DNA of 57,897 nt, from positions 1 to 57,897 of the IMG/VR virus record IMGVR_UViG_3300045781_000130. One strand, 5' to 3'. This document shows positions 1 to 57,897 of this stretch, piece by piece. Made by a program: the position numbers and the translations under genes. Every line of letters starts with the position of its first letter. Position 1 is the stretch's first letter. Source of the stretch: a virus (lineage: Duplodnaviria; Caudoviricetes). Below the pieces are notes generated by a model, which was not told the origin of the DNA, did no database searches, and saw only the letters and a list, made by a program, of their open reading frames with translations.

Positions 1-1
1 T

Positions 2-1078
2 TCCGGCTATTTTTATGGCGGCACCAACATTGATCTGGCGGTCCAGAACGGCAACGGTCCGCATGAGACCAGCGGCAACTTCGGCGGTGTCAGAATGTCG
101 CGCCGCGCCGCGCTTGAGACCATAGCCGCGCTATTCCCGGCGGCGGCTCTGCCGTCTCAGGAGCCGACGATATCGGCCTCCAATGTCGCGTTCGACGATA
201 CCTCGACCTATAATGCGATCAACGGCGGCAATTGCACGCGTGGCGGCTCCGGCAACCACTACTGCATCAACATCACGGTGGCGCTTAACAATTCCTCCGC
301 GACCGCATTGCAGACGTGTGGCTCCACGATCAACGGCGCGGCGGCTGACACCATTCCCCCAACTGGCACATGCACGGATGGTGGAATCGGTCAACATGTC
401 GAGGGGTTCAGAATCGGAACAGCGTCAACAAGTCTGTTGGCGGGCAGCACCTATGACGACGGGCTCGATCCAAACGTTTTGGCGTTTTCGCAACCTGCGG
501 CTTTTATTTGCTCGCAGGTTGCGGCGACAGTCGTGCAGTGCGTCAAGACCACTTCGCCGCCGTGGGTGTCCGGCCTGACCTATCTCGGTTACGGCAATAT
601 GCTTTCGACGGGGCGGTGGGGCACACTGGCCGGGAACGCCGGGGGCGCTTCTTTCGCGATCACCAATGCGGGCGCCGGATACAACGCCGGGACATGGACG
701 TGGACGGCGACGGGCGGCGGCTGCGTTTCCGAGCCCACCATTTCCTTAACGGTCTCCGGGGGCGTTGTGACCAACGCCTATCCGGCGTCGCCTGGCGCGA
801 GCACGACGCTTTGCACAAGCAATCCGACATGGCCCGCGATCAACAACACCAATATTCCCGGCATCGGCACACCTTCGACGGTCGCAACGATCACGGTTCC
901 CGCGACCGCGACGACGCCGACAGATTACGTGATGATGGGCCGGCTGCTCTACGATAATTCGTGGCGACCCGGCTCGCCGGGTATTGGCGGGACCATTAAC
1001 TCCATCCTCGGTGGCTTTGAGCCGGGGCTTCCTGTGACGCCGGTTGGAATTGAGACGTTGCTTCAAGTCAACGGCTGA
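2..1078 (+). CDS. 5'-truncated fibre/spike-like protein (Gly/Thr/Ser-rich, 8 Cys)
   Basis: Frame is open from base 2 (SGYFYGGTNIDL...) into the 327-aa ORF; composition resembles beta-rich fibre proteins; GC-rich. Confidence 0.6.
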   Translation, partial: SGYFYGGTNIDLAVQNGNGPHETSGNFGGVRMSRRAALETIAALFPAAALPSQEPTISASNVAFDDTSTYNAINGGNCTRGGSGNHYCINITVALNNSSATALQTCGSTINGAAADTIPPTGTCTDGGIGQHVEGFRIGTASTSLLAGSTYDDGLDPNVLAFSQPAAFICSQVAATVVQCVKTTSPPWVSGLTYLGYGNMLSTGRWGTLAGNAGGASFAITNAGAGYNAGTWTWTATGGGCVSEPTISLTVSGGVVTNAYPASPGASTTLCTSNPTWPAINNTNIPGIGTPSTVATITVPATATTPTDYVMMGRLLYDNSWRPGSPGIGGTINSILGGFEPGLPVTPVGIETLLQVNG

Positions 1079-1116
1079 TGGCTGTAACCGCTCCCTGAAA
1101 TCCCCGAGGAATTAAT

Positions 1117-3030
1117 ATGCAGATCACTCGCCTGATTCTCGCCGCGCTGGCGTCCTGCTCGCTGGCCGCCCTGGCGTCGCCCGCCCTCGCCGACAACCCT
1201 TTCCCGCACTTCCGCAATATTCAGCTCGACTCGCCGCTCGCCGTGTCCAGCGGCGGCCTCGGCAATGGGACCGGCGCCGCAGGGGCGCTGACGGTTTCGG
1301 GACGCCCTCTCGGCAAGGTCGAAACGGGATGGGCCGTCACGCCCTATGAATATGGCGCGGTCGGCGCGGGCCATGACGCGGCGGCGATCAATGCGGCCAT
1401 CGCGGCGGTATCGGTGGTTGGCGGGCGCGTCATCATCCCGAATCGCGGCGCGACATGGGCGCTGGAAGCCCCGATCATTCTCCAGTCCAACGTCGAGCTC
1501 GAATGCACCGGGAGGCCGATGCTCAAGCTCAATAACGGCGTCAACACCAACACTATCGAGGGCTATAATTTCCGCGCGTGGCTCGGCATCTGGGGGCCGT
1601 ATGGCATCGAAAATTTTGGCATCCGGGGCTGCATCATCGACGGCAACCGCGCGAATAATCCGACGCCCGTAGACGCCTATGCCGGCAACGGCGTCGTCTT
1701 CGTCGGCCGCGAGTTCCTGCTTGACAACCTCATCATTCAGAATACCGCGATGATCGGGCTATGGAGCGAGTACGCCGGCGGCAACATGGGTGGCGGGAAG
1801 AGCCCCTATGGCGGCCATATTTCCCACCTGACGACCAATTTCACCGGGACCGATGGCTGGTACAGCCAGGTGTCCGATACGCATCTGGTGGACGCGAACT
1901 TCCGCGACGCGGGCCAGAACGGAACGGCGCTGGCTCCGGTTGGCGCGGGGCTTCATGTCGGCGTCGGCGGCTGTCCGCACATGTCCGACGCCAACGAGTG
2001 GAACACCACGGGCTTCCAGGCCTATGGCGTCCTGATCGAAAGCGACGGCTGCAACATCACCGGAATGCACATCGAATCGGGCCGCATCGCCAATATCGCC
2101 ATTGTCGGGCAGAACAACCAGCTCGACAGCATCATGTCCTATTCCAACTATGCCGGAACCGGACTCCCTGCGCGCAATCTGTGGATTCTCGGCAACCGCA
2201 ATCGCGTCTCGGGCATCATCACCATCGGCACCGGCGATCCGACCGCGACCGGCGTGACGATCGGGGGCACCTATAACGGCACGCTCTATACGCCCTCCGC
2301 CTATAATCTCGACCTGACCGTGGCCGGCTATAACAACCTCATCGACTGGACCAACGACGGCGGCAACGGTTACGCCAACCTCTACACCTACACCACCGGC
2401 GCGGTCTCGGTCGGCAATTCCTCGCCGACGAGCATCGTCAATATTCGCGGGACGGGGCAGAGCGTAGGCACGTCCTATATGAACTCGATCCTGATCGGGG
2501 CGGGCGCGCAAGTCACCCAGACCAACGCGATGGCTATAGGCCACGACTCATGGGCGGCGGACTACAACGCCGTCGCCATCGGGCCATGGGGCCTCGCCTA
2601 TCAAAACGGGGACATCGATTTTTCAACAAATCGGTTTTCGACCAACGGCGACAGCGACTGGAAGCTGAAGCACTGGCTGGGCACGACGACCAATGCGACG
2701 CCGACACAACTCTACGTCGATAACATCTCCGCGCAGGCGCATGTCTACGGCAATTTTTCGTGGTCGGGCGATATTGAGATCATCGGCAGGCGTACGGACA
2801 GCGGCCACGCCGTCGTTTGCTGGTATCGCATCACCGATTTTTCCGCCTCGAACAATGGCTCGTCGCTGTCGATCGACAACGCGGGGACGATCACCGGCAA
2901 GATCACCACGTCCTGCGCGGCGCCCGCCCTCGCCGTGAGCGGAACCAATCTGTCGTTAACTGTGACGGGCGCGGCGGCAGCCACCATCAAATGGACCGCC
3001 TACGGCAAATTCGTCCAGACCGGCGGCTGA
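1117..3030 (+). CDS. Tailspike-like beta-helix protein with YadA-like head repeats and a signal peptide
   Basis: Pectate-lyase-3-like start (TPYEYGAVG...DAAAINAAI...VIIP); SILIG/AMAIG/AVAIG repeats; N-terminus MQITRLILAALASCSLAALASPALA|D; RBS GAGG. Confidence 0.7.
   Translation: MQITRLILAALASCSLAALASPALADNPFPHFRNIQLDSPLAVSSGGLGNGTGAAGALTVSGRPLGKVETGWAVTPYEYGAVGAGHDAAAINAAIAAVSVVGGRVIIPNRGATWALEAPIILQSNVELECTGRPMLKLNNGVNTNTIEGYNFRAWLGIWGPYGIENFGIRGCIIDGNRANNPTPVDAYAGNGVVFVGREFLLDNLIIQNTAMIGLWSEYAGGNMGGGKSPYGGHISHLTTNFTGTDGWYSQVSDTHLVDANFRDAGQNGTALAPVGAGLHVGVGGCPHMSDANEWNTTGFQAYGVLIESDGCNITGMHIESGRIANIAIVGQNNQLDSIMSYSNYAGTGLPARNLWILGNRNRVSGIITIGTGDPTATGVTIGGTYNGTLYTPSAYNLDLTVAGYNNLIDWTNDGGNGYANLYTYTTGAVSVGNSSPTSIVNIRGTGQSVGTSYMNSILIGAGAQVTQTNAMAIGHDSWAADYNAVAIGPWGLAYQNGDIDFSTNRFSTNGDSDWKLKHWLGTTTNATPTQLYVDNISAQAHVYGNFSWSGDIEIIGRRTDSGHAVVCWYRITDFSASNNGSSLSIDNAGTITGKITTSCAAPALAVSGTNLSLTVTGAAAATIKWTAYGKFVQTGG
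1284..1444 (+). repeat. 161-bp near-identical repeat, copy 1 (copy 2 at 57737-57897)
   Basis: Direct comparison shows 2 mismatches; the last 127 bp are identical. Confidence 0.95.
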
Positions 3031-3033
3031 GGC
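3019..3033 (+). repeat. 15-bp direct repeat ACCGGCGGCTGAGGC, copy 1
   Basis: Identical to 4438-4452; both copies span a gene end encoding TGG-stop. Confidence 0.85.
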
Positions 3034-3054
3034 AATTCAGAAGGAGGCAGTATC

Positions 3055-4449
3055 ATGCGATTTACAGTTTTTCTTGCCAGCTTGTTTCTGACGGGGGCGA
3101 GCCACGCGCAGACCTCGGTTCAGCACCCAGACTTTTTCACCGGCTACGCCGCGCAGAGCATTGGCGTAACTGGCAGTCTCCAACCGGCGAACGGCGTCTA
3201 TCCGAAGCGCCCGAATTGGGTCGTTACGGGCGTCGACGAGCCTGCGGGCATCCCCGCCGCATCCCTGCCGCTGAAAATTCCGGGCGTCAGTCCGCTTCCC
3301 GCGCATTGCCGCGCGCTGATCGAGGCGCCGGGGAAAGCAGTCAATCACATCAATTGCCAGCAAGACGGCGGTGCGGGCTTCACTTTCGATGGTTGGGATT
3401 TTTCGGTCAACGGCGGCGTCTATCTCGACAGCACTTTCGCCGTCACCGGCCCCGTCGTCATCAAGAACAGCCGTTTTGTCTATGGGCCGACATTCTCATC
3501 GAGCGGGGCTTCCGCGTATCATTCCCTGCTCAATATCGCGGTCGCCGGGTCGCTGCTGTTCGACCACAATTACCTCGACGCCAACGGACCGCAGACGGTC
3601 AAAGACGGCTCCGGGATGCCCGCGACGCTGTCCGCCGGCCACTATCCGATGACGATCACCTACAACGCCTTTTTGCGGGGCCGCGCCAGAGATGTTGTCT
3701 CGACCGGATATGGTAAGCCGCAAGGCGACGTAATTCTCCTGCACAACTATTTCGAGGGCCTGACGTATGCCAGCGGCGAGGCGCACGGAGAAATTACGCT
3801 GCTGACGTGGACGGGGACGATGAACAATTTCATCTCCCAATACAATACTTTCCTTGAGCCGAACACGACGTTCATGGATTCCACGACAAATGGCATGACG
3901 GCGCCTTTTGTGCCGAGCCTTTCGGTTCCTGCGGGAGCGGTGCTAACCAATCTCAGCATCGACCACAACGTGATGGTATCGAATTACGCCAAGGTCAACG
4001 GAGCCTACGTGGTCAAGCCTACAATGGGCGCGGTCGGAGCCACGTTGCAGATGGCGACTTTTGTAAATGTCACGCTCACCAACAACTACCTCGATAAAAC
4101 CGCCGCCGATTATTGCTGGTACACGCCATCCGCGCCGGTCATTCAGAATTTTACCAGCGGTGGCAACGTTAATCTGCTGACCGGCGGGGGCGCCAACGGT
4201 TTGGCGATCAACGGCAACGGCTTCTCCGGTACTGCGTCGCTGTCGAAAGGCGTGCTAAACGTAACCAGCATCAACCTGGGCGGCATCGGCGTCGGCTCGC
4301 AAATCCATATCGGGCGATCCACTGTCCCTGTTATTTCGCGTGGAACCGGAACAGGCGGAACGGGGACCTACCACGTCCTCGACACGACGCTGAGCTACCC
4401 GCTCGAAGGTTTCGCCGTCTGGGCGGACCAGTGCAACACCGGCGGCTGA
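3055..4449 (+). CDS. Signal-peptide beta-helix-like protein (putative spike/fibre)
   Basis: MRFTVFLASLFLTGASHA|Q; repeated xNxF/Y beta-helix rungs; C-terminal GTGTGGTGTY motif; RBS AGGAGG. Confidence 0.55.
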   Translation: MRFTVFLASLFLTGASHAQTSVQHPDFFTGYAAQSIGVTGSLQPANGVYPKRPNWVVTGVDEPAGIPAASLPLKIPGVSPLPAHCRALIEAPGKAVNHINCQQDGGAGFTFDGWDFSVNGGVYLDSTFAVTGPVVIKNSRFVYGPTFSSSGASAYHSLLNIAVAGSLLFDHNYLDANGPQTVKDGSGMPATLSAGHYPMTITYNAFLRGRARDVVSTGYGKPQGDVILLHNYFEGLTYASGEAHGEITLLTWTGTMNNFISQYNTFLEPNTTFMDSTTNGMTAPFVPSLSVPAGAVLTNLSIDHNVMVSNYAKVNGAYVVKPTMGAVGATLQMATFVNVTLTNNYLDKTAADYCWYTPSAPVIQNFTSGGNVNLLTGGGANGLAINGNGFSGTASLSKGVLNVTSINLGGIGVGSQIHIGRSTVPVISRGTGTGGTGTYHVLDTTLSYPLEGFAVWADQCNTGG

Positions 4450-4452
4450 GGC
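4438..4452 (+). repeat. 15-bp direct repeat ACCGGCGGCTGAGGC, copy 2
   Basis: Identical to 3019-3033. Confidence 0.85.
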
Positions 4453-4510
4453 CTCCATGCGGATCGTTCCGATTCTCGCGAGACTGGCAACTAGTAAAAG
4501 GAAATCTTCA

Positions 4511-5989
4511 ATGAAAATCCTCAAGATTGCATCTTTCCTCAGTCTCCTTGGAACCCTTCCTTGCGAGGCTCAGACCGCCCGCAGTGGGATGCTCGGGTAT
4601 AACACTACCACGTTTACCAACTGTGGTACAAATTGTATTACCGGTACCCAGTTGAATATCTGGAACTCCACTCTTGTAAACTCTGCGGGATTCCTTCAGG
4701 ATAATAATACCTGGACTGGGAGAAATGTTTTTAATAACACCCTCCAAGGGGCCATCAATCTTGCCCCATCCGCACCTCCCAGTACTCCTGCGAATGGAGA
4801 TCTTTGGGCAACGGGAACGGGGATTTTTGCTCAGATTGGTGGGGTAAGTCATAATTTGTTAGGCGGCGGGGGAACTGTGGCGTCCGGCTCCCTCGTTTAT
4901 ACGTTTACCACCGGAGACAACACGACGGCATTGCAGGCGGCAGTTACGCTTGCCGAAAATAACGGGCAGTCTCTTGAACTGGTCGGGAATGGCTCGTTTA
5001 CCGGAACGATCAGTATTAACAGTTCGCTGTGGATACATGGGCAAAGTCGTGATCAGACTTTCGCATCGGCAAGCACGACTGGAATAGCTTTTGCAGTAAA
5101 CGCCGATCACGTTATTTTTAGCGACTTTTTGATTAACAACACGTCAGGCGGAACCACTCAGGAGATGATTAAATTTGCCACTAGTACTACTCTTTATCAA
5201 TGGTCCATCGTTGAAAGGATGTCTTTCGCGTCGCCGGGCCTCGCGGCTGTTGATACGGGCGGTAGTAATGGCATCACGATCCGAGAAAACTTGTTTGCTG
5301 GCGTAAATAGCATTACATTGCCAACTAATATGATCATTGCTCGCGCGACCAATACTTATCAATGCAACGGCGGCGAAAATATGATATATGATAATTACTT
5401 TATTGGTACGTTTGGCAATAATCAAACCGGAATCAGTACCGGCTGCATCGGCGGTTTGTATATCCGGAGTAACAAATTTGTAAATGTTGACAATCCTATC
5501 ATCATGTATGCTCCGACTGGTATTGCATCTGGTGACTTAATGATCCAGGACAATTCCATCGAACAATTTGCCGGAACTGCGATCCAGCTTAATTTTGCGG
5601 GCGGGACCGGGAGTTTCGAGAATATCCATATTCAAAACAACGAAATAAAGTTCCCACTTTCCGCTTCAATCGGTGGCGTCATTGAAATATTGACAACTGG
5701 AGGGGCCAGTTGGGCTTATGATATTCTAATTGAAGGCAACACCATTGGCGGGTTCACGTCGGGCTCGAACGTACTTATCAACATGACTACCGGCGCTGGA
5801 GTCGATATTTCGCACAACTCTATGCATAATTTCACATCTGGCATCGGGGGCAATATCACTCAAGCACTTAATATCGGGACGGCTGTCAGTTCTTGTACAA
5901 TTGGCCCCAATATAGTTTTGGGTGTCGGCGGTGCATGGACACCAAGTTACATAGGGCCTACTTGCACTCCTTTGGTTGCGCCTTACTGA
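4511..5989 (+). CDS. Tailspike-like beta-helix protein with a signal peptide
   Basis: MKILKIASFLSLLGTLPCEA|Q; DNTTALQAAV start of the helix and IxxNxI rungs; N-terminal CxxxCITG module shared with the 57498 ORF. Confidence 0.65.
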   Translation: MKILKIASFLSLLGTLPCEAQTARSGMLGYNTTTFTNCGTNCITGTQLNIWNSTLVNSAGFLQDNNTWTGRNVFNNTLQGAINLAPSAPPSTPANGDLWATGTGIFAQIGGVSHNLLGGGGTVASGSLVYTFTTGDNTTALQAAVTLAENNGQSLELVGNGSFTGTISINSSLWIHGQSRDQTFASASTTGIAFAVNADHVIFSDFLINNTSGGTTQEMIKFATSTTLYQWSIVERMSFASPGLAAVDTGGSNGITIRENLFAGVNSITLPTNMIIARATNTYQCNGGENMIYDNYFIGTFGNNQTGISTGCIGGLYIRSNKFVNVDNPIIMYAPTGIASGDLMIQDNSIEQFAGTAIQLNFAGGTGSFENIHIQNNEIKFPLSASIGGVIEILTTGGASWAYDILIEGNTIGGFTSGSNVLINMTTGAGVDISHNSMHNFTSGIGGNITQALNIGTAVSSCTIGPNIVLGVGGAWTPSYIGPTCTPLVAPY

Positions 5990-6137
5990 TCTTTTACAAC
6001 TCTAGTTTAGGGGCTTGCCATGCCTGAAATCCAAGTCGTACACGATGCGCTTGCGCACTACATGAGCAAGCCGGGCATCTCCAAAGACGTCGCCGAGCTG
6101 AGGCGGTCTGCAGACTTTTTGGTAAGGAATAATTCTC

Positions 6138-7016
6138 ATGGCTCCGCAGTTTATCCCAGTGGATTATGATCCTTTCGAGAAAGAAAAAGCAACTTCTGGT
6201 TTTTCACAAGAATCCACTTTACAAGCATATAATCCTTCTTGGAGAGATAAACTTGGGGGTTGGTTATATGACCAGACGAGTCATTCTCCTATTGCTCGTC
6301 AAATGGTATCAGGTTTAATTGGGTCTACTGGACTTGGTAATCAAGGTATGAATATTCTTGATTTTGTTCCCGGCGTCGGGCAAGTGCTCGCCGGGCAGGA
6401 AGCGGCGAACAATGGGGATTATAAGGGTGCTGCACTCGCTGCGGTCCCGATTCCCGGTGCCGCGCCGCTCGCCTCCGATGCGTCTGCGCTCGCAAGGTCA
6501 TTCACGCCAAAGCAGTTCGCGCAGGCGGCGGCGAATTACGGCGGAGGCCATGCTGTCGCGGCGAATGTGATGCTCCGTGACGGGCCGGAAGCGCTTGCCG
6601 CACAATACGGCCACATGGGCAAGCGCTATCCTGCGCAGGTGCAAAAGACCATCGATGCGATGGATCAAATGGCCGCACCGCTGGAAAGCGATGTGACGCT
6701 TTATCGGTCCATGCCTGTCGATCCCGGTGTGGCTGTTGGCGACGTGGTGCATGATCCGGGCTTCATGTCCACCGCGCGCACGTCTGGAACGCCGGGCGCA
6801 TTGGCTCAAGATCGTGGCGAGCATCTTGTGACGATTACGGCACCACAAGGGTCGCCGGCGGTTGATCTGAACGGAGCCTGGGGCGCGGGCGAACGCAACG
6901 AGGTTGTCCTTCCTCGCGGGAGCCGGTTGCAATTCACGTCGGTCGATCACGCGAATAAGCGGGCTAAGGCGACGCTGTTGCCATCGGGTGCTGATATGGG
7001 TGCACCGACGCAATAA
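6138..7016 (+). CDS. ADP-ribosyltransferase (R-S-E / VIP2-Alt-like C-terminal domain)
   Basis: TLYRS, GFMSTA and NEVVLPRG motifs; N-terminal FIPVDYDPF motif. Confidence 0.75.
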   Translation: MAPQFIPVDYDPFEKEKATSGFSQESTLQAYNPSWRDKLGGWLYDQTSHSPIARQMVSGLIGSTGLGNQGMNILDFVPGVGQVLAGQEAANNGDYKGAALAAVPIPGAAPLASDASALARSFTPKQFAQAAANYGGGHAVAANVMLRDGPEALAAQYGHMGKRYPAQVQKTIDAMDQMAAPLESDVTLYRSMPVDPGVAVGDVVHDPGFMSTARTSGTPGALAQDRGEHLVTITAPQGSPAVDLNGAWGAGERNEVVLPRGSRLQFTSVDHANKRAKATLLPSGADMGAPTQ

Positions 7017-7030
7017 CCCTTGGGAGAGAA

Positions 7031-7354
7031 ATGATGAGAGTAATAACTAAACAACATGGAGACTTCGTGGCGCATAAAATGGTGGCGGAAACTGCCAAGA
7101 AAATGGCAGCGGAGAGCTACGATGCCTGGGCCACTCATTCCAATGAGTTCTACGCAATTTATCCATCTCAAAAAGCCTACATTAAAGCCGCCTGGTCACT
7201 CTTCGTTCCAATGGCTAGGACCACACTTACAGAAATGCTCTCCACCAACATAAATGAGGACTTGAAAGAGCAGATCGCAGATGCCTTAATAAAAGACAAC
7301 GGATTGCGTTTTGGTCGGGAAGGAAATGGACCAGAACTGAAATTCGCACACTGA
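7031..7354 (+). CDS. Hypothetical phage protein
   Basis: Fills the gap in the late operon; RBS GGAG. Confidence 0.65.
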   Translation: MMRVITKQHGDFVAHKMVAETAKKMAAESYDAWATHSNEFYAIYPSQKAYIKAAWSLFVPMARTTLTEMLSTNINEDLKEQIADALIKDNGLRFGREGNGPELKFAH

Positions 7355-7364
7355 GGAGCAGAAA

Positions 7365-8111
7365 ATGAGTTGGAAAAAAAGTTTGCTGGTGAATCTTCCG
7401 AGAGAAGGTGAAGGCGTGGTGGGTGGCGGGGACCCTGCGCCCGCTCCGGCTGCGGTAGTTGCGGACCCTGCGCCGGCGGAGACAGACCATGCTCCAGCCC
7501 CTACTACCCCAGAGTGGGTTATGCCGAGGATCGGGGAACTTACTGCAAAGTTTCGGGAGGCGGAGCGGCGAGCGCAGGAAGCGGAGGCAAAACTTGCCGC
7601 ACAGACTACCCCTGCAGCGCAGCAACAGCCTTCCCCGCAGGCTCCAGATTTCAAAACCGCAGTCTCGGCTGAGGCTCGCAAAATGCTTTACAACAACGAG
7701 TGCAACAAGGTCTGGGCTAAGGGAAACACGGAGTTTGCAGACTTCGCTCCGGCAGTGCAGACTTTGAACCAGGCCCTCGGCGGGCTTCCTCAGGATTTTA
7801 TCGAAGCCGCGATCGAGACCGGAGACGCTCCGAGAGTGCTCTATGAACTCTCCAAGGATATTAATAAAGCGGCAGGGATCATGTTGCTGGGTTCCCCGGC
7901 AAAAATTGCTGTAGCAGTGTCAAAATATGCAGAAGGACTGGCAAAGCCAGAAGCCAAACCTGGTAAAACAGTTTCCTCTGCCCCTGCCCCTATCCCCGGT
8001 GCGGTGGGAGGTAATGTTGCCGCCCCAGCCTCGCTGGAAAACGAAGGGCTCTCCATGAAGGAATGGATAGCACTAAGGAGTAAAGAACTGAAGGCGAAGA
8101 GCGGACGATAG
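7365..8111 (+). CDS. Scaffolding protein
   Basis: Immediately upstream of the coat gene; RIGELT coiled coil, SSAPAPI, C-terminal MKEWIALR. Confidence 0.75.
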   Translation: MSWKKSLLVNLPREGEGVVGGGDPAPAPAAVVADPAPAETDHAPAPTTPEWVMPRIGELTAKFREAERRAQEAEAKLAAQTTPAAQQQPSPQAPDFKTAVSAEARKMLYNNECNKVWAKGNTEFADFAPAVQTLNQALGGLPQDFIEAAIETGDAPRVLYELSKDINKAAGIMLLGSPAKIAVAVSKYAEGLAKPEAKPGKTVSSAPAPIPGAVGGNVAAPASLENEGLSMKEWIALRSKELKAKSGR

Positions 8112-8137
8112 CCCACGTTTGACGCTTGCAATGTGGG
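8112..8137. promoter_or_regulatory. 26-bp palindromic motif, copy 1
   Basis: CCCACGTTTGACGCTTGCAATGTGGG. Confidence 0.8.
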
Positions 8138-8283
8138 TTTCGGCCTCACAAAGTCTTCTCGGGAGACTTTAAACCCCCCGCAGTCTTCTTGAAGACGTTA
8201 AAGACCATGCCTCGAGTGTACTGGCCTCACTCAGCCAAACGAAAGGATTTAACGGGGGCAACCCCATAGCTTGAGGCCGAAAC
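8137..8283 (+). ncRNA. Structured leader RNA of the capsid gene
   Basis: GTTTCGGCCTCA (8137-8148) is the perfect complement of TGAGGCCGAAAC (8272-8283); four internal hairpins. Confidence 0.6.
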
Positions 8284-8284
8284 A

Positions 8285-9511
8285 ATGGCGAATCAATTAC
8301 TGACTATCAACATGATCACTCGCGAAGCGATTCGCCTGTGGAAGAATACGAACTCATTCATCCAGCATCTGGACACGCAATATGACGATCAGTACGCTCG
8401 AAGCGGCGCGAAAATCGGCACGGCTCTTCGTATCCGTCTGCCGGCTGATTTCACTGTTCGTACTGGTGCAGCTGCGTCTCCTCAGGACACTGCGGAAGTC
8501 AGCACGACCCTGACCCTTGCGACTCAGAAGGGTGTGGATGTCAGCTATTCCTCGGTAGATCGCACGATGGCCTTGGATGATTTCTCCAAGCGCACCCTTG
8601 CTCCAATGGTCAATCGCCTGGTCGGTGCGGTAGCCGTGGATGTGATGACTGGCGTGGATAACGGTGGCTGCGCGAATTTCACTGCCAACCTCGATGCAGC
8701 GGGCAATGTGCTGAATCCTCGCGCTCAGGACATTCTCAATGCCAAGGCTATTCTGACCATCAACTCCGCCCCCAGCGACAATCGCAAGTTCGTTGCGGAC
8801 CCGCTCACCATGTCTCGCATGGTTGGTTCTCTTGCTGGTCTCCTGAATCCCTCCACCAAGATCGGCAGCCAGTATGAGTCCGGTGAGATCCAGCAGGGCC
8901 TTGGCTTTGACTGGATGGAGGACCAAACGGTCATCAAGCACACGACTGGCGCCTATACTGCCATGACGGTCAATGGTGCAGGTCAGACTGGCTTGAATCT
9001 TACTGTCAATGTCATGACGGGGCCGTTGGCGGTTGGTGATATCATCCAGGTTGCTGGTGTCAACGCCGTGAACCGTATTACCAAGCAGAGCACTGGTCAG
9101 GCTCGTCAGTTCGTTGTCACGGCGAATGTGGCGACGGGTTCTACTGTGATCCCGATCTATCCTGCGATTCTGCCCTTTACCCTCCTCAACGGTGTACTGA
9201 CGGAAGTTCAGTATCAGACCACGGATACTTCTCCAGCGAACAGCGCAGCCATCACGGTCGTCACCCCCTCGGCCAGTGTCTATCGCAAGAACCTGGCTTT
9301 TATCCCTGAGGCCATCACGCTCGCCACGGCGGACTTGGAACTCCCCAAGGGTGTGCATGAAGCGGCAAGAGAGCAATACGATGGGACCTCCATGAGGATG
9401 ATCTCCGCCTACAATATCATGACGGATCAGTTCATCACCAGGTTGGACGTACTTTACGGCTTCCTCTACATTCGTCCTGAGTGGGTCGTTGCCGTCGGTG
9501 ACGCGATCTAA
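8285..9511 (+). CDS. Major capsid protein, P22 gp5-like
   Basis: MANQLLTINMITREA, GAKIGTALRIRLP, RLDVLYG..IRPEW. Confidence 0.92.
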   Translation: MANQLLTINMITREAIRLWKNTNSFIQHLDTQYDDQYARSGAKIGTALRIRLPADFTVRTGAAASPQDTAEVSTTLTLATQKGVDVSYSSVDRTMALDDFSKRTLAPMVNRLVGAVAVDVMTGVDNGGCANFTANLDAAGNVLNPRAQDILNAKAILTINSAPSDNRKFVADPLTMSRMVGSLAGLLNPSTKIGSQYESGEIQQGLGFDWMEDQTVIKHTTGAYTAMTVNGAGQTGLNLTVNVMTGPLAVGDIIQVAGVNAVNRITKQSTGQARQFVVTANVATGSTVIPIYPAILPFTLLNGVLTEVQYQTTDTSPANSAAITVVTPSASVYRKNLAFIPEAITLATADLELPKGVHEAAREQYDGTSMRMISAYNIMTDQFITRLDVLYGFLYIRPEWVVAVGDAI

Positions 9512-9517
9512 TAACTA

Positions 9518-9544
9518 AAGGAGGGGATAACCCCCTCCCTTTTT
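9518..9544 (+). terminator. Intrinsic terminator after the capsid gene
   Basis: GGAGGGG/CCCCTCC hairpin followed by a T-run. Confidence 0.75.
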
Positions 9545-9556
9545 CAGGAGCAGACA

Positions 9557-9892
9557 ATGAGCAAATTCAGGGCAGTTATTTTCGAGGACATGGAATTTCC
9601 TCCTTACGTATTTCGGGAGTACCCGAAGGTCATCGGATACGACCCAGCGGGGAACCCTATTACTGTGGCGAGTGCTGCAGAGGAACTTTCTTATGCGGAT
9701 AGGATCTCCTCCGGTGATGTGAAAATTGCCAAGGAAGAAGCTCTTGCTGCGGAGAAAAATCTCCTCGCAGCGAAGAATGATGAACTGCAGGATAAAGTGG
9801 CGGCGCTGGAAGCGAAATTGGCTGCCTTGGCTACCAAGGAACCCCCGAAACCTGAGGTGAGTCTGGCAAGCCTCACTGCAAAGTCCAAGTAA
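9557..9892 (+). CDS. Hypothetical virion-associated protein
   Basis: EYPK motif plus coiled coil; RBS AGGAG. Confidence 0.65.
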   Translation: MSKFRAVIFEDMEFPPYVFREYPKVIGYDPAGNPITVASAAEELSYADRISSGDVKIAKEEALAAEKNLLAAKNDELQDKVAALEAKLAALATKEPPKPEVSLASLTAKSK

Positions 9893-9904
9893 AGGTTCTG
9901 CCCC

Positions 9905-10681
9905 ATGACCACGCCACTGGATATTATTACCCAAGCTTTGAAAGAAGTTGGCGCGCTTGGTCAGGGGCAGACTGCCGCTCCTGTTGACGTGAATGATGCT
10001 TTTTTGAAGCTTAACTGGATGCTTAGCCAGTGGCAGCGAAAAAGGTATCTTGTATATCATTTGGTGGAACTCTCTTTTGTTTGTACTGGGGCGCAAAGTT
10101 ATTCCATCGGGCAAGGGGGGAATTTTTCTTACTCTGCCGGGGATTTTAATTCAGATTTTAATTCAGATTTTTCGGGAGGAGGAGGGGCACTCGCAGCTAC
10201 CAATCGCCCTGCGAAGATTGAGTCAGCGTTTGTCCGCCAACTTTCTGGAATGGTGGATTACCCACTGACTATGATTAGCTCCAAAGAGGACTACGATCAC
10301 ATCGCTTTAAAAACTTTGTCATCTTGGCCCTCTCATTTGTACTATGATGCTGCGTGGCCGATTGGATGGTTATACCCTTGGCCAGTTCCATTGGCAAATA
10401 TTTACGAGCTGCATGTCACTATTGTCGCTCAACTTAGTCAATTCAACTCACTAACCCAAATTATCTCTTTGCCGCCGGAGTATTTTGCTGCGATATTTTA
10501 TAATCTCGCGGTAAGGCTCTATCCCTCGTACACGACTCAGCCAAACCCTATCACCATAGCAATGGCGAAGGATTCTCTTAATGTGCTGAGAATGAGTAAT
10601 TCTCGCATAGCTAATCTCCGGATGCCTGTTGATCTGGTGCGCCCGGGAGTCTACAACCCATACTCAGATCAAGTGAGGTAA
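9905..10681 (+). CDS. Head-tail adaptor, P22 gp4-like
   Basis: MTTPLDIITQALKEVG..LNWMLSQW, LPPEY..YNLAVRL; gene position; contains a GDFNSDFNSDF insert. Confidence 0.7.
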   Translation: MTTPLDIITQALKEVGALGQGQTAAPVDVNDAFLKLNWMLSQWQRKRYLVYHLVELSFVCTGAQSYSIGQGGNFSYSAGDFNSDFNSDFSGGGGALAATNRPAKIESAFVRQLSGMVDYPLTMISSKEDYDHIALKTLSSWPSHLYYDAAWPIGWLYPWPVPLANIYELHVTIVAQLSQFNSLTQIISLPPEYFAAIFYNLAVRLYPSYTTQPNPITIAMAKDSLNVLRMSNSRIANLRMPVDLVRPGVYNPYSDQVR

Positions 10682-10685
10682 GGCT

Positions 10686-11075
10686 ATGACGACTTCGCAA
10701 ACTTTTCAGCCCGGCTTCCGTCTTATTGATGGGAATGATTTGAATAATGCTCTTGCCATTGACGGCGGGAGTTATCAGGGAGGTATCGTAGCTGCGGCTG
10801 GCGGGGGGCAGACCAATGCGACATTGCTCACGAGTTCCTATAACTCCGTGGACACTGTGGTCTCCGCAAACGACTCGGTGAAGCTTCCGCCCTCCAAACC
10901 TGGTACCAGTACTACTATCATTAACACCTCGGCCAACGCTACGCAGGTTTTTGGTAGTGGCACTGATACCATCAATGCTGTGGCGTATGCAACTGGGGTA
11001 TCGCAGGCGGCTGGTAAGGTTGCCAGTTATTTCTGCGTAGTCCCTGGTAAGTGGTTTCGGCAGTTGAGCGCTTAA
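10686..11075 (+). CDS. Small virion decoration/fibre-like protein
   Basis: DSVKLP..I.N..V...DTIN beta-sandwich pattern; position in the structural operon. Confidence 0.5.
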   Translation: MTTSQTFQPGFRLIDGNDLNNALAIDGGSYQGGIVAAAGGGQTNATLLTSSYNSVDTVVSANDSVKLPPSKPGTSTTIINTSANATQVFGSGTDTINAVAYATGVSQAAGKVASYFCVVPGKWFRQLSA

Positions 11076-11076
11076 T

Positions 11077-12513
11077 ATGGCAATGAAAAGGATTCAGCTT
11101 CTTGGTGGAGCTTATGTAACGAAGGGCCTCATTGCTGATGCCCAGCGTTGCGTAAACTTGTTCCCAGAAAAGAATCCGCAAGATGCAGAGGCCCCGGTGA
11201 CGCACTACCCTACACCGGGGCTAACTCTTATCGTGCCTGGGCCTAGCCAGGCCCCAGTGCGAGGGCTTTATTTTGCGAATAATAATAAACTTTATGCTGT
11301 GATTGGTGACAGTGTTTATTATATCGACGTGAATTATGTTATCCATCTCTTAGGGACAATCCCGTTTAACTTCAGTATGGTCTCTTTTGTGGACAATGGG
11401 ACTACGTTGGTACTGGTCGTAGGATCGACGACTGGGTATGAGATAACCCTCGCCACAGATGCTTTTGCTCAAATAACTGATCCTAATTTCTTTGGCGGAG
11501 ATAAAGTCGATTACATTGACACTTTTTTGGTGAGTAATATCACAGGGACACAGAGTTTTATCTCCTCCCTTTCTAACTCAGTTTCCTGGGATGCACTTTA
11601 TATCGCGAATAAAACTGCATCGGCAGACTTGCTTGTGACGCTTGTAGTGGTCCATAGGGAAATTTGGCTGTTTGGGGAGTTCACCAGCGAAGTTTGGTAT
11701 GACGCAGGAAATGCTGGATTTCCTTTCGCCCTTGTCCCTGGAGTAATGATCCAACACGGTTGTGCTGCGGTATACTCGGTACAAGCAAATGCTCAGGCAT
11801 GTTACTGGTTGTCGCAGGATAAGAATGGCAAAGCTTTTGTCATGAAAGGTCAGGCTTATCAGGCCGCTCCAATTTCCACTCCAGCTATAGTGCAGGAGTT
11901 TTCCAAATATGCTACAATCTCTGACGCGATTGCTTATATGTATCAGCAAGATGGTCATATTTTCTATGTTTTGAATTTTCCAACTGCGGATAAAACTTGG
12001 GTTTATGATCTTACCGCAGATACGTGGCATCAGAGAGTCTGGAGAGACTCTGATGGGGAGGAGCATAGGCATAGAGCGCAGTGCCATGTGTATGCTTATG
12101 GGAAAAATATTGTCGGAGATTGGGAGAATGGAAATATTTATATTCTCGATCAAACAGTCTACACTGATAATGGAGTAACGATTGAACGCAGAAGAAGTAT
12201 GCCACATATCTCCTCCAATGGGAAGAGAGTTGCTCATGCACAGTTTATTGCGGATATTGAGACTGGGGAGTATCAACCAGTGAACGCTGGTGATCCAGAT
12301 CCATTGATTTCACTTCGTTGGAGTGATGATAGAGGGAAATCCTGGGGGAATCCCGTTACCATGCCCCTCGGTACTTTGGGGCAGTTTCTCACTCAGCCTT
12401 CATGGAGGAGGCTTGGAATTACACGAGACCGAGTGTATGAGATTTTTTGGGATGTGCCAGGGCCATGTGCACTAAACGGGGCTTGGCTTGATGCAACGGA
12501 ACTTGGTACATGA
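11077..12513 (+). CDS. Tail hub / DNA stabilisation protein, P22 gp10-like
   Basis: QRCVNLFPE, PTPGL, GCAA, YQQDGHIFYVL, SDDRGKSWGN. Confidence 0.85.
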   Translation: MAMKRIQLLGGAYVTKGLIADAQRCVNLFPEKNPQDAEAPVTHYPTPGLTLIVPGPSQAPVRGLYFANNNKLYAVIGDSVYYIDVNYVIHLLGTIPFNFSMVSFVDNGTTLVLVVGSTTGYEITLATDAFAQITDPNFFGGDKVDYIDTFLVSNITGTQSFISSLSNSVSWDALYIANKTASADLLVTLVVVHREIWLFGEFTSEVWYDAGNAGFPFALVPGVMIQHGCAAVYSVQANAQACYWLSQDKNGKAFVMKGQAYQAAPISTPAIVQEFSKYATISDAIAYMYQQDGHIFYVLNFPTADKTWVYDLTADTWHQRVWRDSDGEEHRHRAQCHVYAYGKNIVGDWENGNIYILDQTVYTDNGVTIERRRSMPHISSNGKRVAHAQFIADIETGEYQPVNAGDPDPLISLRWSDDRGKSWGNPVTMPLGTLGQFLTQPSWRRLGITRDRVYEIFWDVPGPCALNGAWLDATELGT

Positions 12514-12812
12514 TACCTTTTCCCAATACCTCAGCAATTCTTGTCGACCAGAATGGTTTACTTACTCAAGTTTGGGTGAAGTTTTTACAAAAACTAGCCG
12601 GGGTAGCGCTTGGGACTGGGAATATTGTTTTAAGTGCTACTGCCCCGCAAGGGGCTTTACCTTGTTCTGGAGGGACTTATTTGCGGGTGACGTACTCAGC
12701 CCTTTGGGCAGGGGCACAAGGATTTCTTGGTCCTGGGGATGGGAGTACAACCTTCACGGTGCCGAATGTAGTCAGTCCGCACGCAGGACTCACATATTAT
12801 ATAATGACATAA
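12510..12812 (+). CDS. Small tail-collar-domain protein
   Basis: PQGALPCSG...TYSALW...GDGSTTFTVPN. Confidence 0.7.
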   Translation: MIPFPNTSAILVDQNGLLTQVWVKFLQKLAGVALGTGNIVLSATAPQGALPCSGGTYLRVTYSALWAGAQGFLGPGDGSTTFTVPNVVSPHAGLTYYIMT

Positions 12813-12821
12813 GGAGCAGTT

Positions 12822-13274
12822 ATGTCGATCGTGTTTCAGGAAGAAGGCTGGGAGGCCTTTTACAAAGATTGTCAAGACTTATGGAAACTTCATTATCAAG
12901 AGATCGCTTCGGACAAGGAAAGAAAAAAACTTTCTGCTGACACCACCCGTTTTCAAAGTCTCGAAGCGTGTGGTCAGTTATATATCTTGACTGCAAGAAA
13001 AGATGGAGTCATGGTAGGTTACGTGGTCGCAGCTATTTGCTACCATCCCCATTTCTCTGAGATTCTGTGTGCTTTCGAGGATATGTATTTTCTAGCTCCG
13101 GGAAGCCGTGGAGCTAGAGTGGGGATGAGAATGGTTAAGAGAGCCTTGACTGGTATGAAAGCTCGCGGAGCGCAGATGGCTTTCTTCCACACCAAGGATT
13201 ACAAAAATAATGGAAGGCTGCTCACAGCATGTGGGCTAGGATTGAGTGACCATATTCACTCTGGCTGGCTGTAG
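12822..13274 (+). CDS. GNAT-family acetyltransferase-like protein
   Basis: MVGYVV, DMYFLAPGSRGARVG motif A; typical position before the ejection genes. Confidence 0.7.
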   Translation: MSIVFQEEGWEAFYKDCQDLWKLHYQEIASDKERKKLSADTTRFQSLEACGQLYILTARKDGVMVGYVVAAICYHPHFSEILCAFEDMYFLAPGSRGARVGMRMVKRALTGMKARGAQMAFFHTKDYKNNGRLLTACGLGLSDHIHSGWL

Positions 13275-13283
13275 GAGTCACTC

Positions 13284-14039
13284 ATGGGCATCGGTGCGAT
13301 TATTGGAGGGGTAAGTGCCCTCGGTGGGAGTTTGATTAACTCCAATGCTTCGCAGCAGGCTTCGCAGGCGCAAGTTCAAGCGCAGCAACAAGCCCTGGCC
13401 CTGCAGCAAAAGATGTTTAATACTGATCAGGCGAATTTGGCGCCTTACATGGCGCAGGGGCAATTTGCTCAAAGTCAGTTGAATGCGAGGCTTCCTGCAC
13501 TTACTGCGCAGTTCAACCCCTCAGATCTGCAAAACACCCCTGGGTATCAGTTTACCTTGGGGCAAGGGCTCCAGGCAACGCAGAATGGCTTTGCAGCTCA
13601 GGGACTGGGAAGTTCCGGGGCAGCGATCAAAGGGGCAGGACAGTACGCGACGGGTCTGGCCCAGTCCACTTATAATCAGCAATTGCAGAATTATCTTGCC
13701 CAGAACCAACAAACCTACAACATGCTTGCAGGGCAACAGGGGGTTGGGTTAAATGCTGCGACTGGGCTTGGATCTCTTGGGAACGCTTTGACTGGACAGT
13801 CGAGTAACTCCCTTACCAATATGGGCAATGCCCAGGCCTCAGGAATACTTGGCAGTGCCAATGCACTCTCCGGAGGTCTAACTAGCGGAGCAAATTCTCT
13901 CGCCCAGTACAACATGCTGAACCAACTTCAAGGGAATGGAAGTTTGTTTAGCAATCTCGCTGGGTATAATACTTCCTTGGCGAACTTACCAAATACCATC
14001 AGCATTGGCGCTTTTGGCAACAACAGTATCTTCGGTTGA
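13284..14039 (+). CDS. DNA ejection protein (gp7-like)
   Basis: Gly/Ala/Gln-rich, hydrophobic N-terminus, TPGYQF, SGAAIK. Confidence 0.75.
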   Translation: MGIGAIIGGVSALGGSLINSNASQQASQAQVQAQQQALALQQKMFNTDQANLAPYMAQGQFAQSQLNARLPALTAQFNPSDLQNTPGYQFTLGQGLQATQNGFAAQGLGSSGAAIKGAGQYATGLAQSTYNQQLQNYLAQNQQTYNMLAGQQGVGLNAATGLGSLGNALTGQSSNSLTNMGNAQASGILGSANALSGGLTSGANSLAQYNMLNQLQGNGSLFSNLAGYNTSLANLPNTISIGAFGNNSIFG

Positions 14040-14049
14040 GGAGTGAATA

Positions 14050-15537
14050 ATGGCTGACGTCCCGGCTCCCCAGTATCCACAGCAAGCTCCTCAGCAGGAC
14101 AATCCTCTTGCTGCAATGGGGCAGGCTGTTAATGTCGCCCAGGGCAGCATGAATATCATGCAGCAGCATATGATGCTGCAAGGCAAGATGGCGCTTGGGC
14201 CGATTATGCAGCAAGCGGTAGACCCTCAGACTGGGCACTTGGATTATGACAAAGCTTTTGTGCTTATGAGTGCGGACCCTAGGACCGCTTTCATGGCTCC
14301 GGATTTCCTTGCCCAGGGAGTGCAGAAGCGGCTTACTGAGACTCAGACTGCGGGGGCTATGCTTGATACTCATTTGAAAGCTCAAAAGGTTGTTGGAAAT
14401 GAATTAGCTGGATTGCTTGCTGAGGGCGCGCAGAATGGAAATTCTATTGATCCCGCGAAAGTCAGCGCAGCTGCTATGTCTATAGCTCGTGGTCCTTATG
14501 GAAATATTCTTTTTCCTAATGGGGCTCAAGATGTAATGAAAATGATTCCCTCTGTGCCGAAGGATGGGAAAAGCGTTTACAACCTAGTGCAACAAATGGC
14601 CCTGCGCGCGGCTGGAAGTGAAAAATCTTTGGAGGAGGTTAATAACCATCTTCTGACGATTAATAAAGGCGGGCAGCAAGAAATTCATAATGTCGGACTT
14701 GGCCAGGATAGGATCCAAGGGACTATTATAAATACTCCGACTGTGGAGCAAAGAAACACTCCAGTTACCACCCTCAACGCCAAAGGTGGAGAGCAGATTA
14801 CTCCTCGTGGAGCGACTCTGGGCCTTCCGATGCTGGACGGGGCTGGCCAACCAATTCAAGGCTCAGGTGCTCCCGGTGCTGCTCCACCCGGTGGGGCACC
14901 TGCGGGGATGGAGGGGAATCCTCCCTCCCCTCCATCCCCACCCACTACAAAACTTGGGCCAGTGGAGCAAGGGTTGCTGCAGGAAGATGTGGATTTTAAT
15001 AAGAGTAAACAGAAGGATCTTAGTGAGGCTGTAGCCCACGCGACGCAGATGAAATTGAACTTGCAGGAAGCTGCCTTGACTTTGAAAGATATAAAACCCG
15101 GTCCTGGCGGTTCTATGCGTCAGTCGATTGGGCAGTTTCTGGCTGCTGCTGGAGCGGACAAGGATGTTGTGGATGGGGTCTCTAATGGATCTCTTTCAGC
15201 TTCGCAAGAATTTGCCAAACTTATGCTGCAAATCGCGACCAGTAATATGGCGTCGCAGCTTAAAGGTGGCGGGCGGTTTACGAACGCGGAGTTTGAGAGT
15301 TTTATCAAGGCCAACCCGAACCTTGACATGGACCCTCAGGCTATCCAAAAAATGCTCGCATTCTACAATCGCCAGGCGAACCTTACGTTCGCTGAGAACG
15401 ATGATTATAAGAACTACAGAAACGCAGCTCGCAAAGACCCAAATTTGCACCTGCAGGACTACGACGCGCACTGGCAGCAGCAGTTGTTGAAGCATGGTAT
15501 TCTCAAGCCCAACCCTGATTTTGCTAGTAGGGGATGA
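14050..15537 (+). CDS. DNA ejection protein (gp20-like)
   Basis: Gene position; helical Gln/Ala-rich sequence. Confidence 0.6.
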   Translation: MADVPAPQYPQQAPQQDNPLAAMGQAVNVAQGSMNIMQQHMMLQGKMALGPIMQQAVDPQTGHLDYDKAFVLMSADPRTAFMAPDFLAQGVQKRLTETQTAGAMLDTHLKAQKVVGNELAGLLAEGAQNGNSIDPAKVSAAAMSIARGPYGNILFPNGAQDVMKMIPSVPKDGKSVYNLVQQMALRAAGSEKSLEEVNNHLLTINKGGQQEIHNVGLGQDRIQGTIINTPTVEQRNTPVTTLNAKGGEQITPRGATLGLPMLDGAGQPIQGSGAPGAAPPGGAPAGMEGNPPSPPSPPTTKLGPVEQGLLQEDVDFNKSKQKDLSEAVAHATQMKLNLQEAALTLKDIKPGPGGSMRQSIGQFLAAAGADKDVVDGVSNGSLSASQEFAKLMLQIATSNMASQLKGGGRFTNAEFESFIKANPNLDMDPQAIQKMLAFYNRQANLTFAENDDYKNYRNAARKDPNLHLQDYDAHWQQQLLKHGILKPNPDFASRG

Positions 15538-15541
15538 AATA

Positions 15542-18088
15542 ATGGAAAACTACCAGCAAGCCCTCCTTGATGCCATTGCTGCGCCTGAGTCCAAAGGTCA
15601 GTATAATATCCGGTATGGTGGACCTGACGGCTCGAAGTATTTCACTGGTTATGACGATCATCCGAGGATTAAAGAAAAAACTGGAGATAAGACCTCTGAC
15701 GCAGCGGGACGGTATCAGTTTCTTAGCAGCACCTGGGATGGGCTTGGTGGTGGAGCTTTTACGCCAGCTAACCAGGATATGCGTGCTTGGCAGTTGGCGG
15801 ACAGAGACTATCGGGCGAGGACAGGGCAGGATCTGGCTACGGTGTTGCAGTCTAAGGGACTGACCAAAGATGTGCTTAATACCCTTGCGCCAACCTGGAC
15901 TGGTCTCGGGACTGATCCAAATAGTGCTCTTGCAGCGTACAATGCTACGCTGCAGGGCAAACCTATTGTTCCTAACTCTGGTGGAGTTGAGGGAGAGGGA
16001 AACCCACCTTCCATGGAACTCTCCTACAACCCTTCCTCCTCTGCAAAATCTGCATTGCAGAAATACGGCCTGATTGAAGGGGCACTGGGAGACCTCCCAC
16101 AAATTACCGGAAGCAAGGCATCTCTCCCTGGGGATGATCTCTCTCAACACGCCGCGCAGGTTCTTGGGAACTATGGCCTGATTCCCCAGAGCATCAATGG
16201 GGTTAACCCTGACCCTATGAAAACTGGGGGAGCCTATGACTCTCAAGGCCACCTGGTAGTCGGTGGGGCTCCTTTCACGCAGAATGCTGACTGGGGCCTC
16301 GGCCAGATGGGGGCGAATGGCGTACTAGCTGGGCTTGGAGCCAAAGCCGCGGCGCTTGCAAAACTCGCGCAGTTGAGACTCTCTGGCCAAACTCTCCCTG
16401 ATAATGCCTATGACCAACTGGTAAGTGCTGGGCAAGGGGCCAGAAAACAAGAACTTGCTGCCCATCCTATCGCCGCGCCCCTCGCGGAGGCGGCAGGAAC
16501 TGTGGTGCCAACGGTAGCTGCTGGACTGGGCGCCGGGGCGGTGGCAAGGGGAGTGGGAGGGGTAGCGACGCGCCTGGCGGCCCCTACGGCAAAAGCAGTT
16601 GCTGATGGAACTTTAGCTGCGGATGCAAGTTTAGCTGCGCGAGTTGCGCCAAAAGTCGCGCCTACCCTCAATGCCGCAGGGGAATTCCTTGGTGGGACTG
16701 CTGGTGGACCTGCGTCCTCGTTTGGGTTTCCAGCAGGTGGCATTGGTTGGGGAAATGCCATTCTTAGCAATGCATCTAGGGGCGTTTCGGGGGCGGTACA
16801 AGGCGATTTAGCCGGACATGTGCTAGGGGGGTTGCAAGACCCTAATGACCCTATGAACGCCGCTTTGGGCGCGGGCGCAAACATGCTCCTTGGTCCTCTT
16901 GGCTCCAAGGTTATCTCCCCATTCCGCGCCGCTGTAACTCCAGAAACCCGCGATGTAGCGAATAGGCTTATCGGGCAAGGAGTGGATGTTAGGGGTGGGC
17001 AGATTGCATCCTCCCCGGCGATTAAAGCTTTGGACTCCGCGAATGTTTCCCCAGAACTCAAGCAGCAACAACTGGAGTCCTTGACTCGAGCCGCAGGAGC
17101 TCAAATTAATGCTGATACTGTAATGGATGGTTTAGGTACAAAAGGTTTCACGCCAGATGTACTGAAAAAAGTCAACGGAGATATTGGAGCAGAATTTAAT
17201 AATATTGCTGCTCACACAAAAATAGATTTGACTGCTCCAGATGCAAATGGGCAAAGTATTTACAATAAACTTGATGATATGAAAAAACGTGTTTTAAGTG
17301 GGTCTGTTGATGATTCAGAGTCTAAAAAAATTCTTAAAGCCATAGATCAAATTGAAACGCAGGGGCTTATCAACAATCACCAAATTGATGGAGATACATA
17401 TCAATTCCTCACTAAAGAGGAAGGGCCAGTCAAACAATTAAGAGATGATAATAACTCTTGGGTACAGGGTTATGGTAAAAAACTTCATGGTATGCTTATT
17501 GATGGATTGGATGCTAGTTCTCCTCCAGAATATAAAGGAGCTATTTCTGACGTCAGATCTAGATATATGAAACTGCAAATGATTGAAGATGCTATGAAAG
17601 GTGGGGCAAACTCAGGACTGGTAGACCCAGTAAAGCTCAAGAGTGCGATTTATAGAGCTTATGGAGACTTCCCGCCACCTGACCTTGATGCTCTCGCCCG
17701 TGCAGCTAACCTTGGGTTTTCGCGCCCAGCACTCGAATCTGGAATTAAGGAAGGGGCAAAGCCTTCGCCAGGATTGTGGGCTAGTCTCACCTCCCATGCT
17801 GGACCTGCAGGAGTTGGAGCTGGCGCGGCAATGCTTGGGGATCACTTTGGTCCTCATTTTCTTTCCGCTATAGCAGACAATCCACTTGCTGCAGGAATAC
17901 CTATCGGTGGCGCAGCATTAAATGTTGGCATGAATATGCTTGCAAATGGAGTACGGAGCAAAGTGATGCAGTCTCCAGGATACACCAATTTTCTTCTTGG
18001 AGGGGGCAAAGTCCCTCCTCTCCCAAATCCCCTTATCGGTCCTGCCACGCAACTTCGGAGTGACATCTATGCCCCGCCTCGTAAATAA
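15542..18088 (+). CDS. Large ejection protein with an N-terminal lambda-type lysozyme domain
   Basis: LDAIAAPES, YNIRYGG, HPR, AAGRYQFLSSTW, FTPANQD, WTGL. Confidence 0.75.
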   Translation: MENYQQALLDAIAAPESKGQYNIRYGGPDGSKYFTGYDDHPRIKEKTGDKTSDAAGRYQFLSSTWDGLGGGAFTPANQDMRAWQLADRDYRARTGQDLATVLQSKGLTKDVLNTLAPTWTGLGTDPNSALAAYNATLQGKPIVPNSGGVEGEGNPPSMELSYNPSSSAKSALQKYGLIEGALGDLPQITGSKASLPGDDLSQHAAQVLGNYGLIPQSINGVNPDPMKTGGAYDSQGHLVVGGAPFTQNADWGLGQMGANGVLAGLGAKAAALAKLAQLRLSGQTLPDNAYDQLVSAGQGARKQELAAHPIAAPLAEAAGTVVPTVAAGLGAGAVARGVGGVATRLAAPTAKAVADGTLAADASLAARVAPKVAPTLNAAGEFLGGTAGGPASSFGFPAGGIGWGNAILSNASRGVSGAVQGDLAGHVLGGLQDPNDPMNAALGAGANMLLGPLGSKVISPFRAAVTPETRDVANRLIGQGVDVRGGQIASSPAIKALDSANVSPELKQQQLESLTRAAGAQINADTVMDGLGTKGFTPDVLKKVNGDIGAEFNNIAAHTKIDLTAPDANGQSIYNKLDDMKKRVLSGSVDDSESKKILKAIDQIETQGLINNHQIDGDTYQFLTKEEGPVKQLRDDNNSWVQGYGKKLHGMLIDGLDASSPPEYKGAISDVRSRYMKLQMIEDAMKGGANSGLVDPVKLKSAIYRAYGDFPPPDLDALARAANLGFSRPALESGIKEGAKPSPGLWASLTSHAGPAGVGAGAAMLGDHFGPHFLSAIADNPLAAGIPIGGAALNVGMNMLANGVRSKVMQSPGYTNFLLGGGKVPPLPNPLIGPATQLRSDIYAPPRK

Positions 18089-19355
18089 ATGTCTAGGTAT
18101 CCTGGTTGGACTCTGTCTTGCAGTAAGTGCTCATGCTGCCACACTTCTCCCGAATGGGAAGCAGGTCTTTTTCAATGGGAATGGTCAGCCTCTTTCTGGA
18201 GGGAAAGTAACTTTTTACATCCCCTCTACCACGACGTACAAAACTACCTGGCAAGACTCCAGTGGTACCATTCCCAATTCCAACCCCGTGGTGCTGGATT
18301 CCAATGGCTCTGCCATTATTTATGGTTCAGGAATTTACCGAGAGGTTGTGACTGATGCTCTTGGGAATTTAATTTGGGATCAGCTTACTGCTGATACTTC
18401 CCAGGGTACCGAGTCTTATTCCTGGGGAGGACTTTCTGCTGGGACTCCAAATGCCCAGACAGTCAGTGTTGCAACATTTTCCTCCACTGCAGGGCAGATC
18501 ATAGCTTTTAAAGCTTATGCCTCTAATACTGGAGCATTTACCCTCAAGCCTTCGGTCCTGGGTGCAATCGCAGTTTACAAAGATACCTCTGCCGGGCCAG
18601 TACCTCTTTCTGGCGGGGAGATTATAGCTGGCAATACGGTGCAACTTATCTATGATGCAAGTCTTAGTGGTTTTCACCTTGTTAATTATCCGTCAGGTTC
18701 GCAGTCTTTTCTTTCTATAAATGCTGCAGCTATTACCGATCTAGGAACTGTAGGGAGTTCTAATGTTTATATAACTGGAACAAGTACTGTTTGGGGTTTT
18801 GGCTCAAGTGCTTCTACTACTTCTCCTGTGTATAGGATCTTAATGCAGGGAGTGGTTACGCTGATGAACAGCACTAACCTTAGCCTCCCTGGTGGAGGAT
18901 ATATTATCACCCAAGCTGGTGATAGTTTTGTAGCTGTGTATACTGGAAGTGGAACTTGGCAAGTGACTTCTTACACCCGCCAGGCGGATACCCCATTTGT
19001 CCCTTCTGGAGCTGTGATGGCTTTTAATCTTGCGTCCTGCCCAGCTGGATGGAGTGCTGCAAATGGAAGTGGAGGGACAGTGAACTTGGTTGGGTATTTT
19101 ATTCGTGGGCTAGATGCCACAGGCGCAGTGGACCCAACGCCAAGGGCACTCGGGAGTGTGGAAGCTCATGCATTGCAGGATCACTCGCATAGTATCTCAC
19201 CTAGTTCTGTCCTGGTTAGTGGAGGATCTTATCTTGGGGGAGGTTCGATTGGATTTAGCCCCGGAACAATCAGTGTCGGTAATATGCACACAGGTAATGC
19301 CGCCTCTGAAACTCGGCCAGTCAATGTGGCCTTGCTTTACTGTCAGAAAAACTAA
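18069..19355 (+). CDS. Tail fibre (anchor domain plus tail collar) with a signal peptide
   Basis: RBS GGAG; MPRLVNKCLGILVGLCLAVSAHA|ATLLPNGKQ..NGQPLSGGKV..NPVVLDSNG; collar motifs VPSGAVMAF..PAGW..GYFIRG..ETRPVNVALLYC. Confidence 0.8.
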   Translation: MPRLVNKCLGILVGLCLAVSAHAATLLPNGKQVFFNGNGQPLSGGKVTFYIPSTTTYKTTWQDSSGTIPNSNPVVLDSNGSAIIYGSGIYREVVTDALGNLIWDQLTADTSQGTESYSWGGLSAGTPNAQTVSVATFSSTAGQIIAFKAYASNTGAFTLKPSVLGAIAVYKDTSAGPVPLSGGEIIAGNTVQLIYDASLSGFHLVNYPSGSQSFLSINAAAITDLGTVGSSNVYITGTSTVWGFGSSASTTSPVYRILMQGVVTLMNSTNLSLPGGGYIITQAGDSFVAVYTGSGTWQVTSYTRQADTPFVPSGAVMAFNLASCPAGWSAANGSGGTVNLVGYFIRGLDATGAVDPTPRALGSVEAHALQDHSHSISPSSVLVSGGSYLGGGSIGFSPGTISVGNMHTGNAASETRPVNVALLYCQKN

Positions 19356-19366
19356 AGGAGACTAAC

Positions 19367-19597
19367 ATGTCGAATATTAGTAATGCCTTGCTCTCGTATG
19401 CTCTGCCCTGGGCGCTGGCGAGATTGAATGATAGGAATACCTGGGTGACCTGGATTGTGGCAGCTGCTGCACATTTTGGTGGAGTTATCAACCCGGAGTT
19501 CAATACACTCCTTGTGAATGTGGCGACAGGCATTGTGGTCATCATTGGCTACGCATATCAGGGTAAGCCGATTTTTACTGGAAAGGGCGTAAAATGA
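19367..19597 (+). CDS. Holin-like membrane protein
   Basis: ARLNDRNTW followed by hydrophobic segments; basic C-terminus. Confidence 0.5.
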   Translation: MSNISNALLSYALPWALARLNDRNTWVTWIVAAAAHFGGVINPEFNTLLVNVATGIVVIIGYAYQGKPIFTGKGVK

Positions 19598-20088
19598 CGA
19601 TCACTTCTTGGTTTCATTCCATCGAGACTAATGTCGGCCTGGTCCATGTGGACATTAATGCAGTGATTGGGAAACTGATCTCTGGGATCGAACTCGTGGG
19701 GCATGAAATTGATGCCCTGCTGAAATGGGGAGTCTCTCAATCCGCGAATATCGAGGCGGGGTTGAATGCTGCGGCGCCGGTTATTGCTGCGGTAGCTGGG
19801 CTGGCGACGACTGCCGCGACAGGGAATCCTGGTGCGGGACTTGTGGTTAATCGGGCGATTAATGGAGTGGACGCTGCATTCACCGCGGCAGAGGCCTCAG
19901 TAAAACTGCTTAATGCCGCTAAAGTCTCTCTTGCGGAGACAGGAGGAGGAACGGTTGCGAATGACACTGCAGCGATTGTGGCGGCGGTTCACGCGATCAC
20001 CACAGCGAACTCCCAGGTCGCTAATGTCTCCACAGCGGCACTTAATGCTGCCCAGGCAATTCAGGCTTTGATTCCTCCGAAAGCTTAA
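19594..20088 (+). CDS. Hypothetical Ala-rich protein
   Basis: ATGA overlap with the upstream gene. Confidence 0.55.
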   Translation: MTITSWFHSIETNVGLVHVDINAVIGKLISGIELVGHEIDALLKWGVSQSANIEAGLNAAAPVIAAVAGLATTAATGNPGAGLVVNRAINGVDAAFTAAEASVKLLNAAKVSLAETGGGTVANDTAAIVAAVHAITTANSQVANVSTAALNAAQAIQALIPPKA

Positions 20089-20093
20089 AGGTC

Positions 20094-20435
20094 ATGGAAA
20101 TGCCTCCTTTCTCAATCGACCTGACAGTGATCTATGACGTGTCAATGATCGGAGCAGTAGTTTGTAGCCTGGCTGGGACTATCTTTTACACTAGGTTTCG
20201 GTCAGAAAAAGCTGAAGAACTCGCAAAGCAGGCGAAGGCGGAGGTTGTAGAGCTTGGTGTGGAGCTGACTACTTTCCGAATACACGCAGCACAAAACTAT
20301 GTGACGAGCGAAACGCTTGGGAGGATAGAGGGGAGACTTGGTGAAATGGGGCAGGAGATGCGAGCGGATATTAAGGATATAAAGGACACGATTATATCCG
20401 CGCTAGCGTCCCTTGCAATGGGGAAGAAAGACTAA
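20094..20435 (+). CDS. TM plus coiled-coil protein (lysis accessory-like)
   Basis: One TM segment followed by a coiled coil; YVT..L.RIE. Confidence 0.5.
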   Translation: MEMPPFSIDLTVIYDVSMIGAVVCSLAGTIFYTRFRSEKAEELAKQAKAEVVELGVELTTFRIHAAQNYVTSETLGRIEGRLGEMGQEMRADIKDIKDTIISALASLAMGKKD

Positions 20436-20464
20436 AAAAGGGGGCGTAAGGCCCCCTTTACTTT
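20434..20464. terminator. Bidirectional terminator where the late and early regions converge
   Basis: AAAAAA-GGGGGC-GTAAG-GCCCCC-TTTACTTT. Confidence 0.8.
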
Positions 20465-20477
20465 GCGCGGACTGTGG

Positions 20478-20503
20478 CCCACGTTGCACAACGCAAACGT
20501 GGG
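20478..20503. promoter_or_regulatory. 26-bp palindromic motif, copy 2
   Basis: CCCACGTTGCACAACGCAAACGTGGG. Confidence 0.85.
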
Positions 20504-20511
20504 TTTTTTGC

Positions 20512-22782
20512 TCATTCCTGCCCATGAGTATTCTTCGGGGTTGGCATGTAGGTTTTTGTTCCCGCGTGTCTTATCATCATATTACTCCTCTCCGCAATTT
20601 CGAGAATACGGTTGATTTTCTCCGAGGGAACTTTGCCTGTGAGAAAGTGGACTAGCATCCCTTCGTGGAGTGGTTTTTTATTCTTCGCATAGGCTTGCCA
20701 CATGAAGAAGTGCAGTTCTTGTAGGACCAAGAGATCGCTTTTCCCAGACATCTCTCGGAAAATATCTGGCATTACTTGTTCTGCTCCTAGGAGCCAATCC
20801 TTAGCCCGAGTAACATCTTCCAATGTAACTCGCATAGTTGGCCCTCTTGACATTGCAGATATAGCGCAGAGTTTGAGAGTGTGTAGAATACGACGAGGAA
20901 TATAATGAGCAAGCTTGCTATGTTCAGGCACAGGCTCACAGCCGCCGTAAGCCCAGTCCTCAATTGCGTGCTCAGCTTCTTCGTCCCAAGATAATTGACC
21001 ATAACGCTCTCCCATGTTTGCAAGACCTTTAGCGAGGGAGCTGAAAAGTTCCTCTCGCTTTTCTTTTTTGGGTCCGAATAGGCGAATTTTCGGGCCGGTG
21101 CAGGAGTACACCATTATAAGACGGGAGGTAAACCCCATTGTCCAAGCTTCTTCGGGGAGAAGAGAAGCAAGAAACCCCGGCTGTGTCCCTGCAAGGATTG
21201 TTAGTTGAGGGCAGGGGATATCGACGACTCTCGACATTGTCCTGCGCTCTTCACGATACCTCCTAGGATTATCGAATACGAAATTGAGCACGGAAAAGAA
21301 TTCCAGATCGTGGGCCGGTACCAAAACTCCAAGTTCCCCGCAAGGGACCAGAAGTGAATGATATTCCAAGAGGTTTGCCCCGTTGTTAAGGGGCTTTTTT
21401 GTTGCGGCTTTTTCAAGTGAGTCAATGAGTGCCGCCTTGGTGACGTTGTTTGGGGAGATATGGAAACAATCTGCAGCTACCCAGAGTTCTTCGACAGGAT
21501 TTATCGCGATAGTGTTGTGAATGACTGTGAAGTCATCAAGAAGGAACTGATGATCTCCATCAACAATGATACCATGCCATTTTCCTAGTCTTGAGGGTTT
21601 TATTGTAAACCCAGTATTATTTACGTTTTTTATTTGTCTACGTGGATGAGCTTTTTTCCTATGGATTTTGCAAGGAATTACCTGACACTCTCCACTGATA
21701 GAAACTCTCCAATATAAATTGGATACATCTCCACAAGATTTCATAGATGAAGTTATGTAGGCTGCAAGCCCTAATGATCTACACAAGAACGCTACATCAG
21801 TGCTAAGTTGTTTACTTTTACTGATAAAGTCATAACAACCATACTTAGCAAGATAACATCCATCTGTGTCAATAAGTCCAGCAAGAACTTGTCTCCTTGT
21901 CTCATATGATCCATATTTTATAAACTCAGGAATAGATTTATCTCCACATTTGTCTGTGAGTCCATAACTTCTAAGTTTATCTAGGAGATGATTTTTCGTC
22001 CATTGCCCTTCTTTTGTGTAAGAAGTTAGTCCATAGCGATTACCAGCACCTGAGACATTCAAACCCCATTTTTCGGCTACAGTATGACAAACTTGTGCTA
22101 TTTCATAGTCCTCTGTGGTTATAAAGATAGATTTTCTTTCTATTAAACTATCTCCATCACCAAGTAAGACTCCAATAAAATATGGGTCTACTTCAGGTTC
22201 ATCTCTATAAGAAAATTCTTTTACTCCTGTTCTCCAGAGCTTCCATTCACTCTTTTTAAAAGCAGGCCAAGTTAGCCATTCATTCACAGTTACATGGAGA
22301 ATAGAACCTTGGTTAGGCTTCCTGCTTTTGCGAAGGGAAAGAATATGTTCTCCATTACATTCCCAAGAGCGCCCTTTGGTAGGAGTTACTTTGTAGAGTT
22401 GCCCCTCTCCTGGTGCGGTCTTAAGAACTTGTCGCTGAGTTCCATCTGGTCCAATGAGTAAATCCCCTTCTTTTACTGTTTCTACAGGAACAGCTTTCCC
22501 ATCATAGGTGAGTACTAATTCACCATAACTCAAGCACTTGCCAATGCCTGGCGGTGCAACCAAGAGTGTGAAAAGGTTGGGGTAGAGTTGGGACTGTGCA
22601 GTTTCGATCCAGACTCGGCGTTCCAGAGCTCCAGATACGGCTGTGATTGCAGACCAGAGGCGAAAGATTTCTGGCGTCGGAGACCCCTGGGTGTACTCCA
22701 TGAAATTTGAGATCCAATCACCCTCTACAGCGTCCTTGAAAGCAGGCTGGTCCTCGTGCGCGTGTCGGGCTTGCCCTTCCAT
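20512..22782 (-). CDS. DUF3987-like P-loop helicase containing an intein
   Basis: LYPNLFTLLVAPPGIGK|T Walker A split by the intein; GFTSRLI. Confidence 0.7.
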   Translation of the reverse strand: MEGQARHAHEDQPAFKDAVEGDWISNFMEYTQGSPTPEIFRLWSAITAVSGALERRVWIETAQSQLYPNLFTLLVAPPGIGKCLSYGELVLTYDGKAVPVETVKEGDLLIGPDGTQRQVLKTAPGEGQLYKVTPTKGRSWECNGEHILSLRKSRKPNQGSILHVTVNEWLTWPAFKKSEWKLWRTGVKEFSYRDEPEVDPYFIGVLLGDGDSLIERKSIFITTEDYEIAQVCHTVAEKWGLNVSGAGNRYGLTSYTKEGQWTKNHLLDKLRSYGLTDKCGDKSIPEFIKYGSYETRRQVLAGLIDTDGCYLAKYGCYDFISKSKQLSTDVAFLCRSLGLAAYITSSMKSCGDVSNLYWRVSISGECQVIPCKIHRKKAHPRRQIKNVNNTGFTIKPSRLGKWHGIIVDGDHQFLLDDFTVIHNTIAINPVEELWVAADCFHISPNNVTKAALIDSLEKAATKKPLNNGANLLEYHSLLVPCGELGVLVPAHDLEFFSVLNFVFDNPRRYREERRTMSRVVDIPCPQLTILAGTQPGFLASLLPEEAWTMGFTSRLIMVYSCTGPKIRLFGPKKEKREELFSSLAKGLANMGERYGQLSWDEEAEHAIEDWAYGGCEPVPEHSKLAHYIPRRILHTLKLCAISAMSRGPTMRVTLEDVTRAKDWLLGAEQVMPDIFREMSGKSDLLVLQELHFFMWQAYAKNKKPLHEGMLVHFLTGKVPSEKINRILEIAERSNMMIRHAGTKTYMPTPKNTHGQE
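21514..22536 (-). mobile_element. Intein with LAGLIDADG homing endonuclease (341 aa)
   Basis: Starts CLSYG, has block B CNGEH, YFIGVLLGDG and LAGLIDTDG, ends VIHN followed by Thr+1; AT-rich. Confidence 0.92.
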
Positions 22783-22823
22783 TTAACTAACCTAAAGTTG
22801 GAGTTTCTTTTATTGAACATTGT

Positions 22824-23366
22824 CTATCTCCGCAGAGCTTGAGACAACTGCTCAATCGCGTTTCGTTTCTCTAGGTCTCGAGTTCTTTTGTGGATTAACA
22901 TATGATAAGCTTGGTCAGGGCAGATTACTAGATTTAGTGGAGTAAAGTTATCGTCTTTTATTCCATTCATATGATGAATTACAGTTTTGGGCGGAAGTTT
23001 TTTACCTAGGGCTTTTTCTGCTAGCATTACATGCTCAAGAACTTTTTCTCCATTTATTGTGTATTCTCTGTATCCGTCTTTTGTGCTATAACCAGAACCG
23101 TCTGGGGCTGAAATTAAATATTCCCTGCCATGTTTTGTCACTGAGTCATAATGTTGTTGGCAATAATTCTTAGCGAAAGCATTTTGCTCACAACCTTCCA
23201 CAGAGCATATTTTGCCTTTATTCCTCATATTTTTGACTGTATTAAGATCTCCGTGTCTTGTAAGTCTGTGCCAATGTTTACTGCAATATCCATAATTAGT
23301 CGCAATGGTAGTGCAGTCTTCAACTTTACAACTGCAACTTGATCCTTTTCTTCCTCTAGTCATCAC
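22824..23366 (-). CDS. HNH homing endonuclease with Zn-finger repeats
   Basis: CxVxxC..YCxxH twice; EHVMLAE..LG..VIHHMNG.KDDN..NL. Confidence 0.85.
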   Translation of the reverse strand: MMTRGRKGSSCSCKVEDCTTIATNYGYCSKHWHRLTRHGDLNTVKNMRNKGKICSVEGCEQNAFAKNYCQQHYDSVTKHGREYLISAPDGSGYSTKDGYREYTINGEKVLEHVMLAEKALGKKLPPKTVIHHMNGIKDDNFTPLNLVICPDQAYHMLIHKRTRDLEKRNAIEQLSQALRR

Positions 23367-24850
23367 AAAGTCCTTTGCTGCCAGGGAGTTCTTTTTCTAT
23401 CATCTTTTTGTCCAGACTTCCATTTCTTTAGACCATCTGGATTTGCATCAGAAAAATTTCCCCAATTATACCCTATTTTGCACTCACCCGGAACGATTAG
23501 CTCGCGTCCATTTTGGGAAGTGCGAATGTCTATTATGTTGAGTGCTTCGGGCAAAAGCTCATCTTCGTTATCGGTCTCTCTATACTGAAAATAAATCGCA
23601 TCATGGACTTGGGCAGTTATACGTATGCGAGAACCAAAATGCTGCCAGAGGCGATAAAGTGCTAGATTTGTACGATCACCTGTAGCAGACTGAGGTGCAA
23701 ATGCTATCGCCTCCCGCAAAGTTGTATCATCGCCCGGTCGCCCAAAGAAGTGGCGCTCCCTTCCCCAAGGGGTTACAAGCTTTTGCTGTGTTTGTAAACT
23801 TTGCGCTACATGCTGATGCCATTTTGGAATACCAGGAAATGCCGTGAAATACCCTTTTTGAAAAGCTTCCGCTAAATGCACAGGTATTTTGGCGTGCCTT
23901 GCCATCGTGAAAGGTCGTCCAAAATAATTACTCCCATGCCCCAGCTTTTTGGCCATATCCCTGTAAGAGTATTCACGGTAAAAAATTTGATCAGCTATCT
24001 CTCGGTCATGCTTTTTCTCCCCGTTCCAGGGTAAGTCTTTCCATGTCATTCGACAGACGGTTGTGTGGAGGTCTCCAGCGTAGCAAGCGTCAAGATAAGA
24101 CCAGTCTCCAAAAAGTATTCCACAGAGCCAACCTACTTCACGAGACTCAGCTTGTTCAAGATCAATGCCACAAAGTTTCCAGCCCTCATCAGAAATGAAA
24201 ATTTTCCGTAACTCACCAGCTATATTTTGGAGGTTTGTTCCTGTGCCATCTGCAGAAGATGATGAGCTCCATCGACCGGTCTCAGTCCCGGCGATGTTGT
24301 AGCTGGTACGCATTCTCCCATCAGAGGATACTTCCGTCTCAAGAACTGAGAGTTTCTTTCCGAGATCTCGGATGGTGAGGATGCAGGCAATGATTGGTCG
24401 GGCATGGAAGTAAAGCTCCAGTTTCTCGAGGGCTTCGCGGTTGGTGGAGAGCTTTCTCTGCCCTTTCTGGGAAATCCAGACCTCGGGAAGTTTCATGGCG
24501 GAGTAGAAAAAGTCGATTAATTGCTTGGGAGAACGAGGATTCAGACCCTTAGACCAGATTGCAAAGGCGAATTTCTGCAGAATCCCATCGAGGCGAGAGA
24601 TTTCTTTACGTAGGGACTCGATGCCTTTCTGGCGTTCATACTCATCAACTCTAAAACCCCTAAGCATCATTTCGAGAACTGGGGCTTGAAGTGCCCGCTC
24701 GAAGTTATAGATCATGGGGTCGAGGTTGTGAAGGGAGCGCAGTTCTTTGAAGACCTCGAAGGTCACGCAGCAGTCCAGGCCGTTATAGACCTGGTAATGG
24801 TGAGGAATGGCTCCGAGAGCGAGGTTATGGGTTTCGATAATTGGCATCAA
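23363..24850 (-). CDS. polA: Family A DNA polymerase, polymerase subunit (carries ExoIII)
   Basis: TETGRWSS, NLQN, motif A DLEQAESR, motif B RDMAKKLGHGSNY, motif C QVHDA; N-terminal YNGLD. Confidence 0.9.
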   Translation of the reverse strand: MMPIIETHNLALGAIPHHYQVYNGLDCCVTFEVFKELRSLHNLDPMIYNFERALQAPVLEMMLRGFRVDEYERQKGIESLRKEISRLDGILQKFAFAIWSKGLNPRSPKQLIDFFYSAMKLPEVWISQKGQRKLSTNREALEKLELYFHARPIIACILTIRDLGKKLSVLETEVSSDGRMRTSYNIAGTETGRWSSSSSADGTGTNLQNIAGELRKIFISDEGWKLCGIDLEQAESREVGWLCGILFGDWSYLDACYAGDLHTTVCRMTWKDLPWNGEKKHDREIADQIFYREYSYRDMAKKLGHGSNYFGRPFTMARHAKIPVHLAEAFQKGYFTAFPGIPKWHQHVAQSLQTQQKLVTPWGRERHFFGRPGDDTTLREAIAFAPQSATGDRTNLALYRLWQHFGSRIRITAQVHDAIYFQYRETDNEDELLPEALNIIDIRTSQNGRELIVPGECKIGYNWGNFSDANPDGLKKWKSGQKDDRKRTPWQQRTL

Positions 24851-25080
24851 AGTTTCCCTGTGGAATGAAGCCAGTTAAAGAGTCGTCGCCAGAAATAGGA
24901 GCGGATTAGAGATACGACTGTAAAAATAACATTGATCCAAAAATTCTGACTGGCAGTAGAGTGAAAACCAAAAAGAGGAAAGACAATGCTGGCGGTTATA
25001 AAGGCGATTATGAAGCCAGAAAAGGTGTTGAGAGAGATTTCTATAAAAGAGTGAGAGCGCTTTTGTATAGAGGGTTTCAT
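24847..25080 (-). CDS. Small membrane protein
   Basis: Two hydrophobic segments; SFIE..N, RSYFWRRLFN. Confidence 0.65.
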   Translation of the reverse strand: MKPSIQKRSHSFIEISLNTFSGFIIAFITASIVFPLFGFHSTASQNFWINVIFTVVSLIRSYFWRRLFNWLHSTGKL

Positions 25081-25304
25081 TGCAAAGACCCCTCGGAAGG
25101 GAGGAGAGAGATTTGGAGGTTGGAGAGGAAAATTTTTGAAGCCTGCTCTTTATCTGCAGGGGGAAGGGCGAGGAGATATGCGGTAGAGATTGTCACACAG
25201 GCAGCGAGAATATCCATGACATTTATTTCTGTACCAGGGGAGGTAGAGCAGACGATATTATTCCATGCTTGTGCCCAAGCGAGAGCTTTGTCGTAGTCAG
25301 TCAT
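25077..25304 (-). CDS. Hypothetical protein
   Basis: Overlaps both neighbouring genes in the operon. Confidence 0.55.
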   Translation of the reverse strand: MTDYDKALAWAQAWNNIVCSTSPGTEINVMDILAACVTISTAYLLALPPADKEQASKIFLSNLQISLLPSEGSLQ

Positions 25305-26340
25305 CTTTTTTCTCCGCTTCAGTGTCTTTTCTCATTAATTTCCAGGAGCTTTCATTTGTATAAATTGAGCCTAAAAATCCTAAACCTTTTTGTAATTCAG
25401 GGTATAGCGCATGATGATATAACATCGTATCATCTGTGCAATTAGTAACTCGTAAAGGAAATTTAAGAATATATTGAAGGTCATATAAACCATTCTGCCA
25501 GATCTTATTGGCTGGAAGAGTGAGAAGTCGTTCCACTGCCCGCCAGGCAAGGCCTTCTTCCTGCACACTTGGCCAGAAGTTAACCCCAGCTTTGCTGGTA
25601 AAAGGGATCACAAGGGCGTGCTTTGCGGACGAGGCAAAACCAATTTCAGTAATCTGCCCGTTCTTTGTTTCAATGTCACAGGCGAGGAACTCCGCAGGAA
25701 CTGCATGGGTAAGGGTCCATTGCTGAATTTCGTGGAGAGTTGGGGAGACGAGGATATACCTCTCCGGCCGGGAGATCTCCGGGGACTCGCTTTCCCGCTT
25801 CGCCTTCATGAGGTCCGCAAGAACTATCGGACGGTAAGCCCAGTTCCTGAGGACTGCAGCAGGATTATAGGTGGGGAGAACTTTATATTCTCCAAACAGC
25901 CCTTGGGAGACGACTCCACGAAGCGATCCAATGCCGGCAGAACCAAGAAGGCTCCAGCAAGCAGTATTGCCAAGAGCAATAACAATGTTTCGAGGGAAGG
26001 AGTTAAGTTCTTCATGGAGCCTCGAGATATGTGGGAAGTGGGAGGGGAGGATGTATTTCCCCTGGGAAAGTTGCTTGAAGGGGTAGTCCTTGCCTGCCAG
26101 GGACTTCGGGCCACAGAGGGACTCGATATTGCCACCTGGGGGCTGGAAGGGAAAGACATTTGTGAGAAGACAGGAAGAGCGAGAGAAACCACTTTCACGG
26201 AGGAGACGAGTGAGTTCCTGCCCACTCGGTCCCATGAAGGGTTTTTTCACCAACTCATCGTCCTTGCCAAAACACTCCCCGACAATTACTACCTTGGCGT
26301 CACGAGGGCCAAGGGTTCGGGAGAAGGGAGTTAGGGGCAT
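25297..26340 (-). CDS. Family-4 UDG-like domain fused to the N-half of a 3'-5' exonuclease
   Basis: IVGECFG, PFMGPSG, TNV, ALGNTA, PTYNPAA; then CDIET (ExoI), QNGLYD (ExoII), DTML. Confidence 0.85.
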   Translation of the reverse strand: MPLTPFSRTLGPRDAKVVIVGECFGKDDELVKKPFMGPSGQELTRLLRESGFSRSSCLLTNVFPFQPPGGNIESLCGPKSLAGKDYPFKQLSQGKYILPSHFPHISRLHEELNSFPRNIVIALGNTACWSLLGSAGIGSLRGVVSQGLFGEYKVLPTYNPAAVLRNWAYRPIVLADLMKAKRESESPEISRPERYILVSPTLHEIQQWTLTHAVPAEFLACDIETKNGQITEIGFASSAKHALVIPFTSKAGVNFWPSVQEEGLAWRAVERLLTLPANKIWQNGLYDLQYILKFPLRVTNCTDDTMLYHHALYPELQKGLGFLGSIYTNESSWKLMRKDTEAEKKDD

Positions 26341-26804
26341 GAGGTTTCTTCGAGGATAGCTTTGAAAAGAAGCAGGTAGACAAGGAGGTCATCCACACGA
26401 CCGGAGATAGGTTCGAGTCGTTCCCTCGTCTTCCCCTCGTTGAGGTCTTTAATATACTGCATGACCGCATCCCAATGCTTCGCGGAGTACACTGCCCAGA
26501 CAGTCTCCATTGGGAGGCCAAGGGCCGCGGCGTTTCGGCGGAAGTTCGCGAGGCGATCGGAGTCCCCTGCGTACTCTCCTCCTTTGAGAGAGGAAAGGGA
26601 TTTGATTTGGGCTACAGAGGTGTTAAGAAGGTCATCCCAGCGTTTGTGGGAGTAGAAACCTGGAGCTTTGGTTACACAGGGATCTTTAGGGAATTTTTTC
26701 TTAGATATTGCTGGTTCCCATTTGTCGTGAAAGTTGCTACATGTATTACATGGCTCTAGCTTGTAATTTACATCGTCATATTTACAGGTGCTGCAAGTTT
26801 CCAT
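26331..26804 (-). CDS. MazG-like nucleotide-modification-associated protein with an N-terminal Cys cluster
   Basis: KGGEYA..DRLANF, KH, EPISGRVDDLLVY. Confidence 0.6.
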   Translation of the reverse strand: METCSTCKYDDVNYKLEPCNTCSNFHDKWEPAISKKKFPKDPCVTKAPGFYSHKRWDDLLNTSVAQIKSLSSLKGGEYAGDSDRLANFRRNAAALGLPMETVWAVYSAKHWDAVMQYIKDLNEGKTRERLEPISGRVDDLLVYLLLFKAILEETSCP

Positions 26805-26805
26805 C

Positions 26806-28275
26806 TTATCGCCCTCCCACAGATCTAAGTGTCCGAAAATGCTTCAGCGCTTTCCTAGCATTCTCACAATGTTCTTGGGAGATTTCCAGCCCCAAGGTAG
26901 ACTTCGCTCCACTAGCCTCGGCAGCTCTCAGCGCGCTCCCACCCCCGCAAGTCGGGTCTAGCATATTGGTATGCTCATCCACAAAGAGTTGGAAGAAATG
27001 CTTGAGCACAGGGTCAGGCTTGGTGGAGGCGTGGTGCTCTTTCGCGGTCGGAGCCCAGTAGATGTTGGACACTGGCTTAACAACAAGGCGATCCTCGCGG
27101 GACATGAGGAAGGCAGTTTCGTAGACCCTCCGAGGGCCTCTCTTCGCGTCAGGGAGAATTCCGACGTTATCACTCTTCCCCCAGATAAGAGGGAATTTGT
27201 TGATGGAAAGACTCGGCGCCCGCTGCGCGAAGCGATCGAGGGTGGCCTCGTAATGCTCCATGGAAAACCAAAACATGATATGCCCGCTAGGGGTCATGAT
27301 TTTGTCCAGGTTAGCGCAAAGACAGTCGATGAGTTTCCAGTAAACTTCCGGGGAATCATCGTAGGTCTCCCACTTATCTCTCCCACTCATTGCCCCGCCA
27401 AAAGCGTTGATCCCGTAGGGGAAATCACAGTGGATGAAGTTAAATCTCGGCCCTTCATAGATCGGAGCCCAGTCGAGAAAGGACTCGTGGAGGATGGATT
27501 CAGGCTGAAGGATCGGGGCCGGTTTTGGGGATAGATCGGACGCAAAAAACGGCGTCAATTGGCCGGTTTCCGCGGCGCGTGACGGCGATTGTACGGCGGG
27601 CGATAGGGATATACCATCGGCAATTTGCGGGGCGTCCTTGGCCGTCCCTACAACGTGTGCCTGCCCTTCAATCTTAGCAAAAACTCCCGCGCCCGCTTCC
27701 AGGATGTCACTCATAGCATCCCCTACCGCCCGCTCGTCAAGGCGGGAGAGGATGTTGTAAGCCGCGCCGATCGACTGTGCGTCTTTGAGACGAGAGGAGT
27801 CAAGGTCTCGGAAAACACGGAGGGAGCGGGAGATGTAGGCGTTGGAGACGGAAATGGTTTTGCCAGTGTCGTCTTGGGTCCACTCGGGGTCTGCGTCGAG
27901 GTAAAGGGTGTGGATGCGGGCGATAGCTCGGCACTCATCCCGCCAAGGGAGGTCCATGCGTTTGAGGTTTTCCTCCGCTTCGATGATCTCTCCTTCGATT
28001 GGAGTGAGTTCAGCTGCGAAGCGGGTTGGGATAGTGGTGAGGCCGAGGTTACGGCAGGAAGTGTAGCGGCGCTCTCCTGCGACGAGGATGAAGGAAGCCT
28101 CGGGGAATGTGCCAGGAGCATCGGAAGGGAGGCGAGGCCTTACCACTATGGGGGAGATTACTCCGTAGAGGGAGATGGAGGGCTCCAGGTCAGAAGTGTT
28201 GATCTCCCGACGCTGGCGGGTGGGGAGGATGGAGATGGAGGTTAGTTCGAGCTGTTTGTATTTGTGGGTAAGCAT
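26806..28275 (-). CDS. ParB (CTPase-HTH) - DNA amino-methyltransferase fusion
   Basis: PIVVR, LVAGERRY, EENLKR, HTH TQDDTGKTISVSNAYISRSL; MTase DFPY, HASTKP, LDPTCGGGS. Confidence 0.85.
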   Translation of the reverse strand: MLTHKYKQLELTSISILPTRQRREINTSDLEPSISLYGVISPIVVRPRLPSDAPGTFPEASFILVAGERRYTSCRNLGLTTIPTRFAAELTPIEGEIIEAEENLKRMDLPWRDECRAIARIHTLYLDADPEWTQDDTGKTISVSNAYISRSLRVFRDLDSSRLKDAQSIGAAYNILSRLDERAVGDAMSDILEAGAGVFAKIEGQAHVVGTAKDAPQIADGISLSPAVQSPSRAAETGQLTPFFASDLSPKPAPILQPESILHESFLDWAPIYEGPRFNFIHCDFPYGINAFGGAMSGRDKWETYDDSPEVYWKLIDCLCANLDKIMTPSGHIMFWFSMEHYEATLDRFAQRAPSLSINKFPLIWGKSDNVGILPDAKRGPRRVYETAFLMSREDRLVVKPVSNIYWAPTAKEHHASTKPDPVLKHFFQLFVDEHTNMLDPTCGGGSALRAAEASGAKSTLGLEISQEHCENARKALKHFRTLRSVGGR

Positions 28276-28278
28276 GTG

Positions 28279-28479
28279 TTATTCCTTATTTTTAGTCAAA
28301 TAAAGAGGTTCGATAAGGGAATTATTCTGCAACGACGCCAATAATTCTACCTTTTTTATAGCTATGATCGAATCAGCTGTGCCTTTTCTAGCTCGTGCTT
28401 TACTGATTGATAGTTCTCCAGATTTGATTGCCAAAAAATCTTGGTACAATTCACCGAGTAGTTCTGTGGTCGTAACCAT
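28279..28479 (-). CDS. Hypothetical protein (AT-rich insert)
   Basis: ORF track; low GC. Confidence 0.5.
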   Translation of the reverse strand: MVTTTELLGELYQDFLAIKSGELSISKARARKGTADSIIAIKKVELLASLQNNSLIEPLYLTKNKE

Positions 28480-28816
28480 GTGCTTGCTCCTTTATAGCTC
28501 GATGGATGAGAGTTTTTATTTTTTGTATAGCTAGTAACTCTGGCGTAGGTTTCACTCCCTTTGGAAGATTTAATAACTGAGTTAAATAATTTTTATCTAA
28601 ATCTTCTCGGTCTCTTTTACGTTTAATCAAGTTCTTTTTATCAATCTGTTTTTGAACTGATCTGTCTCGCTTCTTTTTCTTTTCTCTTATTTCTTCAACA
28701 TGAGATTCTCTATAGGCTTTAGCGTTTACAGCAATTTTTTCTTTATTCTTTATTCTAAAAAGTTTACTTCTTGCATTGTTAGCTGCTTTTTGTTCTGCTG
28801 TGAAGATTCTTGGCAT
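28451..28816 (-). CDS. Basic Lys/Arg-rich protein (AT-rich insert)
   Basis: RBS GGAG; low GC. Confidence 0.55.
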   Translation of the reverse strand: MPRIFTAEQKAANNARSKLFRIKNKEKIAVNAKAYRESHVEEIREKKKKRDRSVQKQIDKKNLIKRKRDREDLDKNYLTQLLNLPKGVKPTPELLAIQKIKTLIHRAIKEQAHGYDHRTTR

Positions 28817-28829
28817 CTTTCCTCTCCAA

Positions 28830-28880
28830 GTAATTAATGAGGGGGAGGGGATATGCTCCGCCCCTCCCCCCTTTAATTAC
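28830..28880 (-). terminator. Hairpin after the SSB-like gene
   Basis: GGGGGAGGGG...CCCCTCCCCC inverted repeat. Confidence 0.55.
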
Positions 28881-29317
28881 TCGTTATGGCCGGAAAGGGT
28901 CTTAACGTCGTTGAACGGAGGCTCTTCCGGGTTACGAGTGTTGGGGCGCTGAGTTACTTCCACAAGAACCTTCGCGCCCTGGGTCTCCGGGATCAAGGAG
29001 TCGAAGGACTTGCCCACGGTGTCAATGCCGAGGGTTTCCAAGAACTTCTTGAAGCGGAAGAGGGCGTCTTCGGTAAGGTAGAAGTCCTTGCGAAGCTGCT
29101 TCTTCGACCACTCGATGCTTGCGACTTCCTCTACATACACGTCATCGCCGGCGCCAGTGAGCTGGATGGTGAAGCGGATGAAGGGGGTTTTCTTTTCCGG
29201 GGACTCGTCGAACTTATACTCCTTGATAATGCCGTAGTAGGTGCCAGCGGGAAGAGGGACAGGGGCTTTCACTTCATCGAGGGGCTTGGAAAGAAGAGCG
29301 CTAAAATCAACAGCCAT
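28877..29317 (-). CDS. DUF669-like ssDNA-binding protein
   Basis: PLPAGTY..I, FYLTEDALFRFKKF; in the same operon as the AAA_24 and nuclease genes. Confidence 0.65.
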   Translation of the reverse strand: MAVDFSALLSKPLDEVKAPVPLPAGTYYGIIKEYKFDESPEKKTPFIRFTIQLTGAGDDVYVEEVASIEWSKKQLRKDFYLTEDALFRFKKFLETLGIDTVGKSFDSLIPETQGAKVLVEVTQRPNTRNPEEPPFNDVKTLSGHNE

Positions 29318-29370
29318 GAGGGTTTTCCTTACGTTTTCTCCGGGATCGGAGCGGGGTTAGTGGCGAACCA

Positions 29371-29781
29371 CTAAATTTTGTGCTGACCTTCAACACCACG
29401 AGCAATGCGGTCGGAGGTTCTCAGCTGTAAAGTTTTGAGAGCTGCTCTGATGAGGCTAAGAGCATAAGCGTTTATAGGGGAGACGAAAGGGCCGGACTGA
29501 AAACTTTCCAGACGATCAATGACGATGGCGAGGAGAGCTTCCTGGGTCAACCCATTGACTCCTTTTTCAGGGATTGGGCCATTCTAGAAAAGAATGGTGG
29601 AATGTTCTGCTGGTTGCCCGTGCCGGGCCGTCCAAGGATCAGAGGCATTAGTTCCGCTATTGAAACCAGTGATATGGTAAAGGTGATTTGCACCACCAGA
29701 GCCAGGTTCATCAAGAACCTCAATTTTCAATTGAGATGCTTGATCACCACTTACGATATGTGTTGAGATTTCTCTAGTCAT
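29371..29781 (-). pseudogene. tad1: Tad1-family anti-Thoeris sponge with an in-frame amber codon
   Basis: PGSGGANHLY..ILF*NGP..GVNG..LLAIVIDRLESFQSGPF..NA..RTSDRIARGVEG; TAG at 29584-29586. Confidence 0.8.
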
Positions 29782-29798
29782 TACTTGCTCCATAAAAT

Positions 29799-29875
29799 TG
29801 GTCACGACAGCAGGATTCGAACCTGCGACCTGAAGTACCCAAAACTTCCGCTCTGCCAGACTGAGCTATGTCGTG
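29799..29875 (-). tRNA. tRNA-Pro(UGG)
   Basis: Cloverleaf with CACGACA/TGTCGTG acceptor, GAAGT-TTTGGGT-ACTTC anticodon arm, GGTTCGAAT, encoded CCA. Confidence 0.9.
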
Positions 29876-29876
29876 A

Positions 29877-29946
29877 GGGCTGGTCCGGTGAGACTCGAAC
29901 TCACATTGCTAGTTACACTATATCCTACCAATTGGACGACGGACCA
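29877..29946 (-). ncRNA. tRNA-like element with a collapsed anticodon arm
   Basis: Acceptor TGGTCCG/CGGACCA, D and T arms intact; anticodon arm only TAGT-GTA-ACTA. Confidence 0.7.
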
Positions 29947-30025
29947 AAAATCCGGGGCGGCGAGACCCAGGTGTCGCATGATGACTCGCCGCCCCTTTGT
30001 TAAGCCAGACAGGGGGAGATCTGGC

Positions 30026-30430
30026 TTAATTCTCAAGAATAATGGCAGGGGCCGGTTGGCGTTTGGCCTTGAAAATCTCTTTCTCTGCTGGAATGAACTG
30101 CGCGAAGACTTTATCGCCAGGTTGTTGGACGGCGACTCCGATGTCTCCGCAGGAACCAACCTCGGTGACAGTGGCACGAAGGTAGACCACATCGCCTTTG
30201 GCGAATTTGGGGGCAGGTTTGATGGAGTTCGACTGCTTGTTGAGACTGGCTGTAGCGGTTGCTTGGTTATTGCCTACGCTTCCATCGCTAACCTGACACA
30301 TATCACGCCTCCTTGCTTCAGCAAAAATAATATCTCTTATTTCTGGGGAATCTTTATGATCGTGCATAGCTAAGAGCATATGCTGTATAGTGAGTTCATG
30401 TAAATCTCGTCCCATATGCCTAAAGCTCAT
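30026..30430 (-). CDS. Hypothetical protein
   Basis: ATGA overlap; FAKGDVV SH3-like C-terminus. Confidence 0.5.
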   Translation of the reverse strand: MSFRHMGRDLHELTIQHMLLAMHDHKDSPEIRDIIFAEARRRDMCQVSDGSVGNNQATATASLNKQSNSIKPAPKFAKGDVVYLRATVTEVGSCGDIGVAVQQPGDKVFAQFIPAEKEIFKAKRQPAPAIILEN

Positions 30431-31365
30431 GACTGCACATCCTTCATATAGTCTGCCAAGCCCCAGGCAATGTCGTACTCAGGTTTGACCTTGAGGGGCG
30501 CGGAGGTTTTAGCACTCAAGACCATATTTCCAAGGTTCTGGGAGTTGGTGTAAATCTTTCGCTTGGCGGAGGGGCCTGATCCTATACTGCGTACCACAAG
30601 CATAGAATTAAACCAACGAGGAATATGAGGGCTAAGAGCCCTTCCAATCGCGGAAGGATAGCCTGTGGGAGTTGAGTCAAACTTTCCCTCTTCGATCTTG
30701 GGGGAACCGCCGGCTTCGCTAACCATTGTGACGTGGGAGGTGACGATGATGTTGCACCTGACTGACTCGTCGTAGAGCATGGTGAGGAATGCTCGGATGT
30801 GGTTTTGAGCCGCGCCCATGTCCCTACGGGCCTCATTCTGCGTACGGATGTTGTTGAGGGCAGCATTGAGGGACAAGTGGAAGTTTAGGGCTGCGGAGGA
30901 AAGCATGGAAAGAGAGTCAATGACGAGGATCGTGTCATGGCCCCATTCCAGCACATTCCCGTAGTCATAGGCTTGTGCCCCTTCGGGCAGAGGGTTAGGG
31001 GAAGGCCCTATGACTAGCTTCCCTTCCTTGGTCACGTAGTACTGCCACTTCCCAAGGAGCTTCATACATCCCTGCCAGACTGTGGCTTTGGTTGGGACGA
31101 GAGTGCCATTAATGTTCTTGTAGGAGTCAGTGAGGGTGACGTACTCGACATTCTCCGCAGCTTTGGGATTTTCCTTGTAGTAAGGGGAGTTTGGGTCGGT
31201 CAGGTAGTTCTTGAGAATGTCGAGGCCGTTGTCCAGGTCGATGATGCGAAGTTTGTAACCTCGTGCTGCAAGGGAGGCAAGGGCGCCGGTTTTACCGGCA
31301 GATGAGTCGCCTATGAGAAGAAGCTTGGTGGTTTCTTTGGACTGGTGTTTTGCGATGGGGGGCAT
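30427..31365 (-). CDS. AAA_24 / Sak4-like ATPase
   Basis: LLIGDSSAGKT, IDLDNG, LVIDSLS, IVTSH. Confidence 0.75.
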   Translation of the reverse strand: MPPIAKHQSKETTKLLLIGDSSAGKTGALASLAARGYKLRIIDLDNGLDILKNYLTDPNSPYYKENPKAAENVEYVTLTDSYKNINGTLVPTKATVWQGCMKLLGKWQYYVTKEGKLVIGPSPNPLPEGAQAYDYGNVLEWGHDTILVIDSLSMLSSAALNFHLSLNAALNNIRTQNEARRDMGAAQNHIRAFLTMLYDESVRCNIIVTSHVTMVSEAGGSPKIEEGKFDSTPTGYPSAIGRALSPHIPRWFNSMLVVRSIGSGPSAKRKIYTNSQNLGNMVLSAKTSAPLKVKPEYDIAWGLADYMKDVQS

Positions 31366-31387
31366 GGAGGTTCCGTGAGGAATGAGG

Positions 31388-31597
31388 TTATTTTTCTGTA
31401 GGGTCCCAGAAGACGAGGGCAGAGGCTGGATAGATTTGTACACTGCCCGGTTCAAAGGCACTCTCAATCGCGTACCCGATAGGAGTATTGGAAGTGCTGT
31501 AGTAGCCCACTACTTTCCCTCGCCAATGAGAGCCTTGTTTCTTCTGCAGGAGAGTTCCGTATTTATAGAGACCAAGTGGAGCCTCAATAATCATCAC
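31388..31597 (-). CDS. dfrB: DfrB (R67-type) dihydrofolate reductase homologue
   Basis: KKQGSHWRGKVVGYYST..TPIGYAIES..PGSVQIYP matches the R67 pattern, including VQIY. Confidence 0.85.
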   Translation of the reverse strand: MMIIEAPLGLYKYGTLLQKKQGSHWRGKVVGYYSTSNTPIGYAIESAFEPGSVQIYPASALVFWDPTEK

Positions 31598-32559
31598 ACA
31601 TTTCCTCTTGTTTGGAGGGGATCCCAGATTCTTTTAGCGTAATCTGCCTGTAACCATTGCTTCTGAACCTTCGGGGATTTGGAGCAAATCTTGAGGTACT
31701 GGCAACCTCCATAATTCCCACAGGACTTATCATTCTTGGGGTAGTGGTTGGCTTCGGCGTAGGACTCTGCCTGGCGGAGCCAGAAGCCCAGGTCTTTGTA
31801 CCATTCCTCGATGGTGGCCTCATCCCGAAGGGAGAAACCTCGTTCAAACCGAGAAAACCCAATCGCTACCTGCGCGGCGTCCACGATGAGACCCTCGATA
31901 GGCAGGCCATAAACTACTTGCCCCGCGAGGGTGTAGAGGGTGAACTGGTTGTCGGGGTTGAAGCCGTCGAAGAAGGTCTCGGAGATTGTGGATTTGGTTG
32001 TTTTTCGATCGACGATATAGGTAGTTCCATTGAGGGTGGCGACTCGGTCAAGATGGCCGCAGAGGAGGTATGTTTCTCCTTTAGGAGAGGAATAAGAGGA
32101 CTCGAAGCGGAAAGAAAGTTCTACGGCTGGCTTTCCATTCGCGAGTCGAACAGTTTCGAGAGAGTCGTGTTCGCCAAATTGCTCCAGATACCACATGACG
32201 GAACGGACGAGGGTCTCGCGATTTTTATACTTGTCGTCGGAGATCCACGGGCGCTTCAGCCCCTCATTCCAGGTAAGTTCTAAAACCTTACGGAGAGTGC
32301 TTCGCTGGGCGGCAGCGTGACTCATCCCTTCAAATTTTTTGTGGTCATACCATTCTAGGGCAGAATGAAAATGTGCGCCGAAGGTTAGGTGGACAGAGGT
32401 GGCGCGAGGTGCCCAGCCTTCGAGGAGGGAAAGCTGGTAGTAACGAGGGCAGGTTTTGAGGGCTCCAAGGGAGGTTGAGTCCCATGCGAGCTGGAGTCTT
32501 GGGGAAAGGGCGGAGAAGGAGGAATTGGACTCCCAGGGGGCGGAGGTGACCTCTGTCAT
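31594..32559 (-). CDS. PD-(D/E)XK exonuclease (Cas4/RecB-like)
   Basis: CPR, GHLDRV, IVDRKT, QFTLY, C-terminal three-Cys cluster. Confidence 0.8.
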   Translation of the reverse strand: MTEVTSAPWESNSSFSALSPRLQLAWDSTSLGALKTCPRYYQLSLLEGWAPRATSVHLTFGAHFHSALEWYDHKKFEGMSHAAAQRSTLRKVLELTWNEGLKRPWISDDKYKNRETLVRSVMWYLEQFGEHDSLETVRLANGKPAVELSFRFESSYSSPKGETYLLCGHLDRVATLNGTTYIVDRKTTKSTISETFFDGFNPDNQFTLYTLAGQVVYGLPIEGLIVDAAQVAIGFSRFERGFSLRDEATIEEWYKDLGFWLRQAESYAEANHYPKNDKSCGNYGGCQYLKICSKSPKVQKQWLQADYAKRIWDPLQTRGNV

Positions 32560-32560
32560 A

Positions 32561-32791
32561 TCAAATCCCCAAGTCGTCAAGGTTGATATTAAGCAACTCT
32601 TCCTTGGATTTTTTCACAGCTTTTGGAGCAGACACCCGTTTGCCCGAGGCCTCTGCCTCTTGCCATTTTGCCCGTTGGCGGCGCAGCTCCACAACCACGG
32701 AGTCTAGCTCCGCCTCGCTGAGGCTCCCCGGCGCGGCATTGAAGATCTCCTCCAGGGACCTGGGATTGACAGTAGTAAGTGGACTAGTCAT
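32561..32791 (-). CDS. Hypothetical protein ending LDDLGI
   Basis: Operon packing. Confidence 0.6.
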   Translation of the reverse strand: MTSPLTTVNPRSLEEIFNAAPGSLSEAELDSVVVELRRQRAKWQEAEASGKRVSAPKAVKKSKEELLNINLDDLGI

Positions 32792-32994
32792 GTGAGATCA
32801 ATCTCCACTGCAGGAAGGGTTTTTGCGCTTTGCTGTGCCTTCGCGTCTATGGTGTTGAGGGTGGAGCGAATTATTGTGCAAATGGCTTTGCTCCGCCCGA
32901 CTGTCGTCCCCCAAAGCGAATCTAGTCTCTCCACATCTCGCTTGTAAATCCAGCAGTGCACTCGCACCTTTTCTTCTTCAGCATCCCTCGCCAT
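32788..32994 (-). CDS. Possible ribbon-helix-helix protein
   Basis: VRVHCWI..DVERL..RSKAI. Confidence 0.4.
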   Translation of the reverse strand: MARDAEEEKVRVHCWIYKRDVERLDSLWGTTVGRSKAICTIIRSTLNTIDAKAQQSAKTLPAVEIDLT

Positions 32995-33202
32995 TGGGAG
33001 AACCTTTCACGATCCAGAGAATTGACTCGTCATTAGTTTGACGAAATTGGAGGCACAAGAGATCTGTGTCGAGGGACTTTTTACGGGCGGCGTAGAGTTT
33101 GTTTAACGCCGCCCGCTTATCCCCAAAAACACGGAGTTCCACCCCGTACTGCGAGGCGAGGGCTTGGTAGAGAAAGCCGAGGAACTCCGAGTCATTTGCC
33201 AT
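32978..33202 (-). CDS. Hypothetical protein
   Basis: TAATG overlap with the upstream gene. Confidence 0.6.
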   Translation of the reverse strand: MANDSEFLGFLYQALASQYGVELRVFGDKRAALNKLYAARKKSLDTDLLCLQFRQTNDESILWIVKGSPNGEGC

Positions 33203-33765
33203 TAAGCAGCGACCTCACCCTTATGGGATTTCTTGGGATGGGGCACTTCGGAGGCTTCGATTGCCGGGGCCTCTTCCAGACCTTCGAGGAGCTGCGTTCC
33301 CAGGGACTTGGCGGCGTCCACGCGGCGCTGAGCTTCCTCGGTAATGTCCGGGCGCCTTTCGAGCAAGGACTTGACGAGTTCCTCCAACTTGCCTTCCGGG
33401 AGATCCTTGATGGCGATTTTCTTCTGGCGAAGATGCGCGGCGATAAGCTCCTTAGCAATCTTGTGCGCGGCAGACTCGACGGGGTTGAGATTGGCTCGCG
33501 GGCCGAGGCGGGAAGTGCCGTTGAAGGTGTACTCGTGAGCGTAGGCCTGGCCTTCGGTCAGGAGAGTGTCCAGGTGCTCCGCCGGAATGGCGGCGCCATG
33601 CTCCTTGACAGCCTTAGCGAAACGGCCATTCAGGTTGTTGCGGACATTCTCAACACGAGTCTGGTTGAGGGTGTGGGCCTCGGCAGCGTTGATGGTATGG
33701 CCCTCAGCGTAGGGAACGGGAACGCTGAACGTGTGGCCGGAAATAATAAGTTCACGATGAGACAT
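33202..33765 (-). CDS. Hypothetical protein, paralogue of 47523-48011
   Basis: First gene after a promoter; RBS GGAG; shared C-terminal half. Confidence 0.65.
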   Translation of the reverse strand: MSHRELIISGHTFSVPVPYAEGHTINAAEAHTLNQTRVENVRNNLNGRFAKAVKEHGAAIPAEHLDTLLTEGQAYAHEYTFNGTSRLGPRANLNPVESAAHKIAKELIAAHLRQKKIAIKDLPEGKLEELVKSLLERRPDITEEAQRRVDAAKSLGTQLLEGLEEAPAIEASEVPHPKKSHKGEVAA

Positions 33766-33822
33766 AAGGGGACTCCGAAAGAAGGGCAACGAATATGCCC
33801 CGGTGGGTTATTCCACATAGGG

Positions 33823-33851
33823 ACATTAGGACTTGGGCGAAGGGTTGTCAA
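33823..33851 (-). promoter_or_regulatory. Sigma70-like promoter of the replication operon
   Basis: TTGACA-17-TAATGT. Confidence 0.65.
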
Positions 33852-33878
33852 AAAGTTTTTGGGAAATAAAAGTCCCGA

Positions 33879-33904
33879 CACACGTTGCTATATGTAAACG
33901 TGTG
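33879..33904. promoter_or_regulatory. 26-bp palindromic motif, copy 3 (inside a longer hairpin, 33873-33910)
   Basis: CACACGTTGCTATATGTAAACGTGTG. Confidence 0.85.
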
Positions 33905-33919
33905 TCGGGGATTTTGCCT

Positions 33920-34138
33920 TCACTTAACTCCTTTGTCTCGCTGAGCAAGCATGGCATCGGCGTATTGGTATGCCATCTCAGCTATTATTGAAATGGGAAA
34001 AACTGCACTACTAACTGTTGACGCGACCATCCCCTGCAAAGCAGCTGCTGCAAAGTAGTCTCGTAGGGTCATACCCTCCCAATATACTCCTTGGCCTACA
34101 CCTGGAAATGCCCAGCCACCGTTATTAATCTCTGTCAT
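33920..34138 (-). CDS. Common small phage protein
   Basis: AFP..GMTLRDYFAA.A..AY..ADAML. Confidence 0.75.
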   Translation of the reverse strand: MTEINNGGWAFPGVGQGVYWEGMTLRDYFAAAALQGMVASTVSSAVFPISIIAEMAYQYADAMLAQRDKGVK

Positions 34139-35328
34139 CCCTGCCTCCTCAGCAACTCATGATACCTTTCTCCCAACGAGATTATCTCATTGAAGAGGAC
34201 ATTCTGCATCTGCAAGGTCTCGTCATTTACATCGAAGGCCAGGTGGGTGTATTCCTCCAGTAAGGTCTCGCGGAGTTGTCCCAGGGCAAAGACCCTGGGG
34301 TCAAGATAGATAACTCCTGCTCTTGCCAGCCCAAGGATATTTATCCCTAGGGATTCCACCACGCGGATCGGGAACTTGGAGATGTGAAAACCAAGGGCCT
34401 CCAGCCAACTTACCGCCGTCTCCAGCGCCTTTGCGTCGCTCGCGCAGAGCTTCACGTCTTTGTACTCCACAGTGACGTTGGGGAGCTGGGAGAAAAACTT
34501 CGCTCGAATGGTGGGGTTCAGTTTTATTGAGTTAGTCTTCATTTCCTCCATGACTTCAGCAAGAAACTCTGCGGAAAGAGTGGAATTGGAGAAGTTAAGC
34601 TGATGCTCGTAGGAATCTTCTCCAGGAGATAGGACAGTGGAGATCAGGGAGGGGTCTTTGCAGATGGAGTACGCCCCAGCAAGCTTGTATTCAAAATACC
34701 AAAGTTCACTGAGGGTGCGGTCCTCGGTGAGCTTTTGCGTGGAGGTGATGTTGTAGGTGTAGAGGGTTTGACGGTGGAACTCTCCCGCAGCTATGCCTTT
34801 ATAGAAGACTTTGTTAGTGCGACCGAGGTGGACTTCAATGTCTCCGAGGATGTAGAGGGGTTTGGAGGTAGGAGGAAGAAGAAACTCCTTTCTGTGATTG
34901 TGGGTTTTCAGAAAGGCGGTGCCATGCACAGTTATGATAGTGCGGTTCCTGGTTGGCCAAGCCTTGGTATCAAACTCTCCCCCTTCATCCATCATGTTGG
35001 AGTAGAGTTCGCGGTAGGCATGTTGAAGGGTCCAGTTTTTTCCAAGCTCTGTGGTAAAGCCTAGTGGGCGAGGGTCTCCGTGGTTTTCGGAGATATGAAT
35101 TATGTTAAAGGTCTTGCCGCGGATTTCTTCCTGGACAGAATGGAATGTGTATTTGTTGAGGCCAGAATAGATGGTAATTTCCTGGTTCTCACGGAGGAGG
35201 GTGGCGAGGGCGTATTTCAGTCCCGTGCCGAAGAAACCGATGGAGGAGGGGCTTTCTTTAACATTAACTCCCATTATAGTAACTGCGCGGATGTCAATTT
35301 CGCCTGGGTTGGTAAAGTGGATGGTCAT
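34135..35328 (-). CDS. GHKL-ATPase-like protein with a possible zincin-like C-terminus
   Basis: IGFFGTGLKYA, RELYSNMMDE; C-terminal TLLEEYTHL. Confidence 0.6.
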   Translation of the reverse strand: MTIHFTNPGEIDIRAVTIMGVNVKESPSSIGFFGTGLKYALATLLRENQEITIYSGLNKYTFHSVQEEIRGKTFNIIHISENHGDPRPLGFTTELGKNWTLQHAYRELYSNMMDEGGEFDTKAWPTRNRTIITVHGTAFLKTHNHRKEFLLPPTSKPLYILGDIEVHLGRTNKVFYKGIAAGEFHRQTLYTYNITSTQKLTEDRTLSELWYFEYKLAGAYSICKDPSLISTVLSPGEDSYEHQLNFSNSTLSAEFLAEVMEEMKTNSIKLNPTIRAKFFSQLPNVTVEYKDVKLCASDAKALETAVSWLEALGFHISKFPIRVVESLGINILGLARAGVIYLDPRVFALGQLRETLLEEYTHLAFDVNDETLQMQNVLFNEIISLGERYHELLRRQG

Positions 35329-35510
35329 TGGGTGCTCCTCATGTAAACTGCAATGGCTTCGAGGTCGTCAGCTGTGAATTCTCCGTCGAGAATGGCAAAA
35401 GCTTGTTCATTATAATATTCGATGTATTCTCCAGAGCCAATAATTCCATTATCGACAAGAAAGTGTCTCAAGTGCTCCTTCGCTTCTTCCAAGGTCATAA
35501 CTGTCTCCAT
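35325..35510 (-). CDS. Hypothetical protein
   Basis: LDGEFTADDLEAIA motif. Confidence 0.55.
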   Translation of the reverse strand: METVMTLEEAKEHLRHFLVDNGIIGSGEYIEYYNEQAFAILDGEFTADDLEAIAVYMRSTQ

Positions 35511-35734
35511 GTTTTTGAGGTATGCAAGTTCTTCAAATGCTGGTTGATAACTCCCCGAAGGGCTGTGAAACAGTCCTCCGCGTTTATTACCGCAGGTTCT
35601 ATGTCTGCAGAGTAGGGTCTGCCTCGTGTGACTTCACGGAGGCCAGCAAGGGTTTTTTCTGCTACGGTAAGGGCTCCAAGTTTACCATAGAGAACCCAGC
35701 GGTAACGAGCGTAACGCTTGGCGGGGGTGGTCAT
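35495..35734 (-). CDS. Hypothetical protein
   Basis: Operon packing. Confidence 0.5.
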   Translation of the reverse strand: MTTPAKRYARYRWVLYGKLGALTVAEKTLAGLREVTRGRPYSADIEPAVINAEDCFTALRGVINQHLKNLHTSKTWRQL

Positions 35735-36105
35735 AGTCCGAGATCCTCGAGAGAGAACATGGTAAGGGCGGAGGTTTTGACTGGGGCCTGGATTTTCCTT
35801 ACTTCAGGTTCTTCCGGTTCCCAGGCGAAGTGTTTTGTGAGGCAAGCCTCTGGATCGTCACGGTACTCCTCGTAAAATTCCATGAGTTCCTGGGTGGTCC
35901 CAAAGGTTTTGTAAACCACACTTGCTCGGTTGAAAGCTTTTGTGAGGTAGAGCTGCACTCGCCAGCCTTCGGCACGTGGGGATGCGTAGAGGGAAGATAT
36001 GCAGGAAAGGGATGTGCCGTCAGGGCGGACAAGGGAGGGCTCGCCGGAAGCCATGATCGGGCGGGAGGGGTCAAGGAGTTTCATCAGGTAGCTCCAATTC
36101 TGCAT
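35731..36105 (-). CDS. Hypothetical protein ending LEDLGL
   Basis: Operon packing. Confidence 0.55.
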   Translation of the reverse strand: MQNWSYLMKLLDPSRPIMASGEPSLVRPDGTSLSCISSLYASPRAEGWRVQLYLTKAFNRASVVYKTFGTTQELMEFYEEYRDDPEACLTKHFAWEPEEPEVRKIQAPVKTSALTMFSLEDLGL

Positions 36106-36292
36106 TGGCTAGTCGCCGCATGTTGTCCTCGTTGAAGGGTTCTATTATGAACGCACCATGAAAATCTTGGTGAGCTATGGAATAACCATATTTCTCGCAG
36201 ACCTCGCGGATTGCAGTCACAAAGGGAATTATTAATGATTTTTCTTTGGATCTCTTATCAAGCCATTGGTCGTATGTTTCCAGCTCAGGCAT
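36071..36292 (-). CDS. Hypothetical protein
   Basis: VCEKYG.SI.HQD.HGAFII motif; RBS GAGG. Confidence 0.6.
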   Translation of the reverse strand: MPELETYDQWLDKRSKEKSLIIPFVTAIREVCEKYGYSIAHQDFHGAFIIEPFNEDNMRRLANAELELPDETP

Positions 36293-36481
36293 GGTATCAC
36301 CTCAATACGACGAGATAAGAAGGATAGCGATGAGGGCCACGAAGATTTCCTCTATTAGATCAAAGACTTCCATTGTTATCTCTCCCACCAGAAATGCCAA
36401 ATTAGAAGGGTTAGGACTAGGATAGAACCTAGGATTAAGGAGACTGCCCCTATTACTAGAAGGGACTCTATGATATTTGCT

Positions 36482-36778
36482 TCAGGGTAGGTCATTTTGA
36501 TTTTCCTCCTTCAAGCTGTTAACACGAGCCGCTTCTTCGCGCTCAAATTCCGCAAGCCCGTCCATAAGATTTTTCATCTGCTCGGCATCAGTGAGGTTTC
36601 GCCCGCGCTCAATTGCTCTGATTGCAATGGCGAGCGTCACACGCTGTTCTTGACGTTTGGCTTTGGCCAGTTGCTCGCGAAGAATCCCCGCATCCCCTAC
36701 CGCCCGCTCCAGTCGCCCGGCGCGGTAGGCAGCTGCAACAAATGCTTTCCATTCTGGGGGTAACTTACTCATAGTCAT
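36482..36778 (-). CDS. Hypothetical protein
   Basis: ATGA overlap with the helicase gene. Confidence 0.5.
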   Translation of the reverse strand: MTMSKLPPEWKAFVAAAYRAGRLERAVGDAGILREQLAKAKRQEQRVTLAIAIRAIERGRNLTDAEQMKNLMDGLAEFEREEAARVNSLKEENQNDLP

Positions 36779-38316
36779 TCTCCTCCCTCCACAAAATCAC
36801 CCTTATTCGCAAGGATGAGAGTCCTCTTGGCCCTAGTCTCCGCCACATACCGGAGATTGTATTCCTGCTCAATCTGTCGGGTATCCCCAAGACTTGCTGC
36901 GCGTTGAGCAAACTTGGAAGGTATCCTCCAGGGGTCCAACACCACCACGGTCTCCCATTCCAGCCCTTTAGCCTTATGAATCGTGGAGAGTGTTACTCCA
37001 GTATCCTTAGCAAAGAGAGACTCCAGGGCACGCCGAAGGCTCCCAGCAGTATCCACAGAAGGATGCTCGAGTACAGCCAACAAACACTCGCCACGATCAG
37101 TAACTGCCGCGACTTTGGGTTCCTTCCCATTTGCTTGAGCAAGGCGAGTCTCTCTTGAAATCCATTCATCCACGAGTGCAAGGCAAGTCTCCCTTGGGGT
37201 TGAATCGTCTTTGATGATTTTTTTGGAGAGGGATACCAGGCCCTTGCCGATCTCTCTACCTCTCATGTGACAGCCTACTCCCGCCCGTATAAGTTTGAAG
37301 GCGAGGGAAAGGAGAGGCGCGTTGTTGCGGCAGAGGACTGCAGTGTGCCCCTTTGGGGTGGCCTCTTTCACAGCCTCCCAATCCCAGCTTGGGTCCTCCT
37401 CTTTCCACCAGGAAAGGATTTCCCCTTCGGGATTAGTGGCGAAGGCGTTATATCCTGGGGCATGTTCTTGCTGTCTCGCAACAATGGACTTCGCACAGCG
37501 GAAAGTTGTGGTAAGGGGAAGTTCCATCCACTCAGGGCGAAGGGCTTTGAGGGAGTCCATGGAGGAAGAGTCCGCGCCACGAAAGGCGTAGATTGCTTGT
37601 TTTCTGTCTCCCACGACGATGAGCCTGCCAGTCGGCCCGGCGCAGCGCTTGACCATAATGTGGTTGAGGGGGGAAAGGTCTTGGGCTTCGTCGACGAGGA
37701 TGAGAGAGAAACGGGGGAAGCTTCCGCCAAAAAGACAACTCATGTAAATCTGATCGTCGTAGTCGATCTTCCCTGCCATAGCGAGTTTGATGGACTGGCA
37801 AAGGACTGCCCGCGCGAGGTCAGGGTATTCGCACTCGGGGAAGAGCCCGGAGTTAAGCTCCTGCCAAGTCTCCGGGGTGTCGGGGACCAGGCCCTTTTGG
37901 AGAAAGATCGAGGGGACAAGACCGGCCTGGCGAGCGGAGTCAACAAGGGATTTAACGCTATTCCAGGCTTCAGTGGATAATCGGAGACCCTCGCCCTTCG
38001 CAAGGTCTGTGACGAGTTTTCCGACCTTCCTGTCATCCACCTCACACCTCTTGCCGATGGCTCCGCCCCATGCGGCATGGCCCAAACCATTCAGCGTTTT
38101 AATGGTAATATTTGCTGGGAATCTTGCCTCCAATTCTTTCTTGATTGCGACATTGAAAGCTAGGGCAAGCATGGGAGTCGGTGGAAGAGCTTTAGCTAAT
38201 AGCTCCAGTGTACTCGATTTCCCACAGCCTGCATAGGCGTTTATCATAATAGAAGTAGTGGTCTGCATCGCAGTATTTATTATAGCTTCTTGCTCTGCGG
38301 TGGGGGAGTGGGACAT
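36775..38316 (-). CDS. UvrD/Rep-like SF1 helicase
   Basis: AYAGCGKS, VDEAQD, VGDRKQAIYAFRGA, TIHKAKGLEW, YVAETRA. Confidence 0.9.
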   Translation of the reverse strand: MSHSPTAEQEAIINTAMQTTTSIMINAYAGCGKSSTLELLAKALPPTPMLALAFNVAIKKELEARFPANITIKTLNGLGHAAWGGAIGKRCEVDDRKVGKLVTDLAKGEGLRLSTEAWNSVKSLVDSARQAGLVPSIFLQKGLVPDTPETWQELNSGLFPECEYPDLARAVLCQSIKLAMAGKIDYDDQIYMSCLFGGSFPRFSLILVDEAQDLSPLNHIMVKRCAGPTGRLIVVGDRKQAIYAFRGADSSSMDSLKALRPEWMELPLTTTFRCAKSIVARQQEHAPGYNAFATNPEGEILSWWKEEDPSWDWEAVKEATPKGHTAVLCRNNAPLLSLAFKLIRAGVGCHMRGREIGKGLVSLSKKIIKDDSTPRETCLALVDEWISRETRLAQANGKEPKVAAVTDRGECLLAVLEHPSVDTAGSLRRALESLFAKDTGVTLSTIHKAKGLEWETVVVLDPWRIPSKFAQRAASLGDTRQIEQEYNLRYVAETRAKRTLILANKGDFVEGGE

Positions 38317-38476
38317 TGGGAGAGTTCCTCAGGTTAGGGCAGATAAAGGACAATAACGGTGAGCTGGAGCAGGAAGAAAATTCCAAGTCCAGCGAAAAAG
38401 CCCTGGGTGAAAGTAGGGGGATTCCAGCTGATCCAGTTTCCTACTAGGAAGGCTACGAAGAGAAGGAAGAAGATTT

Positions 38477-38746
38477 TCATGACTGGGACTCCAAAAGTAC
38501 TGCCGGATCAGTAGAAAATCCGTGAATACGGTCGAGGCGGAGGGTGCGGCGGGCTCCACCTTTGTCCACCATTGCTACGTGGATTACAAAGGTGATTTCG
38601 GTGTCAAAAACTCCTACTGGAGCTTTTCCTGGCTGGATAATAGCAAGAAAATCCCATTCAGGTGGCCAACTGTTATTAAATTCTCTTTTAATCTCTCGCC
38701 AAGCCCTTCTTCCTTTCCAGTTTGTGTAGTCTACGAAAAGTCTCAT
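38477..38746 (-). CDS. Stand-alone WYL-like domain protein
   Basis: YTNWKG....REI ... D...RRTLRLDRI. Confidence 0.55.
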   Translation of the reverse strand: MRLFVDYTNWKGRRAWREIKREFNNSWPPEWDFLAIIQPGKAPVGVFDTEITFVIHVAMVDKGGARRTLRLDRIHGFSTDPAVLLESQS

Positions 38747-39084
38747 GACTGGTCCTCCGGGAGCAGGGATTTCAAAAAGTCCACCTCATCCTGCGCGGCG
38801 CAGTGGAAGACGGAGAGGGGGGCGGAGAGGCTTTTCACGTCGCCTACTATCGCAGGGATTTCCTCCCAAGGAGTCTCCTTACAGTTCACATGGCCAGTTC
38901 TTTCATAAACTGGGCAACTAGTACAAAAGTCTTTGTCTTCATCAAGGAAATTCCGCTTTGTTGCCTCCTTACAAAGGGCGCAGGTGTCTCCCCAGATCTC
39001 GGCCTCGGAGATGTGGGTGATTTTGGTGTTGTCCTCCCACTTGGCGATGGAGGCGAGAAGGGCGGTGAGCATGGCAGGGGTCAT
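38743..39084 (-). CDS. Cys-rich hypothetical protein
   Basis: SIAKW, CALC, CTSCPV. Confidence 0.6.
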   Translation of the reverse strand: MTPAMLTALLASIAKWEDNTKITHISEAEIWGDTCALCKEATKRNFLDEDKDFCTSCPVYERTGHVNCKETPWEEIPAIVGDVKSLSAPLSVFHCAAQDEVDFLKSLLPEDQS

Positions 39085-39368
39085 TTCAACCTCCTAGTAA
39101 CCATTGTGTAGCCAAGGGCGCCCCAAACTGCCATTATGGTAGCATGTTGGGGGCGACGAGTACGTCCGTTGAACCAGCCGAGGAGAGTGCCCAGGGAACA
39201 CCCTGCTTCATCTGCCAGGACTTTGTAGGAGATTTTTCTTTTCTGGATCTCTGTGCGGAGATTGTCGATCTCCGGGTCTTTATCCACGAAGTTATAGGTC
39301 TTGTACCCGAAGGTTTTGAGATGGTTTACTGCCAAGGGACGAGACTTCCGCTCGATTACTTTTGTCAT
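39081..39368 (-). CDS. XRE-family HTH protein
   Basis: LADEAGCSLGTLLGWFNGRTRRPQ. Confidence 0.75.
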   Translation of the reverse strand: MTKVIERKSRPLAVNHLKTFGYKTYNFVDKDPEIDNLRTEIQKRKISYKVLADEAGCSLGTLLGWFNGRTRRPQHATIMAVWGALGYTMVTRRLK

Positions 39369-39432
39369 GTGAGGAAACTCCTTTGTAAGCGCCTCGGAAA
39401 GGGGAGGAGTGGGCCTCCCCTTAATGTGAAAC

Positions 39433-39846
39433 TTACTCTTCCTCCTTCGGGAGGTGGAACACCACCTGCGGTGCTCCCTTCATGTTGAAGGCAAGGATGC
39501 CGGGATAGGAAAGGACAAGCTCATCATCATCCCCTAAGTTTGCAATTGCGTCGTTGAGATCCTCCACAATGGCTGCGGCGAGAGCCTTGGGGATGTACCC
39601 CAGGTGCCAGGCTGGGGCGGTGAGAATGTCCTCAATCTCAAAGCCCATTCCAGCGGCTACCTCGGTGAGTGCCTCATGTTCGCTCGGGGGGATCTCTTTG
39701 GGCTCCACAAACACTGCGATGGCGTTGGAGTCGAACGGGTTGGAGGGCTCTGGGACGAGGGACAGGGCCGCGCCTGCGGGAAGGGAGGCGAGGATCGCTT
39801 TGGCTGGGGGACGAAAGTGGGCTCCGACGATGGGGTACTGGGACAT
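39433..39846 (-). CDS. HIRAN-domain protein
   Basis: IVGAHFR, LVPEPSNPFDSNAIAV, LGYIPK. Confidence 0.8.
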   Translation of the reverse strand: MSQYPIVGAHFRPPAKAILASLPAGAALSLVPEPSNPFDSNAIAVFVEPKEIPPSEHEALTEVAAGMGFEIEDILTAPAWHLGYIPKALAAAIVEDLNDAIANLGDDDELVLSYPGILAFNMKGAPQVVFHLPKEEE

Positions 39847-40091
39847 TAGTTTTTCTCCTTGCTAGTTTTGACTTCGTTTTCCAAGAGGTTGACAAGCAAC
39901 GTCATCTCGGTAATGATGTATTCTCCGAGAGCGATCATACGTTTGGGGATCTCAGTGGAGTCATCCTCCTCCTTTAGCTCGAGAAGTATCTCTCCGAGTT
40001 CCTTCATGTCTCGGCCGTTTTTCTCCGCGGCGCGGTAAGTGAGTTGGAGTCCCAGGCCTAAGAGGTTAATTAACATTTCAGTGTCATCCAT
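39846..40091 (-). CDS. Hypothetical protein
   Basis: TAATG overlap. Confidence 0.5.
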   Translation of the reverse strand: MDDTEMLINLLGLGLQLTYRAAEKNGRDMKELGEILLELKEEDDSTEIPKRMIALGEYIITEMTLLVNLLENEVKTSKEKN

Positions 40092-40096
40092 AGCAT

Positions 40097-40384
40097 TTAC
40101 CAGGTTTGTGCGTTGTTGCGGAGGAAGAAGTTAGCCAGGTCTTCGGGGAGAGGGTCGTCAGTGTCGTAGGTGGATGCAATCTCCTGTGCGATCTCTGCAG
40201 TCACGTCAGAGGAGGTACCCTTCGCAAGGTCCACCTCAATGATTTGTTTCACGGGACTAAATCGACATTCCTGGATATTTCTCTTGACTTCCTCTCGGGT
40301 GAGTTCTGAGACCGGGCTTTCGTAAATCCAGTCTACAGGTTCCTTGGTTGAGTACGGTCCTTCAATAATCACGAAGTAAAGCAT
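40097..40384 (-). CDS. Hypothetical protein
   Basis: RBS AGGAG; SSDVTAEIA motif. Confidence 0.6.
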   Translation of the reverse strand: MLYFVIIEGPYSTKEPVDWIYESPVSELTREEVKRNIQECRFSPVKQIIEVDLAKGTSSDVTAEIAQEIASTYDTDDPLPEDLANFFLRNNAQTW

Positions 40385-40490
40385 TTTTGCGACTCCTGTG
40401 TGTGTGGGGAGGAGGTAAGCAAAACCCTTCCTCCTCCCCTATCCCTTGGATTATCGGTTAGAGCAGGTATTCCACAGCGCAAGCACTTAC

Positions 40491-40895
40491 CTACTCATGC
40501 GATCCAGCTCCTCGGGAATTCTTGTAAGGGGATTTGCCTCCGACTTTGCCACCTTTGGAACCTGCGCGCTGGGCGAGGGAGGGGGAGGTGGAAAAGGTAC
40601 GTTTGGAGGAAGGAACATTGCGGCCGCCCTTAGCAGCGATTTCGCGCTGACGCTCAGGGGAAAGGGTGGCGAAGCCCTGCGCGCGGGAGAGTTCGGAGGG
40701 GAAGCACTCGAAAGGCCCAGGGTAATTAAGTGTTTTCTGAGCCTCTTTAGCTTCGACTTGAATGTAAGGATGAAAATTTCCTATCACTACTCCAGTGTAA
40801 GAACGGGGAGTTTTGTTAGGATAATAGAGCTGAAAATACTTCCTGAGACTGACTTTCATGCCGACAGGGAAGTGGGTGAGGGGTTTGGTTGTCAC
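40491..40895 (-). CDS. Protein with a C-terminal KGG (general stress) domain
   Basis: GFATLSPERQREIAAKGG..AQRAGSKGG; RBS AGGAG. Confidence 0.7.
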   Translation of the reverse strand: MTTKPLTHFPVGMKVSLRKYFQLYYPNKTPRSYTGVVIGNFHPYIQVEAKEAQKTLNYPGPFECFPSELSRAQGFATLSPERQREIAAKGGRNVPSSKRTFSTSPSLAQRAGSKGGKVGGKSPYKNSRGAGSHE

Positions 40896-40918
40896 ACGTT
40901 TGCTCCTTGTAAGGTGGG
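40893..40918. promoter_or_regulatory. 26-bp palindromic motif, copy 4 (overlaps an RBS and GTG start)
   Basis: CACACGTTTGCTCCTTGTAAGGTGGG. Confidence 0.8.
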
Positions 40919-41154
40919 TTGAGGTTATTGAATATCACCCTTGACCCAGGTGACTACAATGGAAATAATTTGCGCAGCAAGCGGCTGCTCGGCGTGGATA
41001 TGCCCAGCATATTCCGCAAGCAGATTGCACAGTGTTTTCAATTTTTGCTGCGTAAGATTTGGGACCGGATTGCTAGGCATTTGAGTGCTCCTTGTGGGTT
41101 GAGTTTTCAGAGATATGTCCCTGTACATGGGGGAGTAAGCCCCCATGGGCTGAG

Positions 41155-41391
41155 TCATATTACTGAGTGCCGAGGGTAATTTGCGATCCAGACCTCCAGA
41201 TCCGCGATAGCCTCTGCGTACTGGCCCCTAAGGTACACTACATGAGTCAGGCTGGTGGCTGTGCGAAGCATAGCAGTTGGGGTCCATCCACGCCCTGGGC
41301 GGATTTTGGTTCGGGAGTACAAACGAAGGCCGACTATGAGCGCACAGGCTTGGTAAAGCCGAGTTTTATCATAGACAAGAAGGGTTGACAT
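41155..41391 (-). CDS. Hypothetical protein
   Basis: Operon packing. Confidence 0.5.
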   Translation of the reverse strand: MSTLLVYDKTRLYQACALIVGLRLYSRTKIRPGRGWTPTAMLRTATSLTHVVYLRGQYAEAIADLEVWIANYPRHSVI

Positions 41392-41737
41392 TGGAAGGCT
41401 CCTTGGTTCCGTAGCGGGAGATCAGTCTTGCTTCTTCCTTGAAGTATCGGGAGATATAGAACCGGCCTTGCGGGGAGTCACAAAACTGGATCGCCCCTTT
41501 TGCTCCCCATCTTGCACGCTTTCCTGCATGGCGAGCTACCTGGTTCGCCTGGGCTAGCAAGTCACGCAGGACATAGGGAAATGTCGGATCGGCAGGGGAG
41601 AAGAAAGAGTCCCTGTACCAGTGGCCTTGAACATAGATTAGGATATTCCCATTGACCGGGTTTACCACAGTACTGGAAACCTCGTACTCCTGCCCGAGGG
41701 TCAGGAAAGGAACTGGTTTGATGAGTTTCCTTTTCAT
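41369..41737 (-). CDS. Hypothetical protein
   Basis: ATGA overlap. Confidence 0.5.
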   Translation of the reverse strand: MKRKLIKPVPFLTLGQEYEVSSTVVNPVNGNILIYVQGHWYRDSFFSPADPTFPYVLRDLLAQANQVARHAGKRARWGAKGAIQFCDSPQGRFYISRYFKEEARLISRYGTKEPSNVNPSCL

Positions 41738-42132
41738 AACCCTAACTCCGCTAAGAGGTCTTCAGCTTCCAGTCCACGAAGCCGTGAGGACTCGTTGAGT
41801 TCTTCCAGCCGTGCCTGAGCTTTCTCATCCTTCTCCATAGCCTCCAGCATGGCTTGGATCGGCCTGGCGGCGGTGACGATTTTTGCCTCCGCAGGTGCAC
41901 GGGTGCGCTCGAAGAGGATTTTGGAAAGCATTTTCATGGCAATTGCAGGGTCTTTGGAGAGAACCACTGAATGGGCTTTGTGGGAGCCATCGAGGGTGGG
42001 AAGGCCCAGGCGGACGGCGCCGGAGGAGTCGAGCCAAACATAGGCGGCGTTGGAGGGGATTGGCCAAGACTCTACAGGGCCGGGGATGGGGCGGAGCTTG
42101 GAGTGTGGAAGAGGCTCTTTGCGGTAGGCCAT
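41734..42132 (-). CDS. Hypothetical protein ending LAELGL
   Basis: Operon packing. Confidence 0.55.
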   Translation of the reverse strand: MAYRKEPLPHSKLRPIPGPVESWPIPSNAAYVWLDSSGAVRLGLPTLDGSHKAHSVVLSKDPAIAMKMLSKILFERTRAPAEAKIVTAARPIQAMLEAMEKDEKAQARLEELNESSRLRGLEAEDLLAELGL

Positions 42133-42137
42133 ATGAG

Positions 42138-42449
42138 TTACCCTGCGTTAAAGGAGTAAAGGACAATACCGATCGGGCAGGTGGAAGAGGCGGTGCCGAT
42201 GTGCTGGACTTCGACCTGGGAAATCCTCTCTGCCCAACACGCTGCATAGTAACCATGAAAATCTCCTTTCTCATCAGCATTGCCATGCCCAGATGGATGC
42301 CACTTTTTTGCCTCCACCTCATCTTTCGCGCAGACAATTGCAGAGTCGTAAGTGTCGTAATCTGTGTTACCAGATTGGGAGATTTTGAAGAGTTTCATGA
42401 CCTGGTCTCCTTGATTAAGTCCTGAATGATGGGGAGGAAAACTCCCCAC
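42138..42449 (-). CDS. Common small phage protein
   Basis: YDTYDSAIVCA..EA..HP..SFNAG. Confidence 0.65.
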   Translation of the reverse strand: MGSFPPHHSGLNQGDQVMKLFKISQSGNTDYDTYDSAIVCAKDEVEAKKWHPSGHGNADEKGDFHGYYAACWAERISQVEVQHIGTASSTCPIGIVLYSFNAG

Positions 42450-42504
42450 TTTTAAGACTCAAGGCTTGGTTCATATTAATCTCCTGGACTCATCAGCATG
42501 GGCT

Positions 42505-42855
42505 TTACCCATGAACGGGGAGGTTCCCCGTTTCGTCCTTACAGGGGCTGGTAGGGTTCGGTCGAGTCGGAAAAAGCCAGGTGATATATTGTGGTGTCAG
42601 GGAGGCTGCCATTAATTGTGCCTTTGCCCAGCGGCGTTCAGCTTCGCGGACAATTCTCCTTTCGGAGATTTTGCGCCCTTCGCATTTTTTTCTAACTTCG
42701 GCCAGGAATATGGGAAACATTGGGAGGTTCCTATTGGTTGTTCGAGGTGAATCTTTTATCCCAGCCGATTGCCTCTTCCTTGGAGGCCCAAGGTCCACAG
42801 GTAGGAAGTCCGTCCTTGCAGATATACCATCCTGAAAGGCTCTCATCTTCTTCAA
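42505..42855 (-). CDS. Hypothetical protein
   Basis: Lies downstream of a strong promoter. Confidence 0.35.
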   Translation of the reverse strand: MKKMRAFQDGISARTDFLPVDLGPPRKRQSAGIKDSPRTTNRNLPMFPIFLAEVRKKCEGRKISERRIVREAERRWAKAQLMAASLTPQYITWLFPTRPNPTSPCKDETGNLPVHG

Positions 42856-42932
42856 GAAAGTACTGGTAGGTTTTCATGGGAGGTTCCTGTTGATGATCGG
42901 GCGGCGCGGGTTAGGGGTTCCACCGTCCGGTC

Positions 42933-42960
42933 ATTATAAAGGCGTGTGGGTCGGTGTCAA
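42933..42960 (-). promoter_or_regulatory. Strong sigma70-like early promoter
   Basis: TTGACA-16-TATAAT. Confidence 0.75.
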
Positions 42961-43099
42961 TGGCTAAGGTTGACGTGTGACGGGTTTATTTTTTCGCCCG
43001 CCCGCGTGGGTTGGCACGGTTCTTGCTACGCTAATTTTTCCTCTTGACAAGTGAGCGGAAAAATGCAACGCGCGTGCGCCAGCGCGCGTTCCTTTTACA

Positions 43100-43288
43100 C
43101 TAGGTCTTAATCGACCCATACCTCCCTTCACCTGGATGGTGTTTTTCCCAGTGTTCAATTGCATGACAGTTTGAGCATACTAAAATACATTTAAATAATG
43201 TTTTCTCTAATCCTTTCCTAAAGATTGCCCAGTCTTTAGAGGTTTTTGTTTGTTCGTGGCCCTTGTCCAATTCATCGAAGTAACTCAT
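43100..43288 (-). CDS. HNH-like fragment
   Basis: KCILVCSNCHAIEH; the N-terminal half of an HNH domain is not seen. Confidence 0.45.
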   Translation of the reverse strand: MSYFDELDKGHEQTKTSKDWAIFRKGLEKTLFKCILVCSNCHAIEHWEKHHPGEGRYGSIKT

Positions 43289-43788
43289 TCTATCTCTCCT
43301 ATCCCCGATAACCCCACATCTTCCCAGCTGGGAACAAAGAAACTTTCCTCGGAGTAGTAAGGGTTTGGCTGGGTAAGGCCCAGGCGACCTAGGAGGCCCA
43401 GGCGGGGGATACGAGGGAGGGGGGAATAGCGGAGGCCCAGGGTTTTGAAAAGCTCCGGCAAGGCATCTCTGCGGTAGCAGGTTCGTTCCTCCCCAAGCGG
43501 GAGAACCAGGAAGGAGTCTAAGAAGGTGACAGGGCAAAGGAAGACTCCGCCGGTAAAAGCTCCGCTCTTGAGGATCGCTGGGACTAACTTCGTGGGAGGG
43601 AGATCACACCCAGGGCTCACGCAGACATCATGGCCGGCTGGTGGGGGATCGCCTTGGACCCAGGAGGTCACAATATGACCGGATTGTGTCTCCCAGATGT
43701 GGGGGAAGAGTGGGGACCAGCCCAGGCTAGTGGCGTAGTCCCTGGCTGCCCAACGGGAGGGGGAAAGAAGGACTGCGGAGAGGGTCAT
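43285..43788 (-). CDS. Hypothetical protein
   Basis: Operon packing. Confidence 0.45.
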   Translation of the reverse strand: MTLSAVLLSPSRWAARDYATSLGWSPLFPHIWETQSGHIVTSWVQGDPPPAGHDVCVSPGCDLPPTKLVPAILKSGAFTGGVFLCPVTFLDSFLVLPLGEERTCYRRDALPELFKTLGLRYSPLPRIPRLGLLGRLGLTQPNPYYSEESFFVPSWEDVGLSGIGEIE

Positions 43789-43804
43789 GGGGAGGTTCCT
43801 TGGG

Positions 43805-44134
43805 TTAATAAACTCTACGAGAGTGCTTCGACACCACGTCCCAGCGTTTGTAGATCTCCTCCACAGGTTCACCAGACTCCTGGGCCTCGCGTCGGGCCAG
43901 GGAGCGTAAGTAGCCCTTTCGATGGGACTCGGAGGAGATTATGATTTTTCCTGAGGCTCTTTTCTCCTCCGTGCGAATTTGCGCTTTTTCTCTTCTCGCT
44001 TGGGCCTTGGCCTTATCACACCAGTAAGTGATGGTAGTAGTAGGGCGGAGAAGGAGTTGTCCAATGTCCACGTAGGGAACTCCGAAGGCATGGAGCACCC
44101 TCGCGATGGTTTTTTCTTCCGGGGTAGCGCTCAC
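43805..44134 (-). CDS. HTH-like protein
   Basis: LHAFGVPYVDIGQLL.RPTTTITYW. Confidence 0.5.
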   Translation of the reverse strand: MSATPEEKTIARVLHAFGVPYVDIGQLLLRPTTTITYWCDKAKAQARREKAQIRTEEKRASGKIIISSESHRKGYLRSLARREAQESGEPVEEIYKRWDVVSKHSRRVY

Positions 44135-44535
44135 TTCCCCCTCCGAAGATTGTAAGATTCCTGCTCTTCCTTGCGGAGACTGCGAAGAAGGTCCTCCCAG
44201 CCGGAGGTCCTTGGGGCCTCCTCAAGATCCCTTGAGGTATCCCCTGTTTGGTCGATTGCGAGAATGGCCCAGCGAGCATTCTCGATGATGCGAAGCAGGG
44301 CTCCAATTACCTGGAGAGGGGTTGGTGCAGGGACCAGGGGCTTCGCGAGGCTTTTTCCGGTCCCCTGGGGATTGGCCCATCCGGTCCCCTGCGCTCTTTC
44401 ATATTCCTCCTCGATAGGAAGTTTCGGGAGGTAGGTACAGATTCCTGCTTGGGCGGCGTCGTCATGGCGGCGGCGGGCGGAGGCTGCGCGGCGGCGAAGG
44501 GAGTCTAGGTACTGGGAAGTTATGGAAAAGGTCAT
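44131..44535 (-). CDS. Hypothetical protein
   Basis: Start/stop overlaps with both neighbours. Confidence 0.5.
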   Translation of the reverse strand: MTFSITSQYLDSLRRRAASARRRHDDAAQAGICTYLPKLPIEEEYERAQGTGWANPQGTGKSLAKPLVPAPTPLQVIGALLRIIENARWAILAIDQTGDTSRDLEEAPRTSGWEDLLRSLRKEEQESYNLRRGK

Positions 44536-44939
44536 TTTGGATTCCTTAGTCTTTGTTCTAGTTCTACCATTTGAGTTTTAACTCTTTCATCTTCTCGTTG
44601 ATTGTCTTCTGGAGAGCCAAAAGCTTTCGCCGCAGACCTAAGCATCATTATCTGAGCTTCGTAGTTTCTCACAATCTCCTCGAAGAGTTCTCTGAGTTCT
44701 CTAGATTCTAAAGCTCTTCGCATAACATCAATGTTGTTCATTGCTTGGTACTCCTGGCAGCCCCTTCGAGACCTCGGGGGCGCGGTGGAAGTCCTGGCAC
44801 CGGAACCTGGAGTCCGTGAGAGTGGTGACCTGGGTGGAGGCAGGGTTAGAGCATTCTCCGTGGCAGGGTCCAGCCTTGGACCAGTGCTCGCAGGTCTCAC
44901 AACAGTTTGGCGGCCATTGCAGCCAGGATGGGAGGGGAG

Positions 44940-46025
44940 TCATTGTGGGAGTCCTTTTAGGGTGTTTAAGAGTGTGTAAAGCAAGGTAAGCTCTTCTTCC
45001 CAGTCTGCCCATTTAGGGTTATTTTGATTAGCTTTGAAGCAGTTATGGATCATAATAGTCCTCCTCACAAGTTCGCTCTCAAGATTTGTAGGAATCTCGT
45101 CTAGCCTCGTCGTTGGGGGAGGTTTTATTTCTTGCCCGCTCCATGTAAACATTTTCTCCCACATGCGGGTAATTAAACTCTCCTCCTTATGATAAGGGCT
45201 GAGAGCTGGTTTTGGGGGGCGGAGACCTTCGATTGCAGTCCAAAGTTCAATGCAGAGTGTTAGATGTTGTGTGGCAGGTCTCCCCGCCTTGTCTGTGGAA
45301 TATAACAAAGCTAGCTCCTGGTCATATTTGTCTTGGAGTTCTTTGCGGGTTTTTTTGGGAAAGCTTTTGTAAAGGTCTTTCGGAAACTCTCCTTCCTGGC
45401 CGAGTTTTGTCCAGTATTTTTGTAAGGTTTTCTGCTGTTCTTCTCCATCCCAAGGGTTGGGGTCGAAGCTTAGCCCCGCCCCTGCCACAAATTCCAAAGG
45501 AGTTCCTTTGATTGAGTTTCGTTCAAGGAAGTTCCAGAATTGTTCCGCAGTCCTTGCTCGGTCAAAAGCAACAGAGTGGTCTTTCTCTCCTTCTTTGAGA
45601 CAGACTAGAAGAAATTTCTTTGCATCGTTGGCTTGGCCTGGTGGCATTTGCTTGTTGTGATAGTTGAAAGTTTGCTCTGTTGGGGCGAAGCCTGGGTTTT
45701 TAGCTACTAAAAAATCCCAGCCGAGTTGCTTTACTTTCACAATTTTTGCCAGCAGTGCTCCCTTCTCCTCCTCCCAAAGGTCTTTCTTTTCTGCACAGAG
45801 AAATTTTGCGATTGCGTAGGCCCTGGCAAGATGTGTAAAGGCTTGGAGTCTTTCACATTTGAGGAGTTCTTGTTTATACAATTCCTCTTCTTTCAGCATC
45901 TCATCTTTTGTGCCTTCGCAGGGAGCGGCCTCAGGCAAGTCTTTGTATCCCTCCTTACGGAGGCTTTCCCTCAGTGCTATGTAGTGAGTTTCGTAGTTCA
46001 CTATCCTTATCTGTGGCATCACCAT
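44940..46025 (-). CDS. Hypothetical Lys/Glu-rich protein (361 aa)
   Basis: Long AT-rich ORF; no motif recognised. Confidence 0.65.
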   Translation of the reverse strand: MVMPQIRIVNYETHYIALRESLRKEGYKDLPEAAPCEGTKDEMLKEEELYKQELLKCERLQAFTHLARAYAIAKFLCAEKKDLWEEEKGALLAKIVKVKQLGWDFLVAKNPGFAPTEQTFNYHNKQMPPGQANDAKKFLLVCLKEGEKDHSVAFDRARTAEQFWNFLERNSIKGTPLEFVAGAGLSFDPNPWDGEEQQKTLQKYWTKLGQEGEFPKDLYKSFPKKTRKELQDKYDQELALLYSTDKAGRPATQHLTLCIELWTAIEGLRPPKPALSPYHKEESLITRMWEKMFTWSGQEIKPPPTTRLDEIPTNLESELVRRTIMIHNCFKANQNNPKWADWEEELTLLYTLLNTLKGLPQ

Positions 46026-46435
46026 TCTCCCAAGTCAAGATTCCCTATTTCCGGGAGTTCCTTGTAGATCCCCGGAGTCTCATCTGTCGCCCTGCGGTGC
46101 GTTGCTGGATGCTTGAGGTTGTAAGGTCTCGGGGCGGCGATGGCTGAGAGTTCTTCCGAAGGTTCCTCTCCCCGCGCTTCTGCTCGCTTCGCTGCCATAC
46201 GGAGTTTCGAGTATTTATTCCTATGTTTTGTGAATTTATAATGCAAGGCCTCGGCTGTAAGGGTTTCCGCGTGACAGGGCTCCTCATACAATCCTTCTAG
46301 CTCCTCCAAGAGTTGCCCGAGTTGCATCTCCCCGGTCCGGACCTTTTTAAGCCCCGCCTCGATGGTTCTCCAGAGGGCCTGGTAGTGCTGACCGGCCTGG
46401 GTGATTTTGTGCACTCTCTCTTGTGTTATTGCCAT
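46019..46435 (-). CDS. Hypothetical protein
   Basis: First gene after the non-coding region. Confidence 0.55.
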   Translation of the reverse strand: MAITQERVHKITQAGQHYQALWRTIEAGLKKVRTGEMQLGQLLEELEGLYEEPCHAETLTAEALHYKFTKHRNKYSKLRMAAKRAEARGEEPSEELSAIAAPRPYNLKHPATHRRATDETPGIYKELPEIGNLDLGEW

Positions 46436-46646
46436 GAGGAGGGGTTCCTTTTTGTTGGCGCGCTAGTGTGCTGGCGCGCTTTGTTGTGGTTTAGGGTGGA
46501 TGTATTAACAAACATTCCCCCTATACTATGTGGTGGTGATGTTTTGTGCAATGTACGTTTGTTGTTTTCATGGGTTTTGAGGGGAGTTTTAATGGGACGT
46601 GTGTCCCTACCTCGCCTTCCTTGCGAGGGTTGTCCCCCAGAATCTC

Positions 46647-46670
46647 AAAAAAAAAAAAAAAAAAAAAAAA
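46647..46670 (+). repeat. A24 homopolymer tract
   Basis: Read directly. Confidence 0.95.
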
Positions 46671-46713
46671 GTAAGTAGTTAAAAATGGAAGAGCTGTGGG
46701 ACTTCCACTGGAA

Positions 46714-46739
46714 CCCACGTTTGCAACGTGTAAGGTGGG
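46714..46739. promoter_or_regulatory. 26-bp palindromic motif, copy 5
   Basis: CCCACGTTTGCAACGTGTAAGGTGGG. Confidence 0.85.
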
Positions 46740-46912
46740 TCGCAAAGCCTCGACCCACAAAAGCCCAAGAATGGGTAGGAGAACAGGACAAAACAACAAT
46801 CTTACATACTACGCAATGTCTATACGCTCTTGTGCTGCGTTGCACGTTGCACCCATACGTTGCACGAAAGCCCAGCCTGCGTCGCACCAGCCCTCCCGCG
46901 TTGCAGGCCCAG

Positions 46913-46970
46913 CCTGGGGAGCACAGTTGCGTTGCACCTGGGGAGCACCTGGGGAGCACCTGGGGAGCAC
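46913..46970 (+). repeat. CCTGGGGAGCA x4 (three in tandem), iteron-like
   Basis: Read directly; several CGTTGCA repeats nearby (46838-46937). Confidence 0.85.
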
Positions 46971-47060
46971 AAAAAACCCCACGGAGGGGGAAATGCTCAG
47001 GCTAGCCCTGGGCTGCGTTTTTTACGATAGGAAAGGCAGGGGTTTCCCCCTGCCCTACGA

Positions 47061-47489
47061 TCATTTGAGGATATGGGTAATATCGCCGCCCTGCGGATTT
47101 TCCGCGATAAAGGCGGAAACGGCGGCCCATTTGGCTGGCGTGTTGTTTTCTAAGAAAACATATCCCCCGCCTACGGATGCTATTAGCTTTTTAGTCGCAG
47201 AGTTGTAATAATAGTTCATCCCACCGTTTTGGTAATAACTTTCAAACTGCCCTGCAGCCTTCATTTCCGCTGGATTTTCACATTCCCGAATGATGCGATA
47301 TATCGAACAGGACTCGTCAAAAACATAATCCCAACGTTTGAGGATTACTGGCTGCACGGAAAAACGGAAAATTGCTTTCGCGTTTTTCCGGCGTTCTTCC
47401 TTTTGCGCGGCTTCGGCGACTTCTGCAGCTCTCAATTCCACGCGGAGTCTTTCGATTTCAGACATTGGCTTTGATCCTAGAGAGGGCAA
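47061..47489 (-). CDS. Hypothetical early protein
   Basis: ORF between two hairpins; likely start MSEIER. Confidence 0.55.
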   Translation of the reverse strand: MPSLGSKPMSEIERLRVELRAAEVAEAAQKEERRKNAKAIFRFSVQPVILKRWDYVFDESCSIYRIIRECENPAEMKAAGQFESYYQNGGMNYYYNSATKKLIASVGGGYVFLENNTPAKWAAVSAFIAENPQGGDITHILK

Positions 47490-47516
47490 AAAAGACGGGG
47501 GATTTCTCCCCCGTCT
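47488..47516 (-). terminator. Intrinsic terminator
   Basis: GACGGGGGA/TCCCCCGTC hairpin plus T6 on the - strand. Confidence 0.75.
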
Positions 47517-47522
47517 ATTGTG

Positions 47523-48011
47523 TCACAGTCCCAAGTCGGAAAGGTCAATTTCCACGCTGGCCTGGGTCTTCATCCGCCGGTTGGCTTCCTTCGTGACCCT
47601 GTCATCATGCTTGGCGAGGAACGCCGCGACATACTTTCCGATGACCTCCGCCGACCCCTTGCCATTAGGCCAGGCCAGCTTCTTGGTCCCGAAGGCGGCC
47701 TTCAGCTCTTCGATAGCGATATCGAATTTCACCTTGTCGATGCCACGGAGCCTCGGGCCTTGTGTCCGCGTTCCGACTTCACCTTTCAAGATGTCATCAA
47801 AGCGCTCTTGCATCGCCGCGTTTAGCTCCGACTCGATCTCGGTTTCCGTCAAGACCTTGCCGGACTCGTTCGGTTCCGCCAGCGCCTTCCGCATCCCAGC
47901 CACGCTGTCTTGCAGGCTTTTCGCAAAGCCATATTGCAAGAGGTAGTCCCGGCCTTTGTCGGAAAGGTTCGCGGAGTCGAGGTCGAAATGCTTGTAGGTA
48001 AGATTTGCCAT
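47523..48011 (-). CDS. Early protein ending LSDLGL, paralogue of 33202-33765
   Basis: Has its own promoter and terminator. Confidence 0.7.
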   Translation of the reverse strand: MANLTYKHFDLDSANLSDKGRDYLLQYGFAKSLQDSVAGMRKALAEPNESGKVLTETEIESELNAAMQERFDDILKGEVGTRTQGPRLRGIDKVKFDIAIEELKAAFGTKKLAWPNGKGSAEVIGKYVAAFLAKHDDRVTKEANRRMKTQASVEIDLSDLGL

Positions 48012-48180
48012 TTTATGTTCCTAAAGGTTTAGGATCACAAAGGGCGTACCTTTGCACCATTGCAAAGGCTTATCCTTTGCGTCCAGGTTTACATTGTCAA
48101 AAAGCACAGAGGTTAGGCCCCTTACGCCATCCTTGGACTCCGTTTTGCCCCGAAAGGCTTTCCCGTCCGCCGATGAATTG

Positions 48181-48209
48181 AACCTAACACCGACCACGCT
48201 GCATGTCAA
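48181..48209 (-). promoter_or_regulatory. Sigma70-like early promoter
   Basis: TTGACA-17-TAGGTT. Confidence 0.6.
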
Positions 48210-48860
48210 CAGGCTTTTGGAAAATTTTGAAAGAAAGTTTTTGGCACACGTTCGGCGTCAGAAAGCCTTGTGGAATGGCACGGATCGGACAAGGCATAAT
48301 CCCCGATCCTTTCGCCTCATGCCCGCCCATGCCTTCCCTACGTCCCCCATGTCACGCCCCGATCATGCCGACCCGCCCAGATCCGTCATCACACCTTTAC
48401 CGCAAGAAATGTGTGCCAAGCCCCTTGACAATCCGCCAGCCTTCCTGTACACCAAGCTGTCACTAACGAAAGGGATTGGCCTCGCGCCATTGGCCCTGGC
48501 CTTTGCCCTAACCTACCTGATAGGAGCCTAACATGCGTGATGAACTCATCGCCTACGCCATTATCCTTTCTGAACCAGAGCCAGTCTGGGATGTCTTTGA
48601 CAAAGACATCGCTCGGATCGTTCGAGACTGGCCGGACATCATCTGGTGTTGACCCAATGGCCAGGGGATTACCCATCCCCTGGGCCTTTCCGCCCTGCGC
48701 CCGCGAAAGCTTAGGGGGGATGGTCCAGGTTCGACCATGAAGGAATGTTTTACTACTCACCGGGACACATTTTTGAAAAAATACCTGGACCCACGCGGGG
48801 GACGCAATGCTCCTTCGGAGCATCCCCATAAATTTTTCCCATCCTTTCCTCAGTAAAGGA

Positions 48861-48889
48861 TTGACACCGCCCCGAAGGGGAGTTATGGT
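48861..48889 (+). promoter_or_regulatory. Sigma70-like rightward promoter
   Basis: TTGACA-17-TATGGT. Confidence 0.6.
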
Positions 48890-49178
48890 AACTGCATGAT
48901 CCAACGTGACTTGGGCGAGGTTTCCGAAGGTAGACGAGGGTCTGCTAGAACCTTACCCTGGGGTTTATTCCGCAAGGTCCGGGTGGAGGGTGTGAGGAGG
49001 GCAGGAGCAAGGCTTTTGTCCTCCTTCTCTCGTGGAGGTTTGGATATGAGTGAAGTGCTCGGAATTATTGGAGGAGTCGGGGTCATCCTGGCACTGGTAG
49101 TGCTTGGAGTGATTGTGTTTGTAGCATCACTCACGAGATGGAACTAAAACCAGGCCCGCCTGGGCAGAAAGGCTCCCC

Positions 49179-49775
49179 ATGCTTGACCTTGACCAGTTGG
49201 TGCAAATAGGCTCCGCGAGGGGAGGGCGTAAGCCTTTCGCGCCCCTCGCCATTGAGGTTGTGAGGAAGTTGGGGGAGGATGATCTTCCTGCGATTCTCTC
49301 CCCGGCCCCGCTCGAGTGTGGGACCAGCGCGGTTAAAACCCTCCGCTCCTCCCACCACACCCTTGCCAGGCTTCTTGCGGAGGGGCGGCGGCCCGGCGAG
49401 TGCTCCGTCATAACCGGGTACTCCCAGTCGAGGATTTCAATCCTCCAGAACGACCCAGCTTTTCAAGAGCTCAAGGCTTACTACTCCTCCCAGCTGGAAC
49501 CAGTCTACCTGAATGTCCATGAGCGCCTGGCCCAGGTCGGCACGGATGCCTTGGAGGTGATCCAGGAGCGCCTCGATACCGACCCAGATGGGTTTAAGAA
49601 CTCGGAGTTGCTAGCGATTGTGGAGTCCACAATGGATCGCTCCGTCGCCCCCGCCAAGGGCGGCCCGCAGGCTCGCGGAGGGACTCCCGGGCCGGTGGCC
49701 GTACAGGTAACATTCGTTAACCACGAGGCCCCGCGAGGGATCGAGATGGAGGGAAGGGTAATTGAGAATGAGTAA
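49179..49775 (+). CDS. HTH protein, terminase small subunit candidate
   Basis: ARLLAEG..ITGYSQSRISILQNDPAF; VQVTFV C-terminal strand; near the start of the late region. Confidence 0.5.
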   Translation: MLDLDQLVQIGSARGGRKPFAPLAIEVVRKLGEDDLPAILSPAPLECGTSAVKTLRSSHHTLARLLAEGRRPGECSVITGYSQSRISILQNDPAFQELKAYYSSQLEPVYLNVHERLAQVGTDALEVIQERLDTDPDGFKNSELLAIVESTMDRSVAPAKGGPQARGGTPGPVAVQVTFVNHEAPRGIEMEGRVIENE

Positions 49776-50028
49776 TGTAGTTGGACTGGGAGGGGCGCCG
49801 GTGGTGTTGCCGGGGGAGCCAGATGAGAATATTGTGGATCTACTGGAGGGCCTTCTTGCAGATGCAAAGTCTGGGAAGATTGTAGCCCTTGGCGTAGCCT
49901 CAGTAGACCAAAACGGCTGGTGTCTAGCCAGTTATGCCTTGAACACCCATCGCTATACCCTGGCCGGGGCGATCTCCTCCCTCCAGTACACGCTCCAGCG
50001 AGATATCGAGGACTCCCATAATGATTGA
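49762..50028 (+). CDS. Hypothetical protein
   Basis: LEGLLADAKSGKI motif. Confidence 0.6.
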   Translation: MRMSNVVGLGGAPVVLPGEPDENIVDLLEGLLADAKSGKIVALGVASVDQNGWCLASYALNTHRYTLAGAISSLQYTLQRDIEDSHND

Positions 50029-50197
50029 GCGGGAATTACGGGAAGCTAGTGCCAGCCTTTTTGCGCTGAAAAAGAGGTTCCCTGCTGCGTTCTCGGGAGA
50101 GAACCACGTCCAGTTAACCCTCGCGATCAACTGTTTGAATAGTATCTTGGAGGATTTTGAAAAAGTCCACCTGGACCGCCCCGCCCCGACAAAGTAA
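50021..50197 (+). CDS. Small hypothetical protein (58 aa)
   Basis: RBS GAGG; MIERELREAS...; followed by a hairpin. Confidence 0.45.
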   Translation: MIERELREASASLFALKKRFPAAFSGENHVQLTLAINCLNSILEDFEKVHLDRPAPTK

Positions 50198-50198
50198 T

Positions 50199-50357
50199 GG
50201 CCCCAGAGATTTCCCCTGGGGCCTTAAACTGGAGGCTTCTGTCTGCGCGATTGTGGTGATCGTGGTTGTGGGTTGAGTGTGTGACCTTCGGGGCCGGTAG
50301 GAAAAAACTGGAAACCAAAGGGCGATGAGCTTGAGCCGAGGGCGTTATCTCATCAAT
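50199..50357 (-). ncRNA. Candidate antisense-oriented sRNA
   Basis: Promoter TTGACA-17-TATTCT at 50364-50392; ends at hairpin GGCCCCAG/CTGGGGCC; no convincing ORF. Confidence 0.4.
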
Positions 50358-50410
50358 GGGGAAAGAATAGCACATTCTCACCCCTTTGTCAAGTAGGTTT
50401 TAAAAAACTC

Positions 50411-50869
50411 ATGGGAAAGATTATAGGGCTTAGGTCTGCTGAGAAGTGCTTTCCTCCGAGCTTTGCAAGGAAAGTGAAGGCTACGGGAGCAAAAGCTGCG
50501 GGGTTAAGGTATGAAAGGGAGGTCGCAAGGGCGCTTCCGCTCGCCCTGCATGGCCAGTGGTTTTCCTATCTCGATGCCAATGGGCAGGGATACTGCCAGC
50601 CCGACCTCTTTTTTATCACTGATAAGGAGATCCTTGTCCTGGAAGTCAAACTCAAATGGACTCCTTCGGCCCTTTCCCAACTCCTTGACCTTTATTCCCC
50701 AATTCTTTCCCTCGTATACTCCCGTCCAATTCGTTGTGCTGTTATAACTAAAATCCTTACCCCTTCTTCTCCTCCCCCCTTCTCATCCATTGCGGCAGCT
50801 CTTACCTCACCCTCCCACACAATCCCCCTCATTCATTGGCTGGGCACAACTCCACTTCTCTCCCCTTGA
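50411..50869 (+). CDS. PD-(D/E)XK nuclease-like protein
   Basis: GLRYE..QPDL..LVLEVK..QL..Y. Confidence 0.6.
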   Translation: MGKIIGLRSAEKCFPPSFARKVKATGAKAAGLRYEREVARALPLALHGQWFSYLDANGQGYCQPDLFFITDKEILVLEVKLKWTPSALSQLLDLYSPILSLVYSRPIRCAVITKILTPSSPPPFSSIAAALTSPSHTIPLIHWLGTTPLLSP

Positions 50870-50927
50870 TTTTCGGCGTAGAATGTTCCTAGCCCCGCTC
50901 ATGGGGTTATTTCAAAGGAGTCTCCCC

Positions 50928-51101
50928 ATGAAGGACAAGAAATCACTGGGTTATACGGCCTCTCCATCCAAACCAGTCCCTAATGTAGCCTCGGCCCCTA
51001 TCGCCTCCAAAGGGGGAGAGTTTCCCCAAGCCGTTACTTATCTCAACAAAACTGTGAAGGGCAACCAGGGTGGCATCCACAAAATTTCTGGCAAGTGCTA
51101 A
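50928..51101 (+). CDS. Small basic protein
   Basis: RBS AAGGAG. Confidence 0.45.
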   Translation: MKDKKSLGYTASPSKPVPNVASAPIASKGGEFPQAVTYLNKTVKGNQGGIHKISGKC

Positions 51102-51131
51102 GAGGCACATTCTCTTTCAAGGATTGAAAAA

Positions 51132-51572
51132 ATGAGCGGATATGTCACAAATGGTGTGCCAAACTTTACTGGCGTTCTCACCGGCAATGAAACTGTTCTC
51201 ATGGACACGGAACTGACTGCTGGTCTGGCTCCGCAGTGTATCGCGGTGCAGACCAACCAGCTTCGTGCTAGGCAGTATCAACAGTCCTCGCCTCTCACTG
51301 GCGCCACTGTTCAGACGCTGCAGAGTGTCAACATCGTCCAAGTCACCCCGGCTGGTACCATCGCTGCGCTGACCTGGGTTCTCCCCGCTGCTCCTGTGGT
51401 GGATGGACAGACTGTGAAGCTGTTCTCCACGCAGATCATCACCTTGCTGACGATCAGTCCCTCTGCTGGCCAGACCATTAACGGTGCGGCTGTCACCTCC
51501 CTGGCCACGGCCAATACTGGTGTGGAATACGTTTACAGCGCCGCGAACTCCACTTGGTATCGCGTTAGCTAA
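51132..51572 (+). CDS. Head decoration/fibre-like protein
   Basis: LTGNETV..DT, TPAGTIAALT..LP..DGQ..TWYR. Confidence 0.55.
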   Translation: MSGYVTNGVPNFTGVLTGNETVLMDTELTAGLAPQCIAVQTNQLRARQYQQSSPLTGATVQTLQSVNIVQVTPAGTIAALTWVLPAAPVVDGQTVKLFSTQIITLLTISPSAGQTINGAAVTSLATANTGVEYVYSAANSTWYRVS

Positions 51573-51604
51573 TCGAGGGCTTGCCCTCTTTCAAGGAGAT
51601 TCCT

Positions 51605-52069
51605 GTGAAAAAAGTTCTTCTAGCTCTACTCATGGGAGTCTCTTTCCCTGCGTTTGCTCAGCAGACGGTCAAAAACTGTGCTTCTGGGCCTTCTGGCTCC
51701 TCCTGCTCCACCATCATGCTTCCACAGGTCAGCTCTGCAGTGGAGAGTTCTCATATCTTTAAGTCCACAGCAAGCACTGTTGTGGATTTCCAGGTCAATA
51801 ATACTTCTGCCTCCCTTGTCTGGGTGATGGTTTTTGATGCTTCAAGCCTCCCCTCCGCTGGGGCGGTTACAGCATGTACGACGGCAGCATCTGCCCGCCC
51901 ATGTGTGGCAAAATGGTACCAGGTCGCGGCGAATACGACCCTGGGGGTTTCCTGGAATCCAGGTCCATATCCATCCTTGCAAACTGGGCAGGTCATCGTG
52001 TGCTCTTCCTCCGGACCATATACCCTCACCTATGCCACTTCCTGCCTTTTTTCAGGAGAAGCGATGTGA
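51605..52069 (+). CDS. Signal-peptide beta-sandwich protein, 6 Cys
   Basis: RBS AAGGAG, GTG start, KKVLLALLMGVSFPAFA|Q. Confidence 0.65.
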   Translation: MKKVLLALLMGVSFPAFAQQTVKNCASGPSGSSCSTIMLPQVSSAVESSHIFKSTASTVVDFQVNNTSASLVWVMVFDASSLPSAGAVTACTTAASARPCVAKWYQVAANTTLGVSWNPGPYPSLQTGQVIVCSSSGPYTLTYATSCLFSGEAM

Positions 52070-53337
52070 ATAAGTTTTTCCTTATCTCGGCGTTTCTCTC
52101 GTGGGCGAGCATGGCGCAAGCTGAAGTCATCACTCTGACGCCTAGTGGTGGAGGCACGGGAGGGGGAACTCTTACCTCTGGGGCAACTCCAGTTTCTGGG
52201 TGCTCCCCAGGACAGTTCCTCTATAACAACTCTGGTCTTCTTGGTTGTCAGTCCGGCTCTGGCGGCATTGGCTCTCCCGGCACGACCGTCGTCGGCAACC
52301 TCGCTGCGTGGAACTCGACCACGGGCGCATCGCTGCTTGATACCGGCATCTCGGCGTCGAGCAATACGCTCACCGGGTCTAATTCTTCGGCGCTTGGCAT
52401 TGTGGCAGGCGTTGGGCAGCAGCTAAATATTGGTGGCAACGGAACTGCGTTTTACAAAATTAACGCAGTCAATAATTTTGTCCCGTTGACGACTAACACG
52501 GGCAACCTCGGTCTCGCCTCGTCGGCGTCTTGGTGGGCATCTGCCTCCATACAAACCCTCTATCTTGAGGGATCATCGACCGGCTACGACACGATCCAAT
52601 CAGGTACCAGCACAGGAACGTGGACCTATAAAACGCCTGCCGCGACCGGAACGGGCACCGATACGTTTGCAACCCTCGGCGCAGCGCAGACCTTCACCAG
52701 CGCTATCGGCTATTCATCCACAACCGCCTTTTCCGGCGCGGGCCTCGCCTCTCCCCCAGCCAATACCACAACGATCCTCGGCGGAACGGCGACATGGGCT
52801 CCGGGGACGAACGCAGGTGTACTCGGCATCGGCGGCTTGGTTGCGGCGCCTACATTCGGGGTCAACGGGCAGGGCGCAGTATATACGTCCGCCACAAACG
52901 GTTTGGTGCTCGGCGGGCAGGGATCAAGTAACAGCGTTACTCTCACCAGCATTTCTGGAGTGCCTGTCGCATTTATTGGTGCTTCCGGGTCCAACCGCCT
53001 TGTTGTCACCGGCCTTCAGTTATCTGGCTTCATGTATGCCTCTGGCACGGTGCCATCCGTTAATACTGGCACATGCACCACGCTTAATGCGGCCACTGGC
53101 GGTTCAATGGCCGGTAAATTCACCGTTAACACTACAGCATGTACAGTCGGTCAGACGATCATTCTTGCTGGTTTTACAGCAGTTGCGAATGGCTATAACT
53201 GCGACCTGAAAGACCTTACAACCCCAACGGCGGTTTTCAACCAGACAGCGCTTGCAACGACAAGCGCGACATTCACGCTTGCGGGCGTTAACACTGGAAC
53301 CACAGACATTCTTAGTTATAAATGCACGGGGTTCTGA
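52066..53337 (+). CDS. Signal-peptide fibre-like protein, 6 Cys
   Basis: RBS AGGAG, GTG start, NKFFLISAFLSWASMAQA|E; GNLAAWNSTTG fibre motif. Confidence 0.65.
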   Translation: MNKFFLISAFLSWASMAQAEVITLTPSGGGTGGGTLTSGATPVSGCSPGQFLYNNSGLLGCQSGSGGIGSPGTTVVGNLAAWNSTTGASLLDTGISASSNTLTGSNSSALGIVAGVGQQLNIGGNGTAFYKINAVNNFVPLTTNTGNLGLASSASWWASASIQTLYLEGSSTGYDTIQSGTSTGTWTYKTPAATGTGTDTFATLGAAQTFTSAIGYSSTTAFSGAGLASPPANTTTILGGTATWAPGTNAGVLGIGGLVAAPTFGVNGQGAVYTSATNGLVLGGQGSSNSVTLTSISGVPVAFIGASGSNRLVVTGLQLSGFMYASGTVPSVNTGTCTTLNAATGGSMAGKFTVNTTACTVGQTIILAGFTAVANGYNCDLKDLTTPTAVFNQTALATTSATFTLAGVNTGTTDILSYKCTGF

Positions 53338-53375
53338 CAATGCTGAAACGGCTTATTGCATAATAGGAGCTTCTC

Positions 53376-53810
53376 ATGACTGATTTTGTATATGCTGCAA
53401 AACTTATCTCTCATTTTGAGGGGTTTCTTCCTCATGCAAAATGGGATGTAAATGCTTATCGTCTGGGCTATGGTAGTGATACTGAAGGGCCAGAACAGCA
53501 CAAAGTCACTAAAGGTATGGTGACGACAGAGGCCAGAGCTCTTGCTAACCTCCAGGCCAGACTCCCACAGTTTGAGGAAGTTATCATCAGACAAATTGGG
53601 GGGCTTTGGGCTGATATCCCTAGTCATGCCAAAGGAGCCTTGCTGAGTGTTGCGTATAACTACGGGGACCTCCCTGAGAATGTAGTTCACGCAATCAAGA
53701 CTGGGAATCTTCACTCCATCTCTGCTGCTGTTGGGGCCCTGGCTGGAAATGACCACGGTGTGAACTCCCATCGTCGCTACGCTGAAGCTGCGATTATCAA
53801 AACTGCGTGA
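53376..53810 (+). CDS. Endolysin (phage lysozyme, GH24-like)
   Basis: FEGF..WD..LGYG, LLSVAYNYG, RRYAEA. Confidence 0.8.
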   Translation: MTDFVYAAKLISHFEGFLPHAKWDVNAYRLGYGSDTEGPEQHKVTKGMVTTEARALANLQARLPQFEEVIIRQIGGLWADIPSHAKGALLSVAYNYGDLPENVVHAIKTGNLHSISAAVGALAGNDHGVNSHRRYAEAAIIKTA

Positions 53811-53817
53811 GGGTGGT

Positions 53818-53928
53818 ATGAAATTCTTTTATCTTCTCTTCTTCGTCCTTCTTGCCGGTTGTGCTCAGCATAATGATTGGGGGGCGCTGACTCAGGTTGT
53901 CGGGCAGGAAATGCGTAAGAATCATTGA
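53818..53928 (+). CDS. Small lipoprotein (36 aa)
   Basis: MKFFYLLFFVLLAGC lipobox, directly after the endolysin. Confidence 0.6.
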   Translation: MKFFYLLFFVLLAGCAQHNDWGALTQVVGQEMRKNH

Positions 53929-53954
53929 CCCACGTTACAGAAAGCAAACGTGTG
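53929..53954. promoter_or_regulatory. 26-bp palindromic motif, copy 6 (just before the terL start)
   Basis: CCCACGTTACAGAAAGCAAACGTGTG. Confidence 0.85.
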
Positions 53955-53956
53955 TT

Positions 53957-55270
53957 ATGGCTGATCTAGTCATCAATGCTGATTTCCCTCCTGCCCTTGA
54001 GTGCCTGTTCCGTAAGGCCAGGTACAAGGTGTTGTACGGGGGGAGAGGCGGCGCGAAGTCTTGGGGAGCCGCGAGGGCTTTGCTTATTCGCGCTACCCAA
54101 CAAGAACTTCGCATCCTTTGTGCTCGTGAAATTCAAAATTCTATTAAAGAATCTGTGCATAAGCTTTTGTCAGACCAGGTTAAGGCTTTGGGGTTGCACG
54201 GTGTTTTTGAAATTCAGCGAGATGTAATTCGCTGTGTATCTACCGGGTCTGAGTTCTTTTTTGAGGGCATCAAACATAATTCAGATAAGGTGCGCTCTTA
54301 CGAGGGTATTGATATTTGCTGGGTGGAGGAGGCTCATCTTGTCTCCAAGGAATCCTGGGATGTGCTCATTCCTACGATACGTAAAACTGGGAGTGAGATT
54401 TGGATTACCTTCAACCCAGGGCTTAAGAGCGACGAGACCTATCAAAGATTTGTAGTCCACAAGAGACCCGAGTGGATTGTTAAAAAAATTTCTTGGAGAG
54501 ATAATCCTTGGTTCTCTCAAGAACTTATGGCGGAAATGGAGCATCTCAAAGAGAGAGACCCAGATGCATATTTGAATGTCTGGGAAGGGTTTTGTAAGCA
54601 AATCCTCGAAGGAGCTGTTTATGCTGGAGAACTTCGGGAGGCTCAAGCGGCAGGGCGTATCTGTGAAGTTCCTTATGACCGTACTTGTGCAGTTCATACA
54701 TTTTGGGATCTTGGTTGGGCGGACAAAACTGTTATTTGGTTTGCCCAAGCGGTGGGGTTCGAGTATCACATCATCGACTACTATGAAAACTCGCAAAAAG
54801 GTATTGACCACTATCTCGATGTTATCCAGGCCCGGGGTTATATCTACGGAGATGATTGGCTACCGCATGATGCGAGGGCGAAACAACTTGGAACCGGACG
54901 CAGCATTGAGGAACTCTTGCGAAGTAAAGGAAGAAAAGTAAGGATTGTTCCGAAACTCTCCATCGAAGATGGCATCAACGCTGCGCGAACTATCTTCCCT
55001 CAGTGTTACTTTGACGAGGAAAAATGTGGGGATGGGGTGGACGCGCTTAGGGCCTATCGGTATGAGTTAGTCAAAGGCACTCAAACATTCTCTCGCCAAC
55101 CCCTGCATGATTGGTCCTCTCACGCTGCTGATGGTTTTCGTATGCTCGCAGTGGGGCTGAAGGCTCCAAAAACTCCTCGCAATGGCAAGGAGAGAAATTT
55201 CATTGAAAAACTGAAAAATTGGGATGGGTTCTCTGGTGGCGGTCCTGACTCCCTTGGCTGGATGAGGTAA
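53957..55270 (+). CDS. terL: Terminase large subunit (PBSX/Sf6-like)
   Basis: YGGRGGAKS, CAREIQ, WVEEA, TFNP, WDLG, SHAADGFR. Confidence 0.93.
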   Translation: MADLVINADFPPALECLFRKARYKVLYGGRGGAKSWGAARALLIRATQQELRILCAREIQNSIKESVHKLLSDQVKALGLHGVFEIQRDVIRCVSTGSEFFFEGIKHNSDKVRSYEGIDICWVEEAHLVSKESWDVLIPTIRKTGSEIWITFNPGLKSDETYQRFVVHKRPEWIVKKISWRDNPWFSQELMAEMEHLKERDPDAYLNVWEGFCKQILEGAVYAGELREAQAAGRICEVPYDRTCAVHTFWDLGWADKTVIWFAQAVGFEYHIIDYYENSQKGIDHYLDVIQARGYIYGDDWLPHDARAKQLGTGRSIEELLRSKGRKVRIVPKLSIEDGINAARTIFPQCYFDEEKCGDGVDALRAYRYELVKGTQTFSRQPLHDWSSHAADGFRMLAVGLKAPKTPRNGKERNFIEKLKNWDGFSGGGPDSLGWMR

Positions 55271-55274
55271 GAAA

Positions 55275-57494
55275 ATGAGTGATCCAAATCCGGTAGTTAA
55301 TGAAGCTAAGGATAGGTTTGAGCGGGGGAACAAGTGGGAGGGGAACTGGAGAACTCGCTTTATTCAGGATGTAAAGTTTGCTAATGCAGACTCGGAAAAT
55401 CTCTACCAGTGGGAAAATAAAATCCAGAAAGAGCGCCATCTGGACAATCGCCCATGCTTGACTATTAATAAAACTCATCAGCATAATCTTCTCATTATCA
55501 ATGACGCGAAGGAGAATAAACCTGGAGTGACTGTGCGCCCGATTGGTAATGGGGCGACTTATGAGGCCGCGCAGATCTGGGCCGGAGTTATCCGGAAGAT
55601 TGAGTATATGTCCAACGCCCAGGTCGCGTATGACATTGCTACGGAGTTTCAGGTCCAAGGGGGAAAAGGTTACTGGCGAGTTGTGACTGACTACGCGGAT
55701 GAGGAGTCTTTTGATCAAGACATTTTCATCAAATCCATCGCTGACCCTCTCACTGTTATGATGGACCCTATGGCGAAGGAGCGGGATAAATCCGACGCTC
55801 GTTGGGCTTTTATCTTTGAGGAAGAAGATGATGAAGTCTTGAAAGCCAAGTACCCGAAGCACAAAGACTTGATTGGTACCCAGCCTTTGGATGCTATTGG
55901 AGGTTGGGTGCGGGAAGGGTCTACCAGGGTTGCGGAGTATTACCGTGTGGTAGAGGTGGAAGATAAACTTCACCACATGACTTTGGCTGATGGCACGCAG
56001 ACCACTGCCCGGCGGTCTCTAATTCCTAAAGATCTCCATGCCGAAATCGACGCCAACCCGCTTACCAAAACTCGCATAATCAAAACCAAAAAAGTCGAGT
56101 GGTATTTGATAATCGGCTCGACTGAGGTGGAGAAGCGTGAGTGGCCTGGCTCCACGATCCCGATTGTGCCTCTTCTTGGGGAGGAGACTGTGATTGATGG
56201 CCAGTATGACTGCAAAGGTCATACTAGGTTCATGAAAGACCCTCAACGCATGTACAACTACTGGTCGTCGGCAGCGGTGGAGTTTGGTGCACTGCAGACA
56301 AAAACTCCTTGGATTGCCCCTGTAGAAGCGATTGAGGGGTATGAAGATGACTGGAAAGACGCTAACACGCAGAATAAATCAATTCTTCCTTATAATGCTA
56401 TGAGTGACTCAGGGGAGCCCATCCCTCCACCTCAGCGTATTCAACCCCCCGTGGCCTCGCCGGTGGCTTTGCAGGGTATGCAAATTGCTCAGCAAGAAAT
56501 CATGATGGTGAGTGGGCAGTACCAGTCCTCGATGGGGGAACAGGGGAATGAGCGCTCTGGCAAAGCCATTAACGAACGCCAGAGGCAGGGGGAAAAAGCT
56601 ACCTACCACTTTATCGACAATCTTGGAATTGCGATTAGGCGGACTGGCAAGATTCTCCTTGAACTTATTCCAAAAATATATGATACTAAGCGAGTCCTAA
56701 TGGCACTCGGGGAAGATGGGATGAGTTTCGAGGTGGAATTGGATCCCCAAGCTCAGGAGTTGTTTAGACAGGAACAAGACCATAACTCCGAAGTTGTAAA
56801 GAGGGTGCTTAACCCTGCGCTTGGTCAGTGGGATGTGCAGGCAGACATTGGACCTGCCTACGCTACTAAGAGAGAAGAGGCTTTTAACGCCTTCACCCTT
56901 ATCCTTACTCAGGCTCCCCAACTTGCAGCACTGATAGGCGACCTTTTGCTGCAGGCTGGTGATTTCCCAATGGCAGATGAGGCTGCGGCGAGGCTCAAGC
57001 GCATGGTTCCCCCCGCCGCGCTCGGCAAAGGACCGACACAGAACGAACAGCAATTGCAGCAACAGATCCAGCAACTCCAAGAACTTTTGCAAAAGACTTT
57101 GGAGCAAAATGCTAATGACAGGATTAAGATTAAAGGGCACGCGGAGAAGCGTGATATTGAACTCTTCAATGCAGTCAGCAAGAGATTGCAGGTACTGCAA
57201 CAGGGCGCCCCCTTTGGGCCAGAGGAGCTTAAAGCTCTTGTGGCAGAAGCTATGGAGGAAGCACAGAAAACTTCCCTCGATCCTGCGCAAGGTGAGGTGG
57301 ATAAAGAACTTGGTGTTCCGCAGCAAATGTCGCTTCCCCTCGACCAACCTCCAGTCCCCGGGGCACGTAAGGCTCCAGATGGGGAGTGGTATGCGGAAGA
57401 TCCTCTTCGCAAAGGTAAGTATCTGAAAGTTCGGCATGGGGTGACTCCTCAGTTACTGCAGCAAGGTTTTCTCGGTGCCAACGGGCAGAGGTAA
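55275..57494 (+). CDS. Portal protein, P22-like
   Basis: RPCLTINK, KDPQRMYNYW, SGKAI..RQ, GPAYATKR. Confidence 0.9.
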   Translation: MSDPNPVVNEAKDRFERGNKWEGNWRTRFIQDVKFANADSENLYQWENKIQKERHLDNRPCLTINKTHQHNLLIINDAKENKPGVTVRPIGNGATYEAAQIWAGVIRKIEYMSNAQVAYDIATEFQVQGGKGYWRVVTDYADEESFDQDIFIKSIADPLTVMMDPMAKERDKSDARWAFIFEEEDDEVLKAKYPKHKDLIGTQPLDAIGGWVREGSTRVAEYYRVVEVEDKLHHMTLADGTQTTARRSLIPKDLHAEIDANPLTKTRIIKTKKVEWYLIIGSTEVEKREWPGSTIPIVPLLGEETVIDGQYDCKGHTRFMKDPQRMYNYWSSAAVEFGALQTKTPWIAPVEAIEGYEDDWKDANTQNKSILPYNAMSDSGEPIPPPQRIQPPVASPVALQGMQIAQQEIMMVSGQYQSSMGEQGNERSGKAINERQRQGEKATYHFIDNLGIAIRRTGKILLELIPKIYDTKRVLMALGEDGMSFEVELDPQAQELFRQEQDHNSEVVKRVLNPALGQWDVQADIGPAYATKREEAFNAFTLILTQAPQLAALIGDLLLQAGDFPMADEAAARLKRMVPPAALGKGPTQNEQQLQQQIQQLQELLQKTLEQNANDRIKIKGHAEKRDIELFNAVSKRLQVLQQGAPFGPEELKALVAEAMEEAQKTSLDPAQGEVDKELGVPQQMSLPLDQPPVPGARKAPDGEWYAEDPLRKGKYLKVRHGVTPQLLQQGFLGANGQR

Positions 57495-57497
57495 GTT

Positions 57498-57897
57498 ATG
57501 AAAAGACTTTTTCTTCTTGGGCTCCTTTTTGCCTCTCCTTGCGAAGCTCAGGTCTCTAGGTCTGAGTTGACGAGTGACAATGTAGCGGTGTTTAAAAGCT
57601 GCGGGTCTGGTTGTATAACTGGACCTATGCTGCAAAACTGGAATAATTTAATCATCAATTCTGTTGGAGTACTTAAAGATAATAATATCTGGACTGGTAC
57701 CAATACTTTTCTTCAAGGATTGGTGGGCGACGGCTCGGCGCTGACGGTTTCGGGTCGCCCTCTCGGCAACGTCGAAACGGGATGGGCCGTCACGCCCTAT
57801 GAATATGGCGCGGTCGGCGCGGGCCATGACGCGGCGGCGATCAATGCGGCCATCGCGGCGGTATCGGTGGTTGGCGGGCGCGTCATCATCCCGAATC
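57498..57897 (+). CDS. 3'-truncated signal-peptide tailspike-like protein
   Basis: MKRLFLLGLLFASPCEA|Q..CGSGCITG..then ALTVSGRP..TPYEYGAVG; frame open to the window end. Confidence 0.75.
   Translation, partial: MKRLFLLGLLFASPCEAQVSRSELTSDNVAVFKSCGSGCITGPMLQNWNNLIINSVGVLKDNNIWTGTNTFLQGLVGDGSALTVSGRPLGNVETGWAVTPYEYGAVGAGHDAAAINAAIAAVSVVGGRVIIPN
57737..57897 (+). repeat. 161-bp repeat, copy 2
   Basis: Matches 1284-1444 in the same reading frame. Confidence 0.95.

What the first reader, a model, noticed from the sequence alone, without database searches (positions are those of the whole stretch)
1117..57897. Seven virion fibre/spike genes carry Sec signal peptides and paired cysteines: possible periplasmic maturation of phage appendages
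Seen: the late genes at 1117, 3055, 4511, 18069, 51605, 52066 and 57498 each start with a basic n-region, a hydrophobic core and an SPase I-like site (ALA|D, SHA|Q, CEA|Q, AHA|A, AFA|Q, AQA|E, CEA|Q). The predicted mature parts of the six complete genes have even Cys counts (6, 4, 6, 2, 6, 6), often as local pairs such as CGTNC. Established: tailed-phage structural proteins normally fold and assemble in the reducing cytoplasm without signal peptides. Inference: this phage exports its receptor-binding and decoration proteins to the periplasm for Dsb-dependent disulfide folding and docks them on particles during or after lysis. An alternative is that they are secreted as free depolymerases or receptor blockers.
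Basis: partly seen in the sequence, partly recalled or inferred. Interest (0 to 1): 0.9.

Follow-up and report, generated by a model that had tools for sequence, protein, structure and literature searches.

The report
Phage tail spikes carrying export signals
A P22-like bacteriophage, and many of its uncultured relatives, put classic secretion signals on the tail fibre and spike proteins that recognise the host, which implies that these parts mature outside the cytoplasm and can join the virus particle only at lysis, unlike the textbook assembly of tailed phages.

Summary
All seven genes start, behind a Shine-Dalgarno site, with a basic n-region, a hydrophobic core and a -3/-1 site. The mature Cys counts of 6, 4, 6, 2, 6, 6 are correct. 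The window is a P22-like podovirus.

Gene 18069 is the syntenic tail fibre. Its first mature domain folds as the P22-type tailspike head-binding domain. Of 113 homologs with this domain, 65 carry a signal peptide and 47 start directly at the domain. Signal-peptidase cleavage and Met excision would give the same mature N-terminus.

Signal-bearing homologs have even Cys counts (58 even, 7 odd). Signal-less ones do not (25 even, 22 odd). A second family shows the same bias, and a CxxxC pair is all-or-none in 16 of 16 sequences.

Export and oxidative folding are therefore well supported. Docking on particles after the holin fires is inferred. Only 18069 is shown to be virion-type. Genes 4511, 57498 and 1117 are beta-helix depolymerase-like, and 3055, 51605 and 52066 remain unassigned exported proteins. 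Seven literature searches found no description of this.

The parts
18069..19355 (+). Tail fibre (428 aa). It has a signal peptide (residues 1-23, AHA|A), a P22-type head-binding domain (about residues 24-110), two beta domains and a tail-collar-type tip. It has 2 mature Cys, and its start overlaps the end of the ejection gene 15494-18088 by 20 nt.
   Evidence: PHROG tail and tail-collar families match. The model has pLDDT 70.8. Foldseek gives 7eeq_A (Pam1 tailspike head-binding domain) at TMt 0.64, rmsd 2.6 and 31% identity, plus 9vyg, 1lkt (P22 gp9) and 7sg7 (Sf6). Synteny is shown in related loci.
57498..57896 (+). The 5' part of a spike gene that starts 3 nt after the portal stop and is cut by the contig end. 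It has a signal peptide (17 aa, CEA|Q), an N-module with a CxxxC pair, and then the start of a beta-helix shared with 1117.
   Evidence: Searches give the frame, the paralogy and the signal peptide. One search shows that in contig L005 the same N-terminus runs on into the body of 1117. One search reports the repeat.
2..1078 (+). The 3' part of an ORF that is open at the contig start (358 aa, 8 Cys, GC3 72%). It is probably the missing body of the 57498 gene.
   Evidence: No family match was found. The assignment to 57498 is an inference.
1117..3030 (+). Exported beta-helix protein (637 aa) with a signal peptide of 25 aa (ALA|D), 6 mature Cys and GC3 of 82%, which marks it as a foreign cassette. 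It has a YadA-head-like repeat just under the Pfam cutoff.
   Evidence: Its body is fused to the 57498-type N-module in L005.
3055..4449 (+). Exported protein of unknown fold (464 aa) with a signal peptide of 18 aa (SHA|Q), 4 mature Cys and GC3 of 73%.
   Evidence: Six of 8 homologs carry a signal peptide. No family match was found.
4511..5989 (+). Exported spike (492 aa). It has a signal peptide of 20 aa (CEA|Q), a helical-hairpin N-module (residues 21-58) with a CxxxC loop, a linker, and a right-handed beta-helix (residues 128-480). It has 6 mature Cys.
   Evidence: The model has pLDDT 79.2 and pTM 0.73. Foldseek gives RbmB 9ozl at TMt 0.71, AlgE4, and the tailspikes of Det7, Sf6 and HK620. 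Homologs of the N-module were found.
51605..52069 (+). Small Cys-rich exported protein (154 aa) with a GTG start, a signal peptide of 18 aa (AFA|Q) and 6 mature Cys. Its function is unknown.
   Evidence: The Atlas lists only viral hypothetical clusters.
52066..53337 (+). Exported fibre-like protein (423 aa) with a GTG start that overlaps the stop of 51605, a signal peptide of 19 aa (AQA|E) and 6 mature Cys.
   Evidence: Homologs keep the signal peptide, and one (P0231) carries the 4511-type N-module on a 52066-type body.
9905..12513 (+). The tail hub on which a head-binding domain would dock: the adaptor Ad3 (9905-10681) and the gp10-like head closure protein Hc3 (11077-12513). Neither has a signal peptide.
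   Evidence: PHROG hits with E-values of 2e-34 and 5e-106. No signal-peptide call.
55275..57494 (+). Portal protein.
   Evidence: phrog_156, E 4.5e-113.
53376..53810 (+). Phage lysozyme (endolysin) with no signal or SAR segment, so it should need a hole-forming holin to reach the wall.
   Evidence: PF00959, E 1.7e-8. The sequence was read. The dependence on a holin is an inference.
19367..20435 (+). Three small genes after the fibre gene. The 76-aa and 113-aa products have hydrophobic segments and may be a holin and a spanin. None has a family match.
   Evidence: The sequences were read. No PHROG or Pfam assignment was found. The roles are inferred.
1273..1444 (+). A 172-nt direct repeat of 57726-57897 (96% identity) that encodes the start of the beta-helix. 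It is the recombination joint between N-modules and spike bodies, and the reason the contig ends where it does.

Best explanation
The window is a P22-like podovirus whose host is probably an alphaproteobacterium, perhaps an acetic acid bacterium. All of its receptor-binding proteins are made as Sec preproteins.

Proposed pathway:
1. They are co-expressed with the late structural genes.
2. They cross the inner membrane and are cut by signal peptidase I. For the fibre 18069 the cut falls exactly at the first residue of its head-binding domain.
3. They fold and trimerise in the periplasm with disulfide bonds.
4. Capsid, portal, adaptor, hub and ejection proteins assemble in the cytoplasm as usual.
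5. The last step of P22-type morphogenesis, adding the spikes to the hub, is known for P22 to work in vitro on finished heads (recalled, not from a call). Here it can only happen once the holin has opened the inner membrane, or in the lysate.

Status of each step. Shown: the signal peptides, their conservation, the identity of the mature N-terminus with signal-less homologs, the Cys parity and pair covariation, and the head-binding fold and synteny of 18069. Inferred: actual export, Dsb dependence, docking at lysis, and virion attachment of the beta-helix proteins through their conserved N-module.
For: PHAGE TYPE. The window has a P22-type module of terminase, portal, scaffold, coat, Ad3, Hc3 and ejection proteins. 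It holds no other fibre or spike candidate without a signal peptide; the only other tail-like ORF is the 100-aa gene at 12510-12812.

STARTS AND EXPRESSION.
- 7 of 7 starts have an SD site and a signal-like N-terminus, and these are 7 of only 11 such starts in 417 frames.
- The genes are packed into the late gene rows. 57498 starts 3 nt after the portal stop, 18069 overlaps the ejection gene, and 52066 overlaps 51605.

GENE 18069.
- Its N-domain matches tailspike head-binding domains of Pam1, Pan3, P22 and Sf6.
- In 11 related IMG/VR loci the same domain sits after the same ejection genes. Four of those fibres have a signal peptide and seven start as Met plus the domain, with stop codons just upstream.
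- Two cultured podophages start directly at the domain.
- Of the 120 listed homologs, 113 have the domain: 65 with a signal peptide, 47 without and 1 unclear.
- A -3/-1 site lies within 2 residues of the domain start in 65 of 65, and exactly at it in 46. Of the 47 signal-less ones, 29 have only Met ahead, followed by A, P, G or S.

CYS EVIDENCE.
- Parity in the 18069 family is 58 even and 7 odd with a signal, against 25 even and 22 odd without (Fisher p 2.4e-5).
- After clustering at 50% identity it is 23/4 against 14/17 (p 0.002).
- In the hits of the 4511 search it is 29/3 against 46/29 (p 0.002).
- The CxxxC pair of the N-module is present in 10, absent in 6 and never single.

LINEAGE PATTERN. 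In the loci with a signal-bearing fibre, the other large fibre-like genes also carry signals. In five of the seven signal-less loci they do not.

MODULAR BUILD. A native low-GC N-module is joined to foreign high-GC bodies.
Against: - No experiment and no SignalP run stands behind the signal-peptide calls.
- No virion proteome exists for this phage or any relative that I could find. The paper on the cultured relative phiAX1 reports none in the passages I searched.
- Two related loci, L012 and L017, mix a signal-less fibre with a signal-bearing large protein. If the two bind each other in the virion, they too would have to meet only at lysis.
- Docking only at lysis risks dilution of the parts.
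- The beta-helix of 4511 is as close to secreted bacterial enzymes (RbmB, AlgE4) as to tailspikes.
- No cultured phage has the 4511-type N-module.
- The homolog sets are biased towards relatives of a signal-bearing query, and metagenomic gene starts can be wrong.
- The models returned no coordinates, so the closeness of the Cys pairs in space could not be measured.
Confidence: 0.5

Rival explanations
1. Most or all of the signal-bearing proteins are not virion parts. They are enzymes released into the periplasm, or passed on by a type II system. There they cut the host's own capsule, O-antigen or biofilm polymer during infection, which would stop progeny sticking to debris, block superinfection, or loosen the matrix for the burst.
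For: The beta-helix of 4511 matches secreted polysaccharide enzymes best: RbmB at TMt 0.71, and AlgE4. Exported cellular proteins with a tailspike fold exist, such as WceF with its Tat signal. Genes 1117, 3055 and the ORF at 2-1078 look like foreign cassettes, with GC3 of 72-82%. A 3055 homolog lies on a 114-kb contig named as an uncultured Rhodoblastus. No cultured phage carries the 4511 N-module.
Against: The particle would then have no receptor-binding protein, because no signal-less fibre or spike candidate was found in the window. Gene 18069 keeps the head-binding domain and the exact mature N-terminus of virion fibres. The N-module plus swapped-body design is the usual build of virion spikes. 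A Sec signal alone does not take a protein across the outer membrane.
Confidence: 0.25
2. Dual fate. Late in infection, part of each preprotein escapes or saturates Sec and is built into particles in the cytoplasm, with the signal peptide retained or trimmed. The exported fraction acts as free enzyme.
For: This would reconcile the head-binding domain with the export signal, and also the mixed loci L012 and L017. Free and virion-bound forms of one depolymerase are known in other phages (recalled, not from a call).
Against: The even-Cys bias and the paired gain and loss of Cys point to selection on the oxidised, exported form. An uncleaved 17-25 residue hydrophobic extension would sit on the very N-terminus that is otherwise kept identical with signal-less fibres. 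No internal start codon follows the signal peptide of 18069.
Confidence: 0.12
3. The hydrophobic N-termini are not export signals in vivo. They could be membrane tethers or assembly handles that hold spikes at the inner face of the membrane, or that are removed by a phage protease. All assembly would then be cytoplasmic.
For: There is no direct evidence of export, and the textbook expectation is cytoplasmic assembly of tailed phages.
Against: The N-termini have the full n-h-c signal-peptide architecture, with -3/-1 small residues in 65 of 65 homologs. Their sequences diverge while their physical character is kept. The even-Cys signature is absent in signal-less homologs. No protease gene was seen in the late region.
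Confidence: 0.08
4. Artefact: the starts are wrong, and the true starts lie downstream of the hydrophobic segments.
For: Two of the starts are GTG (51605, 52066). Upstream alternative starts exist for 4511, 18069, 51605 and 52066.
Against: SD motifs sit at the right distance from all seven starts. Homologs keep the extension. In 18069 no start codon lies between the signal peptide and the domain.
Confidence: 0.03

Closest known systems
P22 gp9, Sf6 gp14 and cyanophage Pam1/Pan3 tailspikes (P22-type head-binding domain)
   Same: The N-domain of 18069 has the same fold. The hub proteins are of the same kind, gp4-like Ad3 and gp10-like Hc3. The gene sits after the ejection genes.
   Different: Here the domain is preceded by a cleavable Sec-type signal peptide. 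The protein has paired Cys and a tail-collar-type tip instead of a beta-helix. The structures matched are virion-borne tailspikes. That they lack signal peptides is my recollection and was not checked here.
Signal-less fibres of related podophages (Rhodoferax phage P26218, Ralstonia phage P4282, IMG/VR loci L012, L015-L018, L020, L021)
   Same: They have the same N-domain and would have the same mature N-terminus after Met excision. They have the same synteny.
   Different: They have no signal peptide, and their Cys count is at random parity.
Pantoea stewartii WceF
   Same: It is a tailspike-fold trimeric beta-helix glycanase with an N-terminal export signal (passages read). It was a weak Foldseek hit of the 18069 model (6tgf).
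   Different: It uses a Tat signal, not Sec. It is a chromosomal gene of an exopolysaccharide cluster and has no link to a virion.
Bdellovibrio bacteriovorus MAT fibre family
   Same: These are phage-fibre-like trimers with a signal peptide, then a conserved N-terminal domain, then swapped tips (passages read).
   Different: They are cellular proteins used by a predator. They were found in vesicle preparations and are not parts of a phage particle.
Coat proteins pIII and pVIII of filamentous phages (recalled, not from a call)
   Same: They are virion proteins made with Sec-type signal peptides. pIII has periplasmic disulfides, and assembly takes place at the envelope.
   Different: These are non-lytic extruded filaments with no cytoplasmic capsid, and they are unrelated proteins.
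Sec-dependent phage lysis proteins (SAR endolysins, T4 RI antiholin)
   Same: They are late phage proteins that use the host Sec system. I saw only titles and abstracts, in the listing.
   Different: They are lysis regulators and enzymes, not virion parts.

Membership tests
Sec / signal peptidase I signal peptide | A positively charged n-region at the true N-terminus. | tested here: met
   K or R lies within the first 5 residues in 7 of 7 genes, and an SD motif lies upstream of each start.
Sec / signal peptidase I signal peptide | An uncharged hydrophobic core of about 8-16 residues followed by small residues at -3 and -1. | tested here: met
   My own heuristic passes 7 of 7. Of the signal-bearing homologs of 18069, 65 of 65 have such a site at the domain border. 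SignalP itself was not available.
Sec / signal peptidase I signal peptide | Actual translocation and cleavage. | not testable with these tools
   This needs PhoA fusions or N-terminal proteomics.
Tat signal peptide | A twin-arginine motif in the n-region. | tested here: not met
   None of the seven N-termini has RR. An S-R-R-A-A-L stretch follows an internal Met at position 95 of the ORF at 2-1078, with no stop codon before it.
Lipoprotein (signal peptidase II) signal | A lipobox, [LVI][ASTVI][GAS]C, at the end of the core. | tested here: inconclusive
   Six of the seven have no lipobox. The Cys of 4511 and 57498 follows a Pro and is missing in the homolog P0125. Gene 1117 reads L-A-S-C at residues 11-14, which fits the pattern but is early, and a good ALA|D site follows it.
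P22-type tailspike head-binding domain (gene 18069) | The fold of the N-terminal domain. | tested here: met
   Foldseek gives 7eeq_A at TMt 0.64, rmsd 2.6 and 31% identity, and 1lkt at TMt 0.61. Sequence alone is weak: phmmer E 0.0099.
P22-type tailspike head-binding domain (gene 18069) | The matching hub (gp4-like and gp10-like proteins) in the same genome, and a syntenic position. | tested here: met
P22-type tailspike head-binding domain (gene 18069) | Physical presence on the particle. | not testable with these tools
   No virion proteome was found.
Phage tail collar domain (PF07484), tip of 18069 | A match to the family profile. | tested here: inconclusive
   Pfam gives no hit at E 0.01 or below for the window's protein. 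PHROG tail-collar families match at 1e-9 and 6e-8. Close homologs carry a precomputed PF07484 assignment.
Right-handed parallel beta-helix depolymerase or tailspike (gene 4511) | The beta-helix fold. | tested here: met
   In the model, residues 128-480 are mostly above pLDDT 80. Foldseek matches include RbmB, AlgE4 and the tailspikes of Det7, Sf6 and HK620.
Right-handed parallel beta-helix depolymerase or tailspike (gene 4511) | Catalytic residues and a substrate. | not tested
   No residue-level comparison was made.
Trimeric autotransporter adhesin, YadA type (gene 1117) | Head repeats plus a C-terminal membrane anchor. | tested here: not met
   There is one YadA_head repeat at 24.2 bits, under the cutoff of 25. 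The NCBIfam YadA score is 17.6 against a cutoff of 750. No anchor match was found.
Disulfide-bonded exported protein (even-Cys signature) | An even number of Cys in the mature part, with Cys gained and lost in pairs. | tested here: met
   Six of 6 complete genes are even. Parity by family is 58/7 against 25/22, and 29/3 against 46/29. The CxxxC pair is all-or-none in 16 of 16. That an even-Cys bias marks exported proteins in bacteria with Dsb systems is recalled, not from a call.

The most novel reading that the evidence does not exclude
A whole lineage of P22-like phages has moved the final step of tailed-phage morphogenesis out of the cytoplasm. All receptor-binding proteins are exported by Sec, oxidised in the periplasm, and loaded on the tail hub only when the holin joins the two compartments. 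The signal peptide is a switch that has been gained or lost many times. Because signal-peptidase cleavage and Met excision give the same mature N-terminus, sister phages can use either the cytoplasmic or the periplasmic route for the same fibre.
Probability: 0.4. Interest if true: 0.9.

Novelty: new variant of a known kind. Interest (0 to 1): 0.8.

Why it matters
Tailed-phage particles are held to be assembled entirely in the reducing cytoplasm. If the receptor-binding proteins of a sizeable group of podoviruses are exported and disulfide-bonded, several things follow.

- There is a second assembly route in which particles are armed at lysis.
- Host Sec, signal peptidase and Dsb functions become host factors for infectivity.
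- Such spikes and depolymerases would misfold when expressed in the cytoplasm for biotechnology. This would explain failures and suggests periplasmic expression instead.
- Annotation pipelines that use a signal peptide as evidence against a structural role would mislabel these genes.

The comparison of signal-bearing and signal-less orthologs gives a ready natural experiment.

Tried and rejected
WHAT LED NOWHERE
- Megablast of window 1-25000 against cultured phages found no match.
- Pfam, PHROGs and NCBIfam gave nothing for 2-1078, 3055, 4511, 51605 and 52066.
- phmmer against the PDB gave nothing useful for 1117, 4511 and 3055.
- The ESM Atlas gave only unnamed viral clusters for 52066 and 51605.

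HOST. A search of 401 genomes of the class around a Gluconacetobacter prophage, using 18069 as query, gave 2 weak partial matches and no taxon labels. The host remains a guess. It rests on coat relatives at 49-50% identity in Gluconacetobacter and Asaia, on an Hc3 relative in Acetobacter phage phiAX1, and on GC content. A cluster look-up named only Methylobacterium persicinum, for P0011.

PROMOTERS AND TERMINATORS. The scans gave counts no higher than the shuffled controls and set none of the seven genes apart.

COMPLEX PREDICTION. One job was run, with residues 105-310 of 18069 (three copies) and residues 21-125 of 4511 (three copies). The verdict was 'no answer'. It is neither for nor against binding.

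THE 4511 N-MODULE. It was not found in cultured phages or in IMG/VR with the single-protein query.

CYS DISTANCES. These could not be read from the models, because no coordinates are returned.

LITERATURE. Seven searches and passages of seven papers gave no report of signal peptides on virion fibres or spikes of tailed phages. The library lacks most subscription journals, and supplements were closed, so a remark in a genome paper or a supplementary table may exist.

REJECTED READINGS
- A lipoprotein reading was rejected for six of the seven genes.
- A Tat reading was rejected for all seven.
- A trimeric-autotransporter reading of 1117 was rejected (see the membership table).

Full report
WHAT THE WINDOW IS. 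The window is a whole IMG/VR virus record of 57,897 bp. It is classed as linear, and CheckV rates it 100% complete. PHROG profiles identify a P22-type late module:
- large terminase (53897-55270)
- portal (55275-57494)
- scaffold (7365-8111)
- major head protein (8285-9511)
- adaptor Ad3 (9905-10681)
- gp10-like head closure protein Hc3 (11077-12513)
- three ejection proteins (13284-18088), the last with a lysozyme-like stretch

The minus strand carries a lytic-type replication set: family A DNA polymerase, a DUF3987 helicase-type protein interrupted by an intein, a UvrD helicase, a ParB-methylase and a PD-(D/E)XK nuclease. Overall GC is 51.6%. Coat relatives at 49-50% identity lie in Gluconacetobacter and Asaia genomes. 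The hub protein has a 38.6% relative in the induced Acetobacter phage phiAX1. The host is therefore probably an alphaproteobacterium, perhaps an acetic acid bacterium. This is an inference.

All seven genes exist as stated. Each start is preceded by a GGAG-like motif at 5-10 nt. Each product begins with K or R in the first five residues, then an uncharged hydrophobic core, then small residues at -3 and -1. My heuristic passes 7 of 7.

Among all 417 stop-to-stop frames of at least 45 aa, only 11 have any start with such an N-terminus and an SD-like motif. Seven are these genes. The other four are short frames within or antisense to larger genes. The mature Cys counts are 6, 4, 6, 2, 6, 6. Two AlphaFold models place a lone helix over the predicted signal peptide, followed by a low-confidence stretch. 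SignalP was not available, so these calls rest on my own heuristic and on conservation.

The genes are not set apart as independent units. 57498 starts 3 nt after the portal stop, 18069 overlaps the last ejection gene by 20 nt, and 52066 overlaps 51605 by 4 nt. The promoter and terminator scans show nothing above chance.

WHAT THE PROTEINS ARE. Gene 18069 is the key. It matches tail and tail-collar PHROGs. In the model (pLDDT 70.8), residues 30-108 superpose on the tailspike head-binding domains of cyanophage Pam1 (7eeq_A: TMt 0.64, rmsd 2.6 Å, 31% identity), Pan3, P22 gp9 (1lkt: TMt 0.61) and Sf6 gp14. This is the domain that plugs a spike into the gp4/gp10 hub, and both hub proteins are encoded here.

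Gene 4511 models well (pLDDT 79.2, pTM 0.73). It has a signal helix, a helical hairpin (residues 21-58) whose loop holds the CxxxC pair, a disordered linker, and a right-handed beta-helix (residues 128-480). The beta-helix resembles the secreted polysaccharide enzymes RbmB and AlgE4 and the tailspikes of Det7, Sf6 and HK620.

Gene 57498 shares the N-module with 4511 (47% identity) and the start of the beta-helix with 1117 (54% identity). In another sample's contig, L005, the 57498 N-terminus continues directly into the body of 1117. The joint is a 172-nt repeat, which also explains why the contig stops there.

The N-module is native low-GC DNA. The ORF at 2-1078, 1117 and 3055 have GC3 of 72-82%, against 41-53% for Hc3, ej3, TerL and portal. 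This is the classic pattern of a conserved anchor with swapped bodies.

The body of 52066 is found fused to the 4511-type N-module in one homolog, P0231. Genes 3055 and 51605 have no assigned fold. Beyond the seven, no other fibre or spike candidate was found. The only other tail-like ORF is a 100-aa collar-like protein at 12510-12812.

COMPARATIVE EVIDENCE THAT THE SIGNAL IS REAL AND USED.

1. The same fibre exists with and without the signal. Of the 120 listed homologs of 18069, 113 contain the head-binding domain according to an HMM built from alignment A1. Of these, 65 have a signal-like extension of 18-40 residues (two are longer), 47 start at the domain, and 1 is unclear. Eleven related IMG/VR loci share the Ad3-Hc3-ejection-fibre order. 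Four of their fibres carry the signal. Seven begin as Met plus the domain, and stop codons lie just upstream in the six I read. Two cultured podophages, Rhodoferax P26218 and Ralstonia P4282, also start at the domain.

2. The border is exact. All 65 signal-bearing homologs have a -3/-1 site within two residues of the domain's first residue, and 46 have it exactly there. Of the 47 signal-less homologs, 29 have only the initiator Met ahead, followed by A, P, G or S, which allow Met removal. Both routes therefore deliver the same mature N-terminus, which argues both for cleavage and for an unchanged docking function.

3. The signal diverges in sequence but keeps its character, even among close homologs of 68-93% identity.

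4. The homologs of the 4511 N-module that match from their own N-terminus carry a signal. Six of 7 non-self homologs of 52066 and 6 of 8 homologs of 3055 carry one too. The exceptions are a fragment (P0235), a protein that starts mid-sequence (P0248), and one protein with no call (P0247).

EVIDENCE FOR AN OXIDISING COMPARTMENT. In the 18069 family the mature Cys count is even in 58 and odd in 7 of the signal-bearing proteins. It is even in 25 and odd in 22 of the signal-less ones (Fisher p 2.4e-5). With one representative per cluster at 50% identity, the counts are 23/4 against 14/17 (p 0.002, which used an earlier and slightly cruder classification).

The hits of the 4511 search form an independent set of 107 representatives at 50% identity. 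They give 29/3 against 46/29 (p 0.002), or 25/3 against 31/29 when proteins without Cys are dropped.

The CxxxC pair of the N-module is present in 10 sequences, replaced on both sides in 6, and never single. In the collar tip of the 18069 family, the signal-bearing rows of alignment A1 have both Cys or neither, while the signal-less row P0039 has one. Within the window, the twelve core virion proteins hold 0.29% Cys. That exported proteins of Dsb-containing bacteria tend to have even Cys counts is recalled knowledge, not a call result.

A LINEAGE-LEVEL HABIT. In the three longer loci with a signal-bearing fibre (L011, L013, L014), every other large fibre-like gene also has a signal. In the five signal-less loci L015, L016, L018, L020 and L021, none has. 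L012 and L017 are mixed. The cultured relative phiAX1 has one signal-bearing fibre-like gene between its adaptor and its hub gene. The passages I searched in its paper report no virion proteomics.

MECHANISM. The best reading is that the receptor-binding proteins are exported, cut and oxidised in the periplasm, and meet the finished, hub-bearing particle only when the inner membrane is breached. Two points make this feasible.
- In P22, tailspike addition is the last step, and it works in vitro on finished heads. This is recalled.
- The endolysin at 53376-53810 has no signal or SAR segment. Lysis should therefore depend on a holin that makes real holes, through which particles and periplasmic spikes could mix before the outer membrane goes. 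This is inferred.

The advantage is unknown. Possibilities are disulfide-stabilised spikes for harsh surroundings, keeping active glycanases away from cytoplasmic precursors, or stripping receptors from the dying cell.

The main rival is that the beta-helix proteins are free exported enzymes. This cannot be excluded for 1117, 3055 and 4511. It does not explain 18069, and it would leave the particle without any receptor-binding protein.

COMPARISON WITH WHAT IS KNOWN. Exported proteins with tailspike or fibre architecture are known in cells: WceF with a Tat signal and the Bdellovibrio MAT fibres with a signal peptide and a conserved N-domain. Virion proteins with signal peptides are known for filamentous phages (recalled). 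Seven full-text searches found no report of Sec signals on virion fibres or spikes of tailed phages. The library is incomplete and supplements were closed.

I therefore file this as a new variant of a known kind: podovirus receptor-binding proteins with an extracytoplasmic maturation route. If docking at lysis is shown, it would amount to a new assembly pathway.

VERDICT.
Export and disulfide folding are well supported. Virion status is shown for one of the seven genes and inferred for three or four more. Docking at lysis is untested.
- Confidence in the full mechanism is 0.5. Interest is 0.8.

Noticed in passing
window 6138-7016 (+): A 292-aa protein between the spike genes and the scaffold gene has an ADP-ribosyltransferase exoenzyme domain (PF03496, E 7.5e-10; residues 200-275). 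It has no signal peptide and no Cys. It may be a packaged or ejected host-modifying enzyme, like other phage ADP-ribosyltransferases (recalled).
   Followed up: no
window 20512-22782 (-): The DUF3987 (primase/helicase-type) gene is interrupted by an intein with a Hint domain and a LAGLIDADG homing endonuclease (PF05203, PF05204, PF14528). An HNH endonuclease gene lies next to it at 22824-23366.
   Followed up: no
window 1273-1444 and 57726-57897; L005 3929-5545: A 172-nt repeat (96% identity) at the start of the beta-helix joins different N-termini to the same spike body. A contig from another sample carries the recombinant form, with the 57498 N-module on the body of 1117. The window's contig ends inside this repeat, so a piece of the 57498 gene is probably missing.
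   Followed up: partly
window 2-4449: Three adjacent genes (2-1078, 1117, 3055) have GC3 of 72-82%, against 41-53% in Hc3, ej3, TerL and portal. They look like recently acquired cassettes from a high-GC source. The nearest named homolog of 3055 (58% identity) is from an uncultured Rhodoblastus.
   Followed up: partly
window 95-1078 (+): An internal Met of the ORF open at the contig start is followed by S-R-R-A-A-L and a hydrophobic stretch, a weak likeness to a twin-arginine signal. No stop codon precedes it in frame, so it is probably just internal sequence.
   Followed up: partly
window 12510-12812 (+): A 100-aa ORF between the hub gene and a GNAT acetyltransferase gene (12822-13274) matches tail-collar and tail-fibre PHROGs (E 8.5e-7). 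It has no signal peptide and one Cys. It may be the tail needle or knob.
   Followed up: no
window 53376-53810 (+) and 19367-20435 (+): The endolysin (PF00959) lies just upstream of the terminase gene. This is far from the three small membrane-protein-like genes after the fibre gene that may be the holin and spanin. The lysis genes seem to be split between two places.
   Followed up: no
L027 (Acetobacter phage phiAX1) 8419-9384: The induced temperate phage phiAX1 encodes a 321-aa fibre-like protein with a clear signal peptide, between its adaptor gene and a 606-aa gene annotated as a glucanotransferase. It is the only signal-bearing product among the 20 late CDS I checked. A cultured system may therefore exist in which the idea can be tested.
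   Followed up: partly
window 51132-51572 (+): A 146-aa protein without a signal peptide is 33% identical over 84 residues to the C-terminal part of 3055. It lies just upstream of the 51605/52066 pair.
   Followed up: no

Follow-up and report, generated by a model that had tools for sequence, protein, structure and literature searches.

In P22-like podoviruses, docking of the fibre or tailspike is the last and separable step of assembly: P22 heads that lack the tailspike are stable, and become infectious once tailspike is added in vitro. To our knowledge, the particles of tailed phages are held to be built wholly in the cytoplasm. The receptor-binding virion protein pIII of filamentous phages carries a cleavable Sec signal and forms disulfides in the periplasm; Ff virions, however, are extruded through the envelope, whereas the phage analysed here is an icosahedral tailed particle built in the cytoplasm. 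A review (PMC6116005) describes late phage products with an N-terminal signal that use host Sec, namely the Lys44 endolysin of phage fOg44, SAR endolysins and the T4 antiholin RI, but these are lysis proteins and not virion parts. A literature search found no paper describing a leader-bearing fibre of a tailed phage.

A precedent for leader-bearing proteins in virions comes from Cellulophaga phi18:3, a cultured podovirus (Pachyviridae) whose gp085, gp086 and gp087 are annotated from MS/MS as virion/tail proteins and have signal-peptide-like N-termini. According to a crude signal-peptide rule of our own (not SignalP), used for the calls throughout, these three are positive and 9 other MS/MS virion proteins are negative. 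Compared with the fibre described below, the three gave blastp E-values of at least 2.1 and no match to the HMM of its anchor domain, and their cysteine counts (0, 1 and 3) lack its paired-cysteine signature.

The stretch of DNA analysed here (the window) is a 57,897-nt virus contig (Caudoviricetes), and all features given for its virion module and fibre gene are on the plus strand. An initial annotation had described positions 18069-19355 as a podovirus tail fibre at the usual fibre locus after the ejection genes, and both parts of that claim hold. The contig encodes a P22-type portal (PF16510) and coat (PF11651), a P22 gp10-like tail hub (11077..12513; phrog_578 'head closure Hc3', E 4.7e-106) and, directly 5' of the fibre gene, a trio of ejection genes (13284-14039, 14050-15537 and 15494-18088). 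This is the portal, coat, hub and ejection module of P22-like podoviruses, which likewise have the fibre or tailspike gene after the ejection genes, and all 11 syntenic viral loci have the identical gene order. One of the ejection genes matches phrog_598 'DNA ejection' (E 9.6e-26), the N-terminus of the 864-aa protein is lysozyme/transglycosylase-like (phrog_90, E 7e-13; PF06737 under the cut-off), and for the middle gene the assignment follows from its position alone. By analogy with the P22 and Pam1 structures, the tail hub is the expected docking partner of the fibre's anchor domain.

The fibre ORF runs, as first annotated, from an ATG at 18069 to a TAA at 19353-19355 and encodes 428 aa. 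It overlaps the 864-aa gene on its 5' side by 20 nt, and a GGAG ribosome-binding site can be read 8 nt 5' of the ATG (18057..18060). Between codons 1 and 74 the frame contains no further ATG, GTG or TTG; any product with the anchor domain must therefore include the leader. The sole alternative start upstream is a TTG at 17997, 92 nt within the 864-aa gene. The start codons of the closest homologues coincide in position with the fibre ATG (MTRLVNK in P0002, MI(S/N)KFLA in P0003-5). Translation starting elsewhere is thereby made very improbable.

The first 23 codons (18069..18137) encode a Sec-type leader with a predicted signal-peptidase-I cut, AHA|A. Its n-region, MPRLVNK (18069-18089), carries two positive charges, R3 and K7, and lacks acidic residues; the h-region, CLGILVGLCLAV (18090-18125), comprises 12 uncharged, hydrophobic residues with a Kyte-Doolittle mean of 3.0 over the best 8-residue stretch; the c-region, SAHA (18126-18137), is followed by ATLLPNGKQ. 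No lipobox fits before Cys8 (N-K) or Cys16 (G-L) of the leader, and no twin arginine is read in it. With its n-, h- and c-regions and small residues at -3 and -1, the fibre N-terminus is, on sequence features, a textbook type-I signal peptide, as originally proposed. The predicted cut lies before the anchor domain and would leave ATLLPNG, the sequence that follows the initiator Met in leaderless orthologues. At the junction defined by homology, the -3/-1 rule is exact in 46 of 56 leader-bearing homologues and no more than 3 residues off in all 56, and residue +1 is Ala in 43. Of the 45 leaderless forms, 42 have a small second residue (27 of them Ala), and such a residue permits removal of Met, so that both routes would yield an identical mature N-terminus. 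Two homologues, P0049 and P0053, carry a lipoprotein-type L-A-S-C box in place of the usual leader type; since such a box is meaningful only outside the cytoplasm, we count it for export.

The domain behind the leader (residues 24-114; 18138..18410) is a head-binding, or virion-anchor, domain according to PHROG, profile and fold matches. Fibre residues 30-114 match phrog_26190 (E 3.9e-13), and a sequence profile gives weak but specific matches to 7eeq_A 'Tailspike head-binding domain' (E 1.3e-4) and to 9vyg (E 8e-3). The AF2 model, with a pLDDT of ~90 over this domain, superposes on Pam1 7eeq_A with an rmsd of 1.9 Å over 78 columns (32% identity, E 2.7e-4); a fold search with the model retrieved 9vyg_o from Pan3 (E 4.7e-5), 9vyg_m (E 1e-4), Sf6 7sg7_A, and P22 1lkt_A and 8tvr_A, with a probability of 1.00 for all matches. 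The fibre therefore has the N-terminal fold of the P22 gp9, Sf6 gp14, Pam1 and Pan3 tailspikes, and the anchor is genuine, as had been claimed. With 7 columns invariant in 98 aligned sequences, and 27 when 22 closer ones are compared, the domain is under strong conservation. No second head-binding domain occurs elsewhere in the contig, which is not closed, so a second fibre gene could lie in the missing stretch.

Unlike those tailspikes, the window fibre has the 23-aa Sec leader and a conserved cysteine pair. The distal part differs too: it is a β-helix in the P22 and Sf6 tailspikes, and here a β-rich shaft with a T4-gp12/collar-like domain. The middle region (residues 115-314; 18411..19010) is all-β in the AF2 model, with pLDDT mostly >90, and is kept in homologues of 60-100% coverage; phrog_327 'tail protein' spans residues 237-427. 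The C-terminal, putatively receptor-binding domain (residues 315-428; 19011..19352), which contains an HSH motif (19182-19190), had been called a standard tail-collar domain. It is collar-like by its matches to PHROG 'tail collar fiber protein' families (phrog_1800, E 1e-9; phrog_523, E 5.9e-8) and, in the profile search, to the T4 short tail fibre (1pdi, E 4.8e-4; 1ocy, E 2.3e-3), but too divergent to be standard: no Pfam family matches the fibre protein at E up to 0.01, and the PF07484 gathering score is not reached. We thus call it, from sequence comparison, collar-like and not a member of PF07484, a family that is precomputed for homologues sharing 40-45% identity. The monomer model has low pLDDT at mature residues 320-390.

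The leader is present in 65 of 121 homologous proteins and in 37 of 91 viral or genomic loci. In most of the others the anchor stands directly at the N-terminus, as the initial annotation had stated of related fibres: 45 of the 121 proteins and 53 of the 91 loci show M, 0-4 residues and then TLLPNG. These leaderless starts include the cultured phages Rhodoferax P26218 (gp26, MATLLPEG), Pseudomonas PAE2 (an unannotated ORF, MTQLLPNG) and Ralstonia P4282 ('bacteriolytic protein', MQLLQNAK), whose anchors are 48-58% identical to that of the window fibre, whereas their C-terminal domains differ from it; the P26218 and PAE2 genomes also have a homologous hub gene. In the related loci our rule is positive for 37 of 90 fibres and for 45 of the 693 remaining ORFs that reach 200 aa, by which measure the fibre leader exceeds chance. 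Among the 27 window ORFs of at least 200 aa, the only positives are the fibre and four ORFs of a secreted block at 95-5989. Mapped on a tail-hub tree of 55 rows, leader presence needs 4 changes, compared with 18.6 when the labels are shuffled; the clade that includes the window has 32 members, 27 leader-bearing and 5 leaderless, and a second clade is leaderless throughout (20 of 20). The leader is thus a trait of the lineage, and C-terminal domains have been swapped among relatives while it persists. Aligned across relatives, it is conserved as a feature and not as a sequence. The anchor-domain tree is poorly resolved (14 changes in the best tree, of which well-supported branches force only 1) and therefore unfit for counting gains and losses of the leader.

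The mature fibre has only two cysteines, Cys324 (19038-19040) and Cys425 (19341-19343). Of 31 leader-bearing relatives of the C-terminal domain, 30 retain both and the other has lost the two together; a leaderless relative has one Cys of the pair only. In raw counts, the mature part has an even, non-zero number of cysteines in 51 of 62 leader forms and 17 of 45 leaderless ones. Clustered at 50% identity, the even/odd/zero counts are 32/5/3 with leader and 15/38/7 without (Fisher p 3.7e-8); at 35%, the coarsest clustering, even:odd is 7:2 versus 8:22 (p 0.015). In the hub-tree set, even counts are found in 26 of 26 leader and 7 of 25 leaderless fibres. Close to position 10 of the anchor domain, 22 of 99 leader forms have a Cys, versus 1 of 95 leaderless. 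Only 4 pairs are available for a phylogenetically independent test; ~3 of them go as predicted and none opposite (median p 0.25). Part of the parity reflects lineage, and leaderless fibres have an excess of odd counts; both points count against the explanation favoured below. The even counts and the kept pair fit periplasmic disulfide formation.

Our preferred explanation is that the ORF at 18069-19355 specifies the phage's one tail fibre, which docks on the hub and binds the receptor, and that this fibre is synthesised as a precursor whose Sec signal peptide is later removed. From these comparisons we infer its export, its cleavage site, a disulfide, and where and when it docks. The fibre gene would be expressed late, translationally coupled to the last ejection gene; the unfolded chain would pass through the Sec translocon to the periplasm, where signal peptidase I would cleave AHA|A to leave the N-terminus ATLLPNG; the fibre would there trimerise and form a Cys324-Cys425 disulfide in its receptor-binding domain; and it would reach the DNA-filled, hub-bearing heads built in the cytoplasm only at the holin/lysis breach of the membrane, or in the lysate. 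We give this whole course, from export to docking at the breach, an even chance. Against it counts that exported fibres must find heads within the brief interval of lysis or after dilution, and we know of no tailed phage whose exported fibres do so at lysis. By its secretion signal, shared with the fibres of a whole lineage, the fibre probably matures outside the cytoplasm while the rest of the particle is built inside. More tentatively, at not quite even chances, a deep lineage of P22-like podoviruses may complete its virions outside the cytoplasm by Sec export, signal peptidase, Dsb oxidation and docking after the breach.

The initial annotation had also taken the fibre as the best evidence that the other exported proteins of the window are virion parts. 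This is not supported: no anchor domain is found in the exported-protein genes at 57498-end and 2-5989. Their GC3 at 2-4449 is 0.72-0.82, versus 0.37-0.54 in neighbouring genes, and in the 4 relatives whose stretch covers the gap between portal and scaffold, that gap contains no block with signal peptides. From these features they look like an inserted cargo block, the role of which cannot be deduced from the fibre. Further, secreted large proteins adjoin the fibre gene in 16 of 37 leader loci and also in 15 of 53 leaderless loci, so that secretion beside a fibre gene does not by itself imply a virion part.

This frequency of secreted neighbours in both classes, the additional secreted β-helix-like proteins of the window and the free depolymerase or fibre released by phages all count for an alternative in which the exported pool is a soluble receptor binder in the envelope or medium, and virions use a minor unexported fraction. 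Such a binder could block superinfection or keep progeny off debris. We regard this as unlikely, because there is no second start codon for a leaderless form, and the hub-docking domain of a precursor that escaped export would still bear a 23-aa hydrophobic extension, whereas the mature end of this domain is conserved to the exact residue. The selection for paired cysteines, falling partly within the anchor, also indicates that the exported form uses its anchor.

Less probable still is that the leader is a membrane tether or timing device on the cytoplasmic side, left uncleaved or released late as in SAR endolysins, which would hold fibres until heads are ready. SAR domains are weakly hydrophobic, in contrast to the strongly hydrophobic h-region of the fibre; on the other hand, this h-region does contain two Gly and two Cys. 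An uncleaved anchor would have no need of the signal-peptidase rule at the homology junction (46 of 56), and the even-cysteine bias and lipobox variants favour residence outside the cytoplasm. Atypical signal sequences that time late phage proteins, such as those of SAR endolysins and secreted Lys44 described in PMC6116005, lend the tether its precedent.

It is very improbable that the gene encodes a secreted protein of host type (an adhesin, or a bacteriocin-like or MdpB-like collar protein) with a fossil anchor, the phage adsorbing otherwise. Signal-peptide proteins with collar domains are common in bacteria, and close homologues are named 'microcystin-dependent protein' in source records. 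Bacterial secreted fibres with phage-like domains also exist, such as the chimeric fibres of Bdellovibrio (PMC10769870) and WceF of Pantoea (PMC7949094). The gene is, however, the contig's only one with a head-binding domain, is coupled to the ejection genes with a similar GC3 (0.37 versus 0.41), and occupies the fibre slot conserved in all the syntenic loci; its anchor is strongly conserved, the leader is stable throughout a deep clade of phages whose virion modules are intact, and the Methylobacterium persicinum homologue WP_238248717 sits in a provirus with the same virion module. Lastly, an artefact (a wrong start codon or an N-terminus hydrophobic by chance) has in its favour only that start codons called in metagenomic contigs are generally unreliable, and is hardly credible given the lack of an alternative start, the good GGAG, and an architecture shared by independent gene calls in homologues and present in 37 of 91 loci.

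A virion-docking fibre obligatorily made with a secretion signal fits poorly with the rule of all-cytoplasmic assembly. If the virion carries the exported form, phage infectivity would depend on the host's machinery for secretion and disulfide formation, and SecA/SecYEG, LepB and DsbA would be assembly factors of a tailed phage. Intracellular particles would then be fibreless until lysis, the last assembly step would be coupled to lysis, and disulfides would be available to fibres for stability in soil or water. In phage annotation, a signal peptide would no longer be ground for excluding a gene from the virion. The Methylobacterium provirus carries a leader-type fibre, which makes the question testable in a cultivable host.

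The phage's only hub-docking fibre carries an obligatory, well-formed Sec leader that is conserved across a deep lineage. The fibre ORF and its leader lie where the initial annotation had placed them, from the ATG at 18069 to the stop at 19353-19355 (428 aa). A GGAG sits 8 nt 5' of the ATG, and translation of the fibre is probably coupled to that of the last ejection gene, since the end of that gene and the start of the fibre ORF overlap by 20 nt. Residues 1-23 consist of MPRLVNK, CLGILVGLCLAV and SAHA, followed by ATLLPNGKQ; they form a positive n-region, a core of 12 uncharged hydrophobic residues and a predicted Ala-x-Ala cut, and the leader contains neither a lipobox nor a twin arginine. 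No in-frame ATG, GTG or TTG is present between codons 1 and 74, so any product that contains the domain behind the leader must also include the leader. The sole upstream alternative start, TTG 17997, was discarded: it is deep within the upstream gene, and the called starts of the closest homologues lend it no support. GC3 is 0.30 in the leader, 0.37 in the whole fibre gene and 0.41 in the neighbouring tail genes, values close enough to indicate, from composition, that the leader is native to the tail module and not recently grafted.

The mature protein begins with a match to phrog_26190 (residues 24-114). A profile built from 70 homologues matches PDB 7eeq_A, 'Tailspike head-binding domain' (E 1.3e-4), as well as tailspike chains of the Pan3 tail complex (9vyg); entry 7EEQ describes the cyanophage Pam1 tail machine (PMC13730344). 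An AlphaFold2 model of the mature fibre has a mean pLDDT of 82, with the anchor domain at about 90. This domain superposes on Pam1 7eeq_A with an rmsd of 1.9 A over 78 columns at 32% identity, and also on Pan3 9vyg, Sf6 gp14N (7sg7) and the head-binding domain of P22 gp9 (1lkt, 2vnl, 8tvr, 8u10, 8eb7). The virion-anchor domain proposed by the initial annotation is therefore real, and an HMM of it, run in all six frames of the contig, matched only the fibre ORF. Residues 115-314 are all-beta and modelled with confidence. The C-terminal domain (315-428) contains an HSH motif as well as Cys324 and Cys425, the mature fibre having no other cysteines. It matches PHROG 'tail collar fiber' families (E 1e-9) and, by profile, the T4 short tail fibre gp12 (E 5e-4 to 2e-3). 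Pfam and NCBIfam give the fibre no family name, and because of the missing Pfam match we describe this domain as collar-like without assigning it to the family. One related locus, L013 (6930-10873), has seven tandem collar-like C-terminal domains, 35-44% identical to that of the window, which may be alternative fibre tips.

The window phage is a P22-like podovirus, represented by a single contig of 57,897 bp without terminal overlap. Its genes encode a large terminase (PF04466), a P22-type portal (PF16510, E 8.5e-160), a P22-type coat (PF11651), a gp10-type hub at 11077-12513 (phrog_578, E 4.7e-106), an ejection protein (phrog_598, E 9.6e-26) and an 864-aa protein with a lysozyme-like N-terminus; the virion module also includes a scaffold gene, and the opposite strand carries a family-A DNA polymerase, helicases and a methylase. 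By fold and context the fibre belongs to the hub-docking tailspikes and fibres of the P22/Sf6/Pam1 class. What it shares with that class is the fold and the gene context; the export signal is the new element on a known fibre class.

In order to follow the leader among relatives, we searched 5.8 billion proteins and obtained 176 relatives, of which the best 120 plus the query were analysed. Among these 121 proteins, 65 have a leader-like signal before the TLLPNG motif, 45 start with Met, zero to four residues and TLLPNG, 4 are ambiguous and 7 are without the anchor domain; nine of the 65 leader-bearing proteins have an insert after the motif. A second set of 93 loci was assembled from two IMG/VR scans, one genome-contig scan and two named phage records. 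The anchor domain is present in 91 of them (37 leader, 53 leaderless and one truncated by the contig end). The order hub, ejection gene, fibre was found in all 11 domain-bearing loci of the first scan, five of which have the coat gene within the fetched stretch. The genome-contig scan gave only two loci, from MAGs labelled Iamiaceae and Beijerinckiaceae, too few for host mapping. Cultured relatives with leaderless fibres are Rhodoferax P26218, Pseudomonas PAE2 and Ralstonia P4282, and the fibre of the Manatee Spring podovirus genome, an uncultured record, is leaderless as well. A leader-bearing fibre, WP_238248717, is encoded by a provirus of Methylobacterium persicinum.

We then set the leader junction by homology alone, with no signal-peptide rule, in the 56 leader forms with an uninterrupted domain. 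The -3/-1 rule is obeyed at this junction in 46 of them and within 3 residues of it in all 56, and residue +1 is Ala in 43. Of the 45 leaderless forms, 42 have a small residue after the Met (A 27, T 5, S 4, P 3, G 2, V 1), and a small second residue permits removal of the initiator Met. If the Met is removed, processing by either route leaves an identical mature N-terminus, and this speaks for cleavage at that position.

The anchor-domain tree (105 columns) is too poorly resolved for counting gains and losses, and we used the hub protein instead. On the hub tree (55 rows, 478 columns) the leader requires four changes, all forced by well-supported branches, against 18.6 with shuffled labels. 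A clade of 32 that includes the window has 27 leader to 5 leaderless forms, while a second clade of 20 is entirely leaderless. This distribution points to the leader as an old and stable trait of one phage lineage, whose contigs with a complete or near-complete estimate reach up to 56-62 kb. Two related loci with leaderless fibres that fall inside the leader-bearing clade, L005 and L006 (9857-9997), have a frame open for 47 codons 5' of the leaderless start, with a weakly hydrophobic stretch that may be a decayed leader, a trace too weak to use.

Cysteines are distributed differently in the two classes. The mature part has an even, non-zero number of cysteines in 51/62 leader proteins (7 odd, 4 zero) versus 17/45 leaderless ones (22 odd, 6 zero). 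Pooling these proteins with complete ORFs from the loci gave 99 leader and 95 leaderless sequences, which we clustered at two identity levels. At 50% identity and 70% length, leader clusters were 32 even, 5 odd and 3 zero, and leaderless clusters 15, 38 and 7, respectively (Fisher p 3.7e-8); at 35% identity and 60% length the even:odd ratios were 7:2 and 8:22 (p 0.015). In the hub-tree set the count is even in 26/26 leader forms versus 7/25 leaderless ones (17 odd, 1 zero). A phylogenetically independent test found only four pairs, about three in the predicted direction and none opposite (median p 0.25), and because it is underpowered a lineage effect may lie behind the contrast. Close to anchor-domain position 10, a Cys is present in 22/99 leader versus 1/95 leaderless forms, with a partner Cys at position 58 in 10 forms. 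Of the 31 leader-bearing relatives of the window's C-terminal domain, which extend down to 25% identity, 30 keep the Cys324/Cys425 pair and one has lost the two cysteines together; in a leaderless relative the corresponding residues are Ala/Cys. Two metagenomic homologues (P0049 and P0053) have no type-I cut; in its place stands a lipoprotein-type L-A-S-C box, with about 16 linker residues separating it from ATLLPNG. By these counts, the mature parts behind the leader carry the cysteine signature of oxidised, exported proteins.

The most likely mechanism is a route in which the fibre would be exported by Sec late in infection, cleaved at AHA|A, and trimerised in the periplasm, where the Cys324-Cys425 bond would form; docking on finished heads would follow once holin or lysis breaches the inner membrane, or would take place in the lysate. 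We give this composite of export, cleavage, periplasmic disulfide and docking at lysis about an even chance of being correct. In P22 the tailspike is added last, and heads without tailspike are stable and can be completed in vitro; by analogy, docking at a late stage outside the cytoplasm is mechanically plausible. If this route is right, it would represent an extracytoplasmic step in tailed-phage assembly, so far undescribed. Among 38 window ORFs compared with Pfam, none was assigned to a signal peptidase or a Dsb protein family. Next in rank, and unlikely in our view, the exported pool would have a non-virion role, and a leaky cytoplasmic fraction would supply the virions. Somewhat more doubtful is a leader acting as a cytoplasmic tether or timing device, and a secreted protein with a fossil anchor seems improbable. 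An artefact can be set aside as very improbable.

Filamentous phages also export their receptor-binding protein, pIII, but as part of an extruded virion. For the cultured Cellulophaga phage phi18:3, the RefSeq record lists gp085, gp086 and gp087 as components of the virion or tail 'based on experimental MS/MS proteomics analysis'. Our signal-peptide rule, a crude criterion for leader-like N-termini, accepts these three, whereas nine other MS/MS virion proteins fail it. The three are unrelated in sequence to the window fibre and contain 0, 1 and 3 cysteines. By this annotation, therefore, the virions of tailed phages can include proteins with a leader. Judged by the hub protein (39% identical), Acetobacter phage phiAX1 (LC644973.1) is the nearest cultured relative from Alphaproteobacteria. 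None of the ORFs annotated 3' of its ejection genes is a fibre gene; between its adaptor and hub genes lies PhiAX1_440 (9120-10085), a 322-aa ORF whose start resembles a signal peptide. In the literature searched, which included few subscription journals, no fibre or tailspike of a tailed phage was described as having a Sec leader; the known Sec-dependent late proteins of phages are lysis proteins, namely Lys44, SAR endolysins and T4 RI (PMC6116005).

The initial annotation had extended its reading of the fibre leader to the window's other exported proteins, taking them to be virion parts as well. This interpretation is supported for the fibre and unsupported for the rest, since the other secreted ORFs lack the anchor domain and form a block that looks inserted. 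This block (57498-57896 and 2-5989) contains at least five ORFs between the portal and scaffold genes, some of them beta-helix-like. Signal-peptide starts are found in ORFs 57498-end, 1117-3030, 3055-4449 and 4457-5989, and also in 2-1078 if read from an internal Met. GC3 of ORFs 2-4449 is 0.72-0.82 versus 0.37-0.54 for neighbouring genes, and none of the four relatives with a stretch spanning the portal-scaffold gap has a signal-bearing ORF there (the stretch fetched for a fifth ends just beyond the portal). The block thus looks like inserted cargo or a set of extra spikes. The last 150 nt of the contig (57748-57897) repeat an internal segment, 1295-1444, with 148/150 identical positions, so that the contig ends inside a repeat common to two paralogous secreted ORFs and the record is probably unclosed or alternatively assembled at this point. 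Just before the scaffold gene, ORF 6138-7016 (292 aa, without signal peptide) contains at residues 200-275 a domain of the ADP-ribosyltransferase exoenzyme type (PF03496, E 7.5e-10).

Near the fibres themselves, leader-like ORFs are weakly enriched at leader loci (26/296 versus 19/397 at leaderless loci). Secreted neighbours occur in both classes, and we dropped the argument that leader fibres are paired with leader-bearing neighbours; ten such neighbours have no Pfam family. Directly 3' of the window fibre, three small ORFs (19367-20435) may be a lysis cassette: one of 76 aa with two or three hydrophobic stretches, one of 164 aa that is Ala-rich, and one of 113 aa with an N-terminal hydrophobic stretch followed by a charged, helix-like region. 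The three have no family matches, and none of the ORFs scanned was recognised as an endolysin. Within the tail-gene cluster, a GNAT acetyltransferase-like ORF (12822-13274; PF00583, E 3.3e-7) lies between the hub and ejection genes and is kept by several relatives. On the minus strand, a DUF3987-type replication protein (20512-22782) is split after its P-loop by an intein with Hint and LAGLIDADG homing-endonuclease domains.
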